NCBI GenBank assembly: GCA_965224385.1
Contig: CBDCYX010000012.1
Location: forward strand, 246,426 to 310,425
Direction of reading: 5' to 3'
DNA: 64,000 bases
From: Bacteriovoracaceae bacterium
Lineage (GTDB): Bacteria > Bdellovibrionota > Bacteriovoracia > Bacteriovoracales > Bacteriovoracaceae
Within the stretch, counting starts at the first letter, position 1, and each line of letters begins with the position of its first letter. Below, piece after piece: positions 1 through 64,000 of this stretch. The notes under the pieces are model-generated. The model searched no databases. It was not told where the DNA came from and saw only the letters and a list, made by a program, of their open reading frames with translations. The position numbers and the translations under genes were made by a program.

Positions 1-104
1 GGCGGTATTTACAAACCAAAATTCATATGATGCTGAAGATGATAAACGCTATGTGCTGATTTTATAACTTCCCCTGTAGGGATATACCGCCCCCGGGTTC
101 ATTC
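1..104 (-). repeat. Possible outer end of another diverged copy of the 'type-2' IS leader, cut by the window edge
   Basis: TGTAGGGA...CGGGTTCATTC (76-104) resembles the outer terminus of the transposase-leader copies at 8819-8838 and, reversed, 52988-53005. A GC hairpin CCACGGCC-AA-GGCCGTGG follows at 107-124. Confidence 0.25.
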
Positions 105-217
105 ACCCACGGCCAAGGCCGTGGTGCTCTGTTTCGTCCGGCCCACTGGGCCGCCCTCCACCACATAGACTCTAGCTCTTTCAAAATTTAAAAAGACTCA
201 AAAACAACACGTCTTGT

Positions 218-296
218 TATGGAAAAGGGTTTTTGGCCTGGAGGGCAACCGGGATCAAGTTAGGAAAATATAGGGGTGGGTTTATGGAACGCTTAC
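218..296 (+). repeat. 79-bp repeat; reverse-complement partner at 6105-6183
   Basis: Manual alignment: GGAAAAGGGTTTTTGGCCTGGAGGGCAACCGGGATCAAGTTAGGAAAATATAGGGGTGGGTTTATGGAACGCTTAC matches the reverse complement of 6105-6183 with a few substitutions or indels. Confidence 0.7.
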
Positions 297-763
297 GACT
301 ATTGACCTCATCCGGGTTATCGAAGGTATCCTTTTTACTCCATAAAGTGTGTGAAGATTACTCTTAAAATCTTGAAGGAAATTTGAGAGAAAAAACTGCA
401 TAGAGAGAACTAAAGGCATCTGCAAGGGTGATTGATTTGTTTGTGGAACGAGAATCGGGAATTCTTTTGAAGGAATCTAAAATACTTGCTACTTGAATTC
501 AGCTTATAACGAAAACACGGGAAAGACCTCTATCGGAAGGGAGTCATCCTAATAAATTTAACCTAACCCTGATAAATACACTCTTGATTCTCCGTGTTGT
601 TGCGAATAATTTTTTACCAAACTTAATTCTTTAGGGGGGGAAATTCAAACCGAGAATCCTTGGTTTCTAGGGAGGAAATTACACCATGCGGTGAAGCTTA
701 GCTACCGGTTCGAAAATTGGGGTCCACCTCAGACTTGAAGATTTCATAGGTTCGCATGTTCGT

Positions 764-1696
764 ATGTTTCAATATATTGGAGGAGTTCCTCAGTTCATTA
801 TCCCGGACAATTGTAAAACGGCGGTTGTGCAAACCAACAAGTACGATCCTGTAATAAATTCTACTTATCTAGATATGTGTAATCACTATGGCATAACGGT
901 AGATCCTGCAGATCCCGTAAGTCCCAAGCACAAACCTAACGTAGAAAGGGCCGTAGGAATAATCCAACGGGATTTTTTTCCAAGAATTAGGAGGAAGGTG
1001 TTTAGTTCCCTTGTATCACTGAATAGTGATTTACATTCATGGTTAGTTACGGCAAACAAGAAAGTTGTCAAGGGCCGAGGGCAGTCCCGATCATTTTTTA
1101 TGGAAAAAGAGCGTTGTAACTTCAAACCTCTGCCCTCGTATCCTTACGAACTCTTTTTTTTTAAAAAGGCCAAAGTTCATCACGATTGTCACTTTCACCA
1201 CAATAAGAATTATTATTCTGTTCCCTATCACTATGTAGGGAAAGAAATCGATGTGAAGTTCAATTCAAAGATGATTCATGTTTATTTCCAATGTGATCTA
1301 ATCACTTCCCATGTGGTTTGTAAGGGAACATATCATTACTCGACAAACAATGCTCATTATCCGGAAAAGAAGTATGTGGATACCAACTATTATCTTTCCC
1401 AAATAAGAATTAAGTCCCAACAACTTGGCCCCGATGTTTATGCCGTCATTGAACGGCCTATTGGAGAATCAAAACATCCCTTGAAAATACTCCGTAAGGG
1501 GCAAGGGATTATTAATCTTGAGAAAGAATTTTCGAGGAATGCCATAAACCATGCCTGTAAGATGGCACTGGAATTTAATTGTATGAACTACGACAACATT
1601 AAGAGGTTCGCAAAGAACTATAAAAACCCTCTAGAGGATATTCTTACAAAAACACCAAAACGTGAAATTCAATACACGTATTACCAAGGAGAATGA
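764..1696 (+). pseudogene. istA: IS21-family transposase IstA, C-terminal ~310 codons only
   Basis: The ORF begins mid-domain (..YIGGVPQFIIPDNCKTAV.. DDE-region style). Upstream, 640-735 encodes IstA-like GEIQTE.. residues in a different frame that ends in a stop. It is followed 4 nt later by istB. Confidence 0.7.
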
Positions 1697-1699
1697 ATA

Positions 1700-1911
1700 A
1701 TGAACGAATGTAATGAACTTTTAAACGAACTTAAATTTTTTGGAATGAAAGCATCTCTTGAACATAGGTTAGCAGAGGCACGAAGGTCTTCCTTAGACTG
1801 TAAAGAGTTTTTTTCTCTTATGCTAGAAGATGAAAAGCTTTACAGAATCAACAGAAAAAGTGAAATGCTAAGAAAGCGGGCAAAGTTCAATAACAGGACT
1901 TACTTAGAGGA
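1700..1911 (+). pseudogene. istB: IstB helper ATPase, N-terminal part (gene interrupted at 1912)
   Basis: The frame runs ..NNRTYLED and then enters the IS terminal repeat. It continues in frame at 3539. Confidence 0.8.
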
Positions 1912-3530
1912 CTTGAGAGTCCAAAGTTCTCATCGCTCTGAGTATTTGATATACTCTCCCCCTAGGAGTGCCTCCATTTGCTAAAAAGTCCCTATTTGAG
2001 AGGGAGAAGTGCCCCTATGCGGCCCTTTGTTCTCTAGGAGGCCCGGTACTCCATAGTTTTTTTGCAAACTTTTGCCAAGACTTGGTCTGAGGCAAAGTCC
2101 ATCGAAAATCCTGTAGCATACTTCTTAAGGCCCTTTGAGTAACCTGAACAGATGCGGCAACCCCAGGCCGTATGGTTCTCAACCAACTCCTGTGACATCT
2201 CCAGACTTCGTCGGAATGATAGAGAGATAAATATTGACAAAGTCCTTGAGCGATAATAGCGATTTGAATATAGAGATGGTAGGCCGACATTTTGATAGAA
2301 ATCTTATTTTTTAATCTCTTGGATTCTCGATGAATATAGCGGTCTCCTTCAGACCTTCTCGTCTTTCTCATTCCCTTAATCCGGAAACGATAAGAAAATG
2401 CACCGATAATATGTTTCAATTCCTTAAAAGAATATTCTATTTTAAAACGCTTTGAATAAGACACGACTATTTGTTCAGCGGTTAAATTTAAATCGGTTGT
2501 CATAAATATTACCTTTCCACGGGCAGGGTGATTGACAAGACAAAATCTCACAAGTCCACCGTATGACTTCCACAGTAAATCATAAATTCCGTAACTGACT
2601 ATGGTCTTCTCTTCTCCGTAAACAGATATTTCCATTGTTAAAGATAGTTTGGAGAACAAATCCCATAACTTCACTTTCGGCCCATAAAGTTTAGGTCTTC
2701 CCCTGCCTTGGTAGACCGTTACCGGAAAATAGGCCACGGCATTCTTTCTTACTCTCGTGATTAGTTCGATACCCTCTGTCTTGAGGTTGCGGGCCAATCT
2801 CCCTCCGCAATAATAGCTATCGGCCAAAAGATATGCTCCCAACTTTTGAAAATTAATTCCAAGAGACATCATCATTGTCAAAAATTTATCCATTAAGGTT
2901 TTTTTTTCACGGCCACCCGTACGAATACCCTCATGTATCCGGCAAGTGAGAGGAACCGACACTTCCGTATTTCCGTTACAGGCCAAAATAGAAACTTCTT
3001 GCAAGGAATGTCCCATTATCCACTCCGGTTTGGAATTGCTCTCTGAAGACTGGCGGAGGAGTTTTACAGACGGCATACACCGACCCTCTTTGGAAATCTT
3101 CAAACCATCGCCGAGCAAAACGATTTTACCGTTGAGGAGATAGAGCTTGGATAAAAAACAGTCGAGAACCAAAGAACACCAATGCTGTGTTAAGAGTTTA
3201 AAGTCTATTGCTCCGGATTGGAAGAAGTGCAATATCTTGGTATAGAATTTTGGATTTACACTGATAGAGCGAATAATACTTGATACTCCTCCATCCATAT
3301 CTTCCCGAACAGCTATCCCGGCAAGTGCCGTGACAAACCATTGAAATGTTCGTATTCGTTTAAATGCCGGACGGAGTTTGAAAACGATTGCCATCCAATT
3401 TGCCCACATAGAAATCTCCTTTTTTGTGGTGAAATAAAGAGATTCTATAATAGGGATAAGGCACTTGTCTCCGGACGGCACTATACCTTACTGAAACACT
3501 TTATTAAATGGAGAACTTTGGACTCTCAAG
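1912..3530 (-). mobile_element. Intact 1619-bp IS (IS4-superfamily-like) nested inside istB
   Basis: Perfect 20-bp terminal inverted repeats CTTGAGAGTCCAAAGTTCTC (1912-1931; reverse complement at 3511-3530). 8-bp direct target duplication TTAGAGGA (1904-1911 and 3531-3538). A single transposase ORF fills the element. Confidence 0.9.
2015..3481 (-). CDS. DDE transposase of the nested IS
   Basis: 488-aa ORF with DDE-type motifs LLGDGLK, LLADSYY and RFKIEYSFKELK. The true start may be an internal Met (MWANW..). Confidence 0.8.
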   Translation of the reverse strand: MPSGDKCLIPIIESLYFTTKKEISMWANWMAIVFKLRPAFKRIRTFQWFVTALAGIAVREDMDGGVSSIIRSISVNPKFYTKILHFFQSGAIDFKLLTQHWCSLVLDCFLSKLYLLNGKIVLLGDGLKISKEGRCMPSVKLLRQSSESNSKPEWIMGHSLQEVSILACNGNTEVSVPLTCRIHEGIRTGGREKKTLMDKFLTMMMSLGINFQKLGAYLLADSYYCGGRLARNLKTEGIELITRVRKNAVAYFPVTVYQGRGRPKLYGPKVKLWDLFSKLSLTMEISVYGEEKTIVSYGIYDLLWKSYGGLVRFCLVNHPARGKVIFMTTDLNLTAEQIVVSYSKRFKIEYSFKELKHIIGAFSYRFRIKGMRKTRRSEGDRYIHRESKRLKNKISIKMSAYHLYIQIAIIAQGLCQYLSLYHSDEVWRCHRSWLRTIRPGVAASVQVTQRALRSMLQDFRWTLPQTKSWQKFAKKLWSTGPPREQRAA

Positions 3531-3538
3531 TTAGAGGA

Positions 3539-4085
3539 GTTTAGCACTGAAAACAACAGGGGAATTACAAAATCTATGATCAAACATTTTAAATCCTTAT
3601 ATTTTATTGACACCTTTGAGCATCTCATCTTTGTGGGAGCTACGGGAACAGGAAAGAGTTTTCTTGCTCAAGCAATAGGACATGAAGCATGTGCTTCCGG
3701 ATATGAAGTTCTCTTCATATCAATGAACCGTCTCTTTAAAGAAATAGAGCTTGCTGATGCCCAAGGGATTTATCTCTCCTATTTGAACAGACTGAAAAAC
3801 AGGGTGAAAATTCTCATCCTCGATGATTTTGGACTGAGAAATTACTCCCATCGTGAAGCAACTATTTTGTATGAAATACTTGAAGATCGGTATAGAAAAA
3901 ATTCACTTATTGTCACCTCTCAAATGGATCCGAGAGGGTGGAAAAGCTTGATTGAAGACAAGGTGATTGCTGAAGCTATACTCGATCGACTTGTGGCCGC
4001 TGCTGATGTTATTCATATTAAAGGTTCATCTTTTAGGCGAAATCATAAGAAAAAAAGGGTTGAAAAAGGTGTAAAACGGACATAA
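3539..4085 (+). pseudogene. istB: IstB helper ATPase, C-terminal part
   Basis: Walker A GATGTGKS and Walker B ILILDDFG. Joining 1911 to 3539 (removing the IS plus one duplication copy) restores one uninterrupted 252-codon frame. Confidence 0.85.
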
Positions 4086-4127
4086 TATTTTTTGATAAAG
4101 AGGTCTTCTGGGCATAAGGCCAAATGG

Positions 4128-4181
4128 TCCTTTTTGACTGGCCGCACTTCACCTTTACTCGACATGGGGCATTATACCTTT
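4128..4181 (+). repeat. Right terminal segment of IS21 copy 1
   Basis: CTTTTTGACTGGCCGCACTTCACCTTTACTCGACATGGGGCATTATACCTTT recurs with 3 substitutions at 58879-58931. Confidence 0.7.
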
Positions 4182-4186
4182 ATTCT

Positions 4187-4642
4187 ACACCGAGTCCTCA
4201 TGTAATCCTATTACGATTGAAGGAGGGGCAACCGCTAGTTGGATACGGGGTGCCGCCGCAACGGCAGACGTTTGCCTCTTTTCCTGTAGTGCCGGTTTCG
4301 TGAAAAGCGGGAGGGCGTGTAATATCCCCGATACGGGAAATTATGCGGATGGGGCAGGGGCGATGCAAAGTTGCAGTACCCCTACAGGTGGGTTTAACAC
4401 CTTTTTACCCAATTCTTACAAAAGAGGGCATCGCCCGTAAGATCGTTTCTGAAGTTAGCGACGTAAACTGGGCGGGTAAACAGTACATGGATTTACCTTA
4501 CACGACGACAATACTCGATGGTTCAAGCGATGCCGGCGATGACTGCCCCGCCAACGATTTTTGTGTCGCCTTCTGGCGTGTGTTCAAAGGAACAGAAGGA
4601 AATTATGGAATCCCCTTCGGGGATCGGGACTACTCACATTAA
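4187..4642 (+). pseudogene. Dead fragment of the Cys-repeat/RCC1 lipoprotein family: 5'-truncated, internally deleted and out of frame
   Basis: 4187-4420 encodes ..TESSCNPITIEGGATASWIRGAAATADVCLFSCSAGFVKSGRACNIPDTG.., which are Cys repeats like 34633-38295. It is joined out of frame near 4420 to the last ~75 codons (LTKEGIARKIVSEVSDVNWAGKQY..FGDRDYSH*), which differ at 6 of ~228 nt from the 3' end of 55097-58249. Confidence 0.85.
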
Positions 4643-4887
4643 AAGAACATTAAAAAAATTTGCGACTTATAATAAAAGGCCCTTGCTCTTGAGTCAAACC
4701 GTTTCTTCGTATCATAAACATCTCCTTGCCGAAAACGGGAGTGTGGAACAACGGGTAAACCCGTCATAAAAACTTTCAATTTAATGGCGTAGAAAGGAGA
4801 TGTGAATAATCGATATTATTCACAGTCGTTTGTTGACACGGTGAGTTAAATTAAAAAATATCCACACAGACTACGAGTCCAGACTTC

Positions 4888-4922
4888 GGCCGAGATCGCT
4901 CGGCCCTAAAATCTAGTTTTAG
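4888..4922. terminator. Two adjacent hairpins between convergent genes (possible terminator region)
   Basis: GGCCGAG-ATCG-CTCGGCC (4888-4905) then CTAAAA-TCTAG-TTTTAG (4906-4922), immediately after the stop of 4923..5963. There is no clean T-run. Confidence 0.35.
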
Positions 4923-5963
4923 CTATCTTTTCTTACCGAGTTCTTTTTCAATCATTTTTATATCTTCTTCAGAAAGTTCCGTACTCTCTTTGATAATTTC
5001 AAAATCAACCCCTCCTTGCAGCAATTTTAAGGCAACTTTTTTCTTCTCTTCTTGCTTCCCTTCTTGTTTCCCTTCTTGTCTCCCTTCTTGTCTCCCTTCT
5101 TGTCTCCCTTCTTGTCTCCCTTCTTGTCTCCCTTCTTGTCTCCCTTCTTGTCTCCCTTTTTGGATTCCTTTTTGCATTCCTTTTTCTACGGCCTCATCCA
5201 AAGTACTTTTAAATAACTGCATAATTCTCTCCTCCTTATCTTCAACGGTTTTTTGTTCTATTAATTCTATTCTCTTCCAAGTAAATTTTGGGTCAAATCT
5301 TTTAATATAATCCACGGCCTTGACCATTTGATCTTTTTTTTCCTCTAAATTCAGTGGCCCACTTATCGTAAAAAGTTCCGAAACCGTCTTTTCATCGAGA
5401 TGCCAAATCCTCTGTAAAACAAAAAGAATCGGTGCCAATGTTTGAGTTTTTGATTGTTTTTTGACATCAAGGTCATGGACGTTTAGCAAAATCGGTTCGA
5501 AATTTAGAATGTGTTTTGCAAACTCCTTTCTAACCGAGGGTAAAAATCCCTCAAGAGCATCATGGAATTTTAAAGATTTTTGAAAAGTCTTTATTTTCCC
5601 GTGATAGAAAACAACGGGGATTATAGGAACAGGTAGCTTTTTATACATTACTGCTTGATATTCTAAAAGTTGAAACAAGAGGTTATTATCCTTGTAGGAC
5701 TTATGCTCAATAAGAAAGATAATCTTTGCTTTTTGTCCTTTGCGTCCGCCTTTGAAATTAACGGAAAAGATAAGGTCTGTTCTCTTCTCAGACCCTTCAG
5801 GGGTAAAAAATGTTTCCATCTCCGATCTGAGAGTGTCCCAATTAAAAAGGTTGAATTGAGAAGGACGAAGAACAAGTTTTAGAAATTCAACTCCATAGCG
5901 TTTTGTCGAGAAGAACTCTTTAAAAAAGTTGTTGTGGACATTGTCTTGTTGCTTGCTTGTCAT
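4923..5963 (-). CDS. Rpn/YhgA-like PD-(D/E)XK 'recombination-promoting nuclease / putative transposase' family protein
   Basis: N-terminal ..NNFFKEFFSTKRYGVEFLK.., nuclease-core-like TDLIF ... IIFLIEHKS, a (GRQE)n/(GKQE)n low-complexity linker and a C-terminal ..ALKLLQGGVDFEIIKESTELSEEDI.. helix-turn-helix-like tail. Confidence 0.75.
   Translation of the reverse strand: MTSKQQDNVHNNFFKEFFSTKRYGVEFLKLVLRPSQFNLFNWDTLRSEMETFFTPEGSEKRTDLIFSVNFKGGRKGQKAKIIFLIEHKSYKDNNLLFQLLEYQAVMYKKLPVPIIPVVFYHGKIKTFQKSLKFHDALEGFLPSVRKEFAKHILNFEPILLNVHDLDVKKQSKTQTLAPILFVLQRIWHLDEKTVSELFTISGPLNLEEKKDQMVKAVDYIKRFDPKFTWKRIELIEQKTVEDKEERIMQLFKSTLDEAVEKGMQKGIQKGRQEGRQEGRQEGRQEGRQEGRQEGRQEGKQEGKQEEKKKVALKLLQGGVDFEIIKESTELSEEDIKMIEKELGKKR
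5052..5159 (-). repeat. 12-bp tandem repeat x9 inside the Rpn-like gene (encodes GRQE x7 + GKQE x2)
   Basis: Units TTGTCTCCCTTC (plus strand) counted directly. The first two and the last unit are slightly variant. Confidence 0.95.
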
Positions 5964-6104
5964 AAATTTTTAATGCTGTTTTATTGTTCTACTTGCTATC
6001 ATCCTGCAACGCTATAGTCAAAAAGTTTAAATCCAACTTTCAAGAATAGCGCATTGCGAAATCTATTTTTCTAATTTTTTAGACCATACCCCTGTTGTTT
6101 AACT

Positions 6105-6183
6105 GTAAGCGTTCCATAAACCCACCCCTATATTTCCCTAACTTGATCCGGGTTGCCCTCCAGGCCAAAAAACCTTTCACATA
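6105..6183 (-). repeat. 79-bp repeat, inverted partner of 218-296
   Basis: See 218-296. It ends 28 bp before the left end of IS21 copy 2. Confidence 0.7.
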
Positions 6184-6313
6184 CCGTAAAAAAAACATTC
6201 CTCCTCCCCCTGTTACGTCCCAGCATAACGTTACCAGTTTTAGGGTATAAATTCCCACCCTAGGTTACCACCTAAGAAAGCATCCATAATGGAATATTAA
6301 GTTCAACTATTCC

Positions 6314-6874
6314 ATGGAGGTAATTATGGATCGTTTCAACAAGAGGTGTTTGATGGATCGCAAAATTGTTCAATTGCTCATAAACGGGAAAAGCTTTAAT
6401 AGAATCGCTCGGGATCATCATGTGAGCAAAATTCGTATTAGAAAGGTAAAAGAGAAGGCCCTAAAAGCAGGTTATTTTGACGGACGAGAGATTCCGCCAA
6501 CTCCTGAGGCACTTTATCTTAAAAAGGCCGTTGAGATAGGGCCTTATGCGGAATTAATGATAAAGACGATTTTGCTTTTCGGTAGAGGTTTTGTAGATAC
6601 CAGACAAGTCTGGGGTATTTTACATTTAGTTAAGGATTATCCAAAATCTCAAGTAGAGAATGCCTGTAAAAATGCTTATGAATGTGAGCAGATAAGTTAT
6701 CGATCTGTATTGTCGTTTTTAAACCTTCTACCTGTTCAAGAAAATATTAAACCGATGGGTGAAAATAAGTTCATCAGAAAGACAAAAGAATATTTTAACG
6801 GCCATACCGAGTGTAACCATCAAGAAGTAGGGGCCACACCTGTATGTCCGTTAACAACTAAGGAGAAATTATGA
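6314..6874 (+). pseudogene. istA: IstA-like ORF retaining the N-terminal HTH and C-terminal tail but missing the DDE core
   Basis: Only 186 aa. It has HTH-like LINGKSFNRIARDHHVSKIRIRKV and then a C-terminal-type segment (..VWGILHLVKDYPKSQVENACKNA..). No DDE region is visible. Its stop overlaps the istB start. Confidence 0.6.
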
Positions 6875-7653
6875 GTACAAAGACATTACAAACATTGCTG
6901 CGTTCCTTGAGACTAACAACGGCGGCAGAAGAATTAGAGGAAGTTTTAAGAGAATTTCGAGGGGCCTCTCTCAATCCTTTTATTAATCTTTTACAAAGGG
7001 AACAAGATGCTCGTAGGGAAAGACAATTAGAAACAAGGATTAAAAGGTCTAATCTTCCAGAGTTAAAGAGTCTAGAAGATTTTAATTGGAATTTTAATGA
7101 GACTATCGACCGTAAGAAGATTGAGTCGTTGGCAACATTGGATTTTATCAAAGAGCAAGATTCAGTATTGTTTTTAGGGCAACCGGGAACAGGAAAAAGT
7201 CATCTTGCTGCCGCCATAGGGTTGAAGGTTATTTTGGAGGGAGGGAACATCTATTGGAGCAACATAAAAACTCTATCGGAAAATATCATGAAGGCAAAAG
7301 CAAAAAACGAACTCGGGAAGCTCTTCAGAAAGGTCTTAACGAGCAATTTATGGATTTTAGATGACTGGGCAGTGATTGGCCTAGGAAGAGAAGTTTCTGA
7401 AGAAATCTTCGACTTATTAGACAAGAGGAAGTACAGCACGGCCCTTCTCTTAACTTCCAATAGAGATATTAATGAATGGCCTCAAGTATTCAGTGATCCT
7501 GTCCTAGCGAGTGCCGCAATAGATCGAATATTTGACCGACCTAGAATGACAATCTTCACAGGAAGAAGCTACAGGGCCGAAGGGAAAAAAGACAAAAAGG
7601 TGGAAAAAAAAATGCTTTTAGGAGTTGAAAAAACAAAGGGGATCGGGGTATAA
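6871..7653 (+). CDS. istB: IstB helper ATPase (apparently intact)
   Basis: 260 aa, Walker A GQPGTGKS, Walker B LWILDDW, ATGA start/stop overlap with the upstream ORF. Confidence 0.85.
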   Translation: MSTKTLQTLLRSLRLTTAAEELEEVLREFRGASLNPFINLLQREQDARRERQLETRIKRSNLPELKSLEDFNWNFNETIDRKKIESLATLDFIKEQDSVLFLGQPGTGKSHLAAAIGLKVILEGGNIYWSNIKTLSENIMKAKAKNELGKLFRKVLTSNLWILDDWAVIGLGREVSEEIFDLLDKRKYSTALLLTSNRDINEWPQVFSDPVLASAAIDRIFDRPRMTIFTGRSYRAEGKKDKKVEKKMLLGVEKTKGIGV

Positions 7654-7767
7654 AATATTTAGGTGGTAACGGGGCGTGGGAATAAAGTGGTAACCGTTAC
7701 CTGGGATTTGACAACCCCCTAGGTATATTTCTTGACCCTCTCTTTTCTCGCAGATTCTATTTTCCAC

Positions 7768-7936
7768 TCAAACTTGAAGAAATTCATTTAAGAGAAAACA
7801 AAATTTGAAGGTTGAAATGATGTTTTCTTGCGAAATAGCTTTTTTCAGAGGGAAAATAAATTTTTTTTCAAATTTGAATAAAGTAAAATTGTAACGATTA
7901 TCTTATTGTTAACTATGAGAACTCCTGACTCTCCAG
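7768..7936 (+). repeat. IS-end-associated repeat ending in the terminal repeat GAGAACTCCTGACTCTCCAG
   Basis: 7768-7848 matches the reverse complement of 58751-58833. The 20-bp end (7917-7936) matches the reverse complement of 58729-58748. This copy has ~65 extra bp between the two parts. Confidence 0.65.
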
Positions 7937-8433
7937 TTATTTTAGGTATATGCTTAGTGAACGAACATGTCATCCGCCTATTGCATAAATAGCGCACGAT
8001 GGGTGGGAAGAGGGGGGAGGTCGAGTAATTGGTCTCTCTACCTGACAGATAGGGAGTAAGATTTTTAAAACGGCCGTTAAATCTTGTAAGAGAAAGAAAT
8101 ATTTTTGGCATGATTTGAAGTTTTTTTATCAATTTTTTCATTTTAAAGATTGGGATTCGTTTCTAGAATTTATTATAGAGAAGCATACGCCCTTCCTTGA
8201 TACATCTTAAAAATTTAACTATTTTCTGCCAAAAATATAACTTTTTTTGGACTGCTAAGTTCAGGGGGTGTTTCTTTGTTAGAACCTCTCCTGAAATCTA
8301 TTTTTTTCAAAAGAAACCTGAAATTCGGCAAAAAAGGTTGTTTTAAGCTATTCTCAAAGGGTTGCCGCCCTTTAGTTCCCCTGAGGGAAGGATTTTTTGT
8401 GACCTTGTGCATAAAGCGAGAAAAACTGCTTCT

Positions 8434-8838
8434 TTACGCCCAAATTCAAAAGTGCATCTTCTTGAGCAATGCTTTTATTGCTGTATCTCTTATCTGGTAT
8501 TTTCTGAAATTCTTTAAAAATACCGGAAAACAATTTCTCATGAAGTCCCGTTATTGTCCTCATCAATAACAATAAGAACAGAAAAATTATTCTTTGAACA
8601 GGCCTAAAGCAGCGCAAATCTCTATTTACTTTTCCATGGAGCAGTGCGTTTCATGCGAAATATCAGTTCGAAAAAGATTTCTTCACTACAGGCAAAAATG
8701 TCAAAACGGGAATAACTGTAGTTATTGCAATATTCCCTGAGCAATAAATGCAAACTGAACATAGATTTCATATCCTAGGAGTTTTTTGAAATATCTCTTT
8801 CGATACCTATTTGATTTTTTGTAGGGACGGGTTCATTC
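8434..8838 (-). pseudogene. Remnant of a 'type-2' IS: ~275-bp leader plus the first ~43 codons of its transposase
   Basis: MRTITGLHEKLFSGIFKEFQKIPDKRYSNKSIAQEDALLNLG aligns with the N-terminus of 11976..13391. The leader matches 52988-53185 (reversed). Confidence 0.7.
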
Positions 8839-8998
8839 CATTACTCCAATTGGAGGGCCCTCATAAGCAAAGAAGGGATGGAAAAGTTTTCCTTGACACC
8901 TACTTCAACATCTTCTATCTAATAAGCTTAAAAAGTGTCCAGTTTTTTTGGGGAACTCCATAGTCACTGAATTAAATTTAATCGGAGGATTATATTAA

Positions 8999-9937
8999 AT
9001 GTTGTCAATATCACAAAAAATAAAAAAAGAATTATTAAAGGGGAGGAATTCTAACATTATTGATATAGAAGCAATTCAAGCAGGAGCTTCTCTTGCAAAA
9101 GAAGTTTTAACATACTCCTCAAAGAATAAAAAAACATCCGGATCCATTGACCCTCTTAATAAACTATATATTGATATTACAAATTACCTTGGAGGCATAG
9201 TTGAAACTTTTAATGGGCTTAATGCTTTTAGAAAAGTAGCAAATAAAATGCTAAAAGATCGAGATGATTATATGCCAAGCTATCCTCCTATGAGTCCTAT
9301 AAGTAAGTCTTATTACATTGCATGGGAACTCTATGATATGCAACTTGGAATAGAAAAAGAAACTCTTGCTAGTATAATTCTTGATACTCTAAGTTTACAC
9401 AAAGATGTTGTAGATGCAGAATTAATAAAAATAATAAAACATATTACTCAAACAAAAATGGGTATTTTTGAAGTATGTGAAAAAAACAAAAAGCTTATTT
9501 TATTAAAGGAATTAATTTCAGAAGAGGAGTTTTGGGCCATATCTAGTTCCGGGTACGAAGGAGCTGTTGGCCAATTGTGGTATGCCAGACGAATGCCAAC
9601 AATTTTGGGCCCTTATGATTATTCTGTGATAGTTACTACCCCTTATGTTTTGCTAAACGATAAAAAAGATTGGATTGATTTTTTTAATAAGCGTGGAGTT
9701 TTTAAAAGAAACTTATACAACTTTATGAAATTTGGTCCTAAGAAAAATTTTTGGAATGAATTTATATTTTATGGTTATTATAATTTTATCGATCAAGCTA
9801 TATTTTTAAGTGGGTTACCTGAACATAACGAAATACTTCCATGCTCTAGTTCATTTCAGGGAAACAGAAGCGAAGTTATGTCACGATTAATGTTTGAATT
9901 TCACAGAGCTTCTTCTAATTCTCTTGTGAGTCCGTAG
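8999..9937 (+). CDS. Hypothetical protein (312 aa), very A+T-rich gene
   Basis: Long ORF with GGAGGA 7 nt upstream of the ATG. I recognise no motif. Confidence 0.55.
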   Translation: MLSISQKIKKELLKGRNSNIIDIEAIQAGASLAKEVLTYSSKNKKTSGSIDPLNKLYIDITNYLGGIVETFNGLNAFRKVANKMLKDRDDYMPSYPPMSPISKSYYIAWELYDMQLGIEKETLASIILDTLSLHKDVVDAELIKIIKHITQTKMGIFEVCEKNKKLILLKELISEEEFWAISSSGYEGAVGQLWYARRMPTILGPYDYSVIVTTPYVLLNDKKDWIDFFNKRGVFKRNLYNFMKFGPKKNFWNEFIFYGYYNFIDQAIFLSGLPEHNEILPCSSSFQGNRSEVMSRLMFEFHRASSNSLVSP

Positions 9938-10054
9938 TTCTCGCTTAAAATTTGTAGATTTTTTACGCAACGCATATTGGCCTTTTCTTAATCCTCCGGT
10001 AAAATTTTCAAAAAAAAACAAATTCAAATTTCACAAAGGAGAAAAGGCCAATGG

Positions 10055-11735
10055 GTGCGCCAAGTAAAGCGCAAATAATCCGGTTGGTGAAAATCCAACC
10101 AAGAGAAAGAGAGGTCATCACTCTTGAAGAGACCCTCGCATTTATGGAGGCGACAAAATAAATGAGGCCGAGGGAATCAATGCACCAGGCCGTAACGAAA
10201 GTGAACGTGTTTGGCCCCGTAATTTTCATCGTGACAAAGGTCGACGCTTCCCATTGCAGCGGAAGACAGCATAATTTCTCACGACAACGACAAGAGAGAG
10301 ATAACTTTGTCGGGGTTTTAAGCGATGGCATGGTTCAAGATGGATTATTTGTGAACTTGGGATATCTGCATAGTTCTGCCAGAGAAGGAAGGCGGTATGT
10401 CGGAACAAGTCTGAAAGGACGAGGACTGACAAAAGACGATGCAGAAGTCGGATCGGGAGGTAGTACTTGGAGCGAGATAAGGACTCGCACATGGGGAAGC
10501 ACCCGACAGCTAGATGGCAATTTTAACACCGGTACTCGTAACCCACCGAGGTTAACAGAATGAGGACGCTTGGTAAGTTAAAGTTGATAGCGGAAAAGGC
10601 AAAGAGGGATAAAGGGTTTAAGTTTACATCACTTGCCCACCTTATTAACGAGGAGTCCCTTTGTATGTGCTACGGTGAACTTAAAAGAAGTAAGGCACCT
10701 GGCATTGATGGAGTAACGGTCGAAGACTACGGAGAAAATCTAGAGGAGAACCTGAAGTCCCTCGTGGAACGGATGAAGACGAAGAGATATCGACCTCAAC
10801 CGGTAAAGCGAGTTCACATTCCGAAACCGGGAAAGAGAGAAAAGCGGAAGCTGGGAATCCCAACGGTAGAAGATAAGTTGGTTCAACTAATGATGAAGAA
10901 AATTTTGGAGTCAATTTTTGAACAAGATTTTTCTGACATCTCCTATGGTTTTAGACCACAAAGGAACTGTCATCAGGCAGTGAATCGTCTTGATAAGACG
11001 GTAATGAGAACATCGGTTAACTATGTAGTGGATGTAGATATTGAAAAGTTTTTCGATAATGTATCCCATTACTGGTTACTGAGATGTTTGGAGGAAAGGA
11101 TCAACGATCCTAACTTTCTCCTACCGGTGAGAAGATTCTTGAAAGCAGGCATATGGGAGGAAGGAATCCTTCACTCAAGCAAAGTAGGGACTCCTCAAGG
11201 AGGAGTGATTACTCCGATATTAGCGAACATTTATCTTCATTATGTATTAGATATCTGGTTTGAACGACGATTCAGACGAGAGTCGAAAGGTAAGGTAGAA
11301 ATGATTCGTTACTGTGACGACTTTGTAGTCTGCTGTGAGAGCAAGAAGGATGCAGAAAACTTTGTAGAGGACTTGGGAAAGAGATTTTCAAAATTCAACT
11401 TGAATATTTCCCAAGAAAAGACCTCTATTGTTAAGTTTGGTAGAAATGCTTGGAAGACCTATGAAAAGGGTGGCAAGCGAGTAGCAACCTTTAACTTTTT
11501 AGGATTCACCCACTATTGTACAAAAAGTCGCAGAGGTAAGTTTATTATGGGGCATAAGACTCAGAAGAATAAACTATCCAAGGCGGTAAGAGAGCTTAAT
11601 ACCTGGTTAAAGAAGATCAGAAACATGCTCCCATTGCGAGAATGGTGGAAAATCCTAAGAGCAAAACTTGTAGGACATTACAATTACTTTGGGATTAGCG
11701 GGAATATGAGATGCCTAAGGCAATTTTATATTATT
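10055..11735 (+). mobile_element. Group II intron, 3'-truncated (domains V/VI not found)
   Basis: Starts with the canonical GTGCG (10055-10059). ~500 nt of structured non-coding RNA precede the intron-encoded RT ORF. RT homology stops near ..LRQFYII, and no domain V-like hairpin is visible in 11735-11975. Confidence 0.7.
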
Positions 11736-11810
11736 GCCAGATTTTCCCGTTTTAAGGGCAGTTTTTTTCAGCTTTGTTTAAAACCTATGGCATCAACTCT
11801 TTGCTTGTAA
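10560..11810 (+). CDS. Group II intron reverse transcriptase/maturase (C-terminus replaced by unrelated sequence)
   Basis: RT motifs PGIDG, GIPTVEDKLVQ, GFRPQRNCHQA, TPQGGVITPILANIYL and YCDDFVV. Maturase-X motif LVGHYNYFGISGN. No endonuclease domain is present. Confidence 0.85.
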   Translation: MRTLGKLKLIAEKAKRDKGFKFTSLAHLINEESLCMCYGELKRSKAPGIDGVTVEDYGENLEENLKSLVERMKTKRYRPQPVKRVHIPKPGKREKRKLGIPTVEDKLVQLMMKKILESIFEQDFSDISYGFRPQRNCHQAVNRLDKTVMRTSVNYVVDVDIEKFFDNVSHYWLLRCLEERINDPNFLLPVRRFLKAGIWEEGILHSSKVGTPQGGVITPILANIYLHYVLDIWFERRFRRESKGKVEMIRYCDDFVVCCESKKDAENFVEDLGKRFSKFNLNISQEKTSIVKFGRNAWKTYEKGGKRVATFNFLGFTHYCTKSRRGKFIMGHKTQKNKLSKAVRELNTWLKKIRNMLPLREWWKILRAKLVGHYNYFGISGNMRCLRQFYIIARFSRFKGSFFQLCLKPMASTLCL

Positions 11811-11975
11811 TTTTTTTGTCAAATATGCGAACTTTCGATGAATTGAAGAGAATTTACTCTGTATTTTTGGGAACGGAACGGTCGAGTAGCAATACTAAGG
11901 CGTACAAAGACAATATTATCTTGTTAATGCCTCTAGCACTCTTCCCTTTATGGTGATATCGGTAACAGCAAAACG

Positions 11976-13391
11976 CTATGAAGTATCAGGTGAACGTCTT
12001 TTAATCAAAAGTTCCAAAAGATGTTGCCAACCTTCCAATGGTATAAGCTCGTAGGCCGTTCGAATAACATCATAAAGATGGGACTTATATTTATAAACGG
12101 CCAAGGCCTTTTGAAAAATAATGTCTTTGAGCTGAACCGTTTGATCTATAAGAAATTGCAACATCATTAAGAGAACAACTACATAAGAAAGATTTTTCTT
12201 CCCATGCCCAAAATTGTGTTTAAAATGATATCCCTCAACAGTCAATGTTCTAAAAGTATTATTCTCAATATGCCACCGCACTCTTCCTCCTTTCATAACT
12301 TCAAAAACATTCATAGAATGTCCTTTAATCTGAGAACGTTCGGGATTCATCAAAGTGATGTCCGTCACCCAAGAAAAATGCTTTTTAACGACTTCTAATC
12401 CTCGCTTCCCTTGCCACCGAATCGTTTCCTTGTAGTCCAAAAAATTACAGGTAAACTCTGCTGAAGATGCAGAATTGTCTAATCGAAGATCATTACTGTG
12501 TCGGAATCTTTGAGAAACTTCTTTCTTAACCTTCTCACCGATTTGTTCGTTACGTTCGTAAGAGATCACAGGTTCTTCATTTTCTTTTAGTCGATTATCT
12601 TTATCTCGACACGCTCGGTCTTCGACAAAGTTAAAAAGCTTTTTATGACCTTTAGGCCTAACATTAAGAATGTAAGACATCTTGTGTGCTTGAAGGTACC
12701 GAACAAGGTCTCCTCTAGCATACAAGGCATCTCCGCAGATAATCATGTTGAGTTGAGGATGATCTTTTCTCAAGCGTTTAATTAATCTCTTCGTTGCAGA
12801 ATATTCACAGTCATTCTTCTCGCTACCGTCACTTTTCATAATACCTTCAACCGCAAGTGGGATAACTTCTTTTTTTGAAGGGTGAACTATGACTGCAGAA
12901 ACAATTTGGTGGTAATACGTTTCCGTACCGTTCCTATGACGTTTAACCATGCAAGAATCGCAATGAATTTCTTTAGATGAAAAATATTGTGTCCCGTCGA
13001 TTGCTACAAGATAATAGGGTCGTTTGTTTTTTCGAGTAAACTCAAAATCAGTGAGACTCTTGTTCCGTTGAAGGTACTGAAAAAGAGATTTGAAGAGAGG
13101 ATATAAATATTCCGGGGAAATTTCGTCAAGAATTTTCCGTGTTTGTGTATCTGAAGGGATTTTCTTAAGTCCGAAGAGTGATGCAAAATTTCCGCCAGAC
13201 TCATCATTGGCACGGACTTCCTCAAGCTTTAGCAATGAAGGCAATTTTAAAGCGAAGATTCCTAACATACTCATGAGCGCATCCTCTAAGGGAATGCTTT
13301 TATTTGGGCCTCTAGCATCCGGTATCTTTTTAAATCCTTTGTAAATATGAGAAAACAATTTCTCATAAAGTCCGCTAATCCTTCTCATCAT
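11976..13391 (-). CDS. DDE transposase of the 'type-2' IS (IS4-superfamily-like), full length
   Basis: 471 aa with LVAIDGTQ, ICGDALYA and RWHIENNTFRTLT motifs. N-terminal fragments of the same family occur at 8434-8563 and 53186-53235. Confidence 0.8.
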   Translation of the reverse strand: MMRRISGLYEKLFSHIYKGFKKIPDARGPNKSIPLEDALMSMLGIFALKLPSLLKLEEVRANDESGGNFASLFGLKKIPSDTQTRKILDEISPEYLYPLFKSLFQYLQRNKSLTDFEFTRKNKRPYYLVAIDGTQYFSSKEIHCDSCMVKRHRNGTETYYHQIVSAVIVHPSKKEVIPLAVEGIMKSDGSEKNDCEYSATKRLIKRLRKDHPQLNMIICGDALYARGDLVRYLQAHKMSYILNVRPKGHKKLFNFVEDRACRDKDNRLKENEEPVISYERNEQIGEKVKKEVSQRFRHSNDLRLDNSASSAEFTCNFLDYKETIRWQGKRGLEVVKKHFSWVTDITLMNPERSQIKGHSMNVFEVMKGGRVRWHIENNTFRTLTVEGYHFKHNFGHGKKNLSYVVVLLMMLQFLIDQTVQLKDIIFQKALAVYKYKSHLYDVIRTAYELIPLEGWQHLLELLIKRRSPDTS

Positions 13392-13459
13392 AAATATTAA
13401 AGCAAAAAAATTATTCCTTGAACAGGCCTAATGCAGCGCAAATGCTTATTTATTTTTAT

Positions 13460-13705
13460 CTCAAGTGTGGCCCTAAAACCTCTTTCTTCAGGGAGAGGAT
13501 GTGAGGCCACGCCCTTCGGCGAGAAAAAAAAATATTGTCTTTTGAAGAATATCATAATATATTGGATTTGTCGGAACAAAAACCGACCTACCGTAGGGAC
13601 TACGGGATGTGAAGCTCGTGGAGACGGTGTAAGACCTAGGAACTCGTGTTCTAGGCGTTTGTCGGTGAAGCAAGAATCTCCTCACTTTAGTGAGGGGTAG
13701 TTCAA
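13460..13705 (+). mobile_element. Non-autonomous IS200/IS605 mini-element (LE + linker + RE/omega-RNA-like scaffold), copy A
   Basis: The first ~72 bp match the LE of the full IS (reverse complement of 25720-25791). The last ~130 bp align with the tnpB 3' end/RE (reverse complement of 24058-24200). It is preceded by TTTAT and ends in TTCAA. It sits in the leader of the type-2 IS. Confidence 0.85.
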
Positions 13706-14012
13706 GGAATACAAGTAGGCCAGAAATCTTATGTAAGAGAAAATTTAAGCTAAAATTGTCTAGAATGGCGGTATGGAGATTTCTTCGTAAGTTTGACCAC
13801 TCGTTCAAAAAAGTTCAGAAAGAATACTGTGAGACGAATAAAACGAACCAGACAAAATGGAAAAAATATATTCTACCAAAAATCAAAAAAACGGTTAAAC
13901 CCCATAGCGCCTACTTTATAAGAAAAATTATGCCAAAAGACCTTGAATTCTTTCAAATATACCGTATTATTCAGTCTAGTGATGCGCTTGTGATGTGAAT
14001 TCAGGCAAAATA

Positions 14013-15473
14013 ATGAGAAACCCTCTTTTTCACTTTATTTCCATGATGTCTTTTTTTCTTATGGATTATCCTCTTGTAGAGGCAAGTCAGAAAAATCTAA
14101 AACAAGAACAAAAAACGGTATCTCTTTTTAGAGGAGTACTTAACAAAAATGGATATAATTGTCTCCCCTATAATAATGGGAAAAACTGTCTTGCTATGTT
14201 TGTCGATTTTTCCATAGAAAAAGTTTTTTTAAAAAAATGTGAACAAATAGAAGAGCAAAGAAATAACGGTAGCTATCAATGTGAAGAGGAAAGAGTTTTG
14301 GATTTTGATGAAATTTACATATTTACAGAAAGCTCTTATTGTAAAATGGAAACAAATCAGAAGTACTGCAGAGTTTTTAAAGAATTTAGAAAAACATATT
14401 ATCCATGGATTGGAAAAAGATTTGTAGGAGGAATAGAAAATATTCTTTCTAGTGCAGCGATAGGTCTTATGCTTTTTGGTGCTGTAGCACTTATGGGATT
14501 TATTGGTCATGGAATAGGTATCGGAAGTAAATATTTTTTTGAAACTGCAAAAAACAGTGTGCTTATTGGAACCTACATTGGAATAGTTTTTGGAGGTATC
14601 TTTGCTGCCGGTTATGGCATTCGTTTTTCTTTAATAGGCGGAATTTTTGGTTTTCATATAATATTGGGTGGGTTTCTTGGTGCTATCATGGGGGGCGTTT
14701 TAACAGCTATTTTTTTAGGTCGAATTCCTCACGTTTTAGGTGCTATTGCCATTGGAGGTATGATCGGAACCGTCTTTGGAAGCATTTCCGGTGGTTCTTT
14801 TTTAGAAAAGTTTAGAAGATCTGAAATGGTTTCTGAGTTACAGCATTATTATAATCAATACAATTTTAGTAAAGAAGAAATAAACCTTATGATCAATAAT
14901 CTAGACCCGGTTTCAAATCTACCTCATGACAATAATGAGAGAAAACGATTGTCATATGAATTTAAAGACATTCTCTTAAAGTTGTGTAAAAACCCCTGTA
15001 AATTAAAACCAAAAGTAGGGAAACCTTTTAATATAGAATGGTTTGAGAAAGAAAATAACAAAAAAGAAATACCTCACAAAAGCTTTATCGAGATAAGATT
15101 AAATGGTAAATATTTTGATTTATTTGAAGCATTGCCGGAGAGAGAAACTCCTTTACCTTTTGCTCAAAAGCTGTTTTTTAGTGACCATCGTTATCAAATA
15201 TATTCATTTACTGTATCTGTTGCTTCTACAACAGGATATGATTACTATTTTAGAAGAATTGGCGATGAGTTTTACCTCTTAAACCCTGATCCGATCCCCA
15301 TGCTTAATTATGATTACAATGCAAAAGGAAAAGATAATAATGAAAATTTTTTTAGTATTGGAAGTTTCAGAGGCCGTCATTTCGATAAAAATGGTAAGAA
15401 AGCTACCTTAGAATCTTTAAGAACAAATTATAAATTGGAGGATAATCGTCTTATTGTAACGGAGGCGGAATAA
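14013..15473 (+). CDS. Membrane protein with signal peptide and Gly-zipper transmembrane region
   Basis: The ORF opens at 13995 (GTG). The ATG at 14013 gives MRNPLFHFISMMSFFLMDYPLVEA. The central region is GxxxG-rich (..GGIFAAGYG..GGIFGFHIILGGFLGAIMGG..). Confidence 0.6.
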   Translation: MRNPLFHFISMMSFFLMDYPLVEASQKNLKQEQKTVSLFRGVLNKNGYNCLPYNNGKNCLAMFVDFSIEKVFLKKCEQIEEQRNNGSYQCEEERVLDFDEIYIFTESSYCKMETNQKYCRVFKEFRKTYYPWIGKRFVGGIENILSSAAIGLMLFGAVALMGFIGHGIGIGSKYFFETAKNSVLIGTYIGIVFGGIFAAGYGIRFSLIGGIFGFHIILGGFLGAIMGGVLTAIFLGRIPHVLGAIAIGGMIGTVFGSISGGSFLEKFRRSEMVSELQHYYNQYNFSKEEINLMINNLDPVSNLPHDNNERKRLSYEFKDILLKLCKNPCKLKPKVGKPFNIEWFEKENNKKEIPHKSFIEIRLNGKYFDLFEALPERETPLPFAQKLFFSDHRYQIYSFTVSVASTTGYDYYFRRIGDEFYLLNPDPIPMLNYDYNAKGKDNNENFFSIGSFRGRHFDKNGKKATLESLRTNYKLEDNRLIVTEAE

Positions 15474-15482
15474 TATGCAATA

Positions 15483-15560
15483 GGCCTTAATGCTTTCAAA
15501 CATGGGGCCTTTGAGAAGATCAATATTTTCATGGGCCGTACAAGAGATGGGAAGAATTTT
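15483..15560 (-). pseudogene. obg: obg (GTPase) remnant, C-terminal piece
   Basis: Translates as KKILPISCTAHENIDLLKGPMFESIKAY, matching the Obg pattern P.ISA.T.EGID.L. Confidence 0.45.
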
Positions 15561-15565
15561 TTTAT

Positions 15566-15811
15566 CTCAAGTGTGGCCCTAAAACCTCTTCCTTCAGGGA
15601 GAGGATGTGAGGCCACGCCCTTCGGCGAGAAAAAAAAATATTGTCTTTTGAAGAATATCATAATATATTGGATTTGTCGGAACAAAAACCGACCTACCGT
15701 AGGGACTACGGGATGTGAAGCTCGTGGAGACGATGTAAGACCTAGAAACTTGTGTTCTAGGCGATTGTCGGTGAAGCAAGAATCTTCTCACTTTAGTGAG
15801 GGGTAGTTCAA
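15566..15811 (+). mobile_element. Non-autonomous IS200/IS605 mini-element, copy B
   Basis: 246 bp, near-identical to copies A and C. Preceded by TTTAT (15561-15565) and ends in TTCAA (15807-15811). It separates the two obg remnants. Confidence 0.85.
15641..15669 (+). promoter_or_regulatory. Putative sigma70-type promoter in the mini-element linker, reading into the omega-RNA-like scaffold
   Basis: TTGTCT-17 nt-TATATT. The same motif is at 13535-13563 (copy A) and 52033-52061 (copy C). A diverged version, TTGACA-17 nt-TTAAAT, is at 39001-39029 (copy D). Confidence 0.4.
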
Positions 15812-16010
15812 TGAGTGCTTTTTCAAAAAAGTTTTGAAATTTTTTTGTCTCCTTTTGGGAAGAGCATCAATTTTTGCAAGGCAAACGATTTCTGTTTTCT
15901 TTAACAACTCCGGATTATATTTTTCAAGCTCGATCTTAACCGTCGTATAAGCATTGTAGGCCTCATAGACGTCAAGGCACCACGAAATATCAACTATATG
16001 GACAAAGGCC
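15812..16010 (-). pseudogene. obg: obg (GTPase) remnant, central piece
   Basis: Translates as AFVHIVDISWCLDVYEAYNAYTTVKIELEKYNPELLKKTEIVCLAKIDALPK. This matches the Obg pattern HV.D.S...D...Y..I..EL..Y...L..K..IV..NK.D, with the NKxD Asn replaced by Ala. The N-terminal two thirds are absent. Confidence 0.55.
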
Positions 16011-16032
16011 CTTGTGATGTGAATTCAGGAAG

Positions 16033-16716
16033 TCAAGTTGTTTTTTGTAACTTTCTTATGTTTTCGGCAATTATTGGTGTTTTTCCGAGAAAGTGGAAAA
16101 ATTTTTTCACTTCGGCCTTCCGATTTAAACAGGCCAGATAGGAGTAAGACAGGGCACTTAGGCCGCAGGGAGACAGTGATTCAAGGGCCGTGAAGTCTAG
16201 GGGTAAAGGCCCTATATTTAAGGCCAGGCCATGATTGGTAATAAAACGGTTGATACCGACACCGATACTCGCATATTTTTTTCCGTCCTTCCAAAGCCCT
16301 AGAGGATTTTTTTTGGCCTCTAGATCAATACGAAGATGTTCCCAAACTAGGGCCGTCGTAAAATTTTGAATCCAACGAAGATAAGATTTAAATCCAAAAC
16401 TTTTCGTCAGTTTGGTAATAAGATAGATGACTAATTGGTTTGGCCCATGAAATGTCACTCCTCCTCCACGATTGACGGAAATAACCTCCCATCCGACAGG
16501 AGGATGAATAATTTTCGGCCCTTGATTTTGCCTCTCTCCTCGGCCTTGGGTAAGGACACAGGGATGGCCGCATAAAATGAGATGTTTTGCAGAAGAGGAC
16601 TTTCTGACTTGCTCCGTTAACTCTTCTTGAAAGGCAAGAAACTTTCTATAGGGAAAATTGGGGATAATGTGAACGGCCGTATCTCGAAAATTAAACGAAT
16701 TCACGACGGGTTTCAA
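16033..16716 (-). CDS. lipB: Octanoyltransferase LipB
   Basis: 227 aa with ..ILCGHPCVLTQGRG.., ..NRGGGVTFHGPNQLV.Y.. and ..ASIGVG.. motifs. It overlaps the lipA stop. Confidence 0.85.
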   Translation of the reverse strand: MKPVVNSFNFRDTAVHIIPNFPYRKFLAFQEELTEQVRKSSSAKHLILCGHPCVLTQGRGERQNQGPKIIHPPVGWEVISVNRGGGVTFHGPNQLVIYLITKLTKSFGFKSYLRWIQNFTTALVWEHLRIDLEAKKNPLGLWKDGKKYASIGVGINRFITNHGLALNIGPLPLDFTALESLSPCGLSALSYSYLACLNRKAEVKKFFHFLGKTPIIAENIRKLQKTT

Positions 16717-17584
16717 GAAAATCTAAATACTCTGCGGCCCTATAACTGGAGCGTACCATAGGCCCTGAGGCCACGAAGGAAAAACCAAGATTCAAGGCCA
16801 CATCTCTGAGATGGTGAAACTCTTCAGGCCTATAGTAACGGTCGATTTTGAGATGGCGTGAACTAGGTCTAAGATATTGGCCTATTGTTAAGATAGTTAC
16901 CCCGGCATTGAGAAGCTCTTCAAACGCTTCTATTAGTTCATCTTCCGTTTCTCCCAATCCAACCATCAGAGAGGATTTTCTAGGAATGTAAGGGTAGTGT
17001 TTAGTGTAAAACTTCAAGGCCTTAAGGGTTTTTTCATGGCCGGCCCTGCGGTCTCGAACAGGGTGGGTAAGACGCTTAACGGTTTCTAAATTTTGTGCAA
17101 TAACAAAGGGGGAACTTTGAGCTAATGTGTGCATATGTTGTTCGACACAATTAAAATCGGGAATGAGAACTTCAATTTTTGTCTTGGGGTGATGATCGGC
17201 AATATTCCTGACCACCGCTGCAAAGTGGGAGGCCCCGTAATCTTCTAAGTCATCGCGATCAACGGAAGTAATAACGATATAGCGAAGGCCCATGACTTCT
17301 ACCATACGAGAGGCACCTATAATTTCATCCTTATTAACGACGCCCCCAGGATTTCCCGTCTTTACATGGCAAAACCGACAGGCCCGCGTACATGTATCAC
17401 CGAGAATCATCATGGTGGCCGTCTTTTGAGACCAGCATTCTCCGATATTTGGACACTTTGCTTCTTGGCAAACGGTATAAATTCCACTTGCTTTGAGTTT
17501 TCTCTCTAAGAACCGATATCCTCCCCCTTTCGGAAGAGGAGTTGCGATCCAGGGAGGTTTTCTCCTTTGCTTTATTACATCCAT
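16691..17584 (-). CDS. lipA: Lipoyl synthase LipA
   Basis: CPNIGECW and radical-SAM CTRACRFC motifs. Start chosen at MDVIKQRRKPPW (the ORF opens at 17620). Confidence 0.9.
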   Translation of the reverse strand: MDVIKQRRKPPWIATPLPKGGGYRFLERKLKASGIYTVCQEAKCPNIGECWSQKTATMMILGDTCTRACRFCHVKTGNPGGVVNKDEIIGASRMVEVMGLRYIVITSVDRDDLEDYGASHFAAVVRNIADHHPKTKIEVLIPDFNCVEQHMHTLAQSSPFVIAQNLETVKRLTHPVRDRRAGHEKTLKALKFYTKHYPYIPRKSSLMVGLGETEDELIEAFEELLNAGVTILTIGQYLRPSSRHLKIDRYYRPEEFHHLRDVALNLGFSFVASGPMVRSSYRAAEYLDFLETRREFV

Positions 17585-17646
17585 AGAAGAACCATATGAT
17601 AACAGAAGGCCTATTTTCAAGGATAATTTTACCTTGACATTCCAAA

Positions 17647-18252
17647 ATGGAATTTGATAGGATTTTGTTCGTGTTTATTGTAAGATTTTTCATTTTATTT
17701 CTGCTTTTCTCCGAGGCCGTTTGCGATCCTCCAAGAACGATAGATATTCTTCTTTCAGATAAGGCCCGTTTTAATTTTTTCAAAGTTCTCGGTCTCTCCA
17801 CAAATCATACTATTATGAGGAACCATCAAAGACGATGGATGTTGATGCTTAATCATTGGCCGCAAAAATCCGAAGACTTTATTGATGCTCTTAAAAATAT
17901 CAATGTTAAGGGGGGAAGAGATCGAGGTCTTAAACAAGAAGTTATTGCTCTTTTAAAAAGAGATGCGGTCTCCCTATTACTAGGGGAGTTAATAACTATA
18001 TACTGGGGATTATCGGGATTAACTCAAAAAAATGTTTCCCAAGTTGCTAAAAAACGGCCACTTCCCGATACGGCCTCTGATCTCGATCTTCATATTCTTT
18101 CCGAGGAATGGGAGGAGAGTCGTCCTGATCATTTTTATACAAATGATGATATGCCCTGGGTAGACTTTGGAATTGATGAGAATGGCACAGATAGTATTGA
18201 TGTTGCCTTCAAAAATTGTGAGGGCCTTAACAATATCTTAAAAGGCCGCTAA
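17647..18252 (+). CDS. Hypothetical secreted/membrane-anchored protein
   Basis: 201-aa ORF with a hydrophobic N-terminus (ILFVFIVRFFILFLLFSEAVC). No catalytic motif recognised. Confidence 0.5.
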   Translation: MEFDRILFVFIVRFFILFLLFSEAVCDPPRTIDILLSDKARFNFFKVLGLSTNHTIMRNHQRRWMLMLNHWPQKSEDFIDALKNINVKGGRDRGLKQEVIALLKRDAVSLLLGELITIYWGLSGLTQKNVSQVAKKRPLPDTASDLDLHILSEEWEESRPDHFYTNDDMPWVDFGIDENGTDSIDVAFKNCEGLNNILKGR

Positions 18253-18260
18253 GCATTTTC

Positions 18261-19559
18261 GTGGGTATTTTTAACCTCGCTTATTTGTCTCATTATGTTC
18301 GCACTTTTCTCCTCGACATGAAATCCTTACCCTGCCCCCATGAAGATATCGTCGTTGCACTTTCCGGAGGGCGAGACTCCGTTCTCTTACTCAATGTTAT
18401 GGCCTATTTTAAACGAAAAAAATGGATAAACAATCTATCGGCCGTACACATTGACTATCTGTCTTGGGGAGAGAGGAGGTTGGAACTTCGAAAAGATATG
18501 AATAAGTTGTGTCGCAAAGAAGGAATCGATCTTAAAGTTTTTGAGAGAAAACTCGATAAACAATCATCCAATTTTGAAATGAAGGCCCGAGAAATACGAT
18601 TCAAAGAATTTGAAACATTTATTGACGAAAAAACTTGGATCGTTCTCGGCCATCACATCACCGATTCTCTGGAATGGTCTCTTATGCAACAAATAAAGAC
18701 ATCTTCTCCTCGGTCCATGCTGGGTATTCCTCTAAAACGGGGTCGTTACTTAAGGCCGTTTATGTGCCTCACCCGGGATCATATAACCACTTTTTGTCGC
18801 TTGAATCGCATTGCCTATCGGGATGATCCCAGTGATGACAATTACCGATTTGAACGAAATTGGATCAGAGGAAAGATTGTCGGGCCTTTAAAGAAGGCCT
18901 ACCCCAAAATTGAAAAGCATTATGTTTTAAGACACAATCAATTGGCCCTTCAGTACGGGTTGCATCCAAAATCTCAAAAATCCCCAAGTGATAACGGTCT
19001 ATTAATTAAAAAAATCTACGATGGTATCGTTATGATTGATCACAGAAAACATTATTTTCTCGGAAGAAACGACGCTATTATAACGGCCGTTAAATCCCTC
19101 TCTCCGGAAAGACGGGGTAAACAGGGGAAAGAAGTGGCAAAAGTTTCCAAGGCCCTACAAAATGGAAGGCAAGGCCCCTTCGTTTTAAGCGGAGGAGTTC
19201 ATCTCTATCTTGCGTTTCATCGACTTCTTCTCGTCAAGAATCCTTTCGATTGGTTTAGAAAACTTGATAGAACAATGACAGCGGCACTTAACTTGCCTTC
19301 ATCTCTTTTATCTCTAAAGGAGGTTACCGATAAAAAAATATCTCGGGAAAACATCTTTACTCAATATATTGTTCTCAAACCCTTTTCTTCTAAATCGATA
19401 CAAACAGCACTTCTTTCACAGGCCCATGTCCGGCTCAAAAGTTTTAATGCCGTCATAAAACGTAAAGGACTTGTCGTTGCAGATTGTTCAAAACTCTTGC
19501 GTTTGTGCCAAAAATATCCTTTAATATCCGATGCTAAAATAGTATGTTTTTATAAATGA
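18261..19559 (+). CDS. tilS: tRNA(Ile)-lysidine synthase TilS
   Basis: PP-loop [10 protein letters not shown]. Length and downstream motifs (..GHH..D..E..) fit. GTG start at 18261, or ATG at 18321. Confidence 0.8.
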
Positions 19560-20503
19560 AAGATAAAGAGTTAAAAAAACAACTTACATCCCTACAGTAC
19601 AAGGTAACTCAAGAGGCCGGTACGGAAGAGGCATTTCACAACGCCTATTGGGATAATAAAATGGAGGGGATCTATGTCGATATCGTCTCCGGAGAACCTC
19701 TTTTTAGCTCTCAAGATAAATACGATTCAAAAACAGGATGGCCAAGTTTTACAAAACCCCTTATGTCCGGCAACGTTGTGACAAAAGCTGACCACAAAAT
19801 TTCTTTTTCGGAGAGGAAGGAAGTGCGATCTCGAAAGGCCGATAGTCATTTGGGCCACGTCTTTGATGACGGCCCTCTTCCAACGGGAATGCGCTACTGT
19901 ATCAATTCTGCGGCCCTGCGTTTCGTTGCCGTAGAGGATTTGGAAAAAGAGGGTTATAAGAATTGGAGTTTTCTTTTTTCTCAAGCAAAAGAAACGGCCG
20001 TTGTTGCAGGAGGATGCTTTTGGGGTGTACAACATTTTTTTTCAAAACTAAAAGGTGTCTACAAGGCCGCTAGTGGTTATACGGGAGGCCGTATAAAAAA
20101 TCCTACCTATGAAATCGTCTCTACGGGAACATCGGGGCATGCCGAGGCCGTGGAAATTGTTTTTAATCCTGAAAAAATTAATTATGAGGATATTTTAAAA
20201 TACTTCTTTCGCCTCCATGACCCTACTACAATAAACAGGCAAGGTGCCGATAGTGGGCCCCAATATCGTTCGAGCATCTTTTACCTTTCGCCTTCCCAAA
20301 AGTCCGTGGCAGAGAAGGTTATAAAGCTTGTTGGGCAGTTGAATTTTTGGAAGAACCAGATTGTTACCGAGTTAAAAAAGGCCGATTTTTTTACAAAGGC
20401 CGAAGATTACCACCAAGATTACTATGTAAAAAAGTATGGGGAAACCAAAGAGGGGCCTCTATGTCATAGATTGATGGAAGATTATTTTAAAGACCCAACT
20501 TAA
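19556..20503 (+). CDS. msrAB: Fused peptide methionine sulfoxide reductase MsrB-MsrA
   Basis: N-terminal MsrB motifs ([14 protein letters not shown]). C-terminal MsrA motif GGCFWG plus ..HDPTT.NRQG.D.G.QYRS... Confidence 0.9.
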
Positions 20504-21396
20504 CCGCCATTCATTCTCTTGGCCAATTGGAGCACCCTCATTTTTATGGGGGATGAGTTGTTCACTCTACGTACGCCTATTCTTCCAAGTAGCAAGAGTC
20601 TTTCCTCTTCTTCCTTAGTACAGTCGTTGCATATACTTGCGGCATAAAGAAGAAACAGGCCTCTCGACCCGTAAGGCCCAGAGAAGTTATCGTCACAGTT
20701 CATGTTTAGGTCTCTATAAAGGTTGATATTGCAAGAGACGTGTGTGAATTCTCCATTATGGCGAGATTCGTGAATAAGCGTAGAAATCCTCAAGATACTA
20801 TTGGGTACGGCACCAAAATTTTGCAAGTTGGGAAAAGTTGCATCCATAAAGAAGCTTCTTGATAACTGAATGATTCCCGGTACTGTCGGTTTATTAATTT
20901 GAAGTATTTTCTTTTTTCCACTTCCTGCAAAGTATTCAAAGAAGACTTCATGGGTTGAATTCAGGAGTTTATAAAGGGTTTGACTTAGATGGACCGCGTA
21001 TACATCTTTTTGATTGTTAAAAAATTCTTCAGCTCTTTCTGCTAGATCAATGTCTCTTATTATTCTTCCGTAAGTTCTGTGGAAGAAGAGGAGGTTGTCT
21101 GCGTCAATACCCCTTGTGATCAATTGGATTCTACTTTCAAGATACTCTCTCAATCGAGTACAGTTGACCTCTTCGATTTCAAAGATCTCCTTCATTATAG
21201 CTTCCATCTCTTCCCTCCCTTCGAGTTTTGCATTAAAATCGAGAAGGCAGAGATTTTCCAAGTCATGTTCAATGATTTGTAGTTCCCGAGCACCTAAAGA
21301 ATAATCCCACTGTGCTTCTATTGGGTATAGGGAAAAAACTGTAAAAGATACGATCAACAATAATCTTGTTAACATTAAGCTTCTCCTTCCCCCCAT
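20500..21396 (-). CDS. Secreted protein with HExxH motif (putative zinc metallopeptidase)
   Basis: Signal-like [26 protein letters not shown] motif within [13 protein letters not shown]. Confidence 0.5.
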
Positions 21397-21541
21397 TATC
21401 TATATCACAATCTTTGACTCAAGTCAAAGGAGAGTAAGGGCGCGAGAATTTAAAAGTAACTTCGGAGATTCCTTCATCTCTAAAATCTTTTAAAGATATT
21501 TCAAAAAAAGTCGATATCCTATAAAATAAGGAGTCTTTATT

Positions 21542-24061
21542 GTGAAAATAATAACATTAATGTTTTTTCTTTATTCTTGCACGAAATTATCCCTTAACGT
21601 TATCTCGGACAACAAGTACAAAACCTCTTGTGATGAGGGAAATCTGTGGGGATGTTTCAAACAAGGAGTTTTGGAAGATAGAAAGGGAAATACCGCCGAT
21701 GCCATGGGTTTTTATAAAAAGTCCTGTGAAGGAGGAAATGCTTTGGCCTGTCACAATTTAAAATTATTACGGCTAGAGAGTAAAAAAATATCTAACTTTT
21801 CTAAAAAAATTTCTCGAGTTGATGCAGTTTTTGAAAATGAAAAAATAGAAAAACGAAATGAATATTCAATGAAAAATATGGAAAAAGAAAGCATTTCCAA
21901 TGAAAAGTTGTTATTTCAAAAGGCCTGTGACGAAGGGGATGAATCTGCATGTTTTAATCTCGGAGTTATAGAGATAGAACAAAGAGATATCGCCACGTCA
22001 AAAAAAGATTATAGAAGAAATTGTAAGACCGGGAAGATGCCGGCATGTTTTTATCTTGGGCTTATAGAAGATCAACAAAAAAACAAGGCCTCGGCGAAAA
22101 AATATTACAAAAAGGCCTGTGATGGTGGGCATATACCCGCGTGTTTCAATTTTGGAATCGAAGAGGAAGAGAAAAGAAAATTTACCAACGCAAAAAAATA
22201 CTATAAAAAGGCCTGTGACGGTGGACATATGCCGGCATGTTTCAATCTTGGAGTTGCAGAAGAAAAGAAAAGACAATTTTTTAATGCAAAAAAACACTAT
22301 GGAAAGTCCTGTGTCGGTGGAGCTATGCCCGGTTGTTTTAATCTTGGACTTATAGAGGATAAACAAGGAAATATTGTTAGGGCCAAAGAATTATATGAAA
22401 AGAGCTGTAATACGGGAAATATGCCAGGATGTTTTAATCTTGCAATGATAGAGATAAAACGAGGAAATAAGTTCAATGCTACAAAGTATTATAAAAAATC
22501 CTGCGATGGCGGGTATATGCCCGGATGTTCTAATCTGGGCATTATGGAAAATAAAAAAGGCAATATTGCCAATGCCAAAAAATTTTACAAAAAGGCCTGT
22601 AACGGCAAGAATATGTCGGGATGTTTTAATCTTGGGGTTGTAACAACAAACCAAGGACATACTGATCAGGCCAAAAAATATTATAAAAAATCCTGTGATA
22701 AAGGATTTTTACCCGGATGTTCTAATCTTGGTATTATAGAAATTAATCAAAAAAATCTATCCGATGCCAAAAAATATTATAACAAGGCCTGTAAAGGTGG
22801 GAATATGTCGGGATGCTTTCATCTTGGAGTTATGGAGGATAAGCAAAAAAAGATATCCGATTCAAAAAAATATTATCAAAAGGCCTGTAACGGTAGGTAT
22901 ATGGCAGGATGTTTTAACCTTGGAGTTGTGAACGATAAACAAAAAAATACGGCCTTGGCCAAAAAGTATTACAGCAAGGCCTGTCAAGGTAAATATGTTT
23001 TGGGATGTTTTAATCTTGGAGTTGAAACGGAAAGAAAAGGAAATCTAATCAGCGCAAAAAAATACTATAAAAAAGTCTGTATCGGTGGGAATATGCAAGG
23101 ATGCTCTAACCTTGGAGTTATAGAAGGTAAGCAGGGGAATCGCCCTCTAGCAAAAAAATACTACAAAAAGGCCTGTCTAAGAGGCAATATGAAAGGATGT
23201 TCTAATTTAGGTGTTATAGAAGATCAACAGGGAAATGAGGACTTGGCAAAAAAATACTATGAAAAATCTTGTGACGGTGGACATACCGTTGGATGTTTTA
23301 ATCTTGGAACCGGAGAGAAACAAAAACAAAATATTGCCAATGCCAGAAAATATTACAAAAAGGCCTGTAACGGCGGATTTACTAACGGATGTAAAATGAT
23401 AGAGAGAATGAATGATTTACAACAATCAAGAATTGCAGGGTCCGGATCCGGTGTTTTTGTTTCAAACGAAGGCCGTATTATCACAAATCAACATGTCGTT
23501 AAACAATGTCGTAGTGTAAGTATCGGCAAAAGTATGAAAGAGCAAAAAACGGCCAAAATCGTCAAAATGGACCCGTCTATTGATTTGGCCGTTCTCACAT
23601 CAGAAAATAAATCGATGGGAGGCAATCTCTCTTCTAAAGAGGCCGCATTTGGAGAGAAGATTATAGTTGCCGGCCATTCCTACCGTTTTCCTCTTAAAGA
23701 TTCTATTCAAGTTACCGAAGGAATAGTAAGTTCTATTGATGTTTCCCGAAAAAATATTAAGGAAAAGTTTCAAATGTCTGCGGCCGTTCTGCCGGGAAAC
23801 AGCGGAGGCCCAATCTACGATAAAAAAGGAAACATCATCGGCATCTCCCTCTTTCCGCTCGATAAGGCCGCCGTAGCAAAAAAGACGAAAAGTATTCTTG
23901 AAAAAAACGTCAATGTCGGTATCAAATCCTCGGCAGTTAGACGGTTTTTGGCCGGTTCGGGAGTGCCCTATAACTCCTCCTACAGGAAAAAAACTTTATC
24001 CGATAGAAAACTTGCAAGTATCGCTAAAGAGCAGGCCGTTATTGTCCTCTGTTATCATTGA
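21542..24061 (+). CDS. Sel1-like-repeat protein fused to a C-terminal trypsin-like (S1-type) serine protease domain; probable lipoprotein
   Basis: Roughly 17 tandem ~36-aa units (AKKYYKKACDGG.M.GCFNLG.). The C-terminal triad context is ITNQHVV / DLAVL / GNSGGP. N-terminal MKIITLMFFLYSC (lipobox-like). The stop codon lies inside the IS605 right end. Confidence 0.8.
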   Translation: MKIITLMFFLYSCTKLSLNVISDNKYKTSCDEGNLWGCFKQGVLEDRKGNTADAMGFYKKSCEGGNALACHNLKLLRLESKKISNFSKKISRVDAVFENEKIEKRNEYSMKNMEKESISNEKLLFQKACDEGDESACFNLGVIEIEQRDIATSKKDYRRNCKTGKMPACFYLGLIEDQQKNKASAKKYYKKACDGGHIPACFNFGIEEEEKRKFTNAKKYYKKACDGGHMPACFNLGVAEEKKRQFFNAKKHYGKSCVGGAMPGCFNLGLIEDKQGNIVRAKELYEKSCNTGNMPGCFNLAMIEIKRGNKFNATKYYKKSCDGGYMPGCSNLGIMENKKGNIANAKKFYKKACNGKNMSGCFNLGVVTTNQGHTDQAKKYYKKSCDKGFLPGCSNLGIIEINQKNLSDAKKYYNKACKGGNMSGCFHLGVMEDKQKKISDSKKYYQKACNGRYMAGCFNLGVVNDKQKNTALAKKYYSKACQGKYVLGCFNLGVETERKGNLISAKKYYKKVCIGGNMQGCSNLGVIEGKQGNRPLAKKYYKKACLRGNMKGCSNLGVIEDQQGNEDLAKKYYEKSCDGGHTVGCFNLGTGEKQKQNIANARKYYKKACNGGFTNGCKMIERMNDLQQSRIAGSGSGVFVSNEGRIITNQHVVKQCRSVSIGKSMKEQKTAKIVKMDPSIDLAVLTSENKSMGGNLSSKEAAFGEKIIVAGHSYRFPLKDSIQVTEGIVSSIDVSRKNIKEKFQMSAAVLPGNSGGPIYDKKGNIIGISLFPLDKAAVAKKTKSILEKNVNVGIKSSAVRRFLAGSGVPYNSSYRKKTLSDRKLASIAKEQAVIVLCYH

Positions 24062-24220
24062 ACTACCCCTGCCTAAAGGGAGGAGATTCTTGCTTCCCCG
24101 ACAACTGCCTTAGGCACAAGTACCTTTGGTCTTACACTGTCTCCACAAGCTGTCACGGTAGTCCCTACCGCCAAAACATTCTTTGCCGCATTGATGTCTC
24201 GGTCGTGAGTACTCCCACAA
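24058..24220 (-). ncRNA. Predicted omega RNA (reRNA) scaffold of TnpB, overlapping the tnpB 3' end and RE
   Basis: The position is canonical for TnpB guide RNAs. The region is conserved in the coding-free mini-elements, with compensatory stem changes. The 5' boundary is uncertain. Confidence 0.55.
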
Positions 24221-25245
24221 CTTGGACAATCCCAACGACGCATACTTAATTGCAATTCTTTGTTTCTATATCCACAATGTGAGCAATCTTGGGACGTGAA
24301 TTTTGGGGAAACTTTTTTCAATTCCCTACCGTACCAATCACATTTATACTCAAGGAAATTTACAAGACTTCCCCAAGAACTGTCACTTATGGACTTAGAA
24401 AGTTTTCTATTCCTAACCATTCCTTTTGTGTTCAAGTCCTCGATATAGACCACTTGGTTCTTGCGAACTATATCCGTACTTAACTTATGGAGGAAGTCCT
24501 TCCTGGAATTTCTTATCTTTGAGTGGACTCGTGCCACAAGGTTTCTCTGTTTTTCTCTATTCTTTGAACCCTTCTTTTTACGAGACAGGGACTTTTGTTC
24601 CATTCTTAGTTTGCTCTCTTGAATGTAAGTATACTTCGGATTGCCCGATTGAAAACCGTCGCTACCAACTGCTACATCCTTGATTCCCATATCTAGGCCG
24701 ATTGTTTTTCTTACAAGCGCCAAGGGGCGCATCTTCTCTTCTACCAGTATCGAAACAAAGTAACTTCCGTCACAATCTTTGGATATTGTTAACGATGAGG
24801 GCGTTCCTGCGGTGGAACCGCAAAATTTTCTCGACCATACAGGTTGTATCCCTCCCAATTTCGCAACCTTTAAAATGCCGTCTCGAAAAGTGAATCCATT
24901 CTTCATGTAGTTGGCCGATTGTTTCCCGGCCCTATTCTTGAAACGTGGATATTTTGCCAATCTCTTAAAAAAGTTAGAATACGCCCTATCTAAATGCCTC
25001 AAAGATTGCTGAAGCGTCACACTTGAAACATCAGACAACCACTCCTTTTCAAACTTTAGTTCTTTTAGTCTTTTGGACGTTTCATTGTAACCGAGACCTT
25101 TACCGGTTTTTTCATACGCCGTCTTCCTATCTTGAAGGCCCCAATTATAGACAAAACGAACACAACCAAAGGTTTGGGCCAACATCTTCTTTTGGGTCTT
25201 ATTCGGATAGAATCGGTATTTGTATGCTCGCTTGACTACCTTCAT
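24073..25245 (-). CDS. tnpB: TnpB RNA-guided endonuclease (IS605 OrfB family), catalytic residues present
   Basis: MKVVKRAYKYRFYPNKTQ start. RuvC motifs IGLDMGIKD, VYIEDL and HDRDINAAKN. Zinc finger CSHCG...CPSCG. Confidence 0.9.
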   Translation of the reverse strand: MKVVKRAYKYRFYPNKTQKKMLAQTFGCVRFVYNWGLQDRKTAYEKTGKGLGYNETSKRLKELKFEKEWLSDVSSVTLQQSLRHLDRAYSNFFKRLAKYPRFKNRAGKQSANYMKNGFTFRDGILKVAKLGGIQPVWSRKFCGSTAGTPSSLTISKDCDGSYFVSILVEEKMRPLALVRKTIGLDMGIKDVAVGSDGFQSGNPKYTYIQESKLRMEQKSLSRKKKGSKNREKQRNLVARVHSKIRNSRKDFLHKLSTDIVRKNQVVYIEDLNTKGMVRNRKLSKSISDSSWGSLVNFLEYKCDWYGRELKKVSPKFTSQDCSHCGYRNKELQLSMRRWDCPSCGSTHDRDINAAKNVLAVGTTVTACGDSVRPKVLVPKAVVGEARISSL

Positions 25246-25269
25246 CATCTCAACTATACTTGGTCTCAT

Positions 25270-25695
25270 TTGAAAAGGCAAACAAGCAATGACAGGATTC
25301 GTAAGGGAAGGCATTGTGTCTTTGCTTTAACCGTGCATTTGGTCTTTGTGCCAAAATATCGGCGAAAAGTATTCTCAAAAGAATTACTTGATATTGTACA
25401 AAGCTATTTTGAGAAGGTTTTGGACGATTTTGAAGCAACTTTAGTGGAATTTAACGGAGAATCCGATCATGTGCATCTTCTCATCGAATATCCACCAAAA
25501 CACTCTATCTCAAGAATGGCAAATTCTTTAAAAGGCGTTTCAAGTAGATATTTGAGGCAATATCATTGGAAAAAAGTTTCTCCTTTTCTTTGGGGAAAGG
25601 CATTTTGGAGTCCAAGCTATTTCGCAGGAAGTGCCGGAGGTGCAACTATTGAAAAACTTAAGCAATACATCGAAGAACAAAATACTCCATCTTAA
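25270..25695 (+). CDS. tnpA: IS200-type Y1 (HUH) transposase TnpA
   Basis: HLVFVPKYRRKVF, HUH motif DHVHLLI and catalytic-Tyr context WSPSYFAGSAGG. No ATG is at the right distance, so a TTG at 25270 is proposed. Confidence 0.8.
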   Translation: MKRQTSNDRIRKGRHCVFALTVHLVFVPKYRRKVFSKELLDIVQSYFEKVLDDFEATLVEFNGESDHVHLLIEYPPKHSISRMANSLKGVSSRYLRQYHWKKVSPFLWGKAFWSPSYFAGSAGGATIEKLKQYIEEQNTPS

Positions 25696-25845
25696 GAAAA
25701 ATCTATTTGTTCAGGCCACAAATCATTCTCGCCGAAGGGCGTGGCCTCACATCCTCTCCCTGAAGGAAGAGGTTTTAGGGCCACACTTGAGATAAATAAA
25801 GGGTACTCAAAAAAGACATTGCTATTCTTACCTTCTTGTGCTAAA

Positions 25846-26934
25846 ATGCGCATCATTATGATGCGTATAAAAGTGATGCGGTTCTTATTGGCCACGGCCC
25901 TTCTCTCGGGGAGCGACGTTCTAGGCAATGAGTGCCTCGATCGGACAAACGCCGTTTTGAAATCTCAACTCTGGGCGAGAATGGGGCGCTACTGGTCTGG
26001 GGATCAACCCGCTACAATTAAAACGATCATGTTAGATAATAACACCGTCTCTCAAGAGGCCCGCAATGCGAAAGCGGCACTGGAGGCCGCAGGTGGTAGC
26101 GGTCGTTACGAATCGGTTCAATATAGAGAGTACAGTGCAAAAGAGTTCGTACGGGTTGTTTCACCTCCACAAAACCATCTGTACGGAAAGGCCTTCACGG
26201 AGATTTTTAGAGAACTTAATGTCCACCATATTCCGGTCTTTATCGACCCCCATATGGAGGCCAGACTACTAGGATATGTAATGATAGATAGTTACGGATC
26301 AACCGATTCCCGAGCGGAATTTTTTCTAAAACAAAAAACCAATGATTTTGTCAATAGACATGAATTGAGGCACATACGGGATTATCTCACCGAAACCGAA
26401 GACTTCAAACAAATACTGCCCGATATTCCCGACTCCATCGTCCGTCTGCTGGAGAAGAAAGAGGCCGGAGAGACATTGACGTGGTGGAATGAGCAGAGGT
26501 TTCGTGCAACAGTCGGTATTCCTAGATCGTTGGGTGAGATCAGAGCATACGGGGAATCTTTACCGGACATCTTTACGATAAATACACTCCGAAAGATATT
26601 CTCTAGAGAAATTGGGTTGGTAGACATTAGTATTGAATTAATTGAGACCTTTTCCGGGGTTATGCTTTACAATGACATCCTATTAATAGAATTGGTCATC
26701 ATGAATCCAATCAACTCCCATATGCCTGTCGTCGCCTTCAAAGCATTGATTTTAACGACAATCGGCGCATTTATTATAATATATCCCACGATCTCGCTCA
26801 TGAAATTAATTTTAGAGAAAACAAAAATAATTCTAGAGCAAATAGGATCTGACCGAAGGCAAGTAAGTCCCGAGAGAAAACAAAAGAATCGTAAAAAAAT
26901 GATCTCTAGACCCGGAGCAACTTCAGATGTTTGA
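25846..26934 (+). CDS. Secreted protein with HExxH motif and a hydrophobic C-terminal region
   Basis: Signal-like MRIIMMRIKVMRFLLATALLSGS. HELRH within FVNRHELRHIRDY. The track ORF start at 25741 lies inside the IS LE and is rejected. Confidence 0.55.
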   Translation: MRIIMMRIKVMRFLLATALLSGSDVLGNECLDRTNAVLKSQLWARMGRYWSGDQPATIKTIMLDNNTVSQEARNAKAALEAAGGSGRYESVQYREYSAKEFVRVVSPPQNHLYGKAFTEIFRELNVHHIPVFIDPHMEARLLGYVMIDSYGSTDSRAEFFLKQKTNDFVNRHELRHIRDYLTETEDFKQILPDIPDSIVRLLEKKEAGETLTWWNEQRFRATVGIPRSLGEIRAYGESLPDIFTINTLRKIFSREIGLVDISIELIETFSGVMLYNDILLIELVIMNPINSHMPVVAFKALILTTIGAFIIIYPTISLMKLILEKTKIILEQIGSDRRQVSPERKQKNRKKMISRPGATSDV

Positions 26935-27757
26935 GAATATCTTGAGGGCCTATGCTGTGAAATTCTTTTGAAATGATAAAGACTCCTTTTCCTAGAAGAG
27001 ATATTCTATCGGAACTCTTATCCCCAATGAGGGCCGATCGACCGAGATCAATAGGGAAGTGGCGAAAATTTTTTAACACCATCCCGGGGTTTGGCTTTCT
27101 TGTAGGAGAATCTCTCCTATAAAACTCGCTGTCGGCCTCTTTGTGAAAAGGACAAAAATGCCAGTAATCAATGTGGCACTCTCTTTTATTTAATATTTTT
27201 TCTATCCAATCTTTACATGCATAAAAGGATTTCTCCGAAAAAAATCCTCTTCCGATACCGCTTTGATTGGTAATCACAATGACGGGAGCACCTCTTGAGT
27301 TGGCATATCTGATAACGGGTACAATAGAATCAATAAAAATAAGTTTGTCGGGGTTGTGGGGATGGCCCGTATCTTCAATAATGACACCGTCACGGTCAAG
27401 AAAAAGGCATTTTTTTGGAAGGCCTTCATGAATGATATCACAGGATAGGGAACACAAGAGAGAGCGTAAGGAAAATTTATCCGGAGTTGAAAAAAAAATA
27501 TCCTCATCACGGATACTATCGTCCGCCTCCCTGTAGGAGGAGATTTTCGTATTTTGATTCTCTCTCATAAGAGAAAGAGGATCAAAGAGAATTTTTGCAT
27601 TGGATTCAATGAGGAATCCTCTAGATGAAGGAGGTGTATCGGAAACGACAACCTCTCCGTAACAGGAAAGATTTTTTTTGTAAAAGTCTTTTGTCGTCTC
27701 TTTAAGGCCCCCGGAAAAATACAGGGAGATTTTTTGCATTGTGATTAAGAACCACAC
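26906..27757 (-). CDS. HAD-IIIA phosphatase domain protein (GmhB/histidinol-phosphatase-like) with an unknown N-terminal extension
   Basis: FLDRDGVII (DxDxV), ..[11 protein letters not shown].. and ..RKPNPGM..IGDK.SD.. motifs in the C-terminal ~170 aa. Confidence 0.7.
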
Positions 27758-30111
27758 ATAAAGCAGTCATCGGGATTCTCCAGAGAGCAGGACACACTCT
27801 CATCAACGTATTCTCTCGTTTGTTTTTTTTGAACTATGCTCTTTTTACTTTTCACCGTAAATTGAACGGCATTAACGGGTGCTCGGGTTCTCAAATAGTA
27901 CATTCCCGTCTTAAGTCCGGCCTTCCAAGCGTAAAAGTGCATGGAGGAAAGCTTACCAAAATTTGGTTCTTGAAGATGAATATTGAGAGATTGCCCTTGA
28001 CAAATATAAGGGGCCCTTGCGAGGGCATGATCGATAACGGACTTTTGTTTTATCTCCCAAACGGTTTTATACAATTCTTTTAGAAACGCCGGAATACAAT
28101 CAATGGATTGAATAGAACCGTTGTGGGCCATAATTTCGTTCCTAAGATTCTCATTCCAAAGATCAAATTTTATAAGGTCTTTTACAAGATATTTATTGAC
28201 AACGGTAAATTCTCCGGACAGGACGCGGCGAACATAGATATTTGATGTAATCGGTTCAAAACATTCGTTATTTCCCAAAATTTGAGATGTGGATGCCGTG
28301 GGCATCGGGGCAATAAGAAGCGAGTTTCTTACACCGTATTTTTTTACTTCTTCTTTTAATTTTCCCCAATTCCACCTTTCATTTTTGGGAACCCTCCCCC
28401 AAAGATCAAATTGAAACAACCCTTGGGAAACAGGAGAGCCTTTATAGGTTTCATAAGGGCCTTGTTCTTTGGCCAAATCTTTTGAGGCCGTCATGGCGGC
28501 AAAATACATTGTTTCAAAAATGTCTTCATCAAGTTTCAAAGCATCTTCCGATTCAAAAGGAAACTTCATAAGAAAAAACGTATCGGCCAACCCCTGAACT
28601 CCTAATCCTATAGGACGATGGCGCAGATTTGATCTTTCGGCCTCAGGAATAGGGTAGTAGCTAATATCAATGATGCGATTGAGATTTAATGCGGCCCTGT
28701 AGACAACTTTATAAAGAGACTTGTGGTTGTACTGCCCGTTCTTTGTGTCTACAAATTTGTTCAAGGCCACACTTGCAAGATTGCAAACGGCAACCTCATC
28801 TGCAGAGGTGTATTCCATAATCTCCGTGCAAAGATTTGAAGATTTTATCGTTCCTAAATTTTTCTGGTTGGATTTTTCGTTGATAGAATCCTTATAGAGC
28901 ATATAAGGAGAACCTGATTCTATTTGGGCCTCAAGAATAGCAAACCAAAGGTCTTGGGCCTTGATAATTTTTCTGGCCCTCTCTTCTTTTTCATAATGAA
29001 GGTAGAGTTTTTCAAATTCAACACCGTAAACTTCCGATAACCCGGGGCATTCATGGGGACAAAAAAGAGACCATGTAGCGTTATTTTCAACGCGTTTCAT
29101 AAAGAGATCAGGTGTCCATAAAGCATAAAAAAGGTCTCGCGCTCTCTGCTCCTCTTTACCCGTATTTTTTTTCATTTCGAGAAAGTCAAAAATATCGGCA
29201 TGCCAAGGTTCCAAATAAACGGCAAAGGCCCCTTTTCTTTTTCCTCCACCTTGATCCACATAGCGGGCCGTATCGTTAAAGACTTTGAGCATGGGAATAA
29301 TGCCGTTAGACGTCCCGTTGGTTCCTCTGATAAAGGATCCCTTGGCCCTTACATTGTGAATAGAAAGTCCGACACCTCCTGCGCTCTGAGAGATAAGTGC
29401 CGTTTGTTTAAGCGTATTGTAAATGCCCTCAATGCTATCGCTTTGCATTGTGAGAAGAAAACAACTGGAAAGCTGAGGTTTGTTTGTTCCGGCATTAAAA
29501 AGCGTCGGTGAAGCGTGTGTAAAGAATTTTTTACTCATAAGATAATAAGTTTCAATGGCCGCATCAATGTCATGTAAATAAATGCCCAGGGAAACTCTGA
29601 GAAGCATTTGCCCAGGCCTTTCTACAATTTTCCCATCTAGTTTTAAAAGATAGGACCTCTCTAAAGTTTTAAAACCAAAAAAATCATAGTCAAAATCTCT
29701 TTTGTCCACAATGGACTTATCAAGTTTTTCAGCGTGTCTCATCACCGTCTCGTAGAGTTCTTTAGATACGAGAGGAGAATGCTCTTGAGTTTTTAGGTTC
29801 ACATAATTGTACATCATTTTGATGTTTTCGGAAAAACACCCTTTGGTTTCCTTGTGAAGATTGGAAACGGCAATCCTTCCGGCCAAAATACTGTAGTCGG
29901 GGTGTTTTGTCGATAGATAGGCCGCTGTTTCGGCCGTAAGTTGATCGAGTTCACGGGTGGAAATACCGTCGTAAACTCCCTCTATGGCCTTTTTTGTTAT
30001 TATACTGGGATCAACCCCTTTAGATAGAGTGCCCGCAAGAAGCTGAATTCTGTTGGTGATTTTATCGAATTTAACCGGTTCTCTTTCGCCGCTTCTGGTG
30101 ATGACGTACAT
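27745..30111 (-). CDS. nrdA: Ribonucleotide reductase large subunit (class I)
   Basis: 788 aa with an N-terminal ATP-cone ([20 protein letters not shown]), active-site SNLCTEI and a C-terminal CxxC (CFMCGS). Confidence 0.95.
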
Positions 30112-30237
30112 CTAAATCGATCCTACAAGGTTTTCTTTATTAACCATTAACTACAATGACTTCTATTGTTTTAAAAACGGATGATCTTGTCAAGGCCAAT
30201 CGGCAAATAGAATCTTTCTTGTCGACTAATTGTTCCA

Positions 30238-31218
30238 CTAAAAATCTGCATCAAGGGTAAAACTTTGTCTTTTAGGGCCTTTGTCTATAATGCCCGGTCT
30301 TTGATACTCGGAAACACGTTTTTCAAAAAAGTTTGTCTTGCCCTCTAGGGAGATAAGCTCCATCCAGTCAAAAGGATTTTCAGTGCCGTAATGCTTGGGA
30401 CACCCGAGTTGTTCCAGCCAGTGATCGGCCACAAATTCAATATATTGACTCATAAGCTTAGCATTCATTCCAATAAGAGAGATGGGCAAAGCGTTAATAA
30501 TAAATTCTTTTTCGATCTCCACGGCCTCAGTAATAATCGCCGTAATATCGCTTTTTGGGGCCTGATTTTCTTGTTGAAGTAAAGAGTGAATAAGACAAGC
30601 AAATTCACAGTGGAGTCCCTCATCGCGACTAATAAATTCATTTGACGTGCAAAGACCGGGCATCAATCCTCTCTTTTTAAGCCAAAAAATTGCACAAAAA
30701 GAACCGGAAAAAAAGATACCTTCCACTGCAGTAAAAGCAATAAGACGTTGGGCAAAATTCGCTTGTGACCCAATCCATTTTACGGCCCAATTTGCTTTCC
30801 TTCTTACCGGAGGTAGGAGTTGTGCGGCCTTAAAAAGTCGATCTTTTTCTTTCTTATCTCTAATATAGGTATCTATAAGAAGGCCGTAAGTTTCATTGTG
30901 GATATTTTCCATAGCAATCTGAAATCCGTAGAAACATCTTGCCTCGGGAATTTGCACATCGTTATAGAAGCGAAGAACCAAATTTTCATTGACGATTCCA
31001 TCACTTGCAGCAAAGAATGCGAGGACGTGAGAGATAAAATGTTTCTCTTGAGGAGTTAAGGTTTCCCAATCCACAAGATCGGGAGTTAAATCAATTTCTT
31101 CTGCCGTCCAAAAAACGGCCACATGCTTTTTATACATTTCCCAAACAGAGTGATACTTTAGCGGAAAGAGAACAAATCTATCTTCGTTAGGAGAGATAAT
31201 AGGATCCAATGTCAGCAT
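30238..31218 (-). CDS. nrdB: Ribonucleotide reductase small subunit (class I)
   Basis: Di-iron ligand contexts ..[10 protein letters not shown].., ..[11 protein letters not shown].. and ..RDEGLH... Confidence 0.95.
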
Positions 31219-31429
31219 TCCTCAACTTTAATTACCCTAGCAAAAGGATATCGAATTTCAATAAACATTTGGGTAAGGAAATCTATTCTATAGAAAAAGG
31301 AATAAGAAATGAAGATTTTTTTTACGACTGTGTACGGCAATTTGTGTTACCTGAGAATTTGCCTCAACTGTTTTCCTAAATTCTAGAATTCTTGACAATC
31401 TGAAGTAAATATATTTACAGTTCTCCTCA

Positions 31430-32173
31430 ATGATCAGGTTAGAACATGTCTCTTTGTCCTTTAACGAACACAAGATTCTTCGAGACATTTCCCTCAATCT
31501 TGAGGCCGAAAAAACCCATGTTCTCCTAGGGCCGAGTGGACACGGCAAATCAACTCTTCTCAAAGTTATGCTGGGAATCCACATTCCGACAAAGGGCCGA
31601 GTATTTCTAAATAATGAGCATCTCCACAAGAAAAATCAACGACAAATGGCAAAAAAAATCGGCCATAGTATTCAAGACGGAGGACTTTTTCCCCATCTTA
31701 CGGCCAGAGAAAATATCCTGCTTGCCTCCAAACTAAGGAAAATAGATTCAGGGAAATCTCAGGAGAGATTAAATCAACTTAGAGAACTTGTTCACGTCGA
31801 AGATGCAACTCTTGATCTTTACCCTGTCGATCTTAGCGGCGGAGAAAAACAGCGGGTCGCCCTAATGCGAGCATTGCATTGTAATCCCGATATTCTCCTT
31901 ATGGATGAACCTCTAACATCACTAGACCCCATTAGAAGAAACACTCTTAAGGAGGAACTCCATAACATTTTTTCGGCCCTAAAAAAGACGGTTGTTTTTG
32001 TTACACACGATATTTTTGAAGCATCTTATCTTAGTGACAATGTCATTCTTATTTTTAAAGGTAAAATCATTCAAACAGGTTCATTTAAAAAACTTATTGA
32101 TAAACCTGCCAATAAATTTGTCGTAGACTTCATTCAAGCACAACAGAAGGCCACACAAACACAAGATTTTTAA
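31430..32173 (+). CDS. ABC transporter ATP-binding protein (osmoprotectant/quaternary-amine type)
   Basis: Walker A GPSGHGKST, signature LSGGEKQRV, Walker B LLMDEP. Confidence 0.85.
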   Translation: MIRLEHVSLSFNEHKILRDISLNLEAEKTHVLLGPSGHGKSTLLKVMLGIHIPTKGRVFLNNEHLHKKNQRQMAKKIGHSIQDGGLFPHLTARENILLASKLRKIDSGKSQERLNQLRELVHVEDATLDLYPVDLSGGEKQRVALMRALHCNPDILLMDEPLTSLDPIRRNTLKEELHNIFSALKKTVVFVTHDIFEASYLSDNVILIFKGKIIQTGSFKKLIDKPANKFVVDFIQAQQKATQTQDF

Positions 32174-32191
32174 GCTAAAAAAGGTGAAACA

Positions 32192-33688
32192 ATGCCATCT
32201 AAAAAGAATTTAATATACATAATACTTTCTTTTTTTGCTTTTTCTGTCTTTTCTTCTCAATCAAAAAGAAAAATTGTTATCGGCTCTAAGGCCTTTACGG
32301 AAAGTTACATTTTGGCCGAACTTATTGCTCAAAAACTAGAACATAAAGGGATTTCCGTAGAAAGACGTTTTGGTATGGGAGGCACAGGAATTCTCTTCCA
32401 GGCCCTTATGTCCGAAATGATCGATGTCTATCCCGAATATACGGGAACTATTGCAAGATCACTTTTGAAGATACCGTACACGGGAAACGATCATGATACT
32501 CTTTACAAAGGACTCTCTAAAATAGGCCTTGATATGACAAAGAGTATTGGGCCGAATAATACCTACGCATTAGGCATGGCCCAAGAACAAGCAAAAGAGC
32601 TAAAGATTTCTACTATATCTGATTTAAAAAACTATCCCAATCTCAATGTGGCCTTTAGTCATGAATTTTATAATAGGTCCGATGGATATAAAGGTCTTCA
32701 GCGTTTCTATGGACTAGCGTTTGAAAACATAAAAAGTATTGAGCATGCCTTGGCCTATGAGGCCTTAGAGTCCAAGCAAATTGATCTTACGGACATCTAT
32801 TCTACAGATGCAAAAATTCAGTCTTTGGGACTAAGGGTTCTTGAAGATGACCGCCGTTTTTTTCCCGAGTATCTTCCTGTGGCCCTCGTAAGGAAAGGGT
32901 TTCAAAAAGATTTCCCCAAAGCATGGACTTACATCAAAGAGCTTGAAGGTACAATCTCAACATCTAAAATGATAGAACTTAACTCTAAAGTCGATATAGA
33001 AAAGGTTTCCTACGAGACCACTGTCTTTGAGTTTTTTCAATCTTCTTCAGATATCTTTCAAGAAAGTTCTCTATCTTCAAGAGTATCTCAAAGGCTTAAG
33101 GAACACATTCTTCTCGTCTTAATGGCGTTTCTTATTTCTTTCGGGCTTGGTTTTCCCTTAGGGATTTTGGCCTCGGAGAATCAATTTCTCGGCCGTGTTA
33201 TCCTCAACCTTACAGGTGTTGTCCAAGCGATTCCCTCTTTGGCCCTTTTGTGTTTTTTAATTCCTTTTTTCGGCATAGGAGAAATGTCCGCCTTAGTGGC
33301 CTTAAGTCTTTATGGATTATTACCTATTGTCATCAACACGTTTACCGGACTTACGTCTATTGATAAAAAATACCATGAAATTTCTCTTGCGTTAGGTCTT
33401 TCGAAATGGGAATCTCTTTTATACACGAGAATTCCCATGGCCTCACGAAGCATCTTTGCAGGTATAAAAACTTCAATAATTATTGGCATTGGAACGGCAA
33501 CCTTGTCGGCCCTTATCGGTGCCGGAGGCCATGGAGTACCTATCATGAGAGGATTGGCCTTAAATGACACAGCAACTATTCTTGAAGGGGCCATCCCTGC
33601 GGCCCTACTATCCCTTTTGGCAACCGTGGCCCTCGATAGAATTGGTCAAACATTTGCTTCATTTGAAACTCGAAAAATATCAATGTAA
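32192..33688 (+). CDS. Fused substrate-binding domain + permease of the ABC transporter (glycine-betaine/choline type)
   Basis: Signal peptide, ~280-aa periplasmic-binding-like N-terminal half (IGSKAFTESYILAE..) and a C-terminal half with multiple TM helices. Confidence 0.75.
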   Translation: MPSKKNLIYIILSFFAFSVFSSQSKRKIVIGSKAFTESYILAELIAQKLEHKGISVERRFGMGGTGILFQALMSEMIDVYPEYTGTIARSLLKIPYTGNDHDTLYKGLSKIGLDMTKSIGPNNTYALGMAQEQAKELKISTISDLKNYPNLNVAFSHEFYNRSDGYKGLQRFYGLAFENIKSIEHALAYEALESKQIDLTDIYSTDAKIQSLGLRVLEDDRRFFPEYLPVALVRKGFQKDFPKAWTYIKELEGTISTSKMIELNSKVDIEKVSYETTVFEFFQSSSDIFQESSLSSRVSQRLKEHILLVLMAFLISFGLGFPLGILASENQFLGRVILNLTGVVQAIPSLALLCFLIPFFGIGEMSALVALSLYGLLPIVINTFTGLTSIDKKYHEISLALGLSKWESLLYTRIPMASRSIFAGIKTSIIIGIGTATLSALIGAGGHGVPIMRGLALNDTATILEGAIPAALLSLLATVALDRIGQTFASFETRKISM

Positions 33689-33800
33689 AAATTATAACTC
33701 CCTCACCTTAGCGGTCGTCTTAAAAGTCTCTGTTTTTTAGAAAACTGCTGATGGGCGATGATCTTGAAAATCACTTATTTGACAGAACAGGCAAGACACC

Positions 33801-34623
33801 ATGTTTTTCGTTTGTTATGACTATAGCATCTCCACAGTTATCCATCCTAAGCAATGGGAGGTTTCGTTTAGAGGGAGGAAGAAGTTTATCCTTGATTTGA
33901 GAGTTGACTTTAAGAGAAGTGATGCCAAAGCAAATGATAAATCTGAGGTCGCCCATGTTGAAATCCAGACTACGCCCGAAACTCATTTTGCCGATCGCCT
34001 TTTAGCATATTCAAGTAGACTTTATTCGGAACAGTTAAGATCGGGAGAAACTTATAAATTTCTGGCACCGGTTTACTCATTAGTCTTCATGACGGCAAAC
34101 CTGAAAGAATTTGAGTCCCTTGAAGATGAGTATTACCACGTTTGCAATATTAGGCGAACAACTAAACCTGATTTGATACTGACTCGGGGAATGTGTTTTG
34201 TGATTGTTGAACTGACTAAATTTAAGAGAAAAAAAGTTAAGGATGTACACGGGCAACGTGAGGCCTGGTCTTATCTCCTGAAAAATTCTGGCAAGATGGA
34301 TCGGGGTAGAATATAAAAAACTACAAGAGAAGGGAGAAGTTATGGCAGAGGCCGTAAAGCGTTTATGGGATATTTCACAAAATGAAGGATTAAGAGAATT
34401 GCTTAGAGTCCAAGAGCGAGAGAGAATGGATAGGGCCAGCAGAGAAGAGACGGTTCGCATGGAGGGGTTGGAGAAGGGACTGGAGAAAGGGCGAGAAGAA
34501 GGGGTGAAGGAAACGGCCTTGAAGATGCTCGCTAAAGGTCTTGATTTCAAAGATATTTGCGAGTTTACAGGTCTTTCAAAAAAAGAAATTGAAAATCTCA
34601 AAAATGCTTTTAAAAATTCTTAA
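33801..34623 (+). pseudogene. PD-(D/E)XK Rpn-like nuclease/putative transposase, N-terminally degraded and frameshifted
   Basis: ..KKFILDLRVDF..VAHVEIQTT.. core in ORF 33801..34316. The C-terminal ..ALKMLAKGLDFKDICEFTGLSKKEIENL.. tail is in a second ORF (34342..34623). Confidence 0.65.
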
Positions 34624-34632
34624 AAGGGGAAG

Positions 34633-37600
34633 TTATGGCAAGTGTGAGTAGTCGGAATCTCCAAAGGGAATACCGTAATTTCCTTCCGTCCCTTTGAACA
34701 CACGATCGAAAACAACACAAAAGGCGGAGTCGGGGCAGTCGTCATTAGGATCGGTTGAACCGTCGAGTTTTGTCGCCGTATAAGGTAAATCCACGTTCTG
34801 CTTACCCGCCCAACTTGCGTCGTCGTTAACTTTCGCTACGATCTTATCGGCAATCTCCTCTTTTGTAAGATTGGAATTTCCAAGGCCGGTGTGTACGCTA
34901 TCGAGGTTGACGGTTTTATCTCCGGTTCCCGTATAGTCCTCCGAGATAACCCATAGTCCTTCTGCTCCGGCAGCGCCGCTTCCTCCAGTGAGGGGGATAT
35001 TGATCTCTACGCGAGTTCTTGTGCAGTTTCCGCCGTCATCGTCGTGGTAGATAGTTAAATTCAATCCGTTAAAGACGGCGGAGTTAACGGTTGCCTCTAT
35101 TTTGTCATTGCCTTTTTTAGCTAACGTCACATTGGTTCCCGCCATGTTCACGGGGGAACCGATCTTTGCAATCAGACTATCTATAACATTGGTAATCATT
35201 GTGCTGCCTCCAGTATTGTACGTTAGCGGTGTCGAATACTCCTTAAGAATCCAAGAACCGCCAAGGGTTCGGCCGGTAAATGCTAGAGCACAAATCTTCC
35301 CGCCTGCATCTGCTTCCAGTGCCGTCGCCGTTGGTGTAGAAACTGCCGTAAGCGTTGCCGTTTCTCCCGTACTCGTTCCCGTTCCGTCGGAACCGCCTGT
35401 CATCGCAACTTCTCCTACGATCTTTCCATAAAAGCCGGTCTCGGCGGCATCAAAATTTTTTCCCCAACACTTAACGGAATTGCCCGATTCCATAATAGCG
35501 CAAGTGTGGTCGTAACTTGCCGCAATTTGAATAGCGGTTTGTCCAACCAAGGGGTCGCCCGCCGTGCCTCTTAAAACCCGATCGGGACCGGAAGTACCGC
35601 CTCCTATCTCACCGTTGTCATTAACCCCCCAACACTTGACGGTCTTATCGCTTAAGAGAACACAACCGTGCTGTGCCCCCAACGTAATCTTTGTGGCGGT
35701 TTTGCCCACGCCTAAGACGGGGAAGCCGAGGTATCCCCAGCACACAACGCTAGCATCGTTGAGGGTGGCGCAAGAACTTGTGCCACCAATTGCAATCTTG
35801 GTGGCGGTTTTGCCGCTACCTAAACTCGGAGTCCCACCGCCTGTTTGCCTGAGGTGATTATACCCCCAGCACTTAACGGAGTTATCCGTTGTTAAGATGG
35901 CACAGGTGTGGAACTCTCCTGCCGCTATATGACTAGCGGTTCCGCTGCCTAAGGGGCTGCCTGACGTACCGCTTTTTGTTTTGTTGGCACCGGCAGTTCC
36001 GCCTCCGCTCTGCCCCCTGTTATTGCGCCCCCAACACTTGACGGTATCGTCGTTTAAAATAGCACAGGTATGCTCTCTTCCTACCGCCACGGACTTGACC
36101 GTGTTAGGGTTGCCGTCTCCATCGTTTCCTACGGCGGTAACAGCTGTCGGGGTGCTTCTAGGGCTAGTATCGCCAACTCCCAGTTGTCTGTTGGAGTTTT
36201 GCCCCCAACACATTAAACGCCCGTGGTTTAAGTTTCCGTTTTTTAAAATAATGCATTGGTGGTTGCGCCCCGACACAAGAGCTTGGGACGTATGGCCCCC
36301 TAAATCCTCCTTGATATGACTTCTCCAAGGGAAGGCACTAACTTTCCCCCATGATTCCACCTCACCGTTATCAAAAAGGACGCGACTGGTGTCTTTTCCA
36401 AGGGCGAGCGTTTGGGGTCTCGCTTTATTGCACATTCTTCCCGATATTGTATAACCCGAGGCACAGGAAAAGGGGCAGGAATCGGCATCGGTGGCAGCTC
36501 CCGATACCCAAGCACCAAAGTTCGGAGTACCCGAAATGTCCGTGCAGGAGACCTCGGCACCCAATGAGTCCACGTAAGTTCCTTGTGTCGGATACTTACA
36601 CCCCCCGGCAGAAGTATCCTTCACATAACCGGCAGTACAGGAAAATGGGCAAGCGGTGTCCGTTGAGGCGGCACCCACTATCCAAGTAGCGACTGCCGTT
36701 CCTTCAGTCGTAATAGCAGTACAGGGGGACTCGGTATTTCCGGCGTTGACGTATTTTCCCTTCGTTGGATAGTTACACTCCCGAGCAGAGGAATCCTTCA
36801 CAAAACCTGCATTACAGGAAAAATCGCAACCGTCAGCAGAATCAACTGCTCCGGTATTTTGCAAAAAGACGTCAAACCCGCTTGCGGCACCTGTGGGGTT
36901 ATCGCAACTTTGCTCGTTTCCTGAACTATCCGCATACTTTCCCGTATCTGGGGTAGCGCACGTTCTACCCACCGTTTTTTTCACAAATCCGGCATTGCAG
37001 GAAAAACCGCAATCGGTAGCAGAATCAACCGCTCCCGTGTTTAGCAAAAAGGTGTTAAACCCACCCGTGGGGTTGTTGCAACTTTGCTCGTCGCCTGAAC
37101 TATCCGCATACTTCCCAAGACCGGGAATATTACACGCCCTACCGGTTTTCACGAAACCCGGACTACAGGAAAAGGGGCAAGCGTCTGCCGTTGCGGCGGC
37201 ACCCCGTATCCAAGTGGCGGTCGCCCCTCCTTGAAGCGTAGTAATAGGATTGCATGATACCTCGGTACCACTCGCATTGACATATGTTCCTTTTGAAGGA
37301 ACGTCACAAGTACTACTTGCCGTGTTTTTTAAATAACCGCCGTCGCAGGTGTAACAGCCGTCCGCAGAGGAAAGTTCCGTTGTTGTCGTAGCAGAAGAAT
37401 GGGGAGGAGTCGGACAAGCTGTCCGAGCTTTGTCGTTTGCAGGAGAATAGAACCCCGATGCGGTTTGTTGGCATTGGGCAGTGTCTACATCATTATCATA
37501 TCCTGCATCGCAAGTCTCCACGGTACAAGTCGTGCTAAAATCGTCTGTGTTTGTATCCCAGAGGTTGAGTCCCCCTCCGTTGGGGACGGGATTAACGGGA

Positions 37601-38295
37601 TTAACGGGACAAGAGCGGGACTTGTTACAGGAAAAAAGAGATTCGCTCTTTGTAAATCCACTGTTACAGGAAAACTCACACTTATCGTTACTTGCCACGG
37701 GAGCAGTGTTGTTTTCCCAGTGAGAAAACCCTCCCGACGGAGTCTCGCCGACATCATTGCAACTCTGTAGATTTCCTTGGGCGTCGTAGTACTTCCCCTT
37801 ACCGGGAAGCGTACATTTTTTGTTGCTTGTATTCTTTAAAGACCCCGCCTTACAGTTCCAGCAGTCGGTTTCCGATTTAGTCCCCGTGGCGGTGTTCCTA
37901 AGAGAATGAGGGGGAAACGTTGTCAGGCATTTTTTCCTAGTCTTGTCCTTTGCGAGAGAGTAGTACCCTGCCTGAGTTTTTCCACATTGTGCTGGATTTG
38001 CAACATTATCATATCCCGCATTACAAGAGACGACTTTGCATGTTGTGCTATATTTTTTGGTTTTGGTATTCCAAGGAAGTTCTCCCTTCCCGTTGGGAAT
38101 AGGAGTCGTACACACTTTAGCAGCTTTAGCTTTTTTACTCGAAGAGGTCGAATCGCCGCCACCACCACTGCTCCCACCACAGCCCGACAGTAAGAGAAGA
38201 GAGAGAAACGTGTGATAAAGGCAGAGCTTCATGTGACCGATCCAAATAGTCGGGAAGGGGTGGGGTAGCATGAGAATATTTTTAAAAGGTTTCAT
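34633..38295 (-). CDS. Large surface lipoprotein: Cys-rich ~50-aa repeats + 7 RCC1-like blades + conserved C-terminal module (family member P1)
   Basis: AAGGAG 6 nt upstream of the ATG at 38295. Lipobox LLLSGC. Repeats of type C.F.C..G..K....C..P..G.Y. Seven (C/S)WG motifs. C-terminus ..DDCPDSAFCVVFDRVFKGTEGNYGIPFGDSDYSHLP. The alternative start at 38232 is also possible. Confidence 0.85.
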   Translation of the reverse strand: MKPFKNILMLPHPFPTIWIGHMKLCLYHTFLSLLLLSGCGGSSGGGGDSTSSSKKAKAAKVCTTPIPNGKGELPWNTKTKKYSTTCKVVSCNAGYDNVANPAQCGKTQAGYYSLAKDKTRKKCLTTFPPHSLRNTATGTKSETDCWNCKAGSLKNTSNKKCTLPGKGKYYDAQGNLQSCNDVGETPSGGFSHWENNTAPVASNDKCEFSCNSGFTKSESLFSCNKSRSCPVNPVNPVPNGGGLNLWDTNTDDFSTTCTVETCDAGYDNDVDTAQCQQTASGFYSPANDKARTACPTPPHSSATTTTELSSADGCYTCDGGYLKNTASSTCDVPSKGTYVNASGTEVSCNPITTLQGGATATWIRGAAATADACPFSCSPGFVKTGRACNIPGLGKYADSSGDEQSCNNPTGGFNTFLLNTGAVDSATDCGFSCNAGFVKKTVGRTCATPDTGKYADSSGNEQSCDNPTGAASGFDVFLQNTGAVDSADGCDFSCNAGFVKDSSARECNYPTKGKYVNAGNTESPCTAITTEGTAVATWIVGAASTDTACPFSCTAGYVKDTSAGGCKYPTQGTYVDSLGAEVSCTDISGTPNFGAWVSGAATDADSCPFSCASGYTISGRMCNKARPQTLALGKDTSRVLFDNGEVESWGKVSAFPWRSHIKEDLGGHTSQALVSGRNHQCIILKNGNLNHGRLMCWGQNSNRQLGVGDTSPRSTPTAVTAVGNDGDGNPNTVKSVAVGREHTCAILNDDTVKCWGRNNRGQSGGGTAGANKTKSGTSGSPLGSGTASHIAAGEFHTCAILTTDNSVKCWGYNHLRQTGGGTPSLGSGKTATKIAIGGTSSCATLNDASVVCWGYLGFPVLGVGKTATKITLGAQHGCVLLSDKTVKCWGVNDNGEIGGGTSGPDRVLRGTAGDPLVGQTAIQIAASYDHTCAIMESGNSVKCWGKNFDAAETGFYGKIVGEVAMTGGSDGTGTSTGETATLTAVSTPTATALEADAGGKICALAFTGRTLGGSWILKEYSTPLTYNTGGSTMITNVIDSLIAKIGSPVNMAGTNVTLAKKGNDKIEATVNSAVFNGLNLTIYHDDDGGNCTRTRVEINIPLTGGSGAAGAEGLWVISEDYTGTGDKTVNLDSVHTGLGNSNLTKEEIADKIVAKVNDDASWAGKQNVDLPYTATKLDGSTDPNDDCPDSAFCVVFDRVFKGTEGNYGIPFGDSDYSHLP

Positions 38296-38408
38296 AAAGC
38301 TCTCCTTGCTTTTAAATGTGGTTAAAAAATAATAGTCCTCCTTTATAATAAATTTTGAACACCGAAAACGCAAAAGATTTTTATATTACCGATTAAAATG
38401 GTTCATTA

Positions 38409-38938
38409 ATGGTACCGGAGAGTTCCGGACTCTCCGGTATGAACAGAAAAAATCTTCATCCGGATTATCTTTATTCGCTTGTACGAGACTGTTTTTGTCA
38501 GATAAGAGGCCATAGAAAATCTCTTGGAGATGCCTTGATGTCGGGTCTGGCGGTGTTTTCATTGGAGAGAGTTTACGAAATCTTTTTTCGATAAAACTTC
38601 CCCATTTCTTTGAAGAGTATAAGGAGTCCTTTTAGAAAATTTTTTTCTGAACTGCAACGTAGCAATGCTCTCAAAGAGTTTTCTACCGAACGAGTGATCG
38701 GGCAAAGAATTAAAACGGTAAAAAAAATTTATGTACGATATTTGGAATGTTGGCAATGCCGGCATTTTTAATAGACCAAGCACAGGAGATTGCATGTCCA
38801 TTGTTTAGAAAGGCCTTAGTGGGTAGGGCGAAGGGAAGCAACAGAACGCTGTGGGAGTTGTTCAAAAGTGCAGTGGAATGGTTTGTTTTGGATTCGCGGG
38901 AAATGCTTTTAAAAGGGAGGATTTACGAAGCTAATTAG
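38409..38938 (+). pseudogene. Internally deleted IS4-superfamily-like transposase remnant
   Basis: N-terminal-type MNRKNLHPDYLYSLVRDCFCQIRGHRKSLGDALMSGLAVFSL and C-terminal-type ..AFLIDQAQEIACPLFRKAL.. pieces with nothing between them. It is preceded by the palindromic IS-end-like CCGGAGAGTTCCGGACTCTCCGG. Confidence 0.55.
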
Positions 38939-39000
38939 TACAGATTAAGTGCGTTGAACCAAAAACGGCCGGAAAAACGCCGGGAACTTTTGAAATTTTA

Positions 39001-39029
39001 TTGACACTTTGTGGACAATAGTATTAAAT
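39001..39029 (+). promoter_or_regulatory. Putative sigma70 promoter upstream of the 4082-aa gene
   Basis: TTGACA (39001-39006), 17 nt, TTAAAT (39024-39029), with an A/T-rich upstream flank. No other obvious promoter lies between it and the ATG at 39216. Confidence 0.4.
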
Positions 39030-39178
39030 CTACTTGTAGGTGTGAGAATTAAGCACCAACCTCCCGTAAGAGACTATGGGATGTGAAGTTCGTGGAAACG
39101 ATGTAAGACCAAAAACACTTGTTTTAGGCGATTGTCGGTGAAGTAAGAATCTCCTCCCTTTAGGGAGGGGTAGTTCAA
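39001..39178 (+). mobile_element. Diverged partial IS200/IS605 mini-element (linker promoter + omega-RNA-like scaffold + RE), copy D; no recognisable LE
   Basis: 39053-39178 aligns with the RE half of copies A-C and ends ..GGGGTAGTTCAA. 39001-39052 aligns positionally with the linker (-35/-10 boxes). Confidence 0.7.
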
Positions 39179-39215
39179 TATTGGAAAGTAAATTTAGTAT
39201 AGGGAGGTATCTATC

Positions 39216-42200
39216 ATGAACGGACGTTTTGGCATCTCTGTTGTTTATATTTGTCTTATTTTACTGGTATCTTGTGGAGATAATAGTAGCGGAGGAAAGA
39301 AAAGCACCACATCTAAAGACATACAAACCCTCGATTGTTCAAATGAAATTATTAACGGAACCGGACATAAAAAATGGAATACAAAAACGAAGTCTTATAG
39401 GAATGTATGTGAAATCTCCGGTTGCTACGGAGGGTTTGATACTTTAGAAGACTCGGCCATCTGCTTAGAGACACTAATAGGATACTATTCCCCTCCTGAA
39501 AGTAAACTTCGAGAGGAATGCCCCGGGACTCCCCCTCAAAATGCATCTCTTGTAACGGACACGTCGGGAATTTCCACCCGTCATGAGTGTTGGATCTGCA
39601 ATGACGGTTTTATTAAGGATGAACAAGGCAATTGTGTTCCTCCTGCTAAAGGAAAATATGTCGATGCGGAAGGAAGGGAGAGTGCTTGTTCTCCTATTAT
39701 GGGAAACGGTTTTAAGGAATTTAGAGGCCATGGAGGAACATCTCCCGAGGGTTGCAACTTTTCCTGTAAAAGCTCCCATACAAAAAATACGCAAACAAAA
39801 ACTTGTGACGAAAGAAACAAAGCATCTCAATATTGCCAGGTTGGTAACGGAGAAGGAATACGCATAGGGGGAGGATCGACCTGCTACATTACTTCCTGTG
39901 ATGACGGGTACGACAATATTAAGGATAGAACAAAGTGTGAAGAAACTCCATCGGGGTTTTACTCTTTTTTAGGACGAAAAATAACGTGTCCGAATCCTTT
40001 CAATTCTATTCCCACTGACAGAACCGGTCTTTCGTCTCCTTACAACTGTTATAGCTGTGAACCGGGTTATAAAAAGAGGGAAAGAGGAAGCGGATTGTGC
40101 ATCCTTCCCTTTCGGGGGAAGTACGTCGATACTACCGGCATCGAACAAAGTTGTACCGAGATACAAGGAGAGGGATTTAAGTCCTTTATAAAAAATACGG
40201 AAGGAGTCATGTCCGCCGATGAATGTGATTTTGTCTGTAGAAAGGGTTTTAAGAAAAATATCGTCGGACGAACGTGTGATAATATAGCTCTCGCAAACAT
40301 CCCCGGCGCAACTCCGGACGCAACGCCTGGAGAAACTCCCAATGTCGTACCCGAAGTAACTTCAGAATATTGTTCGATTGAAAACGGCATGGGCCAAAAA
40401 TTTTGTCAAGGCGGCCAATGTGGATCGTGCGAGGTTCAACGCTGTAATAAAAGTTATAAACCCAACACGAAAAACTCGACGAATCATCTTTGTACTGCCG
40501 CCGTCAAAAATTGTTCCCAGGAAATTGCAAACGGAAAGGGAAGGCGGCGTTGGCATGCGTCGACAAATGCTTATGGTGCCTGCAAAGTTGTTCAATGTTC
40601 TATCGGTTATGTGGACAAGAAAACTTCTTGTGCGATTCCTGATTCCGGCAAGTATGCTGATAAAAACGGTAAAGAAAAATCTTGTGAAAGTCTAGGGGGT
40701 ACGGGAAGTGGGCGTTTCCCAGACAACACAAAGGGAGTGAGAAGACCGGAAGATTGCAACTTTGAATGTGATGCCGGTTTTGTTAAAGACGTACCCGGTT
40801 ATGCCTGTAATATTCCGCCCACAGGATGGTATGCGAATAATAGAGGTGAAAAAAACCGTTGTGATAATATGGCCGGGTCCGGAATGGGTCGACATTTGCG
40901 CAATACAGAAGGTGTCACAACAGCGCAAGGCTGTGCCTTTACTTGTGATTTAGGTTATGTCAAAGACATGTCAAGTTATTCCTGTAATATTCCGAACCTT
41001 GGGAAATATGTCGGGGGGGGGGTCGTGAAAAACTGTGGCATTGTGGTGCACGGTCAACGTACGCTCAATACAGGGGCCGTCACAACGGCGACGGGCTGTA
41101 ACTTTGCCTGTGATGCCGGTTATATCAAAGATATGCGGAATTATTCTTGTAATATTCCTACTCTCGGACAATATTCAGGACCTTTGAGAACAGAGAGACC
41201 TTGTCAAGTGATAATCAACGGTCGGCATACGGCCAATGCCGGGGCGGTGGCAAACCCAACGAGTTGTAACTTTGCCTGTGATGCCGGTTACGTCAAAGAT
41301 CAGGACAACTATACCTGTAATGTTCCGAACCTCGGAAAGTATGTCGATAATGCCAATAACGAACTTCCTTGTACCAACATTACAAATATTCCCGATTTTA
41401 ACTCTTGGGAATCCGGCCCGGCCACCGATGACGATAGTTGCCCCTTTTCCTGTCAACCAAATTTTGTTGTAAACGGGAGAACTTGCAAGAAGGAGGTACC
41501 CAAAGTCACGGCCTTGGCCTTAGAGCAACATAAAAGTTATGCTCTCTTTAACAATGGTAAAGTCGAGAGATGGGGGGGGAGTTTGGGTGTTCCCCGTAAA
41601 GTCAATTTAGGCAGCGATAAGGCCCAAGCCGTTTTTTCAGGCCAAAACCACACCTGTGTTATTTTAAAAAACGCTAGTCTTGACCACGGACGGGTTCTGT
41701 GTTGGGGAGAAAACAATTACGGGCAACTGGGTGTGGGCGATATGATCGACAAGAGTGTGCCGACGGCCGTGACGTTTTTAGGTTCAAAAACGGCCAAGGC
41801 CTTAGGACTAGGATATGAGCACACTTGCGCCCTTTTAAACGACGATACCGTGAGCTGTTGGGGGAGAGGAGTCGAAGGCCAAATCGGAGGAAGGGGTAGC
41901 TTGCCGGGTATAAAAATCGAAAGCGGTTCCACAAACAATCCTCTAAGCGGAGGGACGGCCGTTCAGATAGCGGCAGGGTATTACCACACCTGTGCCATCT
42001 TAAACAATGGTTCAATCAAATGCTGGGGATTGGCAACGTCGGCCCAAACAGGTGGCGGGACTCCGAGTTTGGGAAATAATAAGACGGCCAAGCATCTTGC
42101 CTTGGCAGACCTGCACTCCTGTGCCGTTTTAAACGATGATTCTGTCTACTGTTGGGGGGCAGGAGTCAGCGGTAACCCCATCTACATCGGACAGGGAGGA

Positions 42201-43298
42201 GTTCCGGATTTAGGACACAATAAAACGGCCGCTTTCATTTCGGCAGGACATGACAACACCTGTGTTATCTTAAACGATAAAACTGTCAAGTGTTGGGGTA
42301 ACAATGATAATAATGAACTGGGCGGCGGTGTGCCCGATTATACCAAAAACAATAACATCTACACTTATCGGTCTTCCAAGGTTCTAAGGGGGATCAAGTA
42401 CAATCCTTTGGGGGGAGAAAAGGCCCTTTTTATTGCCGTGGGCAGAAACCACGCCTGTGCCGTCGTAGAGACGGGAAATACCGTTAAGTGCTGGGGGGAT
42501 AATGCTTACGGGCAGGCCGTAGGTGCTGTGAAAATGGAAGGGGGAAGCGACGGGACGGGTACGAGTTCCGGAGAGACGGCCGTGCTTACGGTCTCTTCGA
42601 CCCCCACACCGACGGCCTTGGAAGCGGACGCCGGCGGAAAAATCTGCAGGATTTCTCTTTCAGGCGGAGGACTCGGTAGAACTTGGGATATCGTGAACAA
42701 TGTCAATCTTGCCAATCTCCCAACTTATAATAGTTCAAACAATACATCTATTTCAAATGCTATCGACAATCTCGTTAATACCATCGGTACACTTCACTTC
42801 GTTGGGGCCGAGATAACCCTATCCCGAAGCAATAACGACAAAATCGAAGCATCCGTTAATAATGCCGTTTTTGACGGTATGACTCTTAATATCGCCCACG
42901 ACGATAACAGTGGTAATTGTAGTGGCCTGGTGACGACATCTTTTATGTTAAACGGTGGAAGCGGGGCCAATCAGGCCGAAGGAGTTTTGATCGTCAAAGA
43001 CGACTTTAAAGGGTTCGGCGACGGTATGGTCAATATCGACGGTACGGATATTTATTTGAAGGATGTTTTTCCCGCCCATGCAATACAGGAGATCGTAGAT
43101 AAAATCATTGGCGGACTTTCTTCTTTTAACTGGCCGGGAAAACAGTTCGCATCTCTACCCTATAGTGCGGCCAAACTCAATGGCGATACCGATAATAACG
43201 ACGATTGCCCGAGTGGCAATTTTTGTGTCGTCTTCACCCGGATGTTTGCCGGTACGGCCGGGAATGAGGTTATTCCCAAGGCCGATTTCGACTACGAC
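39216..43298 (+). repeat. Unit 1 of the giant ORF (1361 aa, includes the signal peptide and the longest Cys-repeat region)
   Basis: Ends ..NFCVVFTRMFAGTAGNEVIPKADFDYD. Confidence 0.75.
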
Positions 43299-46200
43299 GT
43301 TCCCTCTACCTCCGTTCTTGCAACAACGGCAAACTGCGGGGGCGGCCTTGTGAAAAATTTTCAAGGAAGCGGGAGTTGCGACACTCCCACTTCGGGAAAA
43401 TATGCAAATACTTTCGGAACGCCGATTGATTGTGACCCCGTCGGTGGGGTCGGTTTTAACACTTTTACCGCAAATACGGGAGCGGTCACAACCTCAAAAG
43501 GTTGTGCCTTTTCCTGTCGGGCCGGTTATAAAAAGAACGGTTATACCTGTGCCGTTCCCACGGGGGGGATGTGGGTAGATAACAACGGAGTCGAACAGAC
43601 CTGTACTGCTATTACCCTCGCTCGGGGAGCGAGTCGCATTTGGAAAAGCGGTCCGACAAGCGATGCCGATTCTTGCCTCTTTTCTTGTAGTGCCGGCCAT
43701 GTCCTCAATACTGCCGATAGGAGTTGTGATTTTCCTCCTCAAGGGTCTTTTGTAGACGCAAACGGCCTCCTTAAAGGCATTTGCGACCCCATTGCGCTCG
43801 CTATCGGAGCAACGTCTTCGTGGGTGTCGGGAGCGGCCGACTCAAAGACAGCTTGTTCTTTTTCCTGTAGAAGCGGTTATCTAAAAGATGAAACATTAAG
43901 GGCGTGTAACCATCCGCCTCAAGGACAATATGTCGATAATAACGGAGAAAATCCGATGGTCTGTAGGGTTCCTAGAGATGCCAACTATAAACAATTTGAA
44001 AATGGGCCGGCCGACTCTGCCAACTCCTGCCCTTTTTCATGTAATCAGGGTTATATAGTCAATCTGGGCGATAGGAGTTGTGATATTCCCTCTCCCGGAA
44101 GGTATGCAGACAATAGTGGAAACGAGGCCGATTGTACCGATAATATAGGAGGCATAAACGGAGCTTCCCGTTGGATCCAAAGTCAGGCCCCCGTCTCTTT
44201 CCAGGCGGCCTGCCCATTTACCTGTCTTTCCGGATTTTTAAAGAATTCCCTTTCTAGGAAGTGTAATTATCCTTCGTTGGGAGAATATACTGCCGATGGG
44301 ACAAACACCCTCTCTTGCGGTCCTATTTCCCTTGCCCGGGGGGCCGTTGCCTCTTGGGAGGGGGGCCCAGCGGATGCTGCCGATGCTTGTCCATTTACCT
44401 GTAATGCGGGGTATTTTCCCGACAAGAGAACCTGTCGAAAAATCAACATCAAACCCGTGGCCTTGGCCCTTGGGGCGGAAAGCAGTTACGTTCTTTTAGA
44501 CAACGGTACGATAGAAGGCCAAGGCAACACTTCCGATCCTTCAAAAATTCCTCTCAAAATAGACTTGGGGACTGATACGGCCCAAGCAATTTCGGCCGGA
44601 GACGGACACCGGTGTGCAATTTTGAAAAACGGCAATTTAAAATACGGCCGGCTTATGTGCTGGGGGCGCAACGGAAGCTACCAGCTTGGCCTGAGTGATA
44701 GCAACGACAAAACTACCCCGACGGCCGTTACCCATCTGGGAAGTACCTCTGTGGGTTCTTTGATGGTAAAGAGTGTGGCCGCAGGAGGAGAGCATACCTG
44801 TGCCCTCTTGCAAAACGATACCGTGCGGTGCTGGGGGTCCAACGATTACACTCAGATTGGCGGAAGAAGCGGTTATTATGTAAATAATAGAAAGATAAGA
44901 GGCAGTTACACCGATCCCTTACTCGGAGGAAAGGCCCTCAAAATTGCCGCAGGAGGAAAGCATTCCTGTGCTATTTTAAACAACGGCAGCTTGGTGTGTT
45001 GGGGATCCGACCGTTACAACCAGTCTAGTAATTTGAATTTAGGTGCCGGACGAACGGCCGTCGAGGTTTCGACGGGACTCATTCACACCTGCGCTATTTT
45101 AAATAACGGAGACCTCAAATGTTGGGGAGGGTACGGCCCCGTGAACAACACGTCGTCGGCCGTTCGTATCGCTATGAGTGTCCCGGATTTCGGAGGCAAG
45201 GCCGTCACGCAGGTGGCGGGGTACGATCACACCTGTGCCCTCTTGAACGACAAAACCGTCAAGTGCTGGGGGGGTAACGGCGAGGGGCAGATAGGCGGCG
45301 GCATTGCCGGGGTCAACCGCCTTCTCAGCGGTACTGTAGGCAACCCCTTGAGCGACAGGAAGGCCTTCTTAATTGCGGCCGGTGCGGGCCGTAGTTGTAC
45401 GATCTTGGAGTCTTCAGATTCCGTGAAGTGCTGGGGTAAAGACGACGAAAAACAACTTATTGGTAGTTTGGGCCTTGTAGGGGGTGTCAACGGAATGGGG
45501 ACGAGTGCGGGAGTAAGTGCGCAGTTGACCGCCGCTTCCTCACCGTCAACCACGGCCTTGGGTTCCGATATGAGTGCCATGTTTTGCAAGATAACCCTTT
45601 CCGGCGGAACCCTCACTTCTACCCAAGTCGTCAAGGAAGACCTCAATCTCACTTATAACAGTTCAAACGGAACGAGCATTTCAGATGCCATAACTAATTT
45701 GGTTGCGGCCGTAGGGCCTACCGTCACTTTTGCGGGAGCAATCATTACCCTGTCTAAAAACGGTAGCGACAAAATAGAAGCGACCGTTGACTATCCTTTC
45801 TTTGACGGTATGGATCTTAAAATTCATCACGGCCAGACAAGTTGCAATTCACCCGTCAACACGACGATTTCCCTGAGCGGAGGGGGAGGGGCCGCCCCTG
45901 CAAAAGCTTTGTGGGCCGTCAAAGACGACTTTAACGGACTCGACGACCACACTATCCTCCTAGATACTGTGGAGATCGACCTTGGCAGTAGCGTCCTCAC
46001 GAAAGAACAGATCGTCAATAAAGTTGTACAAGAAATCGGTGGGGGCAGTTGGACGGGCGAGCAATACATAACCCTTCCTTACACAGCGGTCAAACTCGAC
46101 GGGACGACTTCCACCTCCGACGATTGCCCCAGCGGCGATTTTTGTGTGGAGTTTACTCGGGTGTTTGCAGGTAAGGCCGGCAATAACGGCATCCGTTTTC

Positions 46201-49200
46201 CGGATTCCGACTATGAAGTCCTTTCGTTATCTGCGGCCCAATTGGCCTGTGTAAGCGGTGAAGTGAAAAATCTTAAAGGGGCCGGGAGTTGCGATATTCC
46301 CGCTTCCGGAAAATATGTAAATAACGGACAAGAGGTCGATTGCGACCCTGTCGGAGGAGTGTCTAATGCTAGCTCCTTTGAGGTCAACACCGGAGCGGTG
46401 TCTTCAAAGACGGGCTGTGCCTTTTCCTGTCAGGCCGGTTATAAAAAAGATGCCTATGCCTGTAATATTCCCGACGATGGAAGTTATGCCGATGCAAACG
46501 GAAACGAAGTTTCCTGTACGGATATTTCAAACACGCCCCATTTCAGCGCTTGGAAAAGCGGGACGGCCGCCGATGCCAATAGCTGTCCCTTTTCCTGTCA
46601 GACCGGGTATCTGGCCAATCGGCCCCAAGGTACCTGTGATATTCCCGACCCGGGAACCTTTGTGGACGCTTCGGGAGTAGAGCAGAATTGTAACCCCGTC
46701 GGAGGCGTGGCCGGGGTCTCTAAGTGGCCTAGCAATACGGGGCCTGTCAACTTGGTAAATTGTCCTTTCGATTGTGTTAGCGGTTTTCTCAAAGATAGCG
46801 TAACTAGAGAGTGTAACTATCCTCTCTTGGGAGAATACACCGCCGACGGAATAAGCTCGTTGTCCTGTGGTCCAATTATCAAAGATGACGGTGGATTCAA
46901 CGATTGGAAACAGGGGGCCGCCTTCGATGCCGACGGTTGCCCCTTTACCTGTAACCCAACCTATAGTGCCGAAGGCCGTGCCTGTCGAAAAATACAGCGT
47001 AGGCCAGTGGCCCTCTCTTTGGGGTACAAAACAAGCTATGCTCTCTTAGACACAGGTAAAGTTGAGGGTTGGGGTGAGACTATCGATCCCTTGAGTGTCC
47101 CCCACAAGATAAATGTTGGGGCGGATACGCCCCAACAACTTTCCGTCGGCGGCAAACACCGATGTATTATTTTAAAAAATGGAGGTCTTGATCACGGGCC
47201 TGTTAAATGTTGGGGAGAAAACGGCAAGCAACAGCTAGGAATCTCTAATGATAATTACCAAACTCAGCCGACGCTTGTGGCCACAAGTACTCTTTCGACC
47301 ACGGCAAAGTCCGTTTCGGTCGGTGGTAGGCACACCTGTGTCCTCACAAAGAACGATAAGGTCAGATGCTGGGGGGACGTCGGCCAACTCCAAACGGGCG
47401 GAGACCCCTTTAATATCACTCATCAGGGAAATTTCGTAGAAAAAGGTAACTGGTCTTTCCCTTTATGGAAAGGAAGTCAGAACCAAAATGCAAACGCTGT
47501 TTCAGCCGGTTACGAACATACTTGCGCCATCTTGAGAGGGGTTAAAACCGTTACATGTTGGGGGCAAGATGCCCACGGCCAGTCGGCCGGAGGTTCGCCG
47601 AATTTAGGTGTCAACCGAATGGCCAACGGGATTGAGGCGGGAACGAGACACACCTGTGCCCTCTTGGATAACGATAGCGTTAAGTGTTGGGGGAGTTACG
47701 GTAATCAAACGATTTCTTCATCGACAACCTTGGCCTTAAACGGCGGCATCACCAATATTACAAACGGTATTGTCGATTTAGGTAGCAAAACGGCCGTTAA
47801 ACTTACAGGGGCCGGACACACCTGCGCCCTTTTAAACGATGAGACCGTGAAGTGTTGGGGCATTAATGACGAAGGACAGATAGGCGGCGGTGTAGCGAGT
47901 ACCGGCCGTGTCCTCCGCAGTAGCGTAGGAGACCCGGTAAGCGGCCTGGCCGTCCTTGATATAGCAGCAGGATGGGATCATACCTGTGCCATCTTGAAGA
48001 CGACAAACGAAGTAAAATGTTGGGGGAACAATTCCGAAGGACAACTCATCGGTAGCGTTACCATGAAGAACGGCCAAGACGGGGTCGGAACAAGCACGGG
48101 GAAAACCGTCGCACTTTCCGTGAGTACTACTCCAAGTTCAAGTACCCTGGGAAAAAAGTTGAGTGCGAGGCTGTGCGGGATAACCCTTTCCGGCAGGGAC
48201 TTGCAGTCTCCTTGGACTCTTCAAGAATACGATTTTACCTATAACAATAGAAACAACGTCAATCTTAGAGATGCCATTGATAATGTGTTGAAGAAGATTG
48301 GAAGTGCCGACAACGCAGAATACTCTTTTTTGACTCGTGAAACAGTCCTTGAATTTAGAGGGGCGGCAGATGTCTCCGATCCTCTCAATAAAATCACATT
48401 TTCCGTGAAGGGAGGGGGGAGTAAACTGGCAGCGTCCGTAGATACTCCCATCTTTTCCGGTATGAGCTTGAATATTCTGCTCGCTAACGGGGACTGTCAT
48501 TCTTCCTCGGCCCTATCTATTCCCTTAAGCGGAGGAAGTGATACGGCCCAAGCATCGGGACTTTGGGTTGTGGGTCATGACTTTATCGGTTCGGGTGATA
48601 CAAGCGTGCAATTTGATGGGGTGGATATTGATCTTGGAAGTTCGGCCCTGACAAAAAAGGAAATTGCGGATAATCTCGTTGTTAAAATAGGGAGCGCTTC
48701 TTGGGGCGGTAAACAGTATGAAAAATGGCTTTATACGGCAAAAACGGTAGACAGTGCCTTAAACAGCGATTGCCCATCGGGAGACTTCTGTGTACAGTTC
48801 ACCCGTATTTTTCCCGGGATGTTGGGAAACAGCGGTATTCCCTTTGCCGACTCCGATTATGAGATACCCTCCGCTAATGCCCTTGCTTTAGTCTGCAATA
48901 CCGGTCTTGTAAAAAACCTTTTGGATGTAACTTGTGATAATCCTCCTGCGGGAAAATATGCAAATAGCGGACAAGAGATGGATTGCGACCCCGTGGGGGG
49001 AGATGGTTTTAACGTTTTTGAGACCAACACGGGAGCGGTAACGTCTGCTCAAGGTTGTGCTTTTTCCTGCAATGCCGGTTATAAAAAAGCTACCTACTCC
49101 TGTAACGTGCCTGTCGACGGAACGTATGTGGACGGTACAAATACGCCGAAAAATTGCGACCCCGTTACGCTTGCCTTGGGAGCGACGTCTTCTTGGATAT

Positions 49201-51464
49201 CGGGTGCGGCCGACTCTAAACAGGCCTGTCCCTTTTCCTGTTCGTCCGGTTATATTGTCAATAGGGGCGGATGGACTTGTGACCTTCCCGCTCCCGGAAC
49301 TTATGGTCTCGCCAACGGAAGCGAGACCGACTGTAACACTATAGGGGGTGCTCCGAACAGCTTTCAGTGGACGCAAAGTCCCGGTGCCGTCACATCGCCC
49401 TCGACTTGTCCTTATGAATGCCGTGCCGGTTATGTGAGCACTTCGGGCGATAGAACATGCAATTACCCGGGAAGGGGAAGATACGTGAACACCGACGGGA
49501 CAACCCAAGTGGATTGCGACAACCTTACCATGATACCGGGGTTTGAAGATTGGGCCGAAGGATTTGCTACGGCCCGTGATAATTGCCCCTTTAATTGCCT
49601 TCCCGGATATATTAGAGACGGGCGGAGTTGCGAGCAACTTGCGTCGATTAAACCCGTAGGTTTGGCGCTTGATAATATTCACAGTTACGTTCTTTTAAAC
49701 TCCGGTGAAGTGGAGGGTTGGGGGGCCTCTACCGAACTTTTCAAGGTGCCTTTTAAAATAGATTTGGGAGTGACAAACGGTGTAAGGAATACTGCCCAAA
49801 AGATTTTTGCGGGAGTTCATCACACATGTATTGTTTTAACAAACGCAAAGCTGGATCACGGGCCGCTTAAGTGCTGGGGGAGTAATGATCTGGAACAACT
49901 CGGAGTGGGGGATAGGATTGAAAGAACCGTTCCCACCGATGTAACCGCCTTGGGTTTGGATGCAAGCAATAATCCGTATACGGCAAAGATTGTGGCGATG
50001 GGTTCGTATCATACCTGTGCTATCTTAAACGACGATACCGTCAAGTGTTGGGGAGGAAACCACGTCTACGGACAGATAGGCGGTACGGCAAGAAATTCTT
50101 TCGGCAATAATACGATTGTAGAGAGCGGTAGCAGGGGTGATCCTTTAAGTGGAGCAAAGGTTGCGGGGTTGGCCACCGGAGGCGCAAGTTGTGCCATTTT
50201 AAAATCAGATAATTCCGTTAAGTGTTGGGGGTTGGATGACTCAGGCCAGGCCGCCGGCGGTGTGCCGAATTTGGGTACCAACAGAACTGCTGTTCAAGTT
50301 GCGGCAGGGTACTACCATGCCTGCGCTCTCCTAGACGATAAGGGCCTTAAATGTTGGGGGGCCGATAACAACGTTACCATTATCGGAACGGGAGGGGTTC
50401 CCGATTTGGGAGGTCAAACGGCCGATTTCGTTACCTCAGGCCTACATGCCGGGTACATCTGTGCCATCTTGAGCGACGACACCGTCAAGTGTTGGGGCGA
50501 TAATAGAGAAGGCCAGATAGGGGGTACCGCTACGACACCTACATCATCCTATGTACAAATACAAAGGGGGACGGCCGGTGGCCCCTTAGGTACGACCTCG
50601 GCCGCTCAGATTGCCGTGGCACAAGGACACGGCTGTGCTATTATGACGGACGACACCGTCAAGTGTTGGGGGGGAAACAGTAGCGGACAGATTGTGGGCG
50701 CCGTTAGAATGAAAGGTGGAACCGACGGGAGCGGGTCGAGTTGGGGAAAAACCGGCCAGTTAACTACGGATTCCACACCGAGTTCTCTTGCCTTGGATAA
50801 AGATAAAAGCGGTAAGATTTGTAAGATAACCTTGTTGGGCGGAATGCCTAGCAGGACTTGGACGCTGAAGTCCTATCAGACGCCAAAACTCTACAATACA
50901 TCAAGAAATACATCTATTTTCAATGCCATTGACAATATGATCGGCAAAATTGGAACGTTTCAATTTATGGGTGCGTCCGTCTCCTTTTCCAGAAAAGGTA
51001 AAAAGATCAAGGCATCGGTGGATAGTTCTATTTTTGACGGCATGACTCTTGGAATCGTCCATGCCGATAGTTCCGGGGACTGTTCAAGTCCGGTGACGAC
51101 CTCCCTTGTTCTTAGTGCCGGAACCGTTGGGGCCAAGGCGACGGGACTTTGGGTTATAGGGGATTCTTTTTCAGGAAAGAGCGACGATACAACCGTTCAT
51201 CTCGACGGTGCGACCGTTGACTTGGGTACCTCCTCCCTTACCAAAGAACAGATTGCCAATAACATCATAGGGAGAGTTATCGACGCCGGTTGGATGGGAA
51301 AACAGTACAAAACGCTACCTTATATGGCCGAAAAAATCGACGGAGCGACCGATTCCGCCGACGATTGCCCAAACAATGACTTCTGTGTTCTCTTCACCCG
51401 TATTTTCCCGGGGACGACCGGAAACGAGGGTATTCCCTTTCCCGACTCGGATTATGCCAAGTAG
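39216..51464 (+). CDS. Giant (4082-aa) surface lipoprotein made of four tandem Cys-repeat/RCC1/C-terminal-module units (family member P2)
   Basis: GGGAGG 8 nt upstream of the ATG. Lipobox ILLVSC. Uninterrupted ORF. The ..DDCP..FCV.FTR.F.G..GN..I.F.DSDY motif occurs four times. Confidence 0.85.
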   Translation: MNGRFGISVVYICLILLVSCGDNSSGGKKSTTSKDIQTLDCSNEIINGTGHKKWNTKTKSYRNVCEISGCYGGFDTLEDSAICLETLIGYYSPPESKLREECPGTPPQNASLVTDTSGISTRHECWICNDGFIKDEQGNCVPPAKGKYVDAEGRESACSPIMGNGFKEFRGHGGTSPEGCNFSCKSSHTKNTQTKTCDERNKASQYCQVGNGEGIRIGGGSTCYITSCDDGYDNIKDRTKCEETPSGFYSFLGRKITCPNPFNSIPTDRTGLSSPYNCYSCEPGYKKRERGSGLCILPFRGKYVDTTGIEQSCTEIQGEGFKSFIKNTEGVMSADECDFVCRKGFKKNIVGRTCDNIALANIPGATPDATPGETPNVVPEVTSEYCSIENGMGQKFCQGGQCGSCEVQRCNKSYKPNTKNSTNHLCTAAVKNCSQEIANGKGRRRWHASTNAYGACKVVQCSIGYVDKKTSCAIPDSGKYADKNGKEKSCESLGGTGSGRFPDNTKGVRRPEDCNFECDAGFVKDVPGYACNIPPTGWYANNRGEKNRCDNMAGSGMGRHLRNTEGVTTAQGCAFTCDLGYVKDMSSYSCNIPNLGKYVGGGVVKNCGIVVHGQRTLNTGAVTTATGCNFACDAGYIKDMRNYSCNIPTLGQYSGPLRTERPCQVIINGRHTANAGAVANPTSCNFACDAGYVKDQDNYTCNVPNLGKYVDNANNELPCTNITNIPDFNSWESGPATDDDSCPFSCQPNFVVNGRTCKKEVPKVTALALEQHKSYALFNNGKVERWGGSLGVPRKVNLGSDKAQAVFSGQNHTCVILKNASLDHGRVLCWGENNYGQLGVGDMIDKSVPTAVTFLGSKTAKALGLGYEHTCALLNDDTVSCWGRGVEGQIGGRGSLPGIKIESGSTNNPLSGGTAVQIAAGYYHTCAILNNGSIKCWGLATSAQTGGGTPSLGNNKTAKHLALADLHSCAVLNDDSVYCWGAGVSGNPIYIGQGGVPDLGHNKTAAFISAGHDNTCVILNDKTVKCWGNNDNNELGGGVPDYTKNNNIYTYRSSKVLRGIKYNPLGGEKALFIAVGRNHACAVVETGNTVKCWGDNAYGQAVGAVKMEGGSDGTGTSSGETAVLTVSSTPTPTALEADAGGKICRISLSGGGLGRTWDIVNNVNLANLPTYNSSNNTSISNAIDNLVNTIGTLHFVGAEITLSRSNNDKIEASVNNAVFDGMTLNIAHDDNSGNCSGLVTTSFMLNGGSGANQAEGVLIVKDDFKGFGDGMVNIDGTDIYLKDVFPAHAIQEIVDKIIGGLSSFNWPGKQFASLPYSAAKLNGDTDNNDDCPSGNFCVVFTRMFAGTAGNEVIPKADFDYDVPSTSVLATTANCGGGLVKNFQGSGSCDTPTSGKYANTFGTPIDCDPVGGVGFNTFTANTGAVTTSKGCAFSCRAGYKKNGYTCAVPTGGMWVDNNGVEQTCTAITLARGASRIWKSGPTSDADSCLFSCSAGHVLNTADRSCDFPPQGSFVDANGLLKGICDPIALAIGATSSWVSGAADSKTACSFSCRSGYLKDETLRACNHPPQGQYVDNNGENPMVCRVPRDANYKQFENGPADSANSCPFSCNQGYIVNLGDRSCDIPSPGRYADNSGNEADCTDNIGGINGASRWIQSQAPVSFQAACPFTCLSGFLKNSLSRKCNYPSLGEYTADGTNTLSCGPISLARGAVASWEGGPADAADACPFTCNAGYFPDKRTCRKINIKPVALALGAESSYVLLDNGTIEGQGNTSDPSKIPLKIDLGTDTAQAISAGDGHRCAILKNGNLKYGRLMCWGRNGSYQLGLSDSNDKTTPTAVTHLGSTSVGSLMVKSVAAGGEHTCALLQNDTVRCWGSNDYTQIGGRSGYYVNNRKIRGSYTDPLLGGKALKIAAGGKHSCAILNNGSLVCWGSDRYNQSSNLNLGAGRTAVEVSTGLIHTCAILNNGDLKCWGGYGPVNNTSSAVRIAMSVPDFGGKAVTQVAGYDHTCALLNDKTVKCWGGNGEGQIGGGIAGVNRLLSGTVGNPLSDRKAFLIAAGAGRSCTILESSDSVKCWGKDDEKQLIGSLGLVGGVNGMGTSAGVSAQLTAASSPSTTALGSDMSAMFCKITLSGGTLTSTQVVKEDLNLTYNSSNGTSISDAITNLVAAVGPTVTFAGAIITLSKNGSDKIEATVDYPFFDGMDLKIHHGQTSCNSPVNTTISLSGGGGAAPAKALWAVKDDFNGLDDHTILLDTVEIDLGSSVLTKEQIVNKVVQEIGGGSWTGEQYITLPYTAVKLDGTTSTSDDCPSGDFCVEFTRVFAGKAGNNGIRFPDSDYEVLSLSAAQLACVSGEVKNLKGAGSCDIPASGKYVNNGQEVDCDPVGGVSNASSFEVNTGAVSSKTGCAFSCQAGYKKDAYACNIPDDGSYADANGNEVSCTDISNTPHFSAWKSGTAADANSCPFSCQTGYLANRPQGTCDIPDPGTFVDASGVEQNCNPVGGVAGVSKWPSNTGPVNLVNCPFDCVSGFLKDSVTRECNYPLLGEYTADGISSLSCGPIIKDDGGFNDWKQGAAFDADGCPFTCNPTYSAEGRACRKIQRRPVALSLGYKTSYALLDTGKVEGWGETIDPLSVPHKINVGADTPQQLSVGGKHRCIILKNGGLDHGPVKCWGENGKQQLGISNDNYQTQPTLVATSTLSTTAKSVSVGGRHTCVLTKNDKVRCWGDVGQLQTGGDPFNITHQGNFVEKGNWSFPLWKGSQNQNANAVSAGYEHTCAILRGVKTVTCWGQDAHGQSAGGSPNLGVNRMANGIEAGTRHTCALLDNDSVKCWGSYGNQTISSSTTLALNGGITNITNGIVDLGSKTAVKLTGAGHTCALLNDETVKCWGINDEGQIGGGVASTGRVLRSSVGDPVSGLAVLDIAAGWDHTCAILKTTNEVKCWGNNSEGQLIGSVTMKNGQDGVGTSTGKTVALSVSTTPSSSTLGKKLSARLCGITLSGRDLQSPWTLQEYDFTYNNRNNVNLRDAIDNVLKKIGSADNAEYSFLTRETVLEFRGAADVSDPLNKITFSVKGGGSKLAASVDTPIFSGMSLNILLANGDCHSSSALSIPLSGGSDTAQASGLWVVGHDFIGSGDTSVQFDGVDIDLGSSALTKKEIADNLVVKIGSASWGGKQYEKWLYTAKTVDSALNSDCPSGDFCVQFTRIFPGMLGNSGIPFADSDYEIPSANALALVCNTGLVKNLLDVTCDNPPAGKYANSGQEMDCDPVGGDGFNVFETNTGAVTSAQGCAFSCNAGYKKATYSCNVPVDGTYVDGTNTPKNCDPVTLALGATSSWISGAADSKQACPFSCSSGYIVNRGGWTCDLPAPGTYGLANGSETDCNTIGGAPNSFQWTQSPGAVTSPSTCPYECRAGYVSTSGDRTCNYPGRGRYVNTDGTTQVDCDNLTMIPGFEDWAEGFATARDNCPFNCLPGYIRDGRSCEQLASIKPVGLALDNIHSYVLLNSGEVEGWGASTELFKVPFKIDLGVTNGVRNTAQKIFAGVHHTCIVLTNAKLDHGPLKCWGSNDLEQLGVGDRIERTVPTDVTALGLDASNNPYTAKIVAMGSYHTCAILNDDTVKCWGGNHVYGQIGGTARNSFGNNTIVESGSRGDPLSGAKVAGLATGGASCAILKSDNSVKCWGLDDSGQAAGGVPNLGTNRTAVQVAAGYYHACALLDDKGLKCWGADNNVTIIGTGGVPDLGGQTADFVTSGLHAGYICAILSDDTVKCWGDNREGQIGGTATTPTSSYVQIQRGTAGGPLGTTSAAQIAVAQGHGCAIMTDDTVKCWGGNSSGQIVGAVRMKGGTDGSGSSWGKTGQLTTDSTPSSLALDKDKSGKICKITLLGGMPSRTWTLKSYQTPKLYNTSRNTSIFNAIDNMIGKIGTFQFMGASVSFSRKGKKIKASVDSSIFDGMTLGIVHADSSGDCSSPVTTSLVLSAGTVGAKATGLWVIGDSFSGKSDDTTVHLDGATVDLGTSSLTKEQIANNIIGRVIDAGWMGKQYKTLPYMAEKIDGATDSADDCPNNDFCVLFTRIFPGTTGNEGIPFPDSDYAK
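43299..46217 (+). repeat. Unit 2 of the giant ORF (973 aa)
   Basis: Starts ..CGGGLVKNFQGSGSCDTPTSGKY and ends ..GDFCVEFTRVFAGKAGNNGIRFPDSDYE. Confidence 0.75.
46218..48863 (+). repeat. Unit 3 of the giant ORF (882 aa)
   Basis: Starts ..ACVSGEVKNLKGAGSCDIPASGKY and ends ..GDFCVQFTRIFPGMLGNSGIPFADSDYE. Confidence 0.75.
48864..51461 (+). repeat. Unit 4 of the giant ORF (866 aa)
   Basis: Starts ..VCNTGLVKNLLDVTCDNPPAGKY and ends ..NDFCVLFTRIFPGTTGNEGIPFPDSDYAK. Confidence 0.75.
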
Positions 51465-51639
51465 TTGCCATGAATATAAACATAACTTACGGTACCCCGA
51501 TGCCAGCGTGGTCTCGTCCGATTTCATGATACTTTTTGCTAACCCAAATCTCTTTACATGTCCTATTAACGGTTCTACTCCGGAAAATACTGCTCAAAAA
51601 TCATAAATTTTAACTTGTTTTGCGACAGCGACTAATTAA

Positions 51640-51731
51640 GACAGTGTCATTAGGAAAATGTTTCGCCTTTGCTTTGGGGAAATGCTTTTTGGAGTCCAAG
51701 TTATTTTGCAGGAAGTGCCGGAGGTGCAACT
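51640..51731 (+). pseudogene. tnpA: IS200-type tnpA remnant (C-terminal ~30 codons)
   Basis: ..LLWGNAFWSPSYFAGSAGGAT matches tnpA 25585-25660 at both nucleotide and protein level. Confidence 0.7.
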
Positions 51732-51957
51732 AATAAAGACCAAATCAGAGAAAGTTGTACAAAAAAATTTCAGGAGATAGCAAATCATTATGGTCTGAAC
51801 ATCGTAAATAAGGAACACTGTCTCTCTTTAGCAAGGAATCCCGCCTGTTTAGGGCAATAATATCGACGGCCGCAATTCCTTCTCAATTCTCTTGAGATTG
51901 TGGGGCCGTTTCGACTCATCTGGCGGCCGATCTCTCGTTGACTCAACCCGCTTTTAT

Positions 51958-52202
51958 CTCAAGTGTGGCCCTAAAACCTCTTCCTTCAGGGAGAGGATGT
52001 GAGGCCACGCCCTTCGGCGAGAAAAAAAAATATTGTCTTTTGAAGAATATCATAATATATTGGATTTGTCGGAACAAAAACCGACCTACCGTAGGGACTA
52101 CGGGATGTGAAGCTCGTGGAGACGATGTAAGACCAAAAACACTTGTTTTAGGCAATTGTCGGTGAAGCAAGAATCTTCTCACTTTAGTGAGGGGTAGTTC
52201 AA
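51958..52202 (+). mobile_element. Non-autonomous IS200/IS605 mini-element, copy C
   Basis: 245 bp. Preceded by TTTAT (51953-51957) and ends in TTCAA (52198-52202). Confidence 0.85.
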
Positions 52203-52291
52203 CAAAGCAATAGTGTAGACTGTCCGGCCTAACCCGACTTGACGCAATGGGTGATGCACTTCTTAGTTGAATTCAGGTAATATAAGAACTT

Positions 52292-52951
52292 ATGTATGGT
52301 TTTAATTCTATTCTTTTAATTTTTTTTCTGACTTTTCAGAACAGTTGCAGCTTATCAAGTCGGCCTACATTGAAAAAATCTCTTCAAAAAGAAAGAATGA
52401 TCATTAAAAAACTCAAACCGAAACTCATTCCAATGCTTTTATTCACAAATGAAGAATTGAAAACTACAAAAGAGGATTTTAAAGATTACTACAATGAATC
52501 TATAAAAGTTCGCATTGAAAATATGGAAAAGTTTATTTCTGATGCTGCTATTCATTGGGTTGATGCAGATTCTGATTCTGATATAGACGAACCTGGTTCT
52601 AAAAAAGAACTTATTTTTTGGACTGAAGGTTTGGCCCAATCTTATTGGGGAGGAAAGGAATTTTTATTTATTATTTCTTTCTCCAAAGATGAAGAACCTT
52701 CACTTATGTTATCTCATCAATTAAAGAATGTTTCTCGAGATAACGAATCCTATCGTTATCGACGTTTTTGGTTACAACCAAATAAGAAAAAGGGATTTAA
52801 TAATCATGTGAGGGCCGTGCTTAGTTATGCGCAATTTGGAGCATCAGGTTCTACCTTCTATACTCTTGAGATTAAATATAGTAGATACACAGATAAGATA
52901 GTTGTTGATACAGTAACTACAGCGACCCCATTTAGCATTGAGATTCCTTAG
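52292..52951 (+). CDS. Hypothetical exported protein/lipoprotein (219 aa)
   Basis: Hydrophobic N-terminus ILLIFFLTFQNSC. No recognised motif. Confidence 0.5.
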   Translation: MYGFNSILLIFFLTFQNSCSLSSRPTLKKSLQKERMIIKKLKPKLIPMLLFTNEELKTTKEDFKDYYNESIKVRIENMEKFISDAAIHWVDADSDSDIDEPGSKKELIFWTEGLAQSYWGGKEFLFIISFSKDEEPSLMLSHQLKNVSRDNESYRYRRFWLQPNKKKGFNNHVRAVLSYAQFGASGSTFYTLEIKYSRYTDKIVVDTVTTATPFSIEIP

Positions 52952-52987
52952 TCTTCGGTAACTGAAAGACATTTTAAGAAGCTAATC

Positions 52988-53235
52988 GAATGAACCCGTC
53001 CCTTTATAAAAGGCATCAAAAAGTGCATCACTGGCAGAGGTTCCCGTTTTGAACCTTTTGCCTGTAAGTGAAGAAATCTTTTTCGCACTGACACTCAGCA
53101 CGAACCGCGCTGCTCCAAGAAAAAAGAAATAAAGATTTGTATTGCATTAGGCCTGTTCAAAGAAGTATTTTTCTGCTTTCATATTATGATGAGAACGATT
53201 AGCGGACTTTATGAGAAATTGTTTTCTCATATTTA
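52988..53235 (+). pseudogene. Remnant of the type-2 IS: leader plus the first 16 transposase codons, cut by another IS end
   Basis: The leader matches the reverse of 8564-8838. MMRTISGLYEKLFSHI (from 53186) matches the N-terminus of 11976..13391. It ends at the IS terminal repeat at 53236. Confidence 0.7.
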
Positions 53236-53305
53236 CTGGAGAGTCCGGAGTTCTTCCATGGAATTACACAAAGCATTCACCTAGGTATATTGCTTGACTC
53301 TCCAG
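53236..53305. repeat. Mini remnant bounded by IS terminal-repeat sequences
   Basis: CTGGAGAGTCCGGAGTTCT (53236-53254) and a partial inverse copy GACTCTCCAG (53296-53305). Confidence 0.5.
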
Positions 53306-53480
53306 TTGTTAAAAACAATTAAATTCTCTTTTAAGGAGAATATAAAAAAAATGTAAATTGCAAAAGATTTTTTTGTAAATTTTTACATTACCGAACCGAT
53401 TAAAACGGTTTATCAATGGTACCGAAGAGTTCCGGACTCTCCTGTTACATAGACGGTCGGGTTTAGTCTCGCAAAAGAAA

Positions 53481-53511
53481 AGAGGATGCGCTTCTAAAAC
53501 TCGCATCCTCT
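53481..53511. terminator. Rho-independent terminator (bidirectional) downstream of 53532..54155
   Basis: AGAGGATGCG-11 nt loop-CGCATCCTCT, flanked by an A-rich tract on the left and TTTTCTT on the right. Confidence 0.7.
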
Positions 53512-53531
53512 TTTCTTGTTCTTTAGGAACT

Positions 53532-54155
53532 TTAAAATGTTTTCGGTTTAAATTCTTTTCCGTTGACGAAGGTACTTATTTTAGCGTCACTCTTGGGAGA
53601 TTGAATCAAGAAAAGTCCCTGCTCATCAATATATTCTTTTATCTCTTCTTCCGTATGGCCTTTGTCATCAATAGTGAGATAGGCAACTCCTCCGTAAACG
53701 GTGCGACTTTCAACAAGGCCCGAGCAGTTTGCTTTAAAATCTTTGAGTTGTCCTAAAAACTTTGTGACATTGTCCTTGATAAGCGTCGTCTTGACCTCAA
53801 ACGCCACGCCCTCCGCTCCATTCACGGCCACAAGGTCGTACTCCGCAACCTGTTTACCTCCCCTAAATCCCTTTACCCTCTTGTGTAAATCGTCAACCTT
53901 GATGCCCCTGTCTTGAAGAAGAGAAATAAGATTACCTCCAACAAGGTTCTCCATAAAACGACCCCACTTGTTGTTAAAATTACCGTTCGCCTTATCTATG
54001 TTGTCGCCAAGTTTTTTTAAATATTCTTGGGTTTCTTGCAGGGCCTTCTCTGTTTTTTGCTGGGCCAATTCTGTTTTTTGTTGGGTTTCCACTAGGCCCT
54101 CAATGGCCCCCCAAGCATCTTCTAAACTTGATTTTCTTTTGGTCGTTGTGGACAT
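53532..54155 (-). CDS. PD-(D/E)XK-type nuclease-fold protein with an N-terminal coiled coil
   Basis: Coiled N-terminus (TELAQQKTEKALQETQEYLKKL). Core EYDLVAVNGAEGVAFEVKT (D...E.K). A truncated paralog lies at 58394-58684. Confidence 0.55.
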   Translation of the reverse strand: MSTTTKRKSSLEDAWGAIEGLVETQQKTELAQQKTEKALQETQEYLKKLGDNIDKANGNFNNKWGRFMENLVGGNLISLLQDRGIKVDDLHKRVKGFRGGKQVAEYDLVAVNGAEGVAFEVKTTLIKDNVTKFLGQLKDFKANCSGLVESRTVYGGVAYLTIDDKGHTEEEIKEYIDEQGLFLIQSPKSDAKISTFVNGKEFKPKTF

Positions 54156-54212
54156 AATCGCTCCTCTGTGGCCTATACGGCCTTTATAACACTTTTTTAA
54201 AATTAGTCAAGT

Positions 54213-54533
54213 TTAAGGGGACTCTCTTTTGGTTTTCTGTCTCTTTCCACTCTTGCGATTTTTCCGATTGTTGAGGTACATATTGTCGACCCCGTAAATC
54301 AACTCAGACCTTTGCCCCGTCAATTTATTACTAAAGGACTCAAGGGAATGCTTTTTAGCATTTTTTGGATTCATCGGGTCTAGTCGATAGAGTGACTCGA
54401 AGGCATAACGGCGAATTTTAGCTATCAATTTATCGGCCGGTGCCCACCCGATCGGCGGAAACAGCATCATACAAATCATCAAAATGACCCACCTAGCGTA
54501 CCTAAAAATAAATTTCTCGACCAAATACTGCAT
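54213..54533 (-). CDS. Hypothetical small membrane protein
   Basis: 106-aa ORF with one hydrophobic segment (WVILMICMMLFPPIGW) and a basic C-terminus. Confidence 0.35.
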   Translation of the reverse strand: MQYLVEKFIFRYARWVILMICMMLFPPIGWAPADKLIAKIRRYAFESLYRLDPMNPKNAKKHSLESFSNKLTGQRSELIYGVDNMYLNNRKNRKSGKRQKTKRESP

Positions 54534-54742
54534 ATTTCCTCCTCGATTTTTTTAGTCCTACAAAAAATAGAAACTCGAAAACTCCCTCAAGTCTAGTCTA
54601 TTTGGACTTTTTTTTGTCTTCGCTTCTGGATTTTGAGAAATCTACGAAGCATGAAAAACACCTATCACCTGTTCAACGGTTCGGCCGAGATCGCACGGAA
54701 AAAAACCCGTGATATGATATAATGGAACTTATGCGCATGAGT

Positions 54743-54777
54743 GGATTCTAGGGCCGGGAAGGGCCTAGAATCCTTTT
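54743..54777 (+). terminator. Strong hairpin + T-run with no annotated plus-strand gene upstream
   Basis: GGATTCTAGG(G)CC-GGGAA-GG(G)CCTAGAATCC followed by TTTT. Confidence 0.45.
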
Positions 54778-55096
54778 AAGGCACTTAGGACGATTGGAAA
54801 AGGCCTTTAAATGTAAAATATGATCCTTACTAGGATAGAAGGGTTTGAACGCTTAAAAAGGCGATTTTGCTCTTTTTTTTTAAAGTTAGTTAAAAATGAA
54901 TAAAAAAAAGCTAGGGGGGTTTGCTTAAATGTTTACCGTCTCGGAGTTCCGAAGGCAAGTAGTAGAAAGTGGGCCCCTACCCTCGAAATTCACCGTTCTC
55001 AATAACAACACAAGGAGATGTTTATGATACGGAGAAACGGGTTGACTCAAGAGCAAGGGCCTTTTATTATAAGTCGCAATTTTTTTTAATGTTCTT

Positions 55097-58000
55097 TTAA
55101 TGTGAGTAGTCCCGATCCCCGAAGGGGATCCCGTAATTTCCTTCCGTTCCTTTGAACACACGCCAGAAGGCGACACAAAAGTCGTTGGCGGGGCAGTCAT
55201 CGCCGGCATCGCTTGAACCATCGAGTATTGTCGTCGTGTAAGGTAAATCCACGTACTGTTTACCCGCCCAGTTTACGTCGCTAACTTCAGAAACGATCTT
55301 ACTGGCGATGCCCTCTTTTGTAAGAGAGGAAGTTCCAAGGTCAATATGTACGCTATCGAGGTTGACGGTTTTATCTCCCGATCCGCTAAAGTCGTTCGAG
55401 ATAACCCATAGTCCTTCGGCCTCAGCGGCCCCGCTTCCTCCGGTAAGGGGGATAGCGGTTGTTACTACAGTACCTGTTGTGCAATCTCCGCCGTTATCGT
55501 CGTGGTAGATAGTTAAAGTCATTCCATCAAGGATGGCGTTGTTAACGGTCGCCTCTATTTTGTCATTGTCTTTTTTAGCTAACGTCACGTTAATTGTTCC
55601 CGCTACGTTCACGGTGGAACCGATCGCCGCAATCAGGTTATCTATAGCATCGGTAATCGCCGTACTGCCTCCCCCATTATACGTTAGCGGTGTTGTATAC
55701 TCTTTAGCAACCCAAGAACCAAGGGTTCCGCTAAGGGTTCCGCCGGAAAGTTCTATCTTACAAATCTGCCCGTCTTCATCCGAGTCCAAGGCGGTTGCCG
55801 TCGGTGTAGCAACTGCCGTAAGTACTTGGGACTCTCCCGTACTCGTTCCCGTTCCATCGGTTCCGCCTGCCATCGCAACTTCTCCTACGATCTGTCCGTA
55901 AAAGCCGGAGTCGTTTTCATCAATATTACTTCCCCAACACTTAACGGAGTGATCCGACTCCATAATGGCGCAATTGTGTTCGTAACCTGTCGCAATTTCA
56001 ATAGCAGTTTGTCCACCCAAGGGGTCGCCCTCCGTCGTGCCTCTTAAAACACGACTGGAAGCATCAACCCCGCTTCCTAGCTGACCGACAGGGTTCCTCC
56101 CCCAGCAGTATACAGTCTTATCGGTTAAGAGAGCACAAGCGTGATTTCCCCCCACCGTAACCCTAGTGGCAGTTTTGTTAACCCCCAAGGAGGGGGAAGG
56201 GATTCTCTTGTTTCCCCAGCACTTAACGCTAGCGTCGTTGAGAATGGCGCAAGAAGAGATGTCTCCCACTGCAATCTCGGTGGCGGTTTTGTTAACCCCT
56301 AAATTCGGTGTCCCGCCGCTGGTTTGCCCCCAGGCATTGGTCCCCCAGCATTGAACGGTGCTATCTGTCAAGACGGCACAGGTGTGCCATCTTCCCGCCG
56401 ATATGCGATTAGCGGTTGTGCTACCTAAGGGGCCACCTACCGTGCCGCTTATTGTGTTCTTGGCACCGGAGCCGCCTCCTATCTGCCCGTTGCTGTTCTG
56501 CCCCCAGCACTTGACGGTATCGTCGTTTAAGAGTGCGCAGGTATGCTCGTCTCCCGCCGCCACGGACTTGACCGTCTTGGGGGTCGCCCCGTCTCCGGTG
56601 TCTCCCAAGACGGCAACGCTAACATCTGTCGGAGTGCTTCTCGGGTTAGTATCGCCAACTCCCAGTTGTTCGCCGCCGTTTTGCCCCCAACACATTAAAC
56701 GCCCGTGGTTTAAGCTTCCGTTTTTTAAAATAATGCATTGGTGGTTGTACCCCGACTCAAGAGCTTGAGGCGTATTATTACCTAAGTTCTCCTTGATATG
56801 AGTTTTGAAAGGGGAGGTACTAACACTCCCCCATGCTTCCACCTCACCGTTATCAAAAAGGACGTGACTGGAGCTTCTCCCAAGGGCGAGGGTTTGGGGT
56901 CTCGCTTTATTGCACGTTCTTCCCGATATTGTATAACCCGAGGCACAGGAAAAGGGGCAGGAATCGGCATCGGTGGCAGCTCCATCTAACCAAGAACCAA
57001 AGCCCGTCATACCCGTAATGTTCGTGCAACCGACCTCGGTACCCGATGCGTTGACGTAATTCCCGAGTGTTGGATACTTACACTCCCGAGCAGAGGAATC
57101 CTTCAAATAACCGGCACTACAGGAAAAGGGACAGGTGGCGGCCGTTGCGGCGGCACCCGCTATCCAAGTAGCGGTTGCCGTTCCTTCAGTCGTAATAGGA
57201 TTAGAATCACAGGATGCCTCGGTATTTCCGGTGTTGACGTAATTTCCTGTGGAAGGAAAGTTACAAGACCTTCCGCTTTTCACGAAACCTGTACTACAGG
57301 AAAACCCGCAACCGTCGGCGGCAGACACCGCTCCCGTATTGGCGACAAAGTCATCAAACCCTCCTGTGTCTTCCGTGATAGGAGAGCAAGATTTCTCTAC
57401 TCCGTTATCCGCATAATGTCCCTTACGGGGAATATTACACGCCCTCCCGCTTTTCACAAAACCTGTACTACAGGAAAAGGGACAGGCGTCTGCCGTTGCG
57501 GCGGCACCCGCTATCCAAGTAGCGGTTGCCCCTCTTTGAAGCGTAATAGGACTGCATGATACCTCGGTACCACTCGCATTGACATGTTTTCCTTTTGAAG
57601 GAACGCCACAAGTATTTTCTCCCGTGTTTTTTAAATAACCGCCGTCGCAGGTGTAACAGCCATCCGCAGAGGAAAGCTCCGTCGTTGTCGCAGGAGAGGA
57701 GTTGCTAGGCGTAGGGCAAGCTGTTCGGGCATTATTGTTTGCAGGCGAGTAAAAGTTCGCCGCCGTCTGTTGGCATTTTGTCGGGTCTTGGGTGTTGTCG
57801 TATCCTCCAGCACAGGTAAAACAAGCGTCTGCGGAAGAGCGCCCTGTCGTTGTCGTAGGAGAGGAGTTGTTAGGCGTAGAACAAGCGATTCGGGCATTAT
57901 TGTTTGTAGGCGAATAGTAGGTCGCCGCCGTCGGTTGGCATTCTGTTTTATCCACGACGTTGTCGTAACCTGCATCGCAAGCAGTTATTGTGCAAGTCTC

Positions 58001-58249
58001 GCTATGCTTTTTTGTCGTTTTATTCCAAACTTTTTGACCGCTACCGTTGTCGGTAGTGCAAGCTTTTGGTTTCGTGCTAGAGCTTGCCCCCGACGAATCC
58101 CCGCCGCCGCCGCCACTGTCACTGTCACTACCGCAGCTCGACAGTAAGAGAAGAGTAGCTACGAGAAAGTGGGGTCTCATTAATTCCACACCAAGAAGAG
58201 TGAGGTACCGTAAAAAAGTAAAGGTGTTTTTTGTGAGGATTGTTTTCAT
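55097..58249 (-). CDS. Large surface lipoprotein of the Cys-repeat/RCC1 family (member P3)
   Basis: AAGGAG 8 nt upstream of the ATG at 58249. Lipobox LLLSSC at the same distance (39 aa) as in P1. Seven (C/A)WG motifs. C-terminus ..DDCPANDFCVAFWRVFKGTEGNYGIPFGDRDYSH. Confidence 0.85.
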   Translation of the reverse strand: MKTILTKNTFTFLRYLTLLGVELMRPHFLVATLLLLSSCGSDSDSGGGGGDSSGASSSTKPKACTTDNGSGQKVWNKTTKKHSETCTITACDAGYDNVVDKTECQPTAATYYSPTNNNARIACSTPNNSSPTTTTGRSSADACFTCAGGYDNTQDPTKCQQTAANFYSPANNNARTACPTPSNSSPATTTELSSADGCYTCDGGYLKNTGENTCGVPSKGKHVNASGTEVSCSPITLQRGATATWIAGAAATADACPFSCSTGFVKSGRACNIPRKGHYADNGVEKSCSPITEDTGGFDDFVANTGAVSAADGCGFSCSTGFVKSGRSCNFPSTGNYVNTGNTEASCDSNPITTEGTATATWIAGAAATAATCPFSCSAGYLKDSSARECKYPTLGNYVNASGTEVGCTNITGMTGFGSWLDGAATDADSCPFSCASGYTISGRTCNKARPQTLALGRSSSHVLFDNGEVEAWGSVSTSPFKTHIKENLGNNTPQALESGYNHQCIILKNGSLNHGRLMCWGQNGGEQLGVGDTNPRSTPTDVSVAVLGDTGDGATPKTVKSVAAGDEHTCALLNDDTVKCWGQNSNGQIGGGSGAKNTISGTVGGPLGSTTANRISAGRWHTCAVLTDSTVQCWGTNAWGQTSGGTPNLGVNKTATEIAVGDISSCAILNDASVKCWGNKRIPSPSLGVNKTATRVTVGGNHACALLTDKTVYCWGRNPVGQLGSGVDASSRVLRGTTEGDPLGGQTAIEIATGYEHNCAIMESDHSVKCWGSNIDENDSGFYGQIVGEVAMAGGTDGTGTSTGESQVLTAVATPTATALDSDEDGQICKIELSGGTLSGTLGSWVAKEYTTPLTYNGGGSTAITDAIDNLIAAIGSTVNVAGTINVTLAKKDNDKIEATVNNAILDGMTLTIYHDDNGGDCTTGTVVTTAIPLTGGSGAAEAEGLWVISNDFSGSGDKTVNLDSVHIDLGTSSLTKEGIASKIVSEVSDVNWAGKQYVDLPYTTTILDGSSDAGDDCPANDFCVAFWRVFKGTEGNYGIPFGDRDYSH

Positions 58250-58393
58250 GAAGATATCTCCTTATATCTAATGGATTAAAAATAATCTTATGTCGTTTTT
58301 AAATTATACTTTTTCTATATTTATTTTACAAAGTATTTATACCTTACAAATTAAAACGGTCGGGATTTAAATATCGAATTAAAAAATAGGAGA

Positions 58394-58684
58394 TTAAAAT
58401 GTTTTAGGTTTGAAGTCGTTTTTATTTGTAATGCTTGCGCTGTCTCCAGTTGCTTTAATCACAAAAAGTCCCTGCTTTTCTGAATATATTGTCGCATGAA
58501 CATCATATCGAAGATAACCAACGGCACCGTAAACTTGTTTTGAAGAATACTCGGGGAATATTTCTTTAAAAATCGCTAACTTTTTTAAAAAGTACTTCGT
58601 ATCGTCAATTCTTAAAGTAGTTTTCACCTCAACAACAATGACTTCATCTCCATTCACCGCAAGAATATCAAATTCATAATTCAT
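58394..58684 (-). pseudogene. 5'-truncated paralog of the PD-(D/E)XK protein at 53532..54155
   Basis: MNYEFDILAVNGDEVIVVEVKT...FKPKTF aligns with the C-terminal half of the 207-aa paralog. The first 22 codons of the track ORF derive from the IS terminal repeat at 58729-58748. Confidence 0.6.
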
Positions 58685-58878
58685 TTTTTCTTCTTTATGA
58701 GGACGAACTCTTGTCATTGTCTTATCTACTGGAGAGTCAGGAGTTCTCATTCTGAAAAAAAGCTATTTCGCAAGAAACCATCATCTCAACCTTCAAATTT
58801 TGTTTTTTCTTAAATGAATTTCTTCAAGTTTGACAGGAGTTCTTGACCCCTCTATGGAATCTACGAAGTTTAAAAGAC

Positions 58879-58931
58879 CCTTTTTGACCGGCCGCACTTC
58901 ACCTTTGCTCGACATGGGGCATTGTACCTTT
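58879..58931 (+). repeat. Solo right end of IS21 copy-1 type
   Basis: Matches 4128-4181. No istA or istB is adjacent. Confidence 0.7.
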
Positions 58932-58955
58932 GGGGATTCCGATTACTCATATTAG
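58929..58955 (+). pseudogene. Last 8 codons plus stop of another family member (FGDSDYSY*), all that remains after truncation at the IS21 end
   Basis: TTTGGGGATTCCGATTACTCATATTAG compares with the ..IPFGDSDYSH termini of the intact paralogs. Confidence 0.6.
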
Positions 58956-59013
58956 TAAAGATGTAATCTACGCTTGACAGCAAAACTACATCATGTCATG
59001 ATTACTCCTCAAT

Positions 59014-60000
59014 ATGAAGATTTCAAAACGCTTTATTCACGACATTTTTTTTAAAGAAATCTACGCCGATAAAAGGTATTCCCTAGATATTTTTAAACTT
59101 GTTTTAACGAAGACCGAGTACTCCCTTTTCGATTGGAAGACGCTTAAAAGTGAGCTGACGAGTTTTGTCGATACCGAACAACGGGAAAAACGCATGGATT
59201 TAACGTTTTCGGTAAAACTGAAACGAGGAAAGCAAACGGCGAGGATACTCTTTCTTCTTGAACACAAGAGCTACCGTAACGATGATTTGCTCGTTCAAAT
59301 GCTCGAATATCAAACGGGCATTTATCGCCGAACCCGAACCCCGGTTATCCCCATTCTCGTCTACCACGGGAAAGAAAAGAAATGGCGAGGCGTTCTCAAT
59401 TTTCAGGACTCCCTAAAGGGATTAACTCCGACGGTTAGGCGAAAGTTTCAAAAGAATATTTTAAACTTCACCTGTAAACTGCTCAACATTAGGGAACTGA
59501 ACATTCGAGGTTCGGCAAAAAAGCTCGTTACGGCGCCGGTTCTTCTTATTTTGCAACAAATTTGGAAACTCGATGCAAACAATGTTGAAGAGTTCTTTTT
59601 GCTATCTCAGCATTTACCTGACAAAGAACGAAGAGACCTGATAATGAAGGCGAGCAACTACATAAGAAAAAACGATCCCGGTTTTCATTGGCATCGTTTA
59701 ATTGAAATAGAGGAAAAAGTTATAACAGAGAAAGGAGAGAGAATTATGTTTTCATTAAAAGACACTCTTGACGAAGTGAAGGAAGAGGGACGACAGGAAG
59801 GAATTGAAAAAGGAATTGAAAAGGGAATTGAAAAGGGAATTGAAAAGGGACTCTTAAAAGGACGACAAGAAGGAATTCAAAAAGGAAAGCAAGAAGTTGC
59901 GTTAAAACTTGTAAAGAAAGGTTTTGACCTTGAAGACGTCGCCGAGAGTACGGGGGTTCCTAAAGACGACCTTGAAAAACTGCGCGGGTCTTTAAAATAA
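59014..60000 (+). CDS. Rpn/YhgA-like PD-(D/E)XK family protein
   Basis: ..FFKEIYADKRYSLDIFKLVL.., MDLTF...ILFLLEHKS, a (GIEK)4 linker and a ..ALKLVKKGFDLEDVAESTGVPKDDL.. tail. Confidence 0.75.
   Translation: MKISKRFIHDIFFKEIYADKRYSLDIFKLVLTKTEYSLFDWKTLKSELTSFVDTEQREKRMDLTFSVKLKRGKQTARILFLLEHKSYRNDDLLVQMLEYQTGIYRRTRTPVIPILVYHGKEKKWRGVLNFQDSLKGLTPTVRRKFQKNILNFTCKLLNIRELNIRGSAKKLVTAPVLLILQQIWKLDANNVEEFFLLSQHLPDKERRDLIMKASNYIRKNDPGFHWHRLIEIEEKVITEKGERIMFSLKDTLDEVKEEGRQEGIEKGIEKGIEKGIEKGLLKGRQEGIQKGKQEVALKLVKKGFDLEDVAESTGVPKDDLEKLRGSLK
59800..59847 (+). repeat. 12-bp tandem repeat x4 (GGAATTGAAAAG; encodes GIEK x4)
   Basis: Counted directly. Confidence 0.9.
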
Positions 60001-60238
60001 ACTTTTATGTCGGCACCCCCTACACAAAATTTCTTAAAGTCTCGCTAAACCCAACATCAAAGCATCTCTAAGTGGTCTAACCATTTAATTTTCTCCCTAG
60101 TAATATCTTTGCTCGTGAGTCAGGGATTCTCGCCTTAATTTATAGGCCTCTTTTAGAGGGAGAGCTTCATCCCATTGGCCTCTAAGTTTTTCTTACCGGA
60201 GAACTCCAGACTCTCCAGTTATTAAGAGAAACTCTATA

Positions 60239-60526
60239 TTGTCGGGTAAGGAATTGAAGTTTTTAAGAAAATATTTGGGGTACTCAGGTGCCGTATTTTC
60301 AAGGCCGATTGGCCATGAGGCAGAGCATTTATCTAGACTTGAACACGGTAAGGCCAGTATACAAGAAGTTTTTGATAGATTAGTACGACTATTAGTAGGC
60401 CAAAGAATACCTGAGCGAGATTATGACCTCCAAGATTTATTTTTAGACAATAAGTTGATGAAAACTACTTGGTTAGAATTTTCGATTTCCCCTAAAAAAG
60501 GTTGGGTTTTTAAAAAGGCCTCATAA
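60239..60526 (+). CDS. XRE-like HTH domain protein, probably 5'-truncated (antitoxin-like C-terminal domain)
   Basis: ..GKELKFLRKYLGYSGAVFSRPIG..HLSRLEHGK.. fits the HTH_XRE pattern. It starts at a TTG 20 nt after an IS terminal repeat (60198-60218). Confidence 0.4.
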   Translation: MSGKELKFLRKYLGYSGAVFSRPIGHEAEHLSRLEHGKASIQEVFDRLVRLLVGQRIPERDYDLQDLFLDNKLMKTTWLEFSISPKKGWVFKKAS

Positions 60527-60701
60527 AACATGGGCCGCCAATTAATGGGCAAATTAGAGGTATTTTAAAATGTGGTCATTGCCTGAGAATTAGAAAAATA
60601 GATTTTGCAATACATCATGCTTAAAAGTTGGACTTAAACTTTTTGACTATTGCGTTGCAAAATGACAGCAAATAAAGCAATTAAAGTAGCATTAAAAAAT
60701 T

Positions 60702-61321
60702 ATGAAAAATAAGCAACAAGACAATGTCCACAATAACTTTTTTAAGGACTTTTTCTCGACAAAACGTTATGGAGTCGAATTCCTAAAACTTGTCCTTCGT
60801 CCTTCACAATTCAATCTCTTTAATTGGGACACTCTCAGATCGGAGATGGAAACTTTTATTACTCGCGAAGGCCTAGAGAAGAGAACCAACCTTATCTTTT
60901 CCGTTAATTTCAAAGGTGGACGAAAGGGGCAGAAAGCAAAGATTATCTTTCTTATTGAACACAAGGCATACAAAGACAAAAAGCTCTTGTTTCAACTTTT
61001 GGAATATCAAGCAGTCTTGTATAAAAAGGAACCCGTCCCCATCATCCCCGTTGTTTTCTACCATGGAAAAACAAAAACCTTTAAACACTCTTTAAATTTT
61101 CATGATTCTTTAGAGGGACTTCTACCTTCGGTTAGAAGAAAGTTTGCAAAACACATTCCCAATTTTGAACCGATTTTGTTAAAGGAAGGCAAGAAGGAAG
61201 GAGAGAGGTTGCCTTAAAACTTCTTCAAGAAGGGGTCGATTTTAAAGTCATCAAAAAAACTACGGAACTTTCTGAAGAAGAAATAAAAGTCATAGAAAAA
61301 GAAATTCTTAAGGAAGGATAG
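60702..61321 (+). pseudogene. Rpn/YhgA-like gene with an internal out-of-frame deletion
   Basis: The first ~160 codons are near-identical in protein to 4923..5963. The frame breaks at ..EPILLKEGKKEGE... The C-terminal ALKLLQEGVDFKVIKKTTELSEEEI.. continues in another frame to 61321. Confidence 0.75.
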
Positions 61322-61514
61322 TTAAAAAGAGATTTTGCCTGTGTGTGGGGAGACTTTAAAAAAGTTTGTGTATGAGTGAGGCCTTCTTTATCTCAGTATC
61401 CAAAATAATGGAGAATGCTCTCTGGCGATTTTTTGTTTTTTTTGGGCAGCAGTGTTATTTTGGTAATTCTTTGTGAATTTTTTAAGGAATGTAAACAGGC
61501 CCTAGTAATAATTT

Positions 61515-62624
61515 CTAAAAAACTAAAGAGACCTGTACTCCACTCATTTCTGAGAGTTTTATATTGTTAACGTATTTTTTTCTGGGTTTTTTATGAGTAA
61601 CACTGATTTCCAAAGGCCAAAATTTAACCCTGTTGGAAAACGTTGTATACTCGGCATCCAATTGCCATGCTAGATTCATCTGTAGTCTGTCTTTAAAAAA
61701 GATAAAACTTCCAATCCCTCCTCCATAATAACCGTCTTTGATCTCGTAATCCTTTCTCTTGTGAACGCCGATAAAAGGTAGTATTTGGAAGGCACCGATT
61801 CTGTGTTTATACTTTATGTCGTATCTCAAAACAGGGGTGGCATTATAAATAATTTTTCCGGCCTTCTCTTTATTGTCCGATAGCTTCACCACGGGAATCT
61901 CTTCGATACCCATGCTGATTTGAAGGTTTTTCCTTGTATATGTTGTGGTATAATCAAGATTTAAAAATGTTGTATTATTATTCTCTTCTTTAGAACTTCT
62001 ACGTTTTGTGATAGATTTCTTATCCTTGGACAGCTCTTTCGCATCGGCCTGCGTGTGGGAGTCGGTTCTACTAAGTTTGTAAAGATTAATCGCCCCTCCC
62101 CACCGCTTTCTCTCACCGACTTTATAATCGGTGAACAATCCCACCTTTGTTTCAAGATTTATATAGTTGATTACATGGTCGTCACTTGTATCAATATAGG
62201 GAGGAAGATTAGGGGTATCTTTTTTTACCATCGTTACAAGTCCTCCGCCGGAGAACATAAATCTTATGTTTGGTTCAAATTGAATGCGTCTGATATTAAA
62301 AGAAAACAAAGAGATACCGATTTCGGTAAACGCTTTTGCAAAAAACTCGGAGTTAATGTATTTGTCGATAAAACCCAGAGCATTTTTCAATTTTTTGTCG
62401 TCCGAAGTCTTCTCTTCGGATAGTTTTTTACTTTCATCGATAAGATCTAAAATATCACTCATACTTAAAGAAAGGGTAAGAAAATGGTTGTCTGCAGTGA
62501 CGGGGTGTAAATATCGAGTGTAGGTTTGATATCGATCATCAAGAATTTGATACCTCTTAACGAGAACATTGCCCTGAATATTCCAAGCAGAAAAAGAGAA
62601 TAGGCCTAAGAGAAAAACTTTCAT
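61515..62624 (-). CDS. Putative outer-membrane beta-barrel protein
   Basis: Start chosen at MKVFLLGLFSFSAWN (signal-like). Alternating-polarity strands and a C-terminal ..VQVSLVF (terminal Phe). Confidence 0.5.
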   Translation of the reverse strand: MKVFLLGLFSFSAWNIQGNVLVKRYQILDDRYQTYTRYLHPVTADNHFLTLSLSMSDILDLIDESKKLSEEKTSDDKKLKNALGFIDKYINSEFFAKAFTEIGISLFSFNIRRIQFEPNIRFMFSGGGLVTMVKKDTPNLPPYIDTSDDHVINYINLETKVGLFTDYKVGERKRWGGAINLYKLSRTDSHTQADAKELSKDKKSITKRRSSKEENNNTTFLNLDYTTTYTRKNLQISMGIEEIPVVKLSDNKEKAGKIIYNATPVLRYDIKYKHRIGAFQILPFIGVHKRKDYEIKDGYYGGGIGSFIFFKDRLQMNLAWQLDAEYTTFSNRVKFWPLEISVTHKKPRKKYVNNIKLSEMSGVQVSLVF

Positions 62625-63020
62625 ATTAATATTATCTTTTGGATTCCCACTTATTGTCAATTGCGGCAAATTAGGCCATAGAGGTTTTTTTCCATTTTTT
62701 TTTTGATGGTTTTCTGGGATTTTAGGCCATAACAATCGAGAGTTATTATCAGTTTTAGACCTAAAAAAGACTCATCAGCTTCTTCATCACTCGTTGGAAA
62801 ATCAATTGAGAAATCTGTCCAACCTTGCCACCAAGTATCTTGGCCCCTCCCGGCAGGCCCAACAGCACCCATAGCTCCTTTAAAATTTTGCTAACCAAAT
62901 CGGATTTATCCTCTTAGCATTAGTTGACTTTACACAACTCGATACCGGGGCCGCTTTTGAAATTACGGTTTTTTTTAACTCCGATCGAAGGAATCATAAA
63001 AAAACACGGGTTTTACCGCT

Positions 63021-64000
63021 TTAGTGTTCGTAGTCCCGATCTCCGAAGGGGATTCCGTAATTTCCTTCCGTCCCTTTGAACACACGCCAGAAGGCGACAC
63101 AAAAGTCGTTGGCGGGGCAGTCATCGCCGGCATTGCTTGAACCGTTGAGTATTGTCGTCGTGTAAGGTAAATCCTTGTACTGCTTACCCGCCCAGTTTAC
63201 GTCGCTAACTTCAGAAACGATCTTACGGGCGATGCCCTCTTTTGTAAGAGAGGAAGTTCCAAGGTCAATGTGTACGCTATCGAGATTGATGGTTTTATCT
63301 CCCGATCCGGTAAAGTCGTTCGAGATAACCCAGAGTCCTTCTGCTCCGGCGGCACCGCTTCCTCCGGCAAGGGGGATAGCGCTCGTCACTACAGTACCTG
63401 TTGTGCAATCTCCGCCGTTATCGTCGTGGTAGATAGTTAAAGTCATTCCGTCAAAGACGGCGGAGTTAACGGTCGCCTCTATTTTGTTGCCTTGTTTAGA
63501 CAAAGTCACGTCGGTTGTCGCCAAATTTACGGGGGAACCGATCGTTGCAATCAGGTTATCTATAGCAGCGGAAATCGTCGTACTGCCTCTCCCATTATAC
63601 GTTAGCGGAGTTGTATAGTTTTTAACAACCCAAGGGTCGCTAAGGTTTCCCTCGGAAAGAGTTAGAGCACAAACCTTCCCTCTTGCATCTGCTTCCAGTG
63701 CCGTCGCCGTCGGTATAGAAGTTGCCGTAAGCGTTGCCGTTTCTCCCGTACTCGTTCCCATTCCGTCGGATCCGCCTGTCATCGGAACTTCTCCTACGAT
63801 CTGTCCGTAAAAACCATTGCCATTGTTATCAATATTACGTCCCCAACACTTAACGGAATTGTCCGACTCCATAATGGCGCAGGTGTGGTTGTAACCTGTT
63901 TCAACTTGAATAGCGGTTTGTCCGCCCAAGGGGTCACCCAATGTGCCTCTTAAAACCTGATGGGAACCGGCAGTTCCGCCTCCAATCTGAGCTTTGTCAT
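63021..64000 (-). CDS. Surface lipoprotein family member P4, 3' part only (continues beyond the window)
   Basis: The frame stays open to 64000 (..QIGGGTAGSHQVLRGTLGDPLGGQTAIQ..). The C-terminal module is highly similar to P3 and ends ..FGDRDYEH. Confidence 0.85.
   Translation of the reverse strand, partial: DKAQIGGGTAGSHQVLRGTLGDPLGGQTAIQVETGYNHTCAIMESDNSVKCWGRNIDNNGNGFYGQIVGEVPMTGGSDGMGTSTGETATLTATSIPTATALEADARGKVCALTLSEGNLSDPWVVKNYTTPLTYNGRGSTTISAAIDNLIATIGSPVNLATTDVTLSKQGNKIEATVNSAVFDGMTLTIYHDDNGGDCTTGTVVTSAIPLAGGSGAAGAEGLWVISNDFTGSGDKTINLDSVHIDLGTSSLTKEGIARKIVSEVSDVNWAGKQYKDLPYTTTILNGSSNAGDDCPANDFCVAFWRVFKGTEGNYGIPFGDRDYEH

Follow-up and report, generated by a model that had tools for sequence, protein, structure and literature searches.

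The window analyzed here, a 64,000-nucleotide stretch of a Bacteriovoracaceae contig (CBDCYX010000012.1), contains a full IS605-type element and four short sequences related to its ends. The full element, referred to as the resident IS, lies on the minus strand at positions 24058–25791 (1734 bp) and has intact tnpA and tnpB genes; it is preceded by TTTAT (25796–25792), its left end (LE) spans 25791–25726, and the scaffold of its right end (RE) spans 24174–24058. The tnpB gene (24073–25248, minus strand) encodes a protein of about 390 amino acids with HTH_OrfB_IS605, OrfB_IS605, and Cas12f1-like TNB domains, in which the RuvC D/E/D positions (D185, E269, and D350) and the zinc-finger cysteines were invariant in an alignment with 11 relatives. 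The tnpA gene for a Y1/HUH transposase (25132–25695, plus strand) is divergent from tnpB, an arrangement as in IS605 proper, and its Y1_Tnp domain (PF01797, 135 bits, 1–121/121) corresponds to residues 62–183 of the ORF, at about 25315–25680.

Three mini-elements are found on the plus strand. The first, c1 (13460–13705, 246 bp), follows a TTTAT that represents the TAM/target (13455–13459) and consists of an LE (13460–13525), an A/T-rich linker (13526–13586) with a small internal hairpin, GTCGG-N8-CCGAC, and a scaffold (13587–13705), beyond which the flank at 13706–13721, GGAATACAAGTAGGCC, is the putative guide. The second, c2 (15566–15811, 246 bp), has TTTAT at 15561–15565, an LE at 15566–15631, an omega-RNA-type scaffold at 15693–15811, and a putative guide, TGAGTGCTTTTTCAAA, at 15812–15827. 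The third, c3 (51958–52202, 245 bp), has TTTAT at 51953–51957, an LE at 51958–52023, a scaffold at 52085–52202, and a putative guide, CAAAGCAATAGTGTAG, at 52203–52218. A partial copy, c4 (39055–39178, plus strand), consists of the scaffold only, with no recognisable LE.

These repeats had been proposed from the letters of the sequence, and blastn within the window recovered all of them. With c2 as the query, c1 was 97.6% identical over 246 nt, c3 was 97.2% identical, and c4 was 86.4% identical over 125 nt; beyond these copies and the ends of the resident IS, the window held no further match to c2. A chance origin of the repeats is excluded by the E-values of the full copies (1e-116 or better) and by the pattern searches for copies, which gave 0 matches in 100 shuffles. 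The coordinates first given for c1, c2, and c3 were correct, and that for the start of c4 moved from 39001 to about 39055. The architecture held as well, with adjusted lengths: the LE with its hairpin is homologous over 66 nt (71 nt if TTTAT is counted) rather than about 72, the A/T-rich linker measures about 60 nt rather than 55, and the part shared with the tnpB 3′ end and RE is matched by a covariance model over 119 nt in c1 and c2 and 118 nt in c3 rather than 120–130.

The ends of the mini-elements are those of an IS605-type element. The LE of each full copy is identical to that of the resident IS at 66 of 66 positions (25791–25726 against c2, 100% over 66 nt by blastn), with a hairpin, CCTCTTCC-TTCA-GGGAGAGG, enclosed within GTGGCC...GGCCAC. 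The RE hairpin is CTCCTCAC-TTTA-GTGAGGGG, the arrangement GAAT...TCAA is common to the mini-elements and the resident IS, and the two right ends are 79% identical (24168–24058 against c2, over 115 nt by blastn). All copies end in GTAGTTCAA, which marks the RE boundary, and the scaffold match stops exactly there. TTTAT stands directly 5′ of the LE in c1, c2, c3, the resident IS, and two further elements (L001 and L002); the insertion flanks are otherwise unrelated, and target duplication is absent. There are no terminal inverted repeats, as LE and RE are not inverted repeats of one another, and palindromes lie near both ends. At 245–246 bp, the mini-elements are below transposase-coding length and share no conserved ORF; the sole ORF overlapping c1 (13488–13808, minus strand, TTG start) extends into the unique flank. 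Collectively, these features bore out the proposed likeness to palindrome-associated transposable elements (PATEs). That three copies at unrelated sites are 97% identical provides indirect evidence, on sequence grounds, that c1–c3 have been mobile.

Similar elements are known from other organisms. The PATEs of Haloquadratum walsbyi described by Dyall-Smith et al. (2011, PMC3119063) likewise lack inverted terminal repeats and target duplication, have palindromes near their ends, leave no room for a transposase, and represent core deletions of the IS605 type; some of them are 52 bp long and consist of the ends alone, whereas the mini-elements keep about 120 nt of the 3′ end. A PATE-like element of 271 nt in Halanaerobium hydrogeniformans (PMC7290912) comprises an LE hairpin, the last 58 nt of tnpB, and an RE, and is missing tnpA and most of tnpB. 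Its architecture and size are nearly those of the mini-elements, but it is a single copy and its description predates knowledge of guide RNAs, whereas three near-identical copies and a partial one are found here.

The direct orientation of c1 and c2, which lie 2106 bp apart, could also be read as a compound IS605-type transposon of 2.35 kb, bounded by the c1 LE and the c2 RE, with the segment at 13706–15565 as cargo. This segment has 32.4% GC (42.4% for the window) and encodes a 492-aa ORF without a family match. However, c1 and c2 have unrelated flanks and a TTTAT each, so that two independent insertions explain the layout, and an IS630 transposase fragment in the segment suggests a dumping ground for mobile DNA. 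The compound arrangement is therefore considered highly improbable.

The sequence-only reading had proposed that the RE part is the scaffold of a TnpB guide RNA. All modules of such a scaffold are present in the full copies. They comprise hairpin 1, stem 2, the 3a and 3b parts of stem 3, and a terminal hairpin whose UUUA loop occupies positions −20 to −17; the loop of hairpin 1 can pair with positions −5 to −3 to form a pseudoknot. A covariance model, R1, was trained on 25 right ends taken from other elements, with the mini-elements left out; a neighbouring tnpB was shown for almost all of these right ends. It matched c2 (107.4 bits), c3 (106.0 bits), c1 (105.3 bits), c4 (79.7 bits), and the resident IS (107.0 bits), in every case over 1–121/121, and right ends with an upstream tnpB on other contigs scored 77–120 bits. 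A model free of mini-elements thus matches the full copies end to end at 105–107 bits, equal to the resident RE, in agreement with the proposal. Searches of Rfam at the gathering score and at E up to 10 with the mini-elements and the right end of the resident IS gave no meaningful match, and R1 can be used to annotate orphan scaffolds outside the coverage of Rfam.

Pairing statistics from 72 RE scaffolds of tnpB loci, mini-elements excluded, supported the same fold. Hairpin 1 was paired in 96% of cases versus 78% in shuffles, stem 2 in 100% versus 94%, stem 3a in 89% versus 61%, and the pseudoknot in 99.5% versus 94%. In a separate alignment (A6), 91.0% of cells were paired versus 76.4% in shuffles, both-sided changes occurred in 18 of 29 pairs, and the covariation score was 0.446 versus 0.176, a level reached in 0 of 500 shuffles; when the partners were slid, pairing was at most 49%. 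The closing pair of stem 2 was seen as G:C, C:G, U:A, and A:U. In most relatives, one more hairpin is inserted after stem 2 and before the terminal hairpin, which caused MAFFT to misalign the latter in the mini-elements and distant relatives; the scaffold comparison was based on anchor-based extraction and on alignment of relatives without this hairpin. The six differences between c1 and c2 fall in loops or bulges or turn a C-G pair into U·G or a G·U pair into A-U, and between c1–c3 and c4 there are compensatory changes of A-U to C-G in stem 4 and of G-C to A-U in stem 3b, for which c3 has the c4-type variant. Covariation therefore supports the stems and the pseudoknot, with a single exception: the third pair of stem 2, which is U:A in other elements (72 of 72 in one set and 49 of 51 in another), is a C·A mismatch in all four copies, with the C at 13617 in c1, 15723 in c2, and 52115 in c3. 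This mismatch could impair TnpB binding. As judged from this predicted fold, the mini right end is a complete omega-RNA-type scaffold of TnpB.

The scaffold can be compared with the omega RNA of ISDra2 (Karvelis et al. 2021, PMC8612924; Nakagawa et al. 2023, PMC10097598), which similarly has about 116 nt, overlaps the tnpB 3′ end and RE, and takes its guide from the flank beyond the RE. Shared features are a stem 2 of 4 bp, whose 3′ strand occupies −35 to −32, the 3a/3b stem arrangement, a pseudoknot involving −5 to −3, and a tetraloop, UUUA, at −20 to −17 (PMC10097598). In contrast, stem 1 of ISDra2 has a 19-nt loop with the pseudoknot partner, whereas hairpin 1 of the mini-elements has a 5-nt loop, GGGAC; the TAM is TTGAT in ISDra2 and TTTAT in the mini-elements, a family known from sequence alone.

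The mini-elements had been described as much more similar among themselves than to the resident IS and as derived from, or mobilised by, a different or older master. Both statements apply to the RE, which is 71–79% identical to that of the resident IS, and fail for the LE, which is 100% identical. The mini RE is 78% identical to that of a lineage on other contigs (L089/L095/L131), and its remnant coding frame reads TVGTTGCEARGD(G/D)VRP where the resident TnpB, whose last 34 codons overlap the mini-homologous segment, reads AVGTTVTACGDSVRP. On these comparisons, the mini right end resembles a TnpB lineage other than that of the resident IS. Pattern searches of JGI metagenomes and IMG/VR, and a padded query of 41 aa from the TnpB C-terminus readable in the mini-elements, yielded no closer master TnpB: the mini-specific pattern had no match in JGI metagenomes or IMG/VR, and the padded query shared no words with any protein. 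A pattern for the RE end had no match in GTDB representative genomes. The distance from hairpin 1 to stem 2 also differs between the mini and resident scaffolds, by an insertion of 3 nt, and in view of this difference and the 71–79% identity, compatibility of the mini scaffold with the resident TnpB is an assumption.

Homology to tnpB in the mini-elements starts at about −117 to −124, which coincides with the 5′ edge of the 116-nt core of ISDra2 (PMC10097598), and the same trim point occurs in JGI metagenome contigs (L090, L116, L111, and L095), in elements that lack tnpB and whose linkers are unrelated. This position points independently, on evolutionary grounds, to the minimal functional scaffold, in agreement with the biochemical core of ISDra2. 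PATEs of 52 bp appear to be mobile, and TnpA alone needs much less than the mini RE (PMC3119063).

An alternative reading is that the mini-elements are inert deletion remnants, moved by TnpA now or formerly, which retain the scaffold through their youth and a chance deletion end and make no functional guide RNA. The C·A mismatch in four of four copies at an almost invariant pair, the visible decay of c4 (79.7 versus about 106 bits), the failure to find a convincing promoter, and the divergence of the RE from the resident IS, with no close master TnpB found, are consistent with this view. However, neutral deletion is unlikely to halt repeatedly at −117, since ends of about 50 bp suffice for mobility (PMC3119063), and the 5′ boundary at hairpin 1 recurs in the tnpB-less elements (L090/L116, L111, and L095) next to unrelated LEs and linkers. 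Furthermore, base pairing is kept across the differences between copies, and the model scores are those of genuine right ends. We therefore regard the inert-remnant reading as unlikely.

The reading that we favor, with a probability of roughly 0.65, is that the mini-elements are IS200/IS605 PATEs, that is, gene-less derivatives formed by internal deletion that keep a complete LE and the omega-RNA-scaffold part of the RE and use a mechanism with borrowed TnpA and TnpB. The resident IS, with its intact tnpB 8.2 kb from c2, is a candidate for supplying both proteins in trans. The steps of the mechanism are modeled on IS608 and ISDra2. IS608 of Helicobacter pylori inserts 3′ of a short target; GAAT lies 5′ of its RE hairpin and TCAA closes the RE, the LE hairpin is preceded by a 4-nt guide, AAAG, that is matched to the target TTAC, and both tnpA and tnpB are present. 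The mini-elements similarly have a target-matched guide at the LE (AAAA for TTAT) and GAAT/TCAA at the RE; they differ in their target, and the resident tnpA and tnpB are divergent, as in IS605 itself. By analogy, the resident Y1 TnpA would excise and re-insert the mini-elements as single strands, recognizing the hairpin of each end together with its guide tetranucleotide, AAAA 5′ of the LE hairpin for the target TTAT and GAAT 5′ of the RE hairpin for TCAA. A transcript that covers the scaffold and extends at least 16 nt into the flank would be loaded onto TnpB produced elsewhere. Once the element has been excised, this complex would cut the rejoined TTTAT and flank, and recombination with the sister copy would restore the element. 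The sequence-only reading had also suggested a search for further targets composed of TTTAT and each flank; none was found elsewhere in the window with up to 4 mismatches and a preceding TTTAT.

Such use of guide RNAs has already been proposed: Meers et al. (2023, PMC10055086) stated that PATEs often encode omega RNAs that are necessarily used in trans. Their PATE-like elements in Geobacillus stearothermophilus are also gene-less and share their terminal LE and RE with resident transposons of the IS605 family, with omega RNAs said to be used in trans and TnpA that would come in trans. Compared to these, the mini-elements belong to another host lineage and sequence family, and their RE scaffold comes from another sub-lineage while their LE is identical to that of the resident IS; omega RNA expression was shown for several Geobacillus transposons, whereas the mini-elements are known from sequence. 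Because omega-RNA-encoding PATEs have been described, the mini-elements are a clean new example of an already described kind of element and not a new system.

A broader proposal is that mini-elements of this kind are recurrent, selected hitchhikers reduced to a guide RNA, in which several lineages have been trimmed to an LE and the mature omega-RNA core, depend on TnpA for movement and on TnpB for retention, and could mix modules across families. In the present case, the LE would come from the resident IS and the scaffold from a TnpB lineage not seen in the window. We consider such a class possible, though doubtful; if it exists, TnpB would be able to work with the scaffolds of lineages other than its own. 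Should the mini scaffolds prove to be expressed and used, an IS200/IS605 parasite would need no more than its two ends and one guide RNA, as it borrows both enzymes, and ends of mixed origin would bear on the tolerance of TnpB for non-cognate scaffolds, which is of importance for competition among elements and for the engineering of compact guide RNAs.

The positions of the copies relative to genes invite another explanation, in which the mini-elements act mainly as mobile promoters or 5′-UTR modules. Three of the four lie directly upstream of a co-oriented ORF (c1, 13995–15473; c3, 52292–52951; c4, an ORF of 4082 aa at 39216–51464), a sigma-70-like site is present in the linker of c1–c3, and the sequence upstream of c4 contains TTGACA and, after it, an A/T-rich hexamer. 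The linker motif, TTGTCT-17-TATATT, is weak, however, with 9 of 12 consensus positions and about 0.1 sites expected by chance per stretch of this length; c2 has no co-oriented downstream gene, and the conservation of the whole scaffold is left unexplained. A conserved promoter in the independent mini-elements was rejected, as they have none at a consistent position in the linker. A primary role as promoters or 5′-UTR modules is therefore improbable. The linker was also considered as a remnant of a tnpB promoter; its best local match, TTGTCTTTTGAA with TTGTCTTTTCAA upstream of the L001 tnpB, had p of about 0.03 before correction for five targets and was not significant. ORFs adjoining the mini-elements had no match to defence-system or NCBIfam profiles.

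Stem 2, stem 3a, and the pseudoknot of the partial copy, c4, contain additional non-standard pairs, and its sequence reads GTGGAA where GTGGAG is conserved. A reading of c4 as having a degenerate LE and linker at 38940–39054 was dropped (p about 0.05–0.07 in semi-global alignment against shuffles and random window segments). Since no LE is recognisable, c4 should be unmovable by TnpA, and it is apparently an immobile, decaying copy that lost its LE. The ATG of the 4082-aa ORF lies 38 nt downstream of the end of c4; a further possibility is that c4 represents an immobilised scaffold co-opted as a 5′-UTR element of this gene.

The sequence-only reading described three full mini-elements and one partial copy, and blastn, pattern searches and a repeat finder confirmed these as real repeats. 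With the second copy (c2, 15566-15811) as the blastn query against the window, matches were obtained on the plus strand to c1 (13460-13705; 97.6% identity over 246 nt), c3 (51958-52202; 97.2%) and the scaffold-only c4 (39055-39178; 86.4% over 125 nt). On the minus strand, c2 matched both ends of the resident IS, a full IS605-type element (24058-25791, minus strand) located by blastn and pattern searches: its left end (LE, 25791-25726) at 100% over 66 nt and its right end (RE, 24168-24058) at 79% over 115 nt. No further match to c2 was found in the window by blastn. Pattern searches allowing up to three mismatches recovered the same sites, with none in 100 shuffles, and the repeat finder was concordant with blastn on the copies. 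All four copies lie on the plus strand, TTTAT directly precedes each full copy, and each full copy terminates in GTAGTTCAA.

In the minis, the first 66 nt are those of the resident LE, save in c1, where a single C-to-T substitution replaces a C-G pair by U·G. An A/T-rich linker of about 60 nt, with no significant similarity to the resident IS, follows the LE, and the final ~119 nt are homologous to the tnpB 3' end plus RE. In IS608, a short guide 5' of each end hairpin matches the target or end sequence. Under these rules, AAAA adjoining the LE hairpin on its 5' side matches the TTAT target and GAAT 5' of the RE hairpin matches the TCAA end; among independent relatives, AAAG accompanies TTTAC and AAAA accompanies TTTAT, pairings that fit the same rule. 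The promoter-like site in the linker of the window's minis matches at 9 of 12 positions, a level expected by chance about once per ten such stretches, and independent minis do not conserve it. Copy c4 has no recognizable LE, carries additional non-standard pairs and is best read as an immobile, decaying copy. No TTTAT-plus-flank target occurs elsewhere in the window, as the homing model predicts, because under it the target arises only after excision. The active strand is plus for all four copies and minus for the full IS, and the window's GC skew is weakly positive (+0.03). IS200/IS605 elements prefer the lagging-strand template, which would suit the minis but not the resident IS, a pattern too weak to support a conclusion.

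The resident IS, likewise preceded by TTTAT, encodes a Y1/HUH transposase that matches the entire PF01797 profile at 135 bits. Its tnpB is divergent from the transposase gene and contains all three expected TnpB domains. Since an alignment with 11 relatives shows no variation at RuvC residues D185, E269 and D350 or at the zinc-finger cysteines, the resident TnpB nuclease looks intact. Two close relatives, both after TTTAT, were found in an ENA metagenome, one with tnpA and a tnpB whose product is 90% identical to the resident TnpB and the other with tnpB only (87%). For the LipA encoded in the window, the nearest proteins (64-66% identity) belong to MAGs labelled Bacteriovoracaceae or Halobacteriovoraceae. 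The IS sits at the extreme 3' end of an 839-aa gene (21542-24061) whose product combines SEL1 repeats with an HtrA-like protease domain. The IS right end contributes the terminal base of the last codon plus the TGA stop (codon and stop at 24056-24061); an IS-free ORF would be one codon longer, ending …CYQ* instead of …CYH*. The putative guide of the resident IS would be antisense to the 3' end of this gene.

No Rfam family covers the right part of the minis, so relatives were collected. Scanning representative genomes at the protein level yielded 80 tnpB loci at 44-52% identity (in Ktedonobacteria, actinomycetes, cyanobacteria and Endozoicomonas). Three intermediate relatives (L083, L086 and L087; 60-65%) came from exact look-ups, and a structure-aware DNA pattern retrieved 50 JGI metagenome contigs with right ends terminating in GTAGTTCAA, as in the minis. 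A single architecture is common to all of them. Hairpin 1 has a 5-nt loop; in the 4-bp stem 2, the bases immediately before TGGAG pair with those after GAAG; the 5-bp stem 3a encloses stem 3b, the hairpin after GTAAGACC; and a terminal hairpin follows. The hairpin-1 loop can pair with positions -5 to -3, counted from the RE boundary, as a possible pseudoknot. Most of the distant relatives (L003-L082, e.g., L009 2544-2711) have an additional hairpin separating stem 2 from the terminal one; it is absent from the window's family (cf. 24058-24174), L033, the three intermediate relatives and the 50 metagenome loci; ISDra2 also appears to lack it. This hairpin is a clean insertion/deletion polymorphism of the scaffold.

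Covariation supports the predicted pairs. In a mini-free set of 72 non-redundant RE scaffolds taken from tnpB loci, pairing exceeded that with shuffled partners in hairpin 1 (96% vs. 78%), stem 2 (100% vs. 94%), stem 3a (89% vs. 61%) and the pseudoknot (99.5% vs. 94%). A second alignment contained 25 right ends, all with tnpB found upstream except L127, where only a C-terminal tnpB remnant remains at the contig edge. In it, 91.0% of cells were paired compared to 76.4% after shuffling, both sides had changed in 18 of 29 pairs, and the covariation score of 0.446 (vs. 0.176) was matched by none of 500 shuffles; with the 3' partners shifted by 1-3 columns, no more than 49% were paired. The closing pair of stem 2 occurs as G:C, C:G, U:A and A:U.

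A covariance model built from these 25 right ends, with no mini included, was matched over its full length (1-121 of 121) by c2 (107.4 bits), the resident IS (107.0), c3 (106.0), c1 (105.3) and c4 (79.7). In other contigs, right ends lying downstream of a tnpB scored 77-120 bits, and the proposal of an omega-RNA-like scaffold thus withstood the folding test. The six differences between c1 and c2 lie in loops or bulges or yield U·G or A-U pairs; between c1-c3 and c4, stem 4 shows a compensatory A-U to C-G change and stem 3b a G-C to A-U change. This preservation of pairing is suggestive, as the events are few.

The sequence-only reading had also proposed that the minis derive from, or are mobilised by, a different or older master than the resident IS. 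This held for the RE, as the mini scaffold is only 71-79% identical to the resident one, but not for the LE, whose 66 nt are of resident type; with a resident-type LE and a foreign-type RE, the minis are chimeric in origin. The mini scaffold is 78% identical to those of three metagenome relatives (L089, L095 and L131), its 5' half shows 83% identity to yet other lineages, and it has three extra nucleotides after hairpin 1 compared to the resident. The remnant reading frame, TVGTTGCEARGD(G/D)VRP, resembles TnpBs with TVGTTGSHAxGDDVRP, which share 35-42% identity with the resident protein. Neither a mini-specific pattern in JGI metagenomes and IMG/VR nor a protein query carrying the remnant C-terminus revealed a close master. 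The third pair of stem 2 is U:A in 72 of 72 elements of one set and 49 of 51 of another, but a mismatched C·A in all four window copies. Of the two deviating elements, one (L101, 542-655) is likewise tnpB-less and has the same C·A (CTCC with GAAG), which may be a coincidence or a feature tolerated in orphan scaffolds.

In the minis, homology to tnpB starts at -117 to -124, where the core sufficient for ISDra2 activity has its 5' edge. Ends-only PATEs (palindrome-associated transposable elements) of 52 bp in Haloquadratum are apparently mobile (PMC3119063), so the retained segment exceeds what TnpA needs. The identical trim point was found in tnpB-less elements with other LEs and linkers on JGI metagenome contigs L090 (about 890-1122), L116 (1022-about 1260, minus strand), L111 (about 6590-6832) and L095 (12366-about 12615 and 9332-9447, both minus strand), and scaffold retention is therefore recurrent. 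In these independent minis, an LE hairpin preceded by TTTAC or TTTAT is joined through an unrelated A/T-rich linker to a scaffold that begins at hairpin 1 and scores 99-111 bits with the covariance model; a small hairpin just before the scaffold is found in L090 and L116, as in the window's minis. In Streptomyces carpinensis (L050, about 2850-3100), the RE of a full element is followed after about 130 nt by another scaffold that has no tnpB of its own and may represent either a tandem insertion or an orphaned right end.

By cryo-EM, the core of the ISDra2 omega RNA spans 116 nt, its UUUA loop lies at -20 to -17, the pseudoknot involves -5 to -3 and the 3' strand of stem 2 occupies -35 to -32 (PMC10097598); the UUUA loop, GUUCAA end and stem-2 strand CAAG of the minis fall at exactly corresponding positions. 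The minis show every structural hallmark of PATEs (PMC3119063), and closely resemble a 271-nt PATE-like element of Halanaerobium that joins an LE hairpin to the final 58 nt of tnpB and an RE (PMC7290912). The idea of the sequence-only reading is sound and not new, since PATE-like elements of Geobacillus are already in print, with the statement that PATEs frequently encode omega RNAs for use in trans (Meers et al., PMC10055086). The minis are well supported as a further example of a known element type. It is very likely that they are PATEs carrying a complete omega-RNA-type scaffold, while the chances that TnpB actually uses these scaffolds in trans are about even; overall, we put the confidence at 0.65. 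What the present analysis contributes is a structure, backed by covariation, for this TnpB clade, together with the coincidence of trim point and omega-RNA core, the mixed ancestry of the ends and the stem-2 mismatch.

The surroundings of the copies are rich in mobile and repetitive DNA. A group II intron (10090-11810), recognized by Rfam RF02005 (domains 1-4; 98.6 bits, 10090-10324) and followed by a 416-aa ORF (10560-11810) that is presumably its reverse transcriptase/maturase, closely precedes both c1 and an IS4-like DDE transposase gene (11976-13391, minus strand). The c1-c2 interval (13706-15565) has 32.4% GC compared to 42.4% for the window, and contains a weak match to an IS630 transposase fragment (13690-13998) and a 492-aa ORF with many glycine-zipper-like hydrophobic stretches and no match in Pfam, NCBIfam or PADLOC; the c1 LE and c2 RE could in principle move this interval as a compound unit. 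A 4082-aa ORF (39216-51464) with many RCC1-type repeats has c4 38 nt upstream and c3 494 nt downstream. It and other RCC1-repeat genes (34633-38373, 55097-58249 and 63021-63941, all minus strand, and 4189-4728) share direct and inverted stretches of 150-300 nt at 80-97% identity (repeat families D4, D7, D9, D11 and I2-I6) and look like recombining paralogues. Further mobile elements (764-3481, 11976-13391 and 59014-60000) comprise an IS21-family fragment, an IS701-family transposase, the IS4-like DDE transposase and an Rpn/ISNCY-type gene. A perfect to near-perfect 12-nt tandem repeat, (CTTCTTGTCTCC)n, at 5012-5191 within an ORF at 4923-5963 (minus strand) would encode a repetitive peptide tract.

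Follow-up and report, generated by a model that had tools for sequence, protein, structure and literature searches.

Genes of the Rpn family are about three times commoner than chance beside the ends and remnants of a large Cys-repeat/RCC1 lipoprotein family in the genome analyzed here. The reading that we favor, with a probability of about 0.55, is that they are non-autonomous toxin-antitoxin or defence genes which have spread by duplication and recombination and have come to lie repeatedly beside the 3' ends of the lipoprotein genes.

The window, that is, the whole stretch of 64,000 nucleotides that was analyzed, holds four Rpn-like loci in its lipoprotein regions, as an earlier note on this DNA had proposed; all four are real and lie where they had been placed. 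They fall into three subfamilies (R1, R2 and R3) and two deep clades, one PF04754-type and the other PF12784-type, and to judge from their sequences they are true Rpn-family members. The 2.66-Mb genome carries 38 Rpn loci (14 per Mb), which form about 27 independent units. Twenty-eight of the 38 loci are on C12, a contig of 575 kb that makes up 21.6% of the genome and is also home to most of the approximately 35 members of the lipoprotein family. Repeated bases amount to 35% of C12 and 18% of contig C16, and the window is rich in IS21, IS4-like and IS605 elements and holds a group II intron. Neither the Rpn nor the lipoprotein family was found in any of the 40 taxonomic relatives examined, which points to a lineage-specific expansion. 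Among representative genomes the closest Rpn protein reaches only about 25% identity, searching for the exact R3 protein gave no record, and the C-terminal module of the lipoprotein family had no match in the species-representative genome collection or the JGI metagenome collection. With PADLOC, the Rpn C-terminus matched 'putative invertase', weakly, and nothing else was matched; a chlamydial ADP/ATP translocase was looked for and not found, a result that is uninformative.

The genes appear to bear the features published for E. coli RpnA-E and the plasmid-encoded RpnP2 (PMC5350276, PMC10400941): an N-terminal PD-(D/E)XK (Transposase_31) domain with Asp and Glu where RpnA has D63 and E82, a C-terminal helical domain with variable 4-residue repeats, an internal RpnS start, tandem arrays, small downstream homologs and no inverted repeats or target duplications. 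Identity to E. coli RpnA is only 23-29%. In alignments to this protein the catalytic Asp and Glu (D63 and E82 positions) are kept in R1 and R3. Both have Lys, the canonical nuclease residue there, in place of Q84; the Q84K change inactivates RpnA (PMC5350276). At the D11 position R3 keeps Asp and R1 has Asn. A putative internal start, an in-frame ATG after a strong Shine-Dalgarno sequence, was identified in all three subfamilies, with AAGGAGGAG, AAAGGAGAG and GGGGGAGG placed 4-7 nt ahead of Met248 of R1, Met245 of R3 and Met266 of R2, respectively. Small C-terminal homologs are located downstream of R2 copies. The repeats are GRQE, GIEK, GMEK, GREE and GLEK, in 2 to 9 units, and their number differs in each member of the two tandem arrays of the genome, the paralogs being otherwise near-identical: the five-copy array shows 8, 6, 5, 7 and 3 GRQE units and the four-copy array 4, 2, 5 and 3 GIEK units. 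Such ladders of repeat number within single arrays of one genome differ from what is described for E. coli RpnA-E and RpnP2, and K-12 has only 5 Rpn loci, the largest example quoted in PMC10400941 having 26.

Two of the four window loci are decayed (33801-34623 and 60702-61336) and two are intact (4923-5963 and 59014-60000), in agreement with the earlier note. The first decayed locus is an R2-type (PDDEXK_2/TIGR01784) pseudogene on the forward strand, which comprises ORFs 33801-34316 and 34342-34623; the former matches PF12784 (E = 1e-17, 65 bits) and TIGR01784 (59.9 bits, cut-off 52.1). Alignment to six paralogs (89-95% identity) set its extent at 33872-34640, with homology beginning at 33872, so that its 5' end is about 160 bp short of the intact paralogs, and revealed a +1 frameshift due to a 1-nt insertion, an extra G before 34316. 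ORF 34342-34623 (forward strand, 93 aa) is intact, covers the C-terminal part of Rpn (TIGR01784 positions 205-272), includes a 4-residue GLEK repeat and has an internal Shine-Dalgarno sequence and ATG; this GGAGAAGTT-ATG start is kept in all R2 copies, and the RpnS-like product could be an orphan antitoxin. The pseudogene is convergent with member A of the lipoprotein family (34633-38373, reverse strand), which shows a lipobox, Cys repeats, an RCC1 propeller and the C-terminal module, and the stops, previously estimated to be some 10 bp apart, are separated by 9 nt. Family homology in A stops at 34641 and the usual DYSH-stop end has become DYSHLP-stop, the final two codons and the stop falling within the R2 unit.

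The intact R1-type gene (4923-5963, reverse strand, 346 aa) matches PF04754 (E = 2e-28, 100 bits) and TIGR01784 (66 bits), has nine GRQE/GKQE repeats and could express RpnS from a candidate internal ORF, 4923-5222, which starts at Met248. It is convergent, at the proposed distance of 280 nt, with a family fragment now delimited at 4189-4642. This fragment belongs to a dead family piece on the forward strand (4189-4728) that consists of a Cys-repeat portion (4189-4413), the last 76 codons (4414-4642) and 86 bp of the conserved 3' flank of the family; positions 4414-4728 share 97% identity with gene B over its 3' end and flank, and the R1 unit begins next to them at about 4720.

The intact R3-type gene (59014-60000, forward strand, 328 aa; PF04754 99 bits, TIGR01784 70 bits) carries four GIEK repeats and a candidate internal RpnS ORF, 59746-60000, starting at Met245. 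The 27-bp sequence ahead of it on the same strand (58929-58955, FGDSDYSY-stop), whose stop adjoins the R3 promoter region, is indeed a family tail, with an alignment score of 36, whereas 500 shuffles reached 24 at most. On its 5' side the tail is interrupted by a 54-bp dispersed repeat (58878-58931). Tail and R3 unit have a second copy at C12:38517-39875 (98.8% identity), and there is no family gene within 17 kb of that new site. Family member B (55097-58249, reverse strand) has its 5' end 788 bp from the R3 gene, and upstream of B, on the same strand, is a gene for an AHJR-like small nuclease (58394-58750). The last locus, an R1-type pseudogene on the forward strand (60702-61336; PF04754 87 bits over 60702-61217), has lost about 420 bp internally, is frameshifted and carries Asn at the catalytic Asp position (aligned to RpnA D63). 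As had been described, it is located about 1.7 kb beyond the 3' end of member D (63021-64000, reverse strand, extending past the window edge), on the other side of ORF 61515-62735.

Genome-wide, with short family remnants mapped first and tandem arrays collapsed into units, 8 of 27 Rpn units directly adjoin a family gene or remnant, where 2.3-3.5 would be expected (P 0.001-0.03). A shuffle within contigs gave the expectation of 2.3 (P 0.001) and a local shuffle of ±8 features that of 3.5 (P 0.008, or 0.03 minus one duplicated case). The significance hinges on counting the short remnants, since coarser within-contig distance and adjacency tests that left them out were weak (P 0.02-0.25). The adjacent cases comprise at least six independent junctions in the two deep Rpn clades and imply at least five changes along the Rpn tree, the window pseudogene being additional. 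The physical association that the earlier note had described is upheld, and it recurs in a related metagenomic organism. Of the Rpn units, 26% have a family feature within 400 bp, compared with 0-10% of the copies of IS605, IS605 mini-elements and three other dispersed repeats; the figure is 25-29% for two short repeats, which in part accompany Rpn units.

These comparisons bear on the possibility that there is no specific link at all, that is, that both families are accessory DNA in the same repeat-rich regions and the tight cases are due to chance and co-duplication. The abundance of repeated bases on C12 relative to C16, the crowding of mobile elements in the window, the lack of significance of the within-contig tests at base level and of the first ones on gene order, and the short dispersed repeats rep55 and rep83, which are as near to family genes as Rpn, would all fit such a coincidence. 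Yet the local shuffle keeps the excess, the adjacent cases span two deep clades, the related organism repeats the juxtaposition at different junctions, and IS605-type elements show no such proximity; we consider coincidence quite unlikely. Within 1 kb, six cases are on the 3' side of family features versus two or three on the 5' side, so that a bias of Rpn to family 3' ends is only suggestive. It is doubtful that the family 3' end is a preferred recombination site for the Rpn cassette, at which the Rpn nuclease or a cassette-copying process acts.

The window junctions at 34640/34641, about 4720 and 58955 show 1-9 nt of microhomology. The Rpn-family junctions show neither inverted repeats nor target duplications, copy boundaries vary among Rpn copies of one subfamily, and the junctions all differ. 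On these grounds an autonomous insertion sequence or transposon was ruled out. Insertion at a specific site, the stop codon of the family, was rejected too, as the window junctions are 0, 86 + 195 and 58 nt from the stop and differ in orientation. One 48-bp tail is shared by all five units of the five-copy array; a candidate family tail upstream of the four-copy array was discarded as not significant (P 0.22). The related organism again has R2-type Rpn cassettes behind family tails at two loci (L028 and L029), and in L029 the cassette is flanked by two copies of the tail; its Rpn-family junctions differ from those described here, and five of its seven fetched family loci have no Rpn within 10 kb. 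Co-occurrence, which had been put forward as a check, holds in this metagenomic relative, both families being missing from the 40 taxonomic relatives.

The family tails beside Rpn genes measure 27-255 bp, of random length, and the remaining family gene is gone. The stabilization of repeat-rich regions by toxin-antitoxin modules is an established idea, and survival of these tails is what one would expect if the Rpn modules had been selected as deletion barriers (addiction modules) that curb loss through recombination between paralogs. However, the adjacent family partners are mostly dead remnants, so that nothing useful is stabilized, and half of the window Rpn copies are themselves pseudogenes; selection as deletion barriers is very improbable.

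The earlier note had left two roles for the Rpn genes, either driving the shuffling of the paralogs or hitch-hiking as selfish elements. The hitch-hiking role most likely fits them better, because they resemble the non-autonomous Rpn toxin-antitoxin and defence genes of the literature (PMC10400941), with variable ends and without inverted repeats or target duplications, they have grown by tandem duplication and they have had family tails copied along with them; the support for driving is indirect only. Under the hitch-hiking reading, each locus would encode a full-length PD-(D/E)XK nuclease, RpnL, and in the same frame a small C-terminal RpnS from the internal start, the 4-residue repeat deciding which RpnS pairs with which RpnL. 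The lineage would have acquired Rpn and then expanded it, through tandem duplication as well as segmental or illegitimate recombination, to about 38 loci. Spacers past the 3' ends of the large, dispensable and highly repeated lipoprotein genes may have served repeatedly as landing or retention sites, copying of the cassettes may have taken along pieces of the family tail, and decay of the neighboring family genes may have left the Rpn-adjacent tail in place. The adjacency would then reflect hitch-hiking and a shared plastic neighborhood.

For Rpn as driver, nicks or breaks would trigger RecA-independent, microhomology-mediated template switching near the Rpn loci themselves, by which neighboring family genes would be truncated, fused and shuffled. 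Overexpression of E. coli RpnA-D does increase RecA-independent recombination, although deletion of the four paralogs left basal recombination unchanged and the effect required overexpression (PMC5350276); Zhong et al. have proposed that RpnL may initiate rpn gene duplication (PMC10400941). The microhomology at the three window junctions is of the kind that nuclease-triggered template switching leaves, six of the eight adjacent family partners are truncated remnants, and family fragments are closer to Rpn than intact genes are (median distance 3.8 kb versus 13.5-27 kb, P of about 0.03). Nevertheless, Rpn is absent from the 1-kb surroundings of 14 of the 16 intact family genes, the Rpn-free family loci of the related organism point the same way, and there is no known basis for an Rpn nuclease acting in cis. 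Relative to the related organism, the ftsH-atp block is apparently inverted; the family genes on its two sides have opposite orientations, and there is no Rpn at either of its edges, which also speaks against a driving role. A driving role is consequently rather unlikely.

The multiplication of Rpn genes resembles the TIGR01784 expansions of, e.g., Treponema denticola, a likeness that serves as a lead only: dozens of full and partial copies occur per genome, with similarity highest within species and often near membrane-protein genes. A published parallel in arrangement is found in Wolbachia and other symbionts, where a PDDEXK2 'transposase' adjoins amplified cif/cid gene pairs and the Octomom module (PMC12445526, PMC13439711). 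There, as here, an Rpn-like gene lies repeatedly beside a multi-copy, recombining mosaic family in repeat-rich surroundings, with group II intron reverse transcriptases nearby, and the association is frequent, not absolute. The mark of a PDDEXK2 island, adjacency to an amplified recombining family above chance, is also found in this genome (8 of 27 units). In contrast to the symbionts, the host, to judge only by what its nearest named homologs are called, appears to be a free-living Bdellovibrionota-like bacterium, the partner is a giant lipoprotein family and no toxin-antidote pair, that partner is often a mere dead 3' tail, and several diverged Rpn subfamilies take the place of one monomorphic gene.

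What the widespread Rpn proteins do naturally is still debated, with recombination on one side and toxin-antitoxin or defence functions on the other. The Rpn set of this genome is unusually dense, with three subfamilies among its loci, and its near-identical tandem copies differing only in repeat number are what one would expect if paralogous toxin-antitoxin pairs were insulated from one another by repeat number. The genome also adds a second case, this one outside intracellular symbionts, in which Rpn-like genes accompany an amplified mosaic family. If the driver reading were true, Rpn activity would be linked to surface-protein variation. If the 3' ends were recombination sites, the Rpn genes would be cis-linked agents by which a variable surface-protein family is truncated, fused and reshuffled, and the 'recombination-promoting' activity, so far seen only on overexpression in E. 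coli, would have its first natural substrate.

All four window loci that the earlier note had called Rpn-like proved to belong to the Rpn family by profile match or alignment, and its count of two pseudogenes among them held. The genes at 4923-5963 (-) and 59014-60000 (+) are intact, each matching PF04754 at about 100 bits and scoring above the cut-off of TIGR01784 as well. The locus at 33801-34623 (+) matches PF12784/TIGR01784 in two pieces; an alignment with six paralogs (89-95% identical) revealed that homology begins at 33872, which means a loss of some 160 bp from the 5' part of the coding sequence, and that one extra G splits the frame. The fourth locus, at 60702-61336 (+), has lost about 420 bp from its interior and carries a frameshift and an Asn at the position of catalytic D63 of E. 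coli RpnA. In the Rpn tree the four loci represent three subfamilies from two deep clades: R1 (4923-5963 and the R1-type pseudogene 60702-61336), R2 (33872-34640) and R3 (59014-60000). These genes are new and very diverged members of the family, sharing 23-29% identity with RpnA and about 25% with their nearest counterpart in representative genomes.

The distances claimed between these loci and the giant lipoprotein genes were also correct. The stops of the R2 pseudogene and of lipoprotein gene A (34633-38373, -), at 34623 and 34633, are 9 nt apart, lipoprotein fragment 4189-4642 lies 280 nt from the convergent R1 gene, the 27-bp piece 58929-58955 lies 58 nt from the R3 ATG at 59014, and the fourth locus is about 1.7 kb from the lipoprotein gene at 63021. 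With the translation FGDSDYSY*, the 27-bp piece scored 36 in alignment to lipoprotein tails, against 24 for the best of 500 shuffles, which bears out its identification as such a tail.

TIGR01784 and PF04754 searches found 38 Rpn loci in the genome, a draft assembly of 2.66 Mb in 16 contigs with genes called as simple ORFs. Twenty-eight lie on C12, the 575-kb contig of which the window occupies 246426-310425, three on C13, two on C1 and only five on C16 (1.79 Mb). The lipoprotein family (lipobox, Cys repeats, RCC1 propeller and 290-aa end module) has about 31 loci, 17 of them on C12, plus short remnants; many are fragmented, some of the 'frameshifts' being possible sequencing errors of the draft. 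IS605-type elements are distributed among the contigs according to contig size, therefore the concentration on C12 is not a trait of all mobile DNA. The proportion of bases with another copy is 35% on C12 versus 18% on C16. Neither the Rpn nor the lipoprotein family had a match in 40 relatives, 24 genera of the same taxonomic family among them. Another contig, C15 (22,285 bp), consists of two to three repeats of a ~9.8-kb unit (matches at 1098/10909/20723 and 5211/15024) and might represent a small replicon in concatenated form or a tandem amplification.

We found in these proteins features that match those described for Rpn toxin-antitoxin/defence genes. In those genes, a small C-terminal protein from an internal start (RpnS) blocks the full-length nuclease (RpnL) and neutralises it only at equal repeat number, and the arrays arise through tandem duplication, with small homologs downstream (PMC10400941). 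Here, D63 and E82 of RpnA are kept in R1 and R3 in the alignment, position 84 (RpnA numbering) is Lys in both, and D11 is kept in R3 and replaced by Asn in R1. All three subfamilies have an in-frame internal ATG preceded by a strong Shine-Dalgarno sequence and, 14-40 residues beyond it, a 4-residue repeat. In the window R2 pseudogene the nuclease part is destroyed and an intact 93-aa RpnS-like ORF remains, complete with its Shine-Dalgarno sequence. Downstream of R2 copies lie additional, partial copies of the small C-terminal ORF. The otherwise near-identical members of the five-copy tandem array (C12:73816-80364) carry 8, 6, 5, 7 and 3 GRQE repeats, and those of the four-copy array (C12:407449-413205) carry 4, 2, 5 and 3 GIEK repeats, so that repeat number differs in each member of both arrays. 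Such ladders would be expected if paralogous toxin-antitoxin pairs were kept insulated from one another by their repeat number.

The anatomy of the Rpn junctions is not that of a transposon. The Rpn unit that ends at 34640/34641 runs 17 nt beyond its stop into the beginning of a duplicated RpnS segment and is fused there with a 1-2 nt overlap to the last sense codon of gene A, which now ends ...DYSHLP* in place of ...DYSH*. At 58955 the stop of the tail directly abuts the R3 promoter region, and the shared TCATATTA could represent 8 nt of microhomology; this tail and R3 unit have a second copy (98.8% identity) at C12:38517-39875, with no lipoprotein gene within 17 kb. The junction at about 4720 joins 86 bp of the conserved lipoprotein 3' flank to the 3' flank of the R1 unit, the overlap being about 4 nt. 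The junctions showed neither inverted repeats nor target duplications, and unit boundaries vary among copies of one subfamily. Published Rpn regions likewise lack both and have variable ends, and mobility through recombination or hitch-hiking has been described (PMC10400941).

Several other elements were observed in these surroundings. Window positions 1-8000 form an insertion-sequence graveyard around the R1 gene and lipoprotein fragment, with IS21 istA/istB pieces (764-1696, 3576-4085, 6314-7653) and an IS4-like transposase (2015-3481). Three short dispersed repeats (54-90 bp, 12-33 copies each) flank Rpn units at 6094-6183, 58751-58833 and 58878-58931 (also 4125-4189); the 54-bp one cuts the 27-bp tail and occurs in all spacers of the four-copy array. 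The conserved 3' flank, up to about 195 bp long, is common to some nine lipoprotein genes (4643-4728 and 55011-55096 in the window) and to a related organism (L029:12341-12535), and could serve as a shared 3' untranslated region or terminator. At C12:442729-443641, between a heavily fragmented lipoprotein gene and an Rpn gene at 444073, the first 37 codons of the lipoprotein family (the 5' leader) are present five times in tandem at a spacing of about 200 bp. At three loci (window 58394-58750, C12:329104-329527, C16:1614532-1615039) lipoprotein genes are immediately preceded by a small AHJR/NERD-like PD-(D/E)XK nuclease gene; a 207-aa relative at 53532-54155 has about seven genomic copies.

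The proposed genome-wide enrichment of Rpn genes near the lipoprotein family was weak in coarse tests (P 0.02-0.25) and emerged once remnants were counted. Four Rpn loci lie less than 1 kb from the family versus 1.0-2.5 expected under random placement within contigs (P 0.02-0.24), and a gene-order shuffle gave four adjacent pairs versus 2.6 expected (P 0.25). A sensitive scan for end-module pieces then turned up extra remnants beside Rpn genes: a 48-bp tail, TEGNYS(T/I)PFGDSDYEH*, on the opposite strand 14 nt past the Rpn stop in all units of the five-copy array, another piece of tail at C12:224006-224122 and an internal piece at C16:663822-663890. With arrays counted as single units, a lipoprotein feature is the immediate neighbour of 8 of 27 Rpn units versus 2.3 expected in a within-contig shuffle (P 0.001, rising to 0.005 when one duplicated case is left out) and 3.5 when each unit moves only ±8 features (P 0.008, or 0.03), a significance that hinges on counting the remnants. 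A lipoprotein feature is present within 400 bp of 26% of Rpn units, of 0-10% of the copies of IS605, its mini-elements and three further dispersed repeats, and of 25-29% of the copies of two short repeats that partly accompany Rpn units. Mapped onto a tree of 31 Rpn proteins, the adjacent cases require at least five changes, and the window R2 pseudogene is a sixth, in the other clade. The adjacency excess is about three-fold and the junctions are independent. Within 1 kb, six Rpn cases lie on the 3' side and two to three on the 5' side, where remnants were also sought; this is only suggestive of a 3' preference.

A related metagenomic organism (ENA sample ERZ25072854; identity 93% for AtpD, 92% for FtsH and 79% for OpuA) was sampled as seven stretches fetched through lipoprotein genes (L026-L032) and three through Rpn genes (L023-L025). 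The suggested co-occurrence was found in part: three stretches have an Rpn gene by a lipoprotein tail, but five of the seven lipoprotein-fetched ones (L026, L027, L030, L031, L032) have no Rpn gene within 10 kb. L029 runs from a lipoprotein gene with its 195-bp flank through an R2-type Rpn gene (95% identical to that of our assembly) and three small RpnS-like ORFs to a second tail copy, so that the Rpn cassette is bracketed by tail repeats. L028 shows a 255-bp tail piece, an R2-type Rpn gene, an RpnS-like ORF and a full lipoprotein gene in that order, and L023 a 63-bp tail 226 bp upstream of Rpn. No tail was found beside Rpn in L024 and L025, whose settings are IS21 genes and a sugar-biosynthesis cluster. 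Junction positions differ from those of our assembly. At L029:13581-14387 the last RpnS-like ORF continues in frame into the final ~45 codons of the tail, which creates a chimeric 62-aa ORF. In L033 the order is opuA, a transposase, atpC...atpA and ftsH; in our assembly opuA is followed by a ~40-kb Rpn/lipoprotein island that starts at the R2 pseudogene (window 33688-64000 and beyond, C12:280089-329538), and the ftsH-atp block appears to be inverted between oppositely oriented lipoprotein genes (C12:312616-316761, -; C12:329538-334112, +).

A comparable association is already published for the Wolbachia cif/cid islands and Octomom module, where an Rpn-like PDDEXK2 gene lies, frequently though not absolutely, beside an amplified, recombining gene family (PMC12445526, PMC13439711); partner family, copy density and within-array repeat ladders are new here, and so is the host lineage as judged from the names of distant homologs. 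Rpn genes might, through a putative action in cis, drive the shuffling of the lipoprotein paralogs, a role that the microhomology junctions and the closeness of lipoprotein fragments to Rpn would fit; however, most intact lipoprotein genes have no Rpn neighbour. More probably the Rpn genes are passengers that would work as RpnL/RpnS modules and were brought to the lipoprotein 3' ends as both families duplicated and recombined in the same plastic surroundings, lipoprotein tails being presumably taken along when Rpn units were copied.

Follow-up and report, generated by a model that had tools for sequence, protein, structure and literature searches.

The stretch of DNA analyzed here (64,000 nt, hereafter the window) carries three single-unit genes (A, B, and C), one four-unit gene (G), and two fragments of a single family, as identified by ORF calling (Table 1). 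Every gene and fragment listed in an earlier note on this DNA was recovered at the same coordinates. The architecture that the earlier note described was also recovered in all family genes, namely a lipobox, four-Cys repeats, a predicted seven-blade RCC1 propeller, and a C-terminal module of ~260 aa, although the Cys repeats measure ~58 aa rather than ~50 aa. In total, 31 such repeats are present in the window. Gene A comprises, in order, an SD and an upstream ATG in the reading frame of the lipoprotein, a decayed poly-C tract, the lipobox, two head modules, six 58-aa Cys repeats, seven RCC1 blades, and the C-terminal module. Gene B has a strong SD and ATG and lacks a poly-C tract.

Table 1. 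Positions of family genes, fragments, identity tracts, and neighboring nuclease-type genes in the window.
Feature	Position	Strand	Remarks
Gene A (P0011, 1220 aa)	34633..38295	-	Single-unit; ORF and Pfam match
Gene B (P0001, 1050 aa)	55097..58249	-	Single-unit; four 58-aa Cys repeats
Gene C (3' 325 codons of P0012, 1014 aa)	63021..>64000	-	Extends past window edge
Giant gene G (P0055, 4082 aa)	39216..51464	+	One lipobox, four in-frame units
Units of G	39216-43295, 43296-46214, 46215-48860, 48861-51461	+	End at aa 1360, 2333, 3215, 4082
Fragment F, pseudogene remnant	4189..4728	+	97% identical to B 55011-55325
27-nt remnant FGDSDYSY*	58929..58955	+	Last nine codons of a family gene
53-bp sequence, copy 1	4129..4181	+	After IstB gene (3576-4085); adjoins fragment F
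53-bp sequence, copy 2	58879..58931	+	94% identical to copy 1; adjoins 27-nt remnant
Low-dS tract of gene A	36307..36576	-	Partner B 56789-57058; dS 0.05-0.13, dN/dS above 1
B-C tract, 3' 466 nt of B	55100..55565	-	About 93% identical to C 63024-63489
Decayed homopolymer CCCCACCCCTTCCC	38252..38265	-	Gene A 5' leader, where relatives have C10-C14
G10 homopolymer	41013..41022	+	Within unit 1 of G; codes GGG, currently in frame
Rpn/YhgA-like nuclease gene, (GRQE)n four-residue repeats	4923..5963	-	198 nt from fragment F
PDDEXK_2 (Rpn-type) gene, truncated or frameshifted	33801..34614	+	Ends 19 nt from gene A stop
Rpn/YhgA-like gene, (GIEK)n repeats	59014..60000	+	58 nt past 27-nt remnant, 765 nt upstream of B
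Rpn-like gene, truncated	60702..61273	+	1.7 kb from stop of C
Small ORF, 118 aa	58394..58750	-	Immediately upstream of B; weak sub-threshold Hjc/AHJR-like nuclease matches
ORF, 207 aa	53532..54155	-	About 1 kb downstream of B; weak Hjc match

Architecture, distribution, and leader sequences

All family ORFs (A, B, C, and G) matched Pfam RCC1 families well above threshold (RCC1_2, 131-500 bits against a cutoff of 22; RCC1, 42-146 bits against a cutoff of 21.7), and the WD40_RLD cutoff of 150 was exceeded in B (208) and G (460). Each unit contains six CWG motifs and one SWG-type first blade, a count that suggests a propeller of seven blades, and each unit of G ends in ...D.DY. A motif-level check for a signal peptide ending in [LVI][ASTVI][GAS]C identified the lipoboxes LLLSGC in A, LLSSC in B, and LLVSC in G, with the same found in most relatives; the family genes are predicted to encode lipoproteins. 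The lipobox, together with the evolutionary pattern described below, suggests that the proteins may be surface exposed. The last ~75 residues of the C-terminal module form the densest run of invariant positions and are conserved in 7/7 window copies. Structure prediction yielded a pLDDT of 71 for this module and a pLDDT of 49 for the Cys repeat. In a structure search the C-terminal module showed a weak, sub-threshold resemblance to antibody light chains (best E 8.3e-3, TM about 0.2) and otherwise matched no known fold. The GC3 of family genes is 0.49-0.51 versus 0.33-0.41 in most neighbors (neighbor range 0.23-0.46), a difference that either biased gene conversion or a foreign origin could explain.

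A search of 5.8 billion proteins returned 54 matches, most of them family members or fragments, all of which come from ENA or NCBI; the weakest, those from JGI included, share the RCC1 region only. The C-terminal module was present in only 37 of 1.84 billion representative clusters, and pattern-based scans of GTDB genomes or JGI metagenomes returned no relative. No NCBIfam model matched the family proteins, no Pfam family spanned the Cys repeat or the C-terminal module, and no full-length ortholog of A or B was detected among family members from other genomes. Collectively, the family is multigene, narrowly distributed, and lineage-restricted, and its locus lies in an accessory region rich in mobile elements. 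The 58-aa four-Cys repeat and the ~260-aa C-terminal module would add two uncharacterized domains to the known modules of bacterial surfaces. The nrdAB and IstB genes of the bacterium hint at an affiliation with the Bdellovibrionota.

Each of the full-length copies carries a strong SD, an ATG, and a lipobox of its own, and the paralogs share a conserved 5' module that includes AAGGAG and the ATG. Four relatives carry a poly-C tract (C14 in L001, C12 in L083, C10 in L084, and C13 in L086) at one common position of the leader, past the strong upstream start and ahead of the signal peptide, and poly-Pro leaders are present in P0005, P0013, P0040, and P0042. The upstream ATG is in frame in two of the four tract-bearing genes, which are different paralogs, and out of frame in the other two, in 4-16x long-read assemblies where homopolymer length and on/off state are unreliable. 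Contingency genes are recognized by a homopolymer or short tandem repeat of roughly at least eight units in a promoter or 5' coding region, and on this basis the tracts of the relatives are a candidate phase-variation switch, with switching itself suggested by sequence. These leaders, which the earlier note did not mention, represent a candidate route to variable expression that is independent and more conventional. Genes A and B look locked on, because the tract is decayed in A (CCCCACCCCTTCCC) and absent in B, such that neither complete single-unit gene of the window has it intact. The G10 homopolymer in G is the only run of at least 10 G or C in the window.

Identity tracts within the family

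Nucleotide identity between copies had been described as patchy rather than uniform on the basis of two examples, both of which were reproduced. Positions 36398-36501 and 56880-56983 differ at 2 of 104 sites, with identity dropping on both flanks, and positions 4415-4642 differ at six sites from the last 228 nt of B, with identity running 85 nt beyond the stop (97.1% over 315 nt for fragment F versus B by BLAST). The first of these stretches falls within the low-dS tract of gene A, and windowed synonymous divergence between A and B ranges from saturated down to a dS of 0.05. Heterogeneity among synonymous codons in this pair yielded a chi2 p of 5.6e-15, or of 0.013 with the N-terminus removed, where a longest-run test yielded p = 0.038. 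Identity between B and C increases from 78 to 93% at a breakpoint 466 nt before the stop (MaxChi p < 2e-4), and the A versus C control was flat by MaxChi. As judged from these alignments, the shared 3' segment of B and C reads as a tract of intragenomic conversion or recombination.

We then considered a set of nine genes comprising A, B, and seven homologs from related metagenome contigs of other genomes. The nine genes are 78-88% identical overall (about 80%), with local tracts of 94-99%. Over about 400 nt, gene A and P0008 are 99% identical, and elsewhere gene A is 94% identical to P0015 and 94-95% to P0022; the best match of gene A switches about 20 times along its length, and at the protein level alternates between same-genome and other-genome members. 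The PHI statistic for the nine genes was z = -22.7, and z = -9.4 for third codon positions alone. Because seven of the nine genes are from other genomes, represented by low-coverage long-read metagenome contigs, much of the PHI signal shows family-wide exchange, some of it perhaps between strains, and not intragenomic conversion in the genome of the window. The intragenomic relations available within the window are B-C and B-F only, and the B-F identity may simply reflect a segmental duplication. Among same-genome tracts, the best reach 93-97% identity (F-B 97%, B-C 93%), none of them being fully identical, and the longest exact amino acid match among seven same-genome paralogs is 46 aa. The dN/dS is about 0.5 overall and exceeds 1 over aa 574-660 of A.

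The description of identity as patchy therefore holds for the single-unit subfamily, as indicated by the chi2, MaxChi, PHI, and dS window results, and statistical support for recombination or gene conversion among family members is strong. In contrast, the earlier depiction of conserved ends and variable middles does not describe these genes, since A and B diverge most strongly in the N-terminal head and mosaic tracts are found all along the genes. The four units of G are 52-56% identical at the nucleotide level with saturated synonymous sites (dS > 2), and PHI among them was not significant. The units are old copies among which no exchange is detectable. Thus, the breakpoint analysis that the earlier note called for, conducted here with PHI and MaxChi, returned a positive result for the single-unit genes but not for the giant ORF.

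Fragments, nuclease genes, and rival explanations

Fragment F begins with about 1.3 Cys repeats, which are followed by a frameshift or deletion and then by the final 76 codons together with 85 nt of 3' flanking sequence. The two dead fragments are both real family remnants, as had been proposed. However, both adjoin the same 53-bp sequence following an IstB gene of IS21 type, which is probably an IS end, and because of this they look like IS-truncated debris rather than donor cassettes. The nearby genes that had been termed recombination-associated are IS21, DDE, and TnpB elements, a group II intron, and Rpn-type nucleases. The sole RT (10560-11810) belongs to the group II intron (Rfam RF02005 at 10090-10324, 98.6 bits) and self-BLAST of the window revealed no TR/VR pair near it, on which grounds the family was rejected as a DGR target.

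These fragments and genes bear on whether the locus is one of programmed high-frequency antigenic variation, in which one or a few expressed RCC1 lipoprotein genes would be continually rewritten by segmental gene conversion from paralogs and silent fragments, as in vlsE, pilE/pilS, and tprK. The strong recombination signal and mosaicism, the two non-expressible fragments with family sequence, the locally elevated dN/dS, the nuclease genes adjoining most copies, and a related genome without a full-length ortholog are all consistent with such a program. Nevertheless, we consider it unlikely. The layout is not that of an expression site with a silent array, since each full-length copy retains its own start signals, lipobox, and conserved leader; the fragments number only two, both IS-associated; and donor and recipient tracts within the genome are never identical (at most 97% of nucleotides and 46 aa exact). 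Likewise, the G units are saturated with no significant PHI, and G-quadruplex motifs are sparse, with none placed upstream of the start of any family gene. The suggestion of a gene-conversion locus for surface variation is therefore upheld for recombination between copies (PHI, MaxChi, dS, and neighbor switching) but not for a cassette system, given that copies have their own starts and lack identical tracts.

Also quite improbable, in our assessment, is nuclease-assisted diversification, in which breaks introduced by flanking Rpn-type and Hjc-like PD-(D/E)XK nucleases would stimulate conversion among the lipoprotein paralogs. A family gene or fragment is found within 20 nt to 1.7 kb of each of the four Rpn-type genes or fragments in the window, and the product of 60702..61273 is 87% identical in amino acids to the N-terminal half of the 4923-5963 product. 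Rpn adjacency to family genes recurs in L083 and L086, and E. coli Rpn proteins increase RecA-independent recombination (PMC5350276). Hjc-like paralogs also adjoin B and family genes: the paralogs of the 118-aa ORF are the 207-aa ORF and ORFs beside family genes in L082 and L083, and the 207-aa product shares 70% identity with that of the ORF that immediately precedes the L083 family gene. However, Rpn genes are missing from the available sequence of four of the six related loci, two of the four window copies are truncated, and the Hjc matches fall below Pfam thresholds. Moreover, Rpn genes with variable four-residue repeats like those of the window have been described as toxin-antitoxin antiphage genes (PMC10400941), and defense and mobile genes generally accumulate in accessory islands. 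A broader proposal unites the RCC1 lipoproteins, poly-C leaders, and flanking Rpn/Hjc-like nucleases in one module yielding a combinatorial surface-recognition repertoire, where nuclease breaks beside each copy would drive segmental conversion and poly-C slippage would select the expressed copies; under this proposal the proteins could serve in prey recognition if the bacterium is a predator. We regard the proposal as very doubtful.

Uneven selective constraint on old duplicates, which would generate patchiness without recombination, is similarly very unlikely and is largely refuted for the single-unit subfamily. It is consistent with the best short matches of G units to other genes falling on RCC1 motif regions, with the PHI result for the G units alone, and with the only moderate significance of A-B heterogeneity once the N-terminus is removed. 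However, selection on proteins cannot spread the synonymous divergence of one pair from saturated to 0.05, lift B-C to 93% where A-C and A-B remain near 80%, give successive segments different nearest neighbors at 94-99% identity, or account for the PHI signal at third codon positions. Finally, that the mosaics are assembly artefacts, with paralogs or co-existing strains collapsed or chimerically joined, is hardly credible even though the comparison genes are from 4-16x long-read metagenome contigs and several have frameshifts, since window tracts are 93-97% identical where chimeric joins of the same molecule would be 100%, mosaic boundaries occur in every pair of nine independently assembled genes, and the same-genome paralogs P0005, P0010, and P0012 switch likewise at the protein level on a 575-kb contig.

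Proposed diversification and comparison with known systems

We propose that the family probably diversifies by ordinary evolutionary mechanisms (duplication, ectopic recombination, IS decay, and slippage) and not by a dedicated machine. By prediction, the proteins run from an N-terminal lipid anchor and a Gly/Ser tether through a stalk of 58-aa repeats of disulfide type and an RCC1 propeller of seven blades to a two-part beta-rich C-terminal module. The duplicated unit would take in the 5' leader, which is conserved, and in some copies would extend 85-175 nt into the 3' flank, with repeats gained and lost and, in one gene, four whole units fused in frame. Sub-kilobase segments would repeatedly have been exchanged between single-unit paralogs by ectopic homologous recombination or gene conversion, leaving each gene a mosaic that is about 80% identical overall but has tracts of 93-99%. 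The fast amino acid change (dN/dS about 0.5, locally > 1) would fit diversifying or relaxed selection on an exposed protein that binds a partner, and we infer a binding function with an external partner as the selecting agent. Truncation by insertion sequences would have produced the two fragments, and a subset of relatives would probably switch on and off via poly-C slippage. Ectopic conversion, homopolymer slippage, and IS decay are textbook processes; what is new is the family and its lineage rather than the principle.

The family resembles other bacterial RCC1-like proteins (PF00415/PF13540; Legionella LegG1/PieG and Oscillospiraceae giants) in its high-scoring RCC1-type propeller, predicted to have seven blades, and giant RCC1 proteins with multiple propellers exist elsewhere (bioRxiv 10.1101/2023.11.21.568195). 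However, the known examples are either secreted effectors or giants made up of repeats only. None of them has been described with a lipobox, the 58-aa Cys repeat, or this C-terminal module, or as part of a paralogous family that recombines and undergoes phase variation. A text search of the literature returned no paper joining RCC1 with phase variation and homopolymeric tracts. Rhs/CDI polymorphic toxins are likewise large, repeat-rich exported proteins with 3'-end family fragments nearby, but have a hypervariable C-terminus followed by an immunity gene (PMC3482391), whereas the last ~75 residues here are invariant-rich and fragment F is 97% identical to B. This reading was rejected given the conservation of those residues in all seven copies and the lack of any toxin family match in Pfam and NCBIfam searches.

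Borrelia vlsE/vls and Neisseria pilE/pilS combine one expression site with a contiguous array of promoterless cassettes, and their tracts are identical to donors. The present family shares with them mosaics of segmental conversion in a surface lipoprotein or pilin and non-expressible partial copies. In contrast, the long copies here are all complete genes, the partial copies are limited to two IS-associated fragments, and no tracts are identical. A cassette-type system (vls, pilE/pilS, tprK, or MgPar) was not supported, with neither an expression site and promoterless donor array nor donor-identical segments found in the DNA of the window or among the proteins of seven same-genome paralogs.

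Supported recombination and discordant nearest neighbors along the gene instead place the family with those shaped by ectopic gene conversion, such as bab/hop and tpr. The tpr genes of Treponema pallidum encode paralogous candidate surface proteins with gene conversion between members, and homopolymeric (poly-G) tracts modulate expression of some of them (PMC7112178, PMC7864442). They differ in that tprK has dedicated donor cassettes and seven variable regions that change within infection (PMC7593977), neither seen here, and in that tpr poly-G acts on transcription upstream of the gene whereas the tract here lies within the translated leader. The Bab/Hop proteins of Helicobacter pylori (babA/babB/babC) offer several points of likeness, namely several full-length, independently expressible paralogs, chimeras from intragenomic conversion, on/off switching of some copies through a repeat that is prone to slippage and lies in their 5' coding (signal) region, and strain-variable loci (PMC3444412, PMC4552749, PMC5483490). 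However, Bab proteins are beta-barrel, autotransporter-like OMPs with CT dinucleotide repeats, whereas the proteins here are lipid-anchored RCC1 propellers with poly-C in relatives and no intact tract in the two complete single-unit genes of the window. Exchange and switching have been observed experimentally for Bab, and here both are suggested by sequence. If surface exposed, the proteins would give a handle on what the organism must recognize or evade (host, phage, or prey). They would also constitute a recombining, partly phase-variable cell-surface repertoire in a lineage that is poorly known and has no member in the reference collections scanned, and a previously undescribed family in the role of Bab/Hop, Tpr, Opa, or Vsp.

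Architecture and distribution of the RCC1 lipoprotein family

Open reading frame (ORF) listing and translation reproduced the gene set of the earlier note, comprising three single-unit genes (A, B, and C) and one four-unit giant gene (G). The products of all four matched Pfam RCC1 families far over threshold, and a search of the same four against NCBIfam matched no model. In G, a single lipobox precedes four complete units, which are joined in frame and have their ends at aa 1360, 2333, 3215, and 4082; each unit comprises a Cys-repeat stalk, seven RCC1 blades, and a C-terminal module. The 31 stalk repeats extracted from the window are ~58 aa long with four invariant cysteines (consensus CxxPxxGxYVDxxGxExxC...CPFSCxxGY), the blades comprise one SWG-type and six CWG blades per unit, and the C-terminal module of ~260 aa terminates in DDCPxxxFCVxFxRxFxGxxGNxxIPFxDxDY. 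Each of the lipoboxes (LLLSGC, LLSSC, and LLVSC) is followed by a Gly/Ser-rich tether.

Coordinates of features in the window and, where prefixed with L, in related metagenome loci; poly-C lengths are from 4-16x long-read contigs, in which homopolymer length is unreliable
Feature	Coordinates	Strand	Details
Gene A	34633-38295	-	1220 aa; ORF listing and translation
Gene B	55097-58249	-	1050 aa; ORF listing and translation
Gene C	63021->64000	-	last 325 codons of P0012 (1014 aa)
Giant gene G	39216-51464	+	4082 aa; ORF listing and translation
IS21-type element 1	764-4181		IstB 3576-4085; interrupted by DDE-transposase IS 2015-3481
IS21-type element 2	about 6105-7849		IstB 6871-7653
Group II intron	10090-11810		Rfam RF02005 at 10090-10324 (98.6 bits); reverse transcriptase ORF 10560-11810
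TnpB (IS605 OrfB / Cas12f-like) element	24055-25796		
MITE-like TnpB derivatives	13453-13708, 15559-15814, 51952-52202		~250 nt, 95-97% identical
Rpn/YhgA-type PD-(D/E)XK genes or fragments	4923-5963, 33801-34614, 59014-60000, 60702-61273		
Hjc-like small family	53532-54155, 58394-58750	-	window
Hjc-like small family	L083:8932-9696, L083:2550-3041, L082:539-823		
G-quadruplex-type motif	37582-37608	+	inside A, non-coding strand, PVNPVNPVP repeat
G-quadruplex-type motif	62844-62870	-	spacer downstream of C
Poly-C C14	L001:10043-10056		in frame with upstream ATG
Poly-C C12	L083:9970-9981		out of frame
Poly-C C10	L084:2046-2055		in frame
Poly-C C13	L086:9159-9171		out of frame

The AlphaFold model of the C-terminal module has two beta-rich lobes at medium confidence (pLDDT 71); a PDB fold search with this module identified no matching fold (best hit at E 8e-3 and TM about 0.2) and a PDB sequence search returned no match. 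The model of the Cys repeat has a pLDDT of 49, and the repeat had no match in the PDB and none in Pfam beyond marginal Antistasin/cEGF matches at E > 0.01. The RCC1 propeller is a generic binding scaffold. The G+C content of the genome background is ~39%. In the family genes, G+C is 0.50-0.52 and GC3 is 0.49-0.51, the latter versus 0.33-0.41 for most housekeeping and mobile neighbors in the window (range 0.23-0.46). Either GC-biased gene conversion or foreign origin could account for this elevated GC3.

Among 5.8 billion proteins searched, 54 matches were identified, most of which were family members or fragments, all from ENA or NCBI sources; the weakest matches, including those from JGI, had the RCC1 region alone in common. 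Six further paralogues are encoded on the 575-kb contig from which the window derives, and a second genome has six as well, on a contig of 1.79 Mb. Scans of GTDB genomes with the C-terminal profile, and of JGI metagenomes with the 5'-leader DNA pattern and the profile, identified no relative. Of 1.84 billion representative clusters, only 37 contain the C-terminal module; multi-unit proteins are among them, and in some distant proteins the second half of the module is repeated alone. Tandem arrays of family genes, in which 5' leaders and 3' flanks are conserved, were observed in two metagenome loci (three genes in L085:1-8203 and two in L086:6041-12235), and several metagenome copies carry frameshifts. 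One related protein, P0008, has two C-terminal modules, and longer multi-module members include P0057 (1901 aa) and P0058 (2573 aa). No paper that we identified in the literature links RCC1 proteins with phase variation, and mentions of RCC1 in Leptospira and Bdellovibrio concern other proteins. The protein family itself appears undescribed.

Recombination among the single-unit genes

Identity between copies was claimed to be patchy rather than uniform, and for the single-unit genes synonymous divergence, breakpoint analysis, and PHI all support this. Of the 104 positions aligned between 36398-36501 (A) and 56880-56983 (B), 2 differ; identity drops to either side. In a codon alignment, A and B have an overall dS of 0.49 and dN/dS of 0.48; in windows of 60 codons, dS ranges from saturated (first ~150 codons) down to 0.05, with low values at aa 302-362 (0.13-0.17) and 574-663 (0.05-0.13) of A, and dN/dS exceeds 1 across the latter region. 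When only codons that specify the same amino acid in A and B were counted, the fraction of synonymous differences was strongly heterogeneous (chi2 = 102, 15 df, p = 5.6e-15); this heterogeneity was weaker when the N-terminal region was removed (p = 0.013; longest-run p = 0.038).

While identity between the coding sequences of B and C increases from 77.9 to 93.1% at 466 nt before the stop codon (MaxChi permutation p < 2e-4; with 3' flanks included, only a trivial breakpoint at the stop codon was found), A and C compared over the same columns yield no breakpoint (MaxChi p = 0.48), which argues against simple constraint. In the single-unit subfamily, patchiness exceeds constraint.

We then aligned 1785 ungapped nt of the propeller and C-terminal module from nine family genes, namely A, B, and seven comparison sequences drawn from ENA metagenome loci, of which six were available (4-16x long-read assemblies). 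Overall identity was 78-88% in all pairs, and the nearest neighbor of A changed along the alignment, with 99% identity to P0008 over ~400 nt, 94-95% to P0022 at either end, and 94% to P0015 in a different segment. Similar switching was observed for B. At the protein level, the best match along A switched ~20 times among members from the same genome, the second genome, and metagenomes, and no full-length orthologue of A was detected among the proteins compared. The PHI test called for by the earlier note (our own implementation) gave z = -22.7 for the nine genes (507 informative sites, 0 of 2000 permutations as low) and z = -9.4 for third codon positions alone, but the signal did not extend to the four units of G (z = -1.6, p = 0.065, not significant), whose mutual identity is 52-56% with dS > 2. 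G is outside detectable exchange. Among the single-unit sequences, recombination has been frequent over evolutionary time.

Gene fragments, mobile elements, and nucleases

The earlier note counted promoter-less fragments among the features that resemble gene-conversion loci. There are only two such fragments in the window, and both abut a 53-bp, IS-associated sequence (4129-4181 and 58879-58931, 94% identical) that directly precedes them; its junction with family sequence differs in position between the two. The copy at 4129 comes after the IstB gene of an IS21-type element. The longer fragment, F (4189-4728), comprises ~1.3 Cys repeats, an out-of-frame junction, and the last 76 codons with 3' flank, while the shorter (58929-58955) codes for FGDSDYSY*, the final nine codons of a family gene. 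The simplest reading of these sequences, because the same IS-linked sequence adjoins both, is that the fragments are putative products of IS-mediated truncation. The close match between F and the 3' end of B was confirmed (6 differences in 228 nt at 4415-4642) and runs exactly 85 nt beyond the stop codon; the tract, non-coding flank included, is 97% identical, the best same-genome tract, and possibly reflects plain segmental duplication.

The recombination-associated genes of the earlier note are of IS21, DDE, TnpB, group II intron, and Rpn type. Further DDE transposases occur in the window, and IS21-type end pieces are reused upstream of B (58751-58833, inverted, and 58879-58931). The ~250-nt TnpB derivatives look like two TnpB-element ends joined without cargo; G is flanked by derivatives in direct orientation (full copy 51952-52202, partial copy 39055-39178), and an ORF (13995-15473) lies between two others. 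Also observed were a 406-aa ORF (61515-62735, minus strand) directly downstream of C on the same strand, with no Pfam match and a terminus (...VSLVF) whose C-terminal Phe resembles an outer-membrane beta-barrel signature, and an 839-aa protein (21542-24061) in which a long TPR/Sel1 repeat run is fused to a trypsin-like peptidase domain, the repeat DNA of which (about 21870-23390) has 65-70% internal self-similarity over >1 kb.

For each of the four Rpn-type copies, the distance to a family gene or fragment is between 19 nt and 1.7 kb, and this adjacency recurs in two of six related loci (L083:7535-8464 and L086:4468-5713). Variable repeats of four residues occur in the full-length copies, (GRQE)n in 4923-5963 and (GIEK)n in 59014-60000, and are a hallmark described for Rpn toxin-antitoxin antiphage genes (PMC10400941). 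Since such repeats mark antiphage defense genes, the conservative reading is co-location in an accessory, defense-rich, and IS-rich island; a functional tie of Rpn genes to recombination (compare PMC5350276) is speculation of low probability. A family of small genes ending ...FKPKTF, with weak, sub-threshold matches to Hjc/AHJR/NERD-like nucleases, also recurs beside family genes. Among the neighboring genes, nrdA and nrdB (27745-31218) encode proteins with 75-76% identity to those of Bacteriovoracaceae/Halobacteriovoraceae MAGs, where flanking genes differ. IstB (6871-7653) is 51% identical to homologs on Bdellovibrio plasmids versus 37% or less for others, the best full-length plasmid matches of the Rpn genes are from Leptospira at only 30%, and comparison of TnpB was uninformative on relatedness. 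These matches hint at a Bdellovibrionota affiliation, and an origin in Leptospira, considered at first, was discarded.

Proposed cassette organization, poly-C leaders, and comparison with known systems

A cassette layout like that of vls, pilS, or tprK is not supported so far for the locus. Every long copy carries a strong Shine-Dalgarno sequence (AAGGAG), ATG, and lipobox of its own and, except in G, a 5' module conserved across paralogues; the copies are therefore genes and not silent cassettes. No identical tracts were found within the genome, as compared at the DNA level inside the window (the best being 97% for F-B and 93% for B-C) and at the protein level among seven same-genome paralogues, between which exact matches reach 46 aa at most, whereas A has 83 identical residues in common with a metagenome protein. 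In the window, matches in promoter scans were no commoner than in shuffled sequence (a 10/12 match was noted 54 nt upstream of B), and no G-quadruplex motifs occur upstream of family gene starts, with two in the whole window. Nothing in the sequences yet shows recombination to be programmed or ongoing at a high rate. Two further readings were ruled out: polymorphic toxins with orphan cassettes, by the conserved C-terminus, and a diversity-generating retroelement, features of which are absent from the window, where the nearby reverse transcriptase belongs to the group II intron.

A conserved 5' module was identified in seven of eight family genes with aligned 5' regions. It comprises, in order, an AT-rich promoter-like block, AAGGAGAT, and an upstream ATG (MKLLATKK[SP]YNATL), after which come a poly-C tract and then TIRVGY-MK(H/R)xFF with the lipobox. 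This module is absent from G. In ~95 kb of related sequence, four of seven runs of at least 10 C sit exactly at the leader position. Poly-Pro leaders occur in P0005, which is encoded by the genome of the window, and in P0013, P0040, and P0042; other members have decayed (LAPLPN) or deleted versions. The upstream ATG has the strongest Shine-Dalgarno sequence of the window and the internal ATG has none, so translation probably starts upstream, and expression would then depend on tract length. The leader is thus a candidate slipped-strand phase-variation switch of classic contingency-locus design, and in relatives the family is probably phase-variable. A and B look locked on, because the tract is decayed in A (CCCCACCCCTTCCC at 38252-38265) and absent in B. 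Across the window, the sole long run of G or C is the G10 homopolymer at 41013-41022, inside the G ORF.

The recombination-driven variable surface system proposed previously is partly supported. The locus is a family of predicted lipoproteins that recombines, as seen in the mosaic single-unit genes, and evolves fast, but no dedicated cassette machinery is evident. Taken together, the lipid anchor and tether, the disulfide-rich stalk, the high dN/dS and mosaicism, and the candidate phase variation would be consistent with a recognition or adhesion protein that is exposed and subject to diversifying pressure. In mode of evolution, the closest analogues are the bab/hop families of H. pylori and the tpr family of T. 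pallidum (PMC3444412, PMC4552749, PMC7112178, PMC7864442).

Follow-up and report, generated by a model that had tools for sequence, protein, structure and literature searches.

An undescribed C-terminal module of stalk-propeller lipoproteins in a Bacteriovoracaceae bacterium, a candidate binding domain

To our knowledge, prey recognition by Bdellovibrio-like predators is poorly understood, and the mosaic adhesive trimer (MAT) fiber set of one species is the only characterized system. Bdellovibrio bacteriovorus possesses 21 MAT fibers whose variable C-terminal tips bind prey surface glycans (Caulton et al. 2024; PMC10769870). The fibers are trimeric beta-helix/beta-prism proteins that share a ~130-aa beta-rich N-terminal domain located after the signal peptide and often include an S74 chaperone-protease, and their tips adopt different folds that are swapped between members (PMC10769870). 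Here we describe a family of lipoproteins encoded in the genome of a Bacteriovoracaceae bacterium, starting from a 64,000-nucleotide stretch of one contig (hereafter the window). The RNR large subunit of this organism is 74-76% identical to those of Bacteriovoracaceae and Halobacteriovoraceae MAGs; judging from this one gene, the nearest relatives of the genome appear to be Bacteriovoracaceae MAGs, and its taxonomy would imply a predatory lifestyle. A literature search for RCC1 lipoproteins in Bdellovibrio, or for RCC1 proteins in Bacteriovorax and Halobacteriovorax, found none.

A preliminary reading of the window, made from the sequence only, had proposed that a C-terminal module of ~300 aa and unknown fold occurs in it seven times. 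The count holds: the window contains seven complete copies (M1 to M7) and one dead partial copy (Table 1), and each of the seven matches the profile built from them in a genome search with E = 1e-113 to 5e-134, so that chance is excluded. Their pairwise identity is 42-81%, with 49 invariant columns, 4 of them Cys, and the N-lobe of M4 bears an insertion of ~16-24 aa. The length had to be revised to 256-275 aa because the first ~47 codons of the 34633-35560 span, which had been taken as one copy, belong to the last blade of an RCC1 propeller and lie outside the module. The span codes on the minus strand, with the stop codon at 34633-34635, and the Pfam family RCC1_2 matches residues 10-36 of its 308-aa translation; no RCC1 match (PF00415, PF13540, PF25390) was found in the module proper, including both lobes, even at E <= 10. 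Apart from this overshoot into the propeller, the two lobes, the relatives of the C-lobe and the eighth, partial copy described here go beyond the sequence-only reading. Residues are numbered below as in M6, which is also the copy used for the structure model.

Table 1. Positions in the window of the module copies, of the parts of M1 and of the adjoining propeller blade
Feature	Coordinates	Strand	Basis
M1, 261 aa, C-terminal domain of lipoprotein ORF 34633-38373	34636..35418	-	Profile positions 1-258, E 1.8e-130
Last RCC1 propeller blade, non-module part of the span	35419..35560	-	Pfam RCC1_2, E 8.5e-8
M1 residues 1-35, conserved strand-rich arm GGxDGxGTSxG...LT..STP..TAL	35314..35418	-	Short strands in model, pLDDT 91-94; low entropy
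M1 residues 36-134, N-lobe, beta-beta-alpha-beta4	35017..35313	-	Model secondary structure; pN/pS; entropy; loop motif
M1 residues 135-261, C-lobe	34636..35016	-	Profile homology with the ~100-aa tandem repeat of surface proteins outside the family
M2, internal, end of unit 1, giant ORF 39216-51464	42519..43307	+	Profile match
M3, internal, end of unit 2, giant ORF 39216-51464	45459..46226	+	Profile match
M4, internal, end of unit 3, giant ORF 39216-51464	48048..48872	+	Profile match
M5, terminal, end of unit 4, giant ORF 39216-51464	50694..51461	+	Profile match
M6, 263 aa, C-terminus (residues 788-1050) of lipoprotein ORF 55097-58249	55100..55888	-	Profile match
M7, C-terminus of ORF 63021->64000, running off the window end	63024..63797	-	Profile match
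Dead copy, partial (profile positions 181-257), within a short ORF of 112 aa	4409..4639	+	Profile match at 250834-251064 of the contig, E 2.8e-39

Across the whole 2.66-Mb genome, 29-30 full copies of the module were detected in 21 intact genes that together occupy 96 kb, or 3.6% of the genome. The host ORFs encode a lipobox (of the LLSGCG type in 15 of the 21), Cys-rich repeats and RCC1 domains, arranged into units in which a lipobox signal is followed by Cys-rich stalk repeats, a seven-bladed RCC1 propeller and the module; this order puts the module at the greatest distance from the lipid anchor. Among 29 modules in the 21 ORFs, every one is followed by the end of the protein, by another module or by another unit. 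We assume that these lipoproteins are exposed on the cell surface, as opposed to the periplasm. Genes for Rpn/YhgA-type nucleases are found in the neighborhood of the module genes.

Searches of Pfam, NCBIfam and PHROGs with the entire module, with each half and with the distant repeats discussed below, down to E = 10, yielded no real match, the best scores (EF-hand_5, E 0.14; I-TevI_DNA-bd, 0.15; PyrR, 0.07) being noise, and searches of PDB sequences with profiles of the whole module and of the C-lobe gave nothing meaningful either (best scores, inulinase with E 0.54 and ribosomal protein L1 with 1.6). An AlphaFold model computed from 46 rows reached a pLDDT of 91.2 and a pTM of 0.84 and consists of two beta-alpha-beta lobes; it replaced a model from 7 rows (pLDDT 73.5), for which only antibody light chains were retrieved, with TM 0.2, which is noise. 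A Foldseek search with the high-confidence model gave no match at E <= 1e-3 in the PDB or BFVD. The module is thus absent from the domain and structure libraries searched, and the Pfam and Foldseek comparisons brought up no confident match to a well-characterized family, in agreement with the initial failure to recognize in it any described secretion tag, anchor or enzymatic domain. At the least, the module is an undescribed domain, and two new families, the module of N-lobe plus C-lobe and the C-lobe repeat, are missing from domain databases.

According to the model, the module would comprise three parts, namely an arm (residues 1-35), an alpha/beta N-lobe (~36-135) and an alpha/beta C-lobe (~140-260). 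In a profile search, the C-lobe (~120 aa) proved homologous to an unnamed ~100-aa tandem repeat of surface proteins: profile positions ~135-257 match 2-10 tandem repeats in the proteins P0019, P0020, P0022, P0023 and P0038. The whole-sequence E values of these proteins, against 1.84e9 proteins, are 3e-20 to 1.5e-4 (3e-20 to 5e-14 for the repeats of the P0019, P0022 and P0023 type), and individual repeats match profile positions ~135-256 with E from ~2e-12 for the best ones to the reporting limit of 1e-3. The C-lobe and the repeats have in common the motif D.sItIDGv.I.LG.saLT..qIA..i..G..Y...YTv...a...FTR...G..GN.gl...D..Y. Judged by profile similarity, the C-lobe qualifies as a member of this surface-protein repeat family, whereas the N-lobe does not. 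One relative of the repeat proteins, P0076, is labeled 'MAG: hypothetical protein WC565_07135 [Parcubacteria group bacterium]'. Accordingly, the 'unknown fold' of the sequence-only reading stands insofar as no library contains a match, but the module is not wholly isolated, since its C-lobe has distant, equally uncharacterized relatives.

The N-lobe is restricted to the present lipoprotein family and to a few stand-alone small lipoproteins that consist of a signal peptide and the module, matched over its whole length in P0024 and partially in P0026 and P0035. The two lobes show a loosely similar order of secondary structure elements; an internal duplication was considered and is undetectable by sequence (hhalign probability of 7-10%). 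Only 38 proteins match the module among 1.84 billion representatives; the module pattern was found in none of 185,579 species genomes, the module itself in none of 40 relatives, among which 24 further genera of this family were represented, and no relative of P0024 turned up in a collection of 5.8 billion clusters, where it is a singleton. The genomic surroundings of P0024 and P0023 gave no further clue.

Four Cys are invariant in 62 copies and probably form two disulfides, with one pair per lobe (Cys43/Cys136 and Cys232/Cys238; the invariant Cys132 of M1 corresponds to Cys136). The second pair belongs to an inserted Cys-x5-Cys loop of the C-lobe (DDCPxxxFC), which precedes the conserved end motif G..GN.GIPF.D.DY; this pair is retained in the lipoprotein relatives P0024, P0029, P0032 and P0035 and is absent from all tandem-repeat relatives. 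The N-lobe contains, along with a hypervariable stretch, a DxDxDG-like loop: the pattern [DE]x[DN]x[DNSG]Gx[IVLF]C, ahead of Cys43, is present in 57 of 63 modules. A canonical EF-hand loop has 12 residues; its ligands occupy positions 1, 3, 5 and 12, position 6 is Gly and position 8 is hydrophobic. The strict pattern including position 12 fits only 8 modules, and EF-hand_5 of Pfam scores 12.2 bits against a cut-off of 25.9. The loop makes the module a putative Ca2+ binder.

The initial suggestion that a variable stretch follows the ..TAL.. motif between conserved segments was borne out when conservation and dN/dS were calculated along the copies. Entropy is highest at residues ~36-70 (1.44 bits versus 0.81-1.0 in the flanks), and at residues 36-65 pN/pS reaches 1.1-1.7, with pN itself peaking there at 0.26-0.35. 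Of the three windows with pN/pS > 1, those at residues 111-130 and 181-200 reach this ratio through low pS rather than high pN. At the other extreme, dN/dS at residues 236-260, which include the end motif, is only 0.16-0.3, and strong purifying selection acts on the very C-terminus. For the module as a whole, the medians are dN 0.21, dS 0.34 and dN/dS 0.62, as pairwise Nei-Gojobori estimates from pairs that are not phylogenetically independent and with recombination unmodeled. The copies carry mosaic identity tracts: exact nucleotide matches extend up to 186 nt and 145 nt, against 47 and 27 expected, and identity between M6 and M7 rises from 63-69% in the 5' third to 92-98% in the 3' half. Relatives from metagenomes have different repertoires that are interleaved with the copies of this genome in the tree.

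The reading that we favor, and to which we give about an even chance, sees in the module the membrane-distal head of these lipid-anchored stalk-propeller proteins, serving binding or adhesion, with duplication and gene conversion as the sources of its diversity. Under this scenario, the module would be an autonomous, extracytoplasmic, non-enzymatic domain of ~260 residues, in which the conserved core and the end motif maintain the folded structure and perhaps also a common site for a ligand or Ca2+. Residues 36-70 would form the center of a surface patch whose diversity arose by duplication, positive selection and gene conversion from copy to copy, conceivably resulting in a repertoire of related but differing binding specificities. 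The most plausible use of such a repertoire would be the recognition of prey or of other cell surfaces, by analogy with the MAT fibers of Bdellovibrio. Both the binding function and the link to prey are inferred from these features. Ligand binding might just as well reside in the propeller, given that the two parts vary to about the same degree among the single-unit paralogs.

The alternative that survives best, although we consider it unlikely, is that the module plays a purely structural part, as a cap or spacer: a stable, disulfide-locked end domain would close or stabilize the RCC1 propeller, or pack these lipoproteins into a coat on the cell surface, without itself recognizing any particular ligand, and its variation would be neutral drift of paralogs partly homogenized by gene conversion. 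A dN/dS of ~0.6 is indeed not specific to the module but uniform along the protein (0.66 in the propeller and 0.53 in the stalk), and relaxed constraint on young paralogs, together with gene conversion that lowers dS, could explain much of it. Likewise, conservation of the module equals that of the propeller, the median identities among the 9 single-unit paralogs being 69% and 70%, respectively; tandem repeats such as the relatives of the C-lobe are typical of structural surface proteins, and neither a conserved pocket nor a catalytic motif came to light. What speaks against a mere cap is the existence of P0024, P0026 and P0035, in which the module occurs alone; given these stand-alone lipoproteins that lack a propeller, the module is not solely a propeller cap. 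Moreover, the variability is concentrated, with a pN peak at residues 36-65 and a constrained end motif, which is more like a functional surface than uniform drift, and the maintenance of 21 intact genes in a genome of this size argues for a selected repertoire.

The strong constraint at the C-terminus brings up a different explanation, which we judge quite improbable: an export, surface-translocation or anchoring domain read by an outer-membrane machine that flips or secretes the lipoprotein. Comparable C-terminal domains exist in Slam-dependent surface lipoproteins and in the CTDs of the T9SS. This possibility would account for the observations that all 21 intact proteins end in the module, 2-6 residues past the D.DY motif, that the stand-alone proteins P0024, P0029, P0032 and P0035 likewise stop directly past this motif, and that constraint is strongest over the final ~25 residues, at high dS. 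However, three copies are internal in the giant ORF, 5 proteins contain two modules back to back, and the homologous C-lobe is an internal tandem repeat elsewhere, including at least one protein from a Parcubacteria MAG; at 260 aa, the module is also far larger than known tags. Its C-terminus (...GIPFGDRDYSH) is hydrophilic, with no hydrophobic tail, and none of the sorting-domain models of NCBIfam and Pfam (T9SS CTD, PEP-CTERM, LPXTG, GlyGly-CTERM and similar) matches it. Thus, the doubt raised from the internal copies alone, that the module is a sorting signal, is reinforced on all these counts. A search for Slam (PF04575) produced no match in this genome, nor in any of 14 control genomes, so it carries little weight.

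Equally doubtful is a remote kinship with the D2-D3 domains of FliD or with the outer domains of flagellin, re-used on lipoproteins, a claim on ancestry that is compatible with a binding role. The top Foldseek match of the high-confidence model in the PDB is Salmonella FliD D2-D3 (5h5t; E 6.8e-3, probability 0.77, 164 columns), and the motif 'xIxIDGxxIxL...lt..qia..I' presumably resembles the 'IN' motif of flagellin and FliD. This best structural neighbor is nevertheless a weak one: it is beta-rich with a packed helix and located on exposed bacterial structures, like the module, but has no counterpart to the cysteines, to the arrangement in two lobes or to the lipoprotein setting, and the whole two-lobe model superimposes on it with a TM of only 0.22-0.27 and an rmsd of 9 A. 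At the sequence level the kinship was rejected, inasmuch as Flagellin_IN (PF07196) has no match at E <= 10 to the lobes, the repeats or the whole genome, comparison by hhalign with an alignment of ten FliD proteins of Bacteriovoracaceae gives 1-2% probability, whether the C-lobe or the full module is used, and the search of PDB sequences with profiles is empty of it.

Finally, an enzymatic role, such as the modification of glycans or peptidoglycan by a domain that the stalk delivers, is extremely improbable: the polar residues D172, D178, Y217, R243, N251, D258 and Y261 are invariant or nearly so even in distant relatives, but they are also conserved in arrays of up to ten repeats per protein, as is typical of structural or binding repeats, and no catalytic family was matched by sequence or fold.

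If the module is a binding head, as we prefer to think, it would represent a new fold for surface recognition and, being small, autonomous and putatively disulfide-stabilized, would offer tractable natural variants for the mapping of specificity. A bolder version of this idea, which we put forward as speculation with rather low probability, is that the ~30 modules are recombination-diversified recognition heads on a new two-lobe fold, used by an uncultivated predator on different prey or partner surfaces, with new specificities generated by gene conversion that is possibly aided by the neighboring nucleases. Should it be true, the problem for which Bdellovibrio has its MAT fibers would have been solved a second time, by structurally unrelated means. 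In any case, a different lineage of the same phylum devotes this share of a small genome to 21 lipoproteins with one undescribed end domain, and the family is linked to an equally uncharacterized surface-protein repeat, known in at least one instance from a Parcubacteria MAG.

Among the closest systems are three metagenome lipoproteins with a single module, P0024 (322 aa), P0026 (265 aa) and P0035 (349 aa), all with a lipobox signal. P0024 can be aligned along the entire module, both lobes included, and retains the two Cys pairs; in P0035 the match spans profile positions 113-256, with all four Cys present in the MAFFT alignment, and P0026 diverges past the middle of the C-lobe. Unlike the members of the family, these proteins lack the stalk and the propeller, and their identity in the alignment is 22-27%. 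The ~100-aa tandem-repeat proteins share with the module the C-lobe motif and the presence in exported proteins. They differ in that their units form head-to-tail arrays of 2-10 without cysteines, in proteins whose N-terminus bears a signal or membrane helix and whose C-terminal domains are PG_binding_1 or Big_5, whereas the module is a single unit with an inserted Cys-x5-Cys loop and a fused lineage-specific N-lobe, C-terminal in lipoproteins; both forms are uncharacterized and outside Pfam. With the MAT fibers the likeness is a functional analogy only, and no sequence kinship is claimed: both are large paralogous sets in Bdellovibrionota (21 MAT genes and 21 intact lipoprotein genes) of long exported proteins with a membrane-distal C-terminal end. 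The description of the MAT fibers sets the present family apart as lipoproteins with Cys-rich repeats and an RCC1 propeller, in which the tip is always one fold, varied by point changes and gene conversion.

The module that ends every unit of a lipoprotein family in this probable member of the Bacteriovoracaceae is present in the window in seven full copies (M1-M7, in coordinate order), as the sequence-only reading had claimed, but its boundaries had to be corrected: the span 34633-35560 that had been assigned to it, on the minus strand at the 3' end of ORF 34633-38373, includes the stop codon (34633-35) and, in 35419-35560 (about 47 codons at the start of the span), the last RCC1 blade. The seven copies are 256-275 aa long, share 42-81% identity and align with 49 invariant columns.

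Module copies, module remnants, nuclease genes and structural elements (window positions unless a contig, C12 or C16, is given; residues numbered as in M6)
Feature	Position	Strand	Basis or remark
Full module M1	34636-35418	-	motif searches, alignment
Full module M2	42519-43307	+	motif searches, alignment
Full module M3	45459-46226	+	motif searches, alignment
Full module M4	48048-48872	+	motif searches, alignment
Full module M5	50694-51461	+	motif searches, alignment
Full module M6	55100-55888	-	motif searches, alignment
Full module M7	63024-63797	-	motif searches, alignment
Eighth, dead partial copy (profile positions 181-257)	4409-4639	+	within short ORF 4304-4639(+)
Remnant	C12:156711-157663		six-frame hmmsearch
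Remnant	C12:432142-432980		six-frame hmmsearch
Remnant	C16:913936-915188		six-frame hmmsearch
Remnant	C16:934378-935145		six-frame hmmsearch
Remnant	C16:1400356-1401532		six-frame hmmsearch
Nuclease gene	33801-34316	+	Pfam PDDEXK_2, E 1e-17
Nuclease gene	59014-60000	+	Pfam Transposase_31, E 3e-28
Nuclease-like ORF	60702-61217	+	similar by eye
Strand-rich arm	residues 1-35		46-row AlphaFold model
N-lobe	beta41-49, beta58-69, alpha78-89, beta92-96, beta99-106, beta110-115, beta123-130		46-row AlphaFold model
C-lobe	beta142-147, beta158-163, hairpin 174-183, alpha191-202, alpha210-214, beta217-223, beta237-243, beta254-256		46-row AlphaFold model

The same build is common to ORFs 34633-38373, 39216-51464 (the giant ORF, 4082 aa, four units), 55097-58249 and 63021->64000, the last of which enters from the window end. 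All four start with a lipoprotein signal (LLSGC, LVSC or LSSC) followed by G/S-rich linkers, Cys-rich repeats of about 50 aa, an RCC1 propeller (Pfam RCC1_2, RCC1 and WD40_RLD) and the module. Across the genome, an LLSGCG-type lipobox is found in 15 of the 21 intact ORFs, and the module is the last domain of all intact proteins, which end 2-6 residues past the D.DY motif; non-terminal modules run straight into a second module (five proteins) or, in the giant ORF and in an ORF of two units, into a further unit. These are stalk-propeller proteins anchored by lipid, with the module at their membrane-distal end.

The earlier view that the module resembles no described domain held up. Pfam and NCBIfam searches with the full proteins and the module returned RCC1 only, the module halves scanned at E <= 10 gave only noise, and neither PHROGs (module) nor PDB sequences (whole-module and C-lobe profiles) produced a match. 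An AlphaFold model from the seven rows had a pLDDT of 73.5; with 46 rows, made up of these seven, further copies from the genome, copies from metagenomes and more distant relatives, pLDDT rose to 91.2 (pTM 0.84, 203 of 263 residues >90), confidence being lowest in loop 50-57 and the inter-lobe linker (~131-140). Foldseek with the 46-row model detected nothing at E <= 1e-3 in PDB or BFVD. With no counterpart in the searched libraries of domains and structures, the module represents a new domain family; strictly speaking there are two, one being the two-lobe module and the other the C-lobe repeat.

The two lobes share no detectable sequence similarity (hhalign 7-10%). Four cysteines are invariant across 62 copies, from which we infer two intradomain disulfides, in keeping with an extracytoplasmic location. 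Just ahead of Cys43, 57 of 63 copies carry a DxDxDG-like loop, [DE]x[DN]x[DNSG]Gx[IVLF]C (in M6 DSDEDGQIC, residues 35-43, window 55760-55786(-), with E at position 12). Judging from this motif, which follows the strict 12-residue EF-hand pattern in 8 modules and the loose one in 57 of 63, the loop may be a calcium site, as a lead only.

Among the distant matches of the module profile, similarity is confined to profile positions ~135-257 in P0019, P0020, P0022, P0023 and P0038, where 2-10 repeats of about 100 aa per protein follow one another head to tail; weaker C-lobe matches occur in P0031, P0034, P0036 and P0037. The alignment of the C-lobe with these distant repeats is convincing, with D172, D178, L184, G209, Y217, R243, G247, G250, N251, D258 and Y261 conserved. 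The relatives of P0023 are all annotated as hypothetical, one coming from a Parcubacteria MAG. The metagenomic P0039 (852 aa) begins and ends with a C-lobe-type unit, and between the two lie Cys-rich repeats (CPFACDLGYHKDG..C) strongly resembling the stalk repeats of the window lipoproteins; stalk repeats are therefore found together with the C-lobe in a second architecture, unrelated to the first. The C-lobe is one member of a wider, undescribed family of extracellular repeats. Its Cys pair is present in all lipoprotein relatives and in no tandem-repeat relative, and the inserted Cys-x5-Cys loop is a gain of the C-lobe in lipoproteins. For the N-lobe, the only relatives detected outside the family are small stand-alone lipoproteins: P0024 matches across the whole module, P0026 across the N-lobe and on into the C-lobe, and P0035 across the N-lobe end and the C-lobe. 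These proteins and the tandem pairs indicate that the module folds and functions by itself.

The assembly holding the window (C12:246426-310425; 2.66 Mb, 96% complete, 16 contigs) contains 54 places matching the profile built from the seven copies. Six-frame hmmsearch resolved these into 29 full modules, one nearly full copy and some eight remnants that are truncated or frameshifted, the dead fragment at 4409-4639 being one of them. The full modules lie in 21 intact ORFs, which jointly span 96 kb (3.6% of the genome). The module is missing from all 40 relatives searched, including 24 other genera of the family, and a pattern scan covering 185,579 species, with one genome per species, did not find it. 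When 1.84 billion representative proteins were searched exhaustively with HMMER, just 38 matched at E <= 1e-3, 15 of them at E <= 1e-30; the close matches come from ENA metagenome assemblies (52-98% identity to their closest counterpart here). In the maximum-likelihood tree, metagenome copies interleave with those of this genome, which therefore points to a small clade of related organisms, each with its own repertoire; the giant ORF's four modules sit on long, old branches. Proteins ending in back-to-back modules include C16:229779-231293, C16:330607-332145, C16:996684-998210 and C13:26739-28280 (all in this genome, G000). Second modules of tandem pairs form a single clade (support 100/99), whereas first modules are spread over at least two others; therefore, the tandem layout is old and the first position was replaced or converted.

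Elsewhere in the window, the class I RNR large subunit, 27745-30111(-), is 74-76% identical to proteins of MAGs labelled Bacteriovoracaceae, Halobacteriovoraceae or Bacteriovorax; the next-closest are from Bacteroidota (63-67%), not other proteobacteria-like groups, and the RNR operon may have undergone an old transfer between these phyla. On the evidence of this one gene, the organism is probably one of the Bacteriovoracaceae (Bdellovibrionota). ORF 21542-24061(+) encodes an 839-aa protein with many TPR/Sel1 repeats and, at its C-terminus, a peptidase domain of the trypsin-like type (Trypsin_2, E 8.6e-22).

Nei-Gojobori analysis of 142 module pairs with at least 62% identity gave median dN 0.21, dS 0.34 and dN/dS 0.62, a crude estimate from non-independent pairs. 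Ratios of about 0.6 hold throughout the family (0.66 in the propeller, 0.53 in the stalk), and module and propeller are equally conserved. The variable stretch between near-invariant segments noticed previously corresponds to residues 36-65, where pN peaks (0.26-0.35; pN/pS 1.1-1.7), and entropy across 62 copies agrees with this profile. In windows 111-130 and 181-200, pN/pS also exceeds 1 owing to low pS (~0.1), a pattern suggesting that gene conversion has homogenised the copies there. In the last 25 residues, high pS (0.41-0.47) combined with low pN (0.07-0.13) indicates true purifying selection on the protein. Exact nucleotide tracts reach 186 nt (expected 47) when M1 is compared with a copy from a different contig and 145 nt (expected 27) in a pair 84% identical overall; the identity of M6 to M7 rises from 63-69% over the 5' third to 92-98% over the 3' half. 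Genes for PD-(D/E)XK/YhgA-like (Rpn-type) 'transposase' nucleases directly adjoin family members at their 3' ends; in view of the mosaic tracts of identity, these nucleases may have a role in recombination among paralogs.

For the function of the module, we infer a binding or adhesion head with specificity varying among paralogs as the most economical mechanism: the module is an autonomous, presumably disulfide-stabilised domain, non-enzymatic by available tests, that has been amplified to about 30 copies; its core is constrained, fast evolution is localised to one patch, and gene conversion apparently shuffles the copies. The obvious targets in a Bacteriovoracaceae-like organism would be the surfaces of prey or other cells. 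One rival is a purely structural cap or coat domain. Another, a C-terminal translocation or anchoring domain, would account for the module's place at the end of every intact protein and for the constraint on its end motif, but the internal and tandem copies, the relatives that are internal repeats and the size of the module argue against it, and a sorting signal is unlikely, as originally proposed. Remote FliD or flagellin ancestry is suggested by the best PDB neighbour, Salmonella FliD D2-D3 (5h5t; E 6.8e-3, probability 0.77, TM 0.22-0.27, rmsd 9 A), and by the sequence xIxIDGxxIxL...lt..qia, which resembles the flagellin/FliD 'IN' motif; the structural match is weak, however, and sequence does not support this kinship, PF07196 having no match on lobes, repeats or genome at E <= 10 and hhalign against ten Bacteriovoracaceae FliD proteins giving 1-2% probability. 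An enzyme is disfavoured by the available tests.

The proposed binding head has a counterpart in Bdellovibrio bacteriovorus, whose 21 MAT fibres have variable C-terminal tips, one binding prey glycans (PMC10769870); the likeness is one of function, not of family. These are new domains within a familiar kind of system, that of paralogous modular surface proteins.
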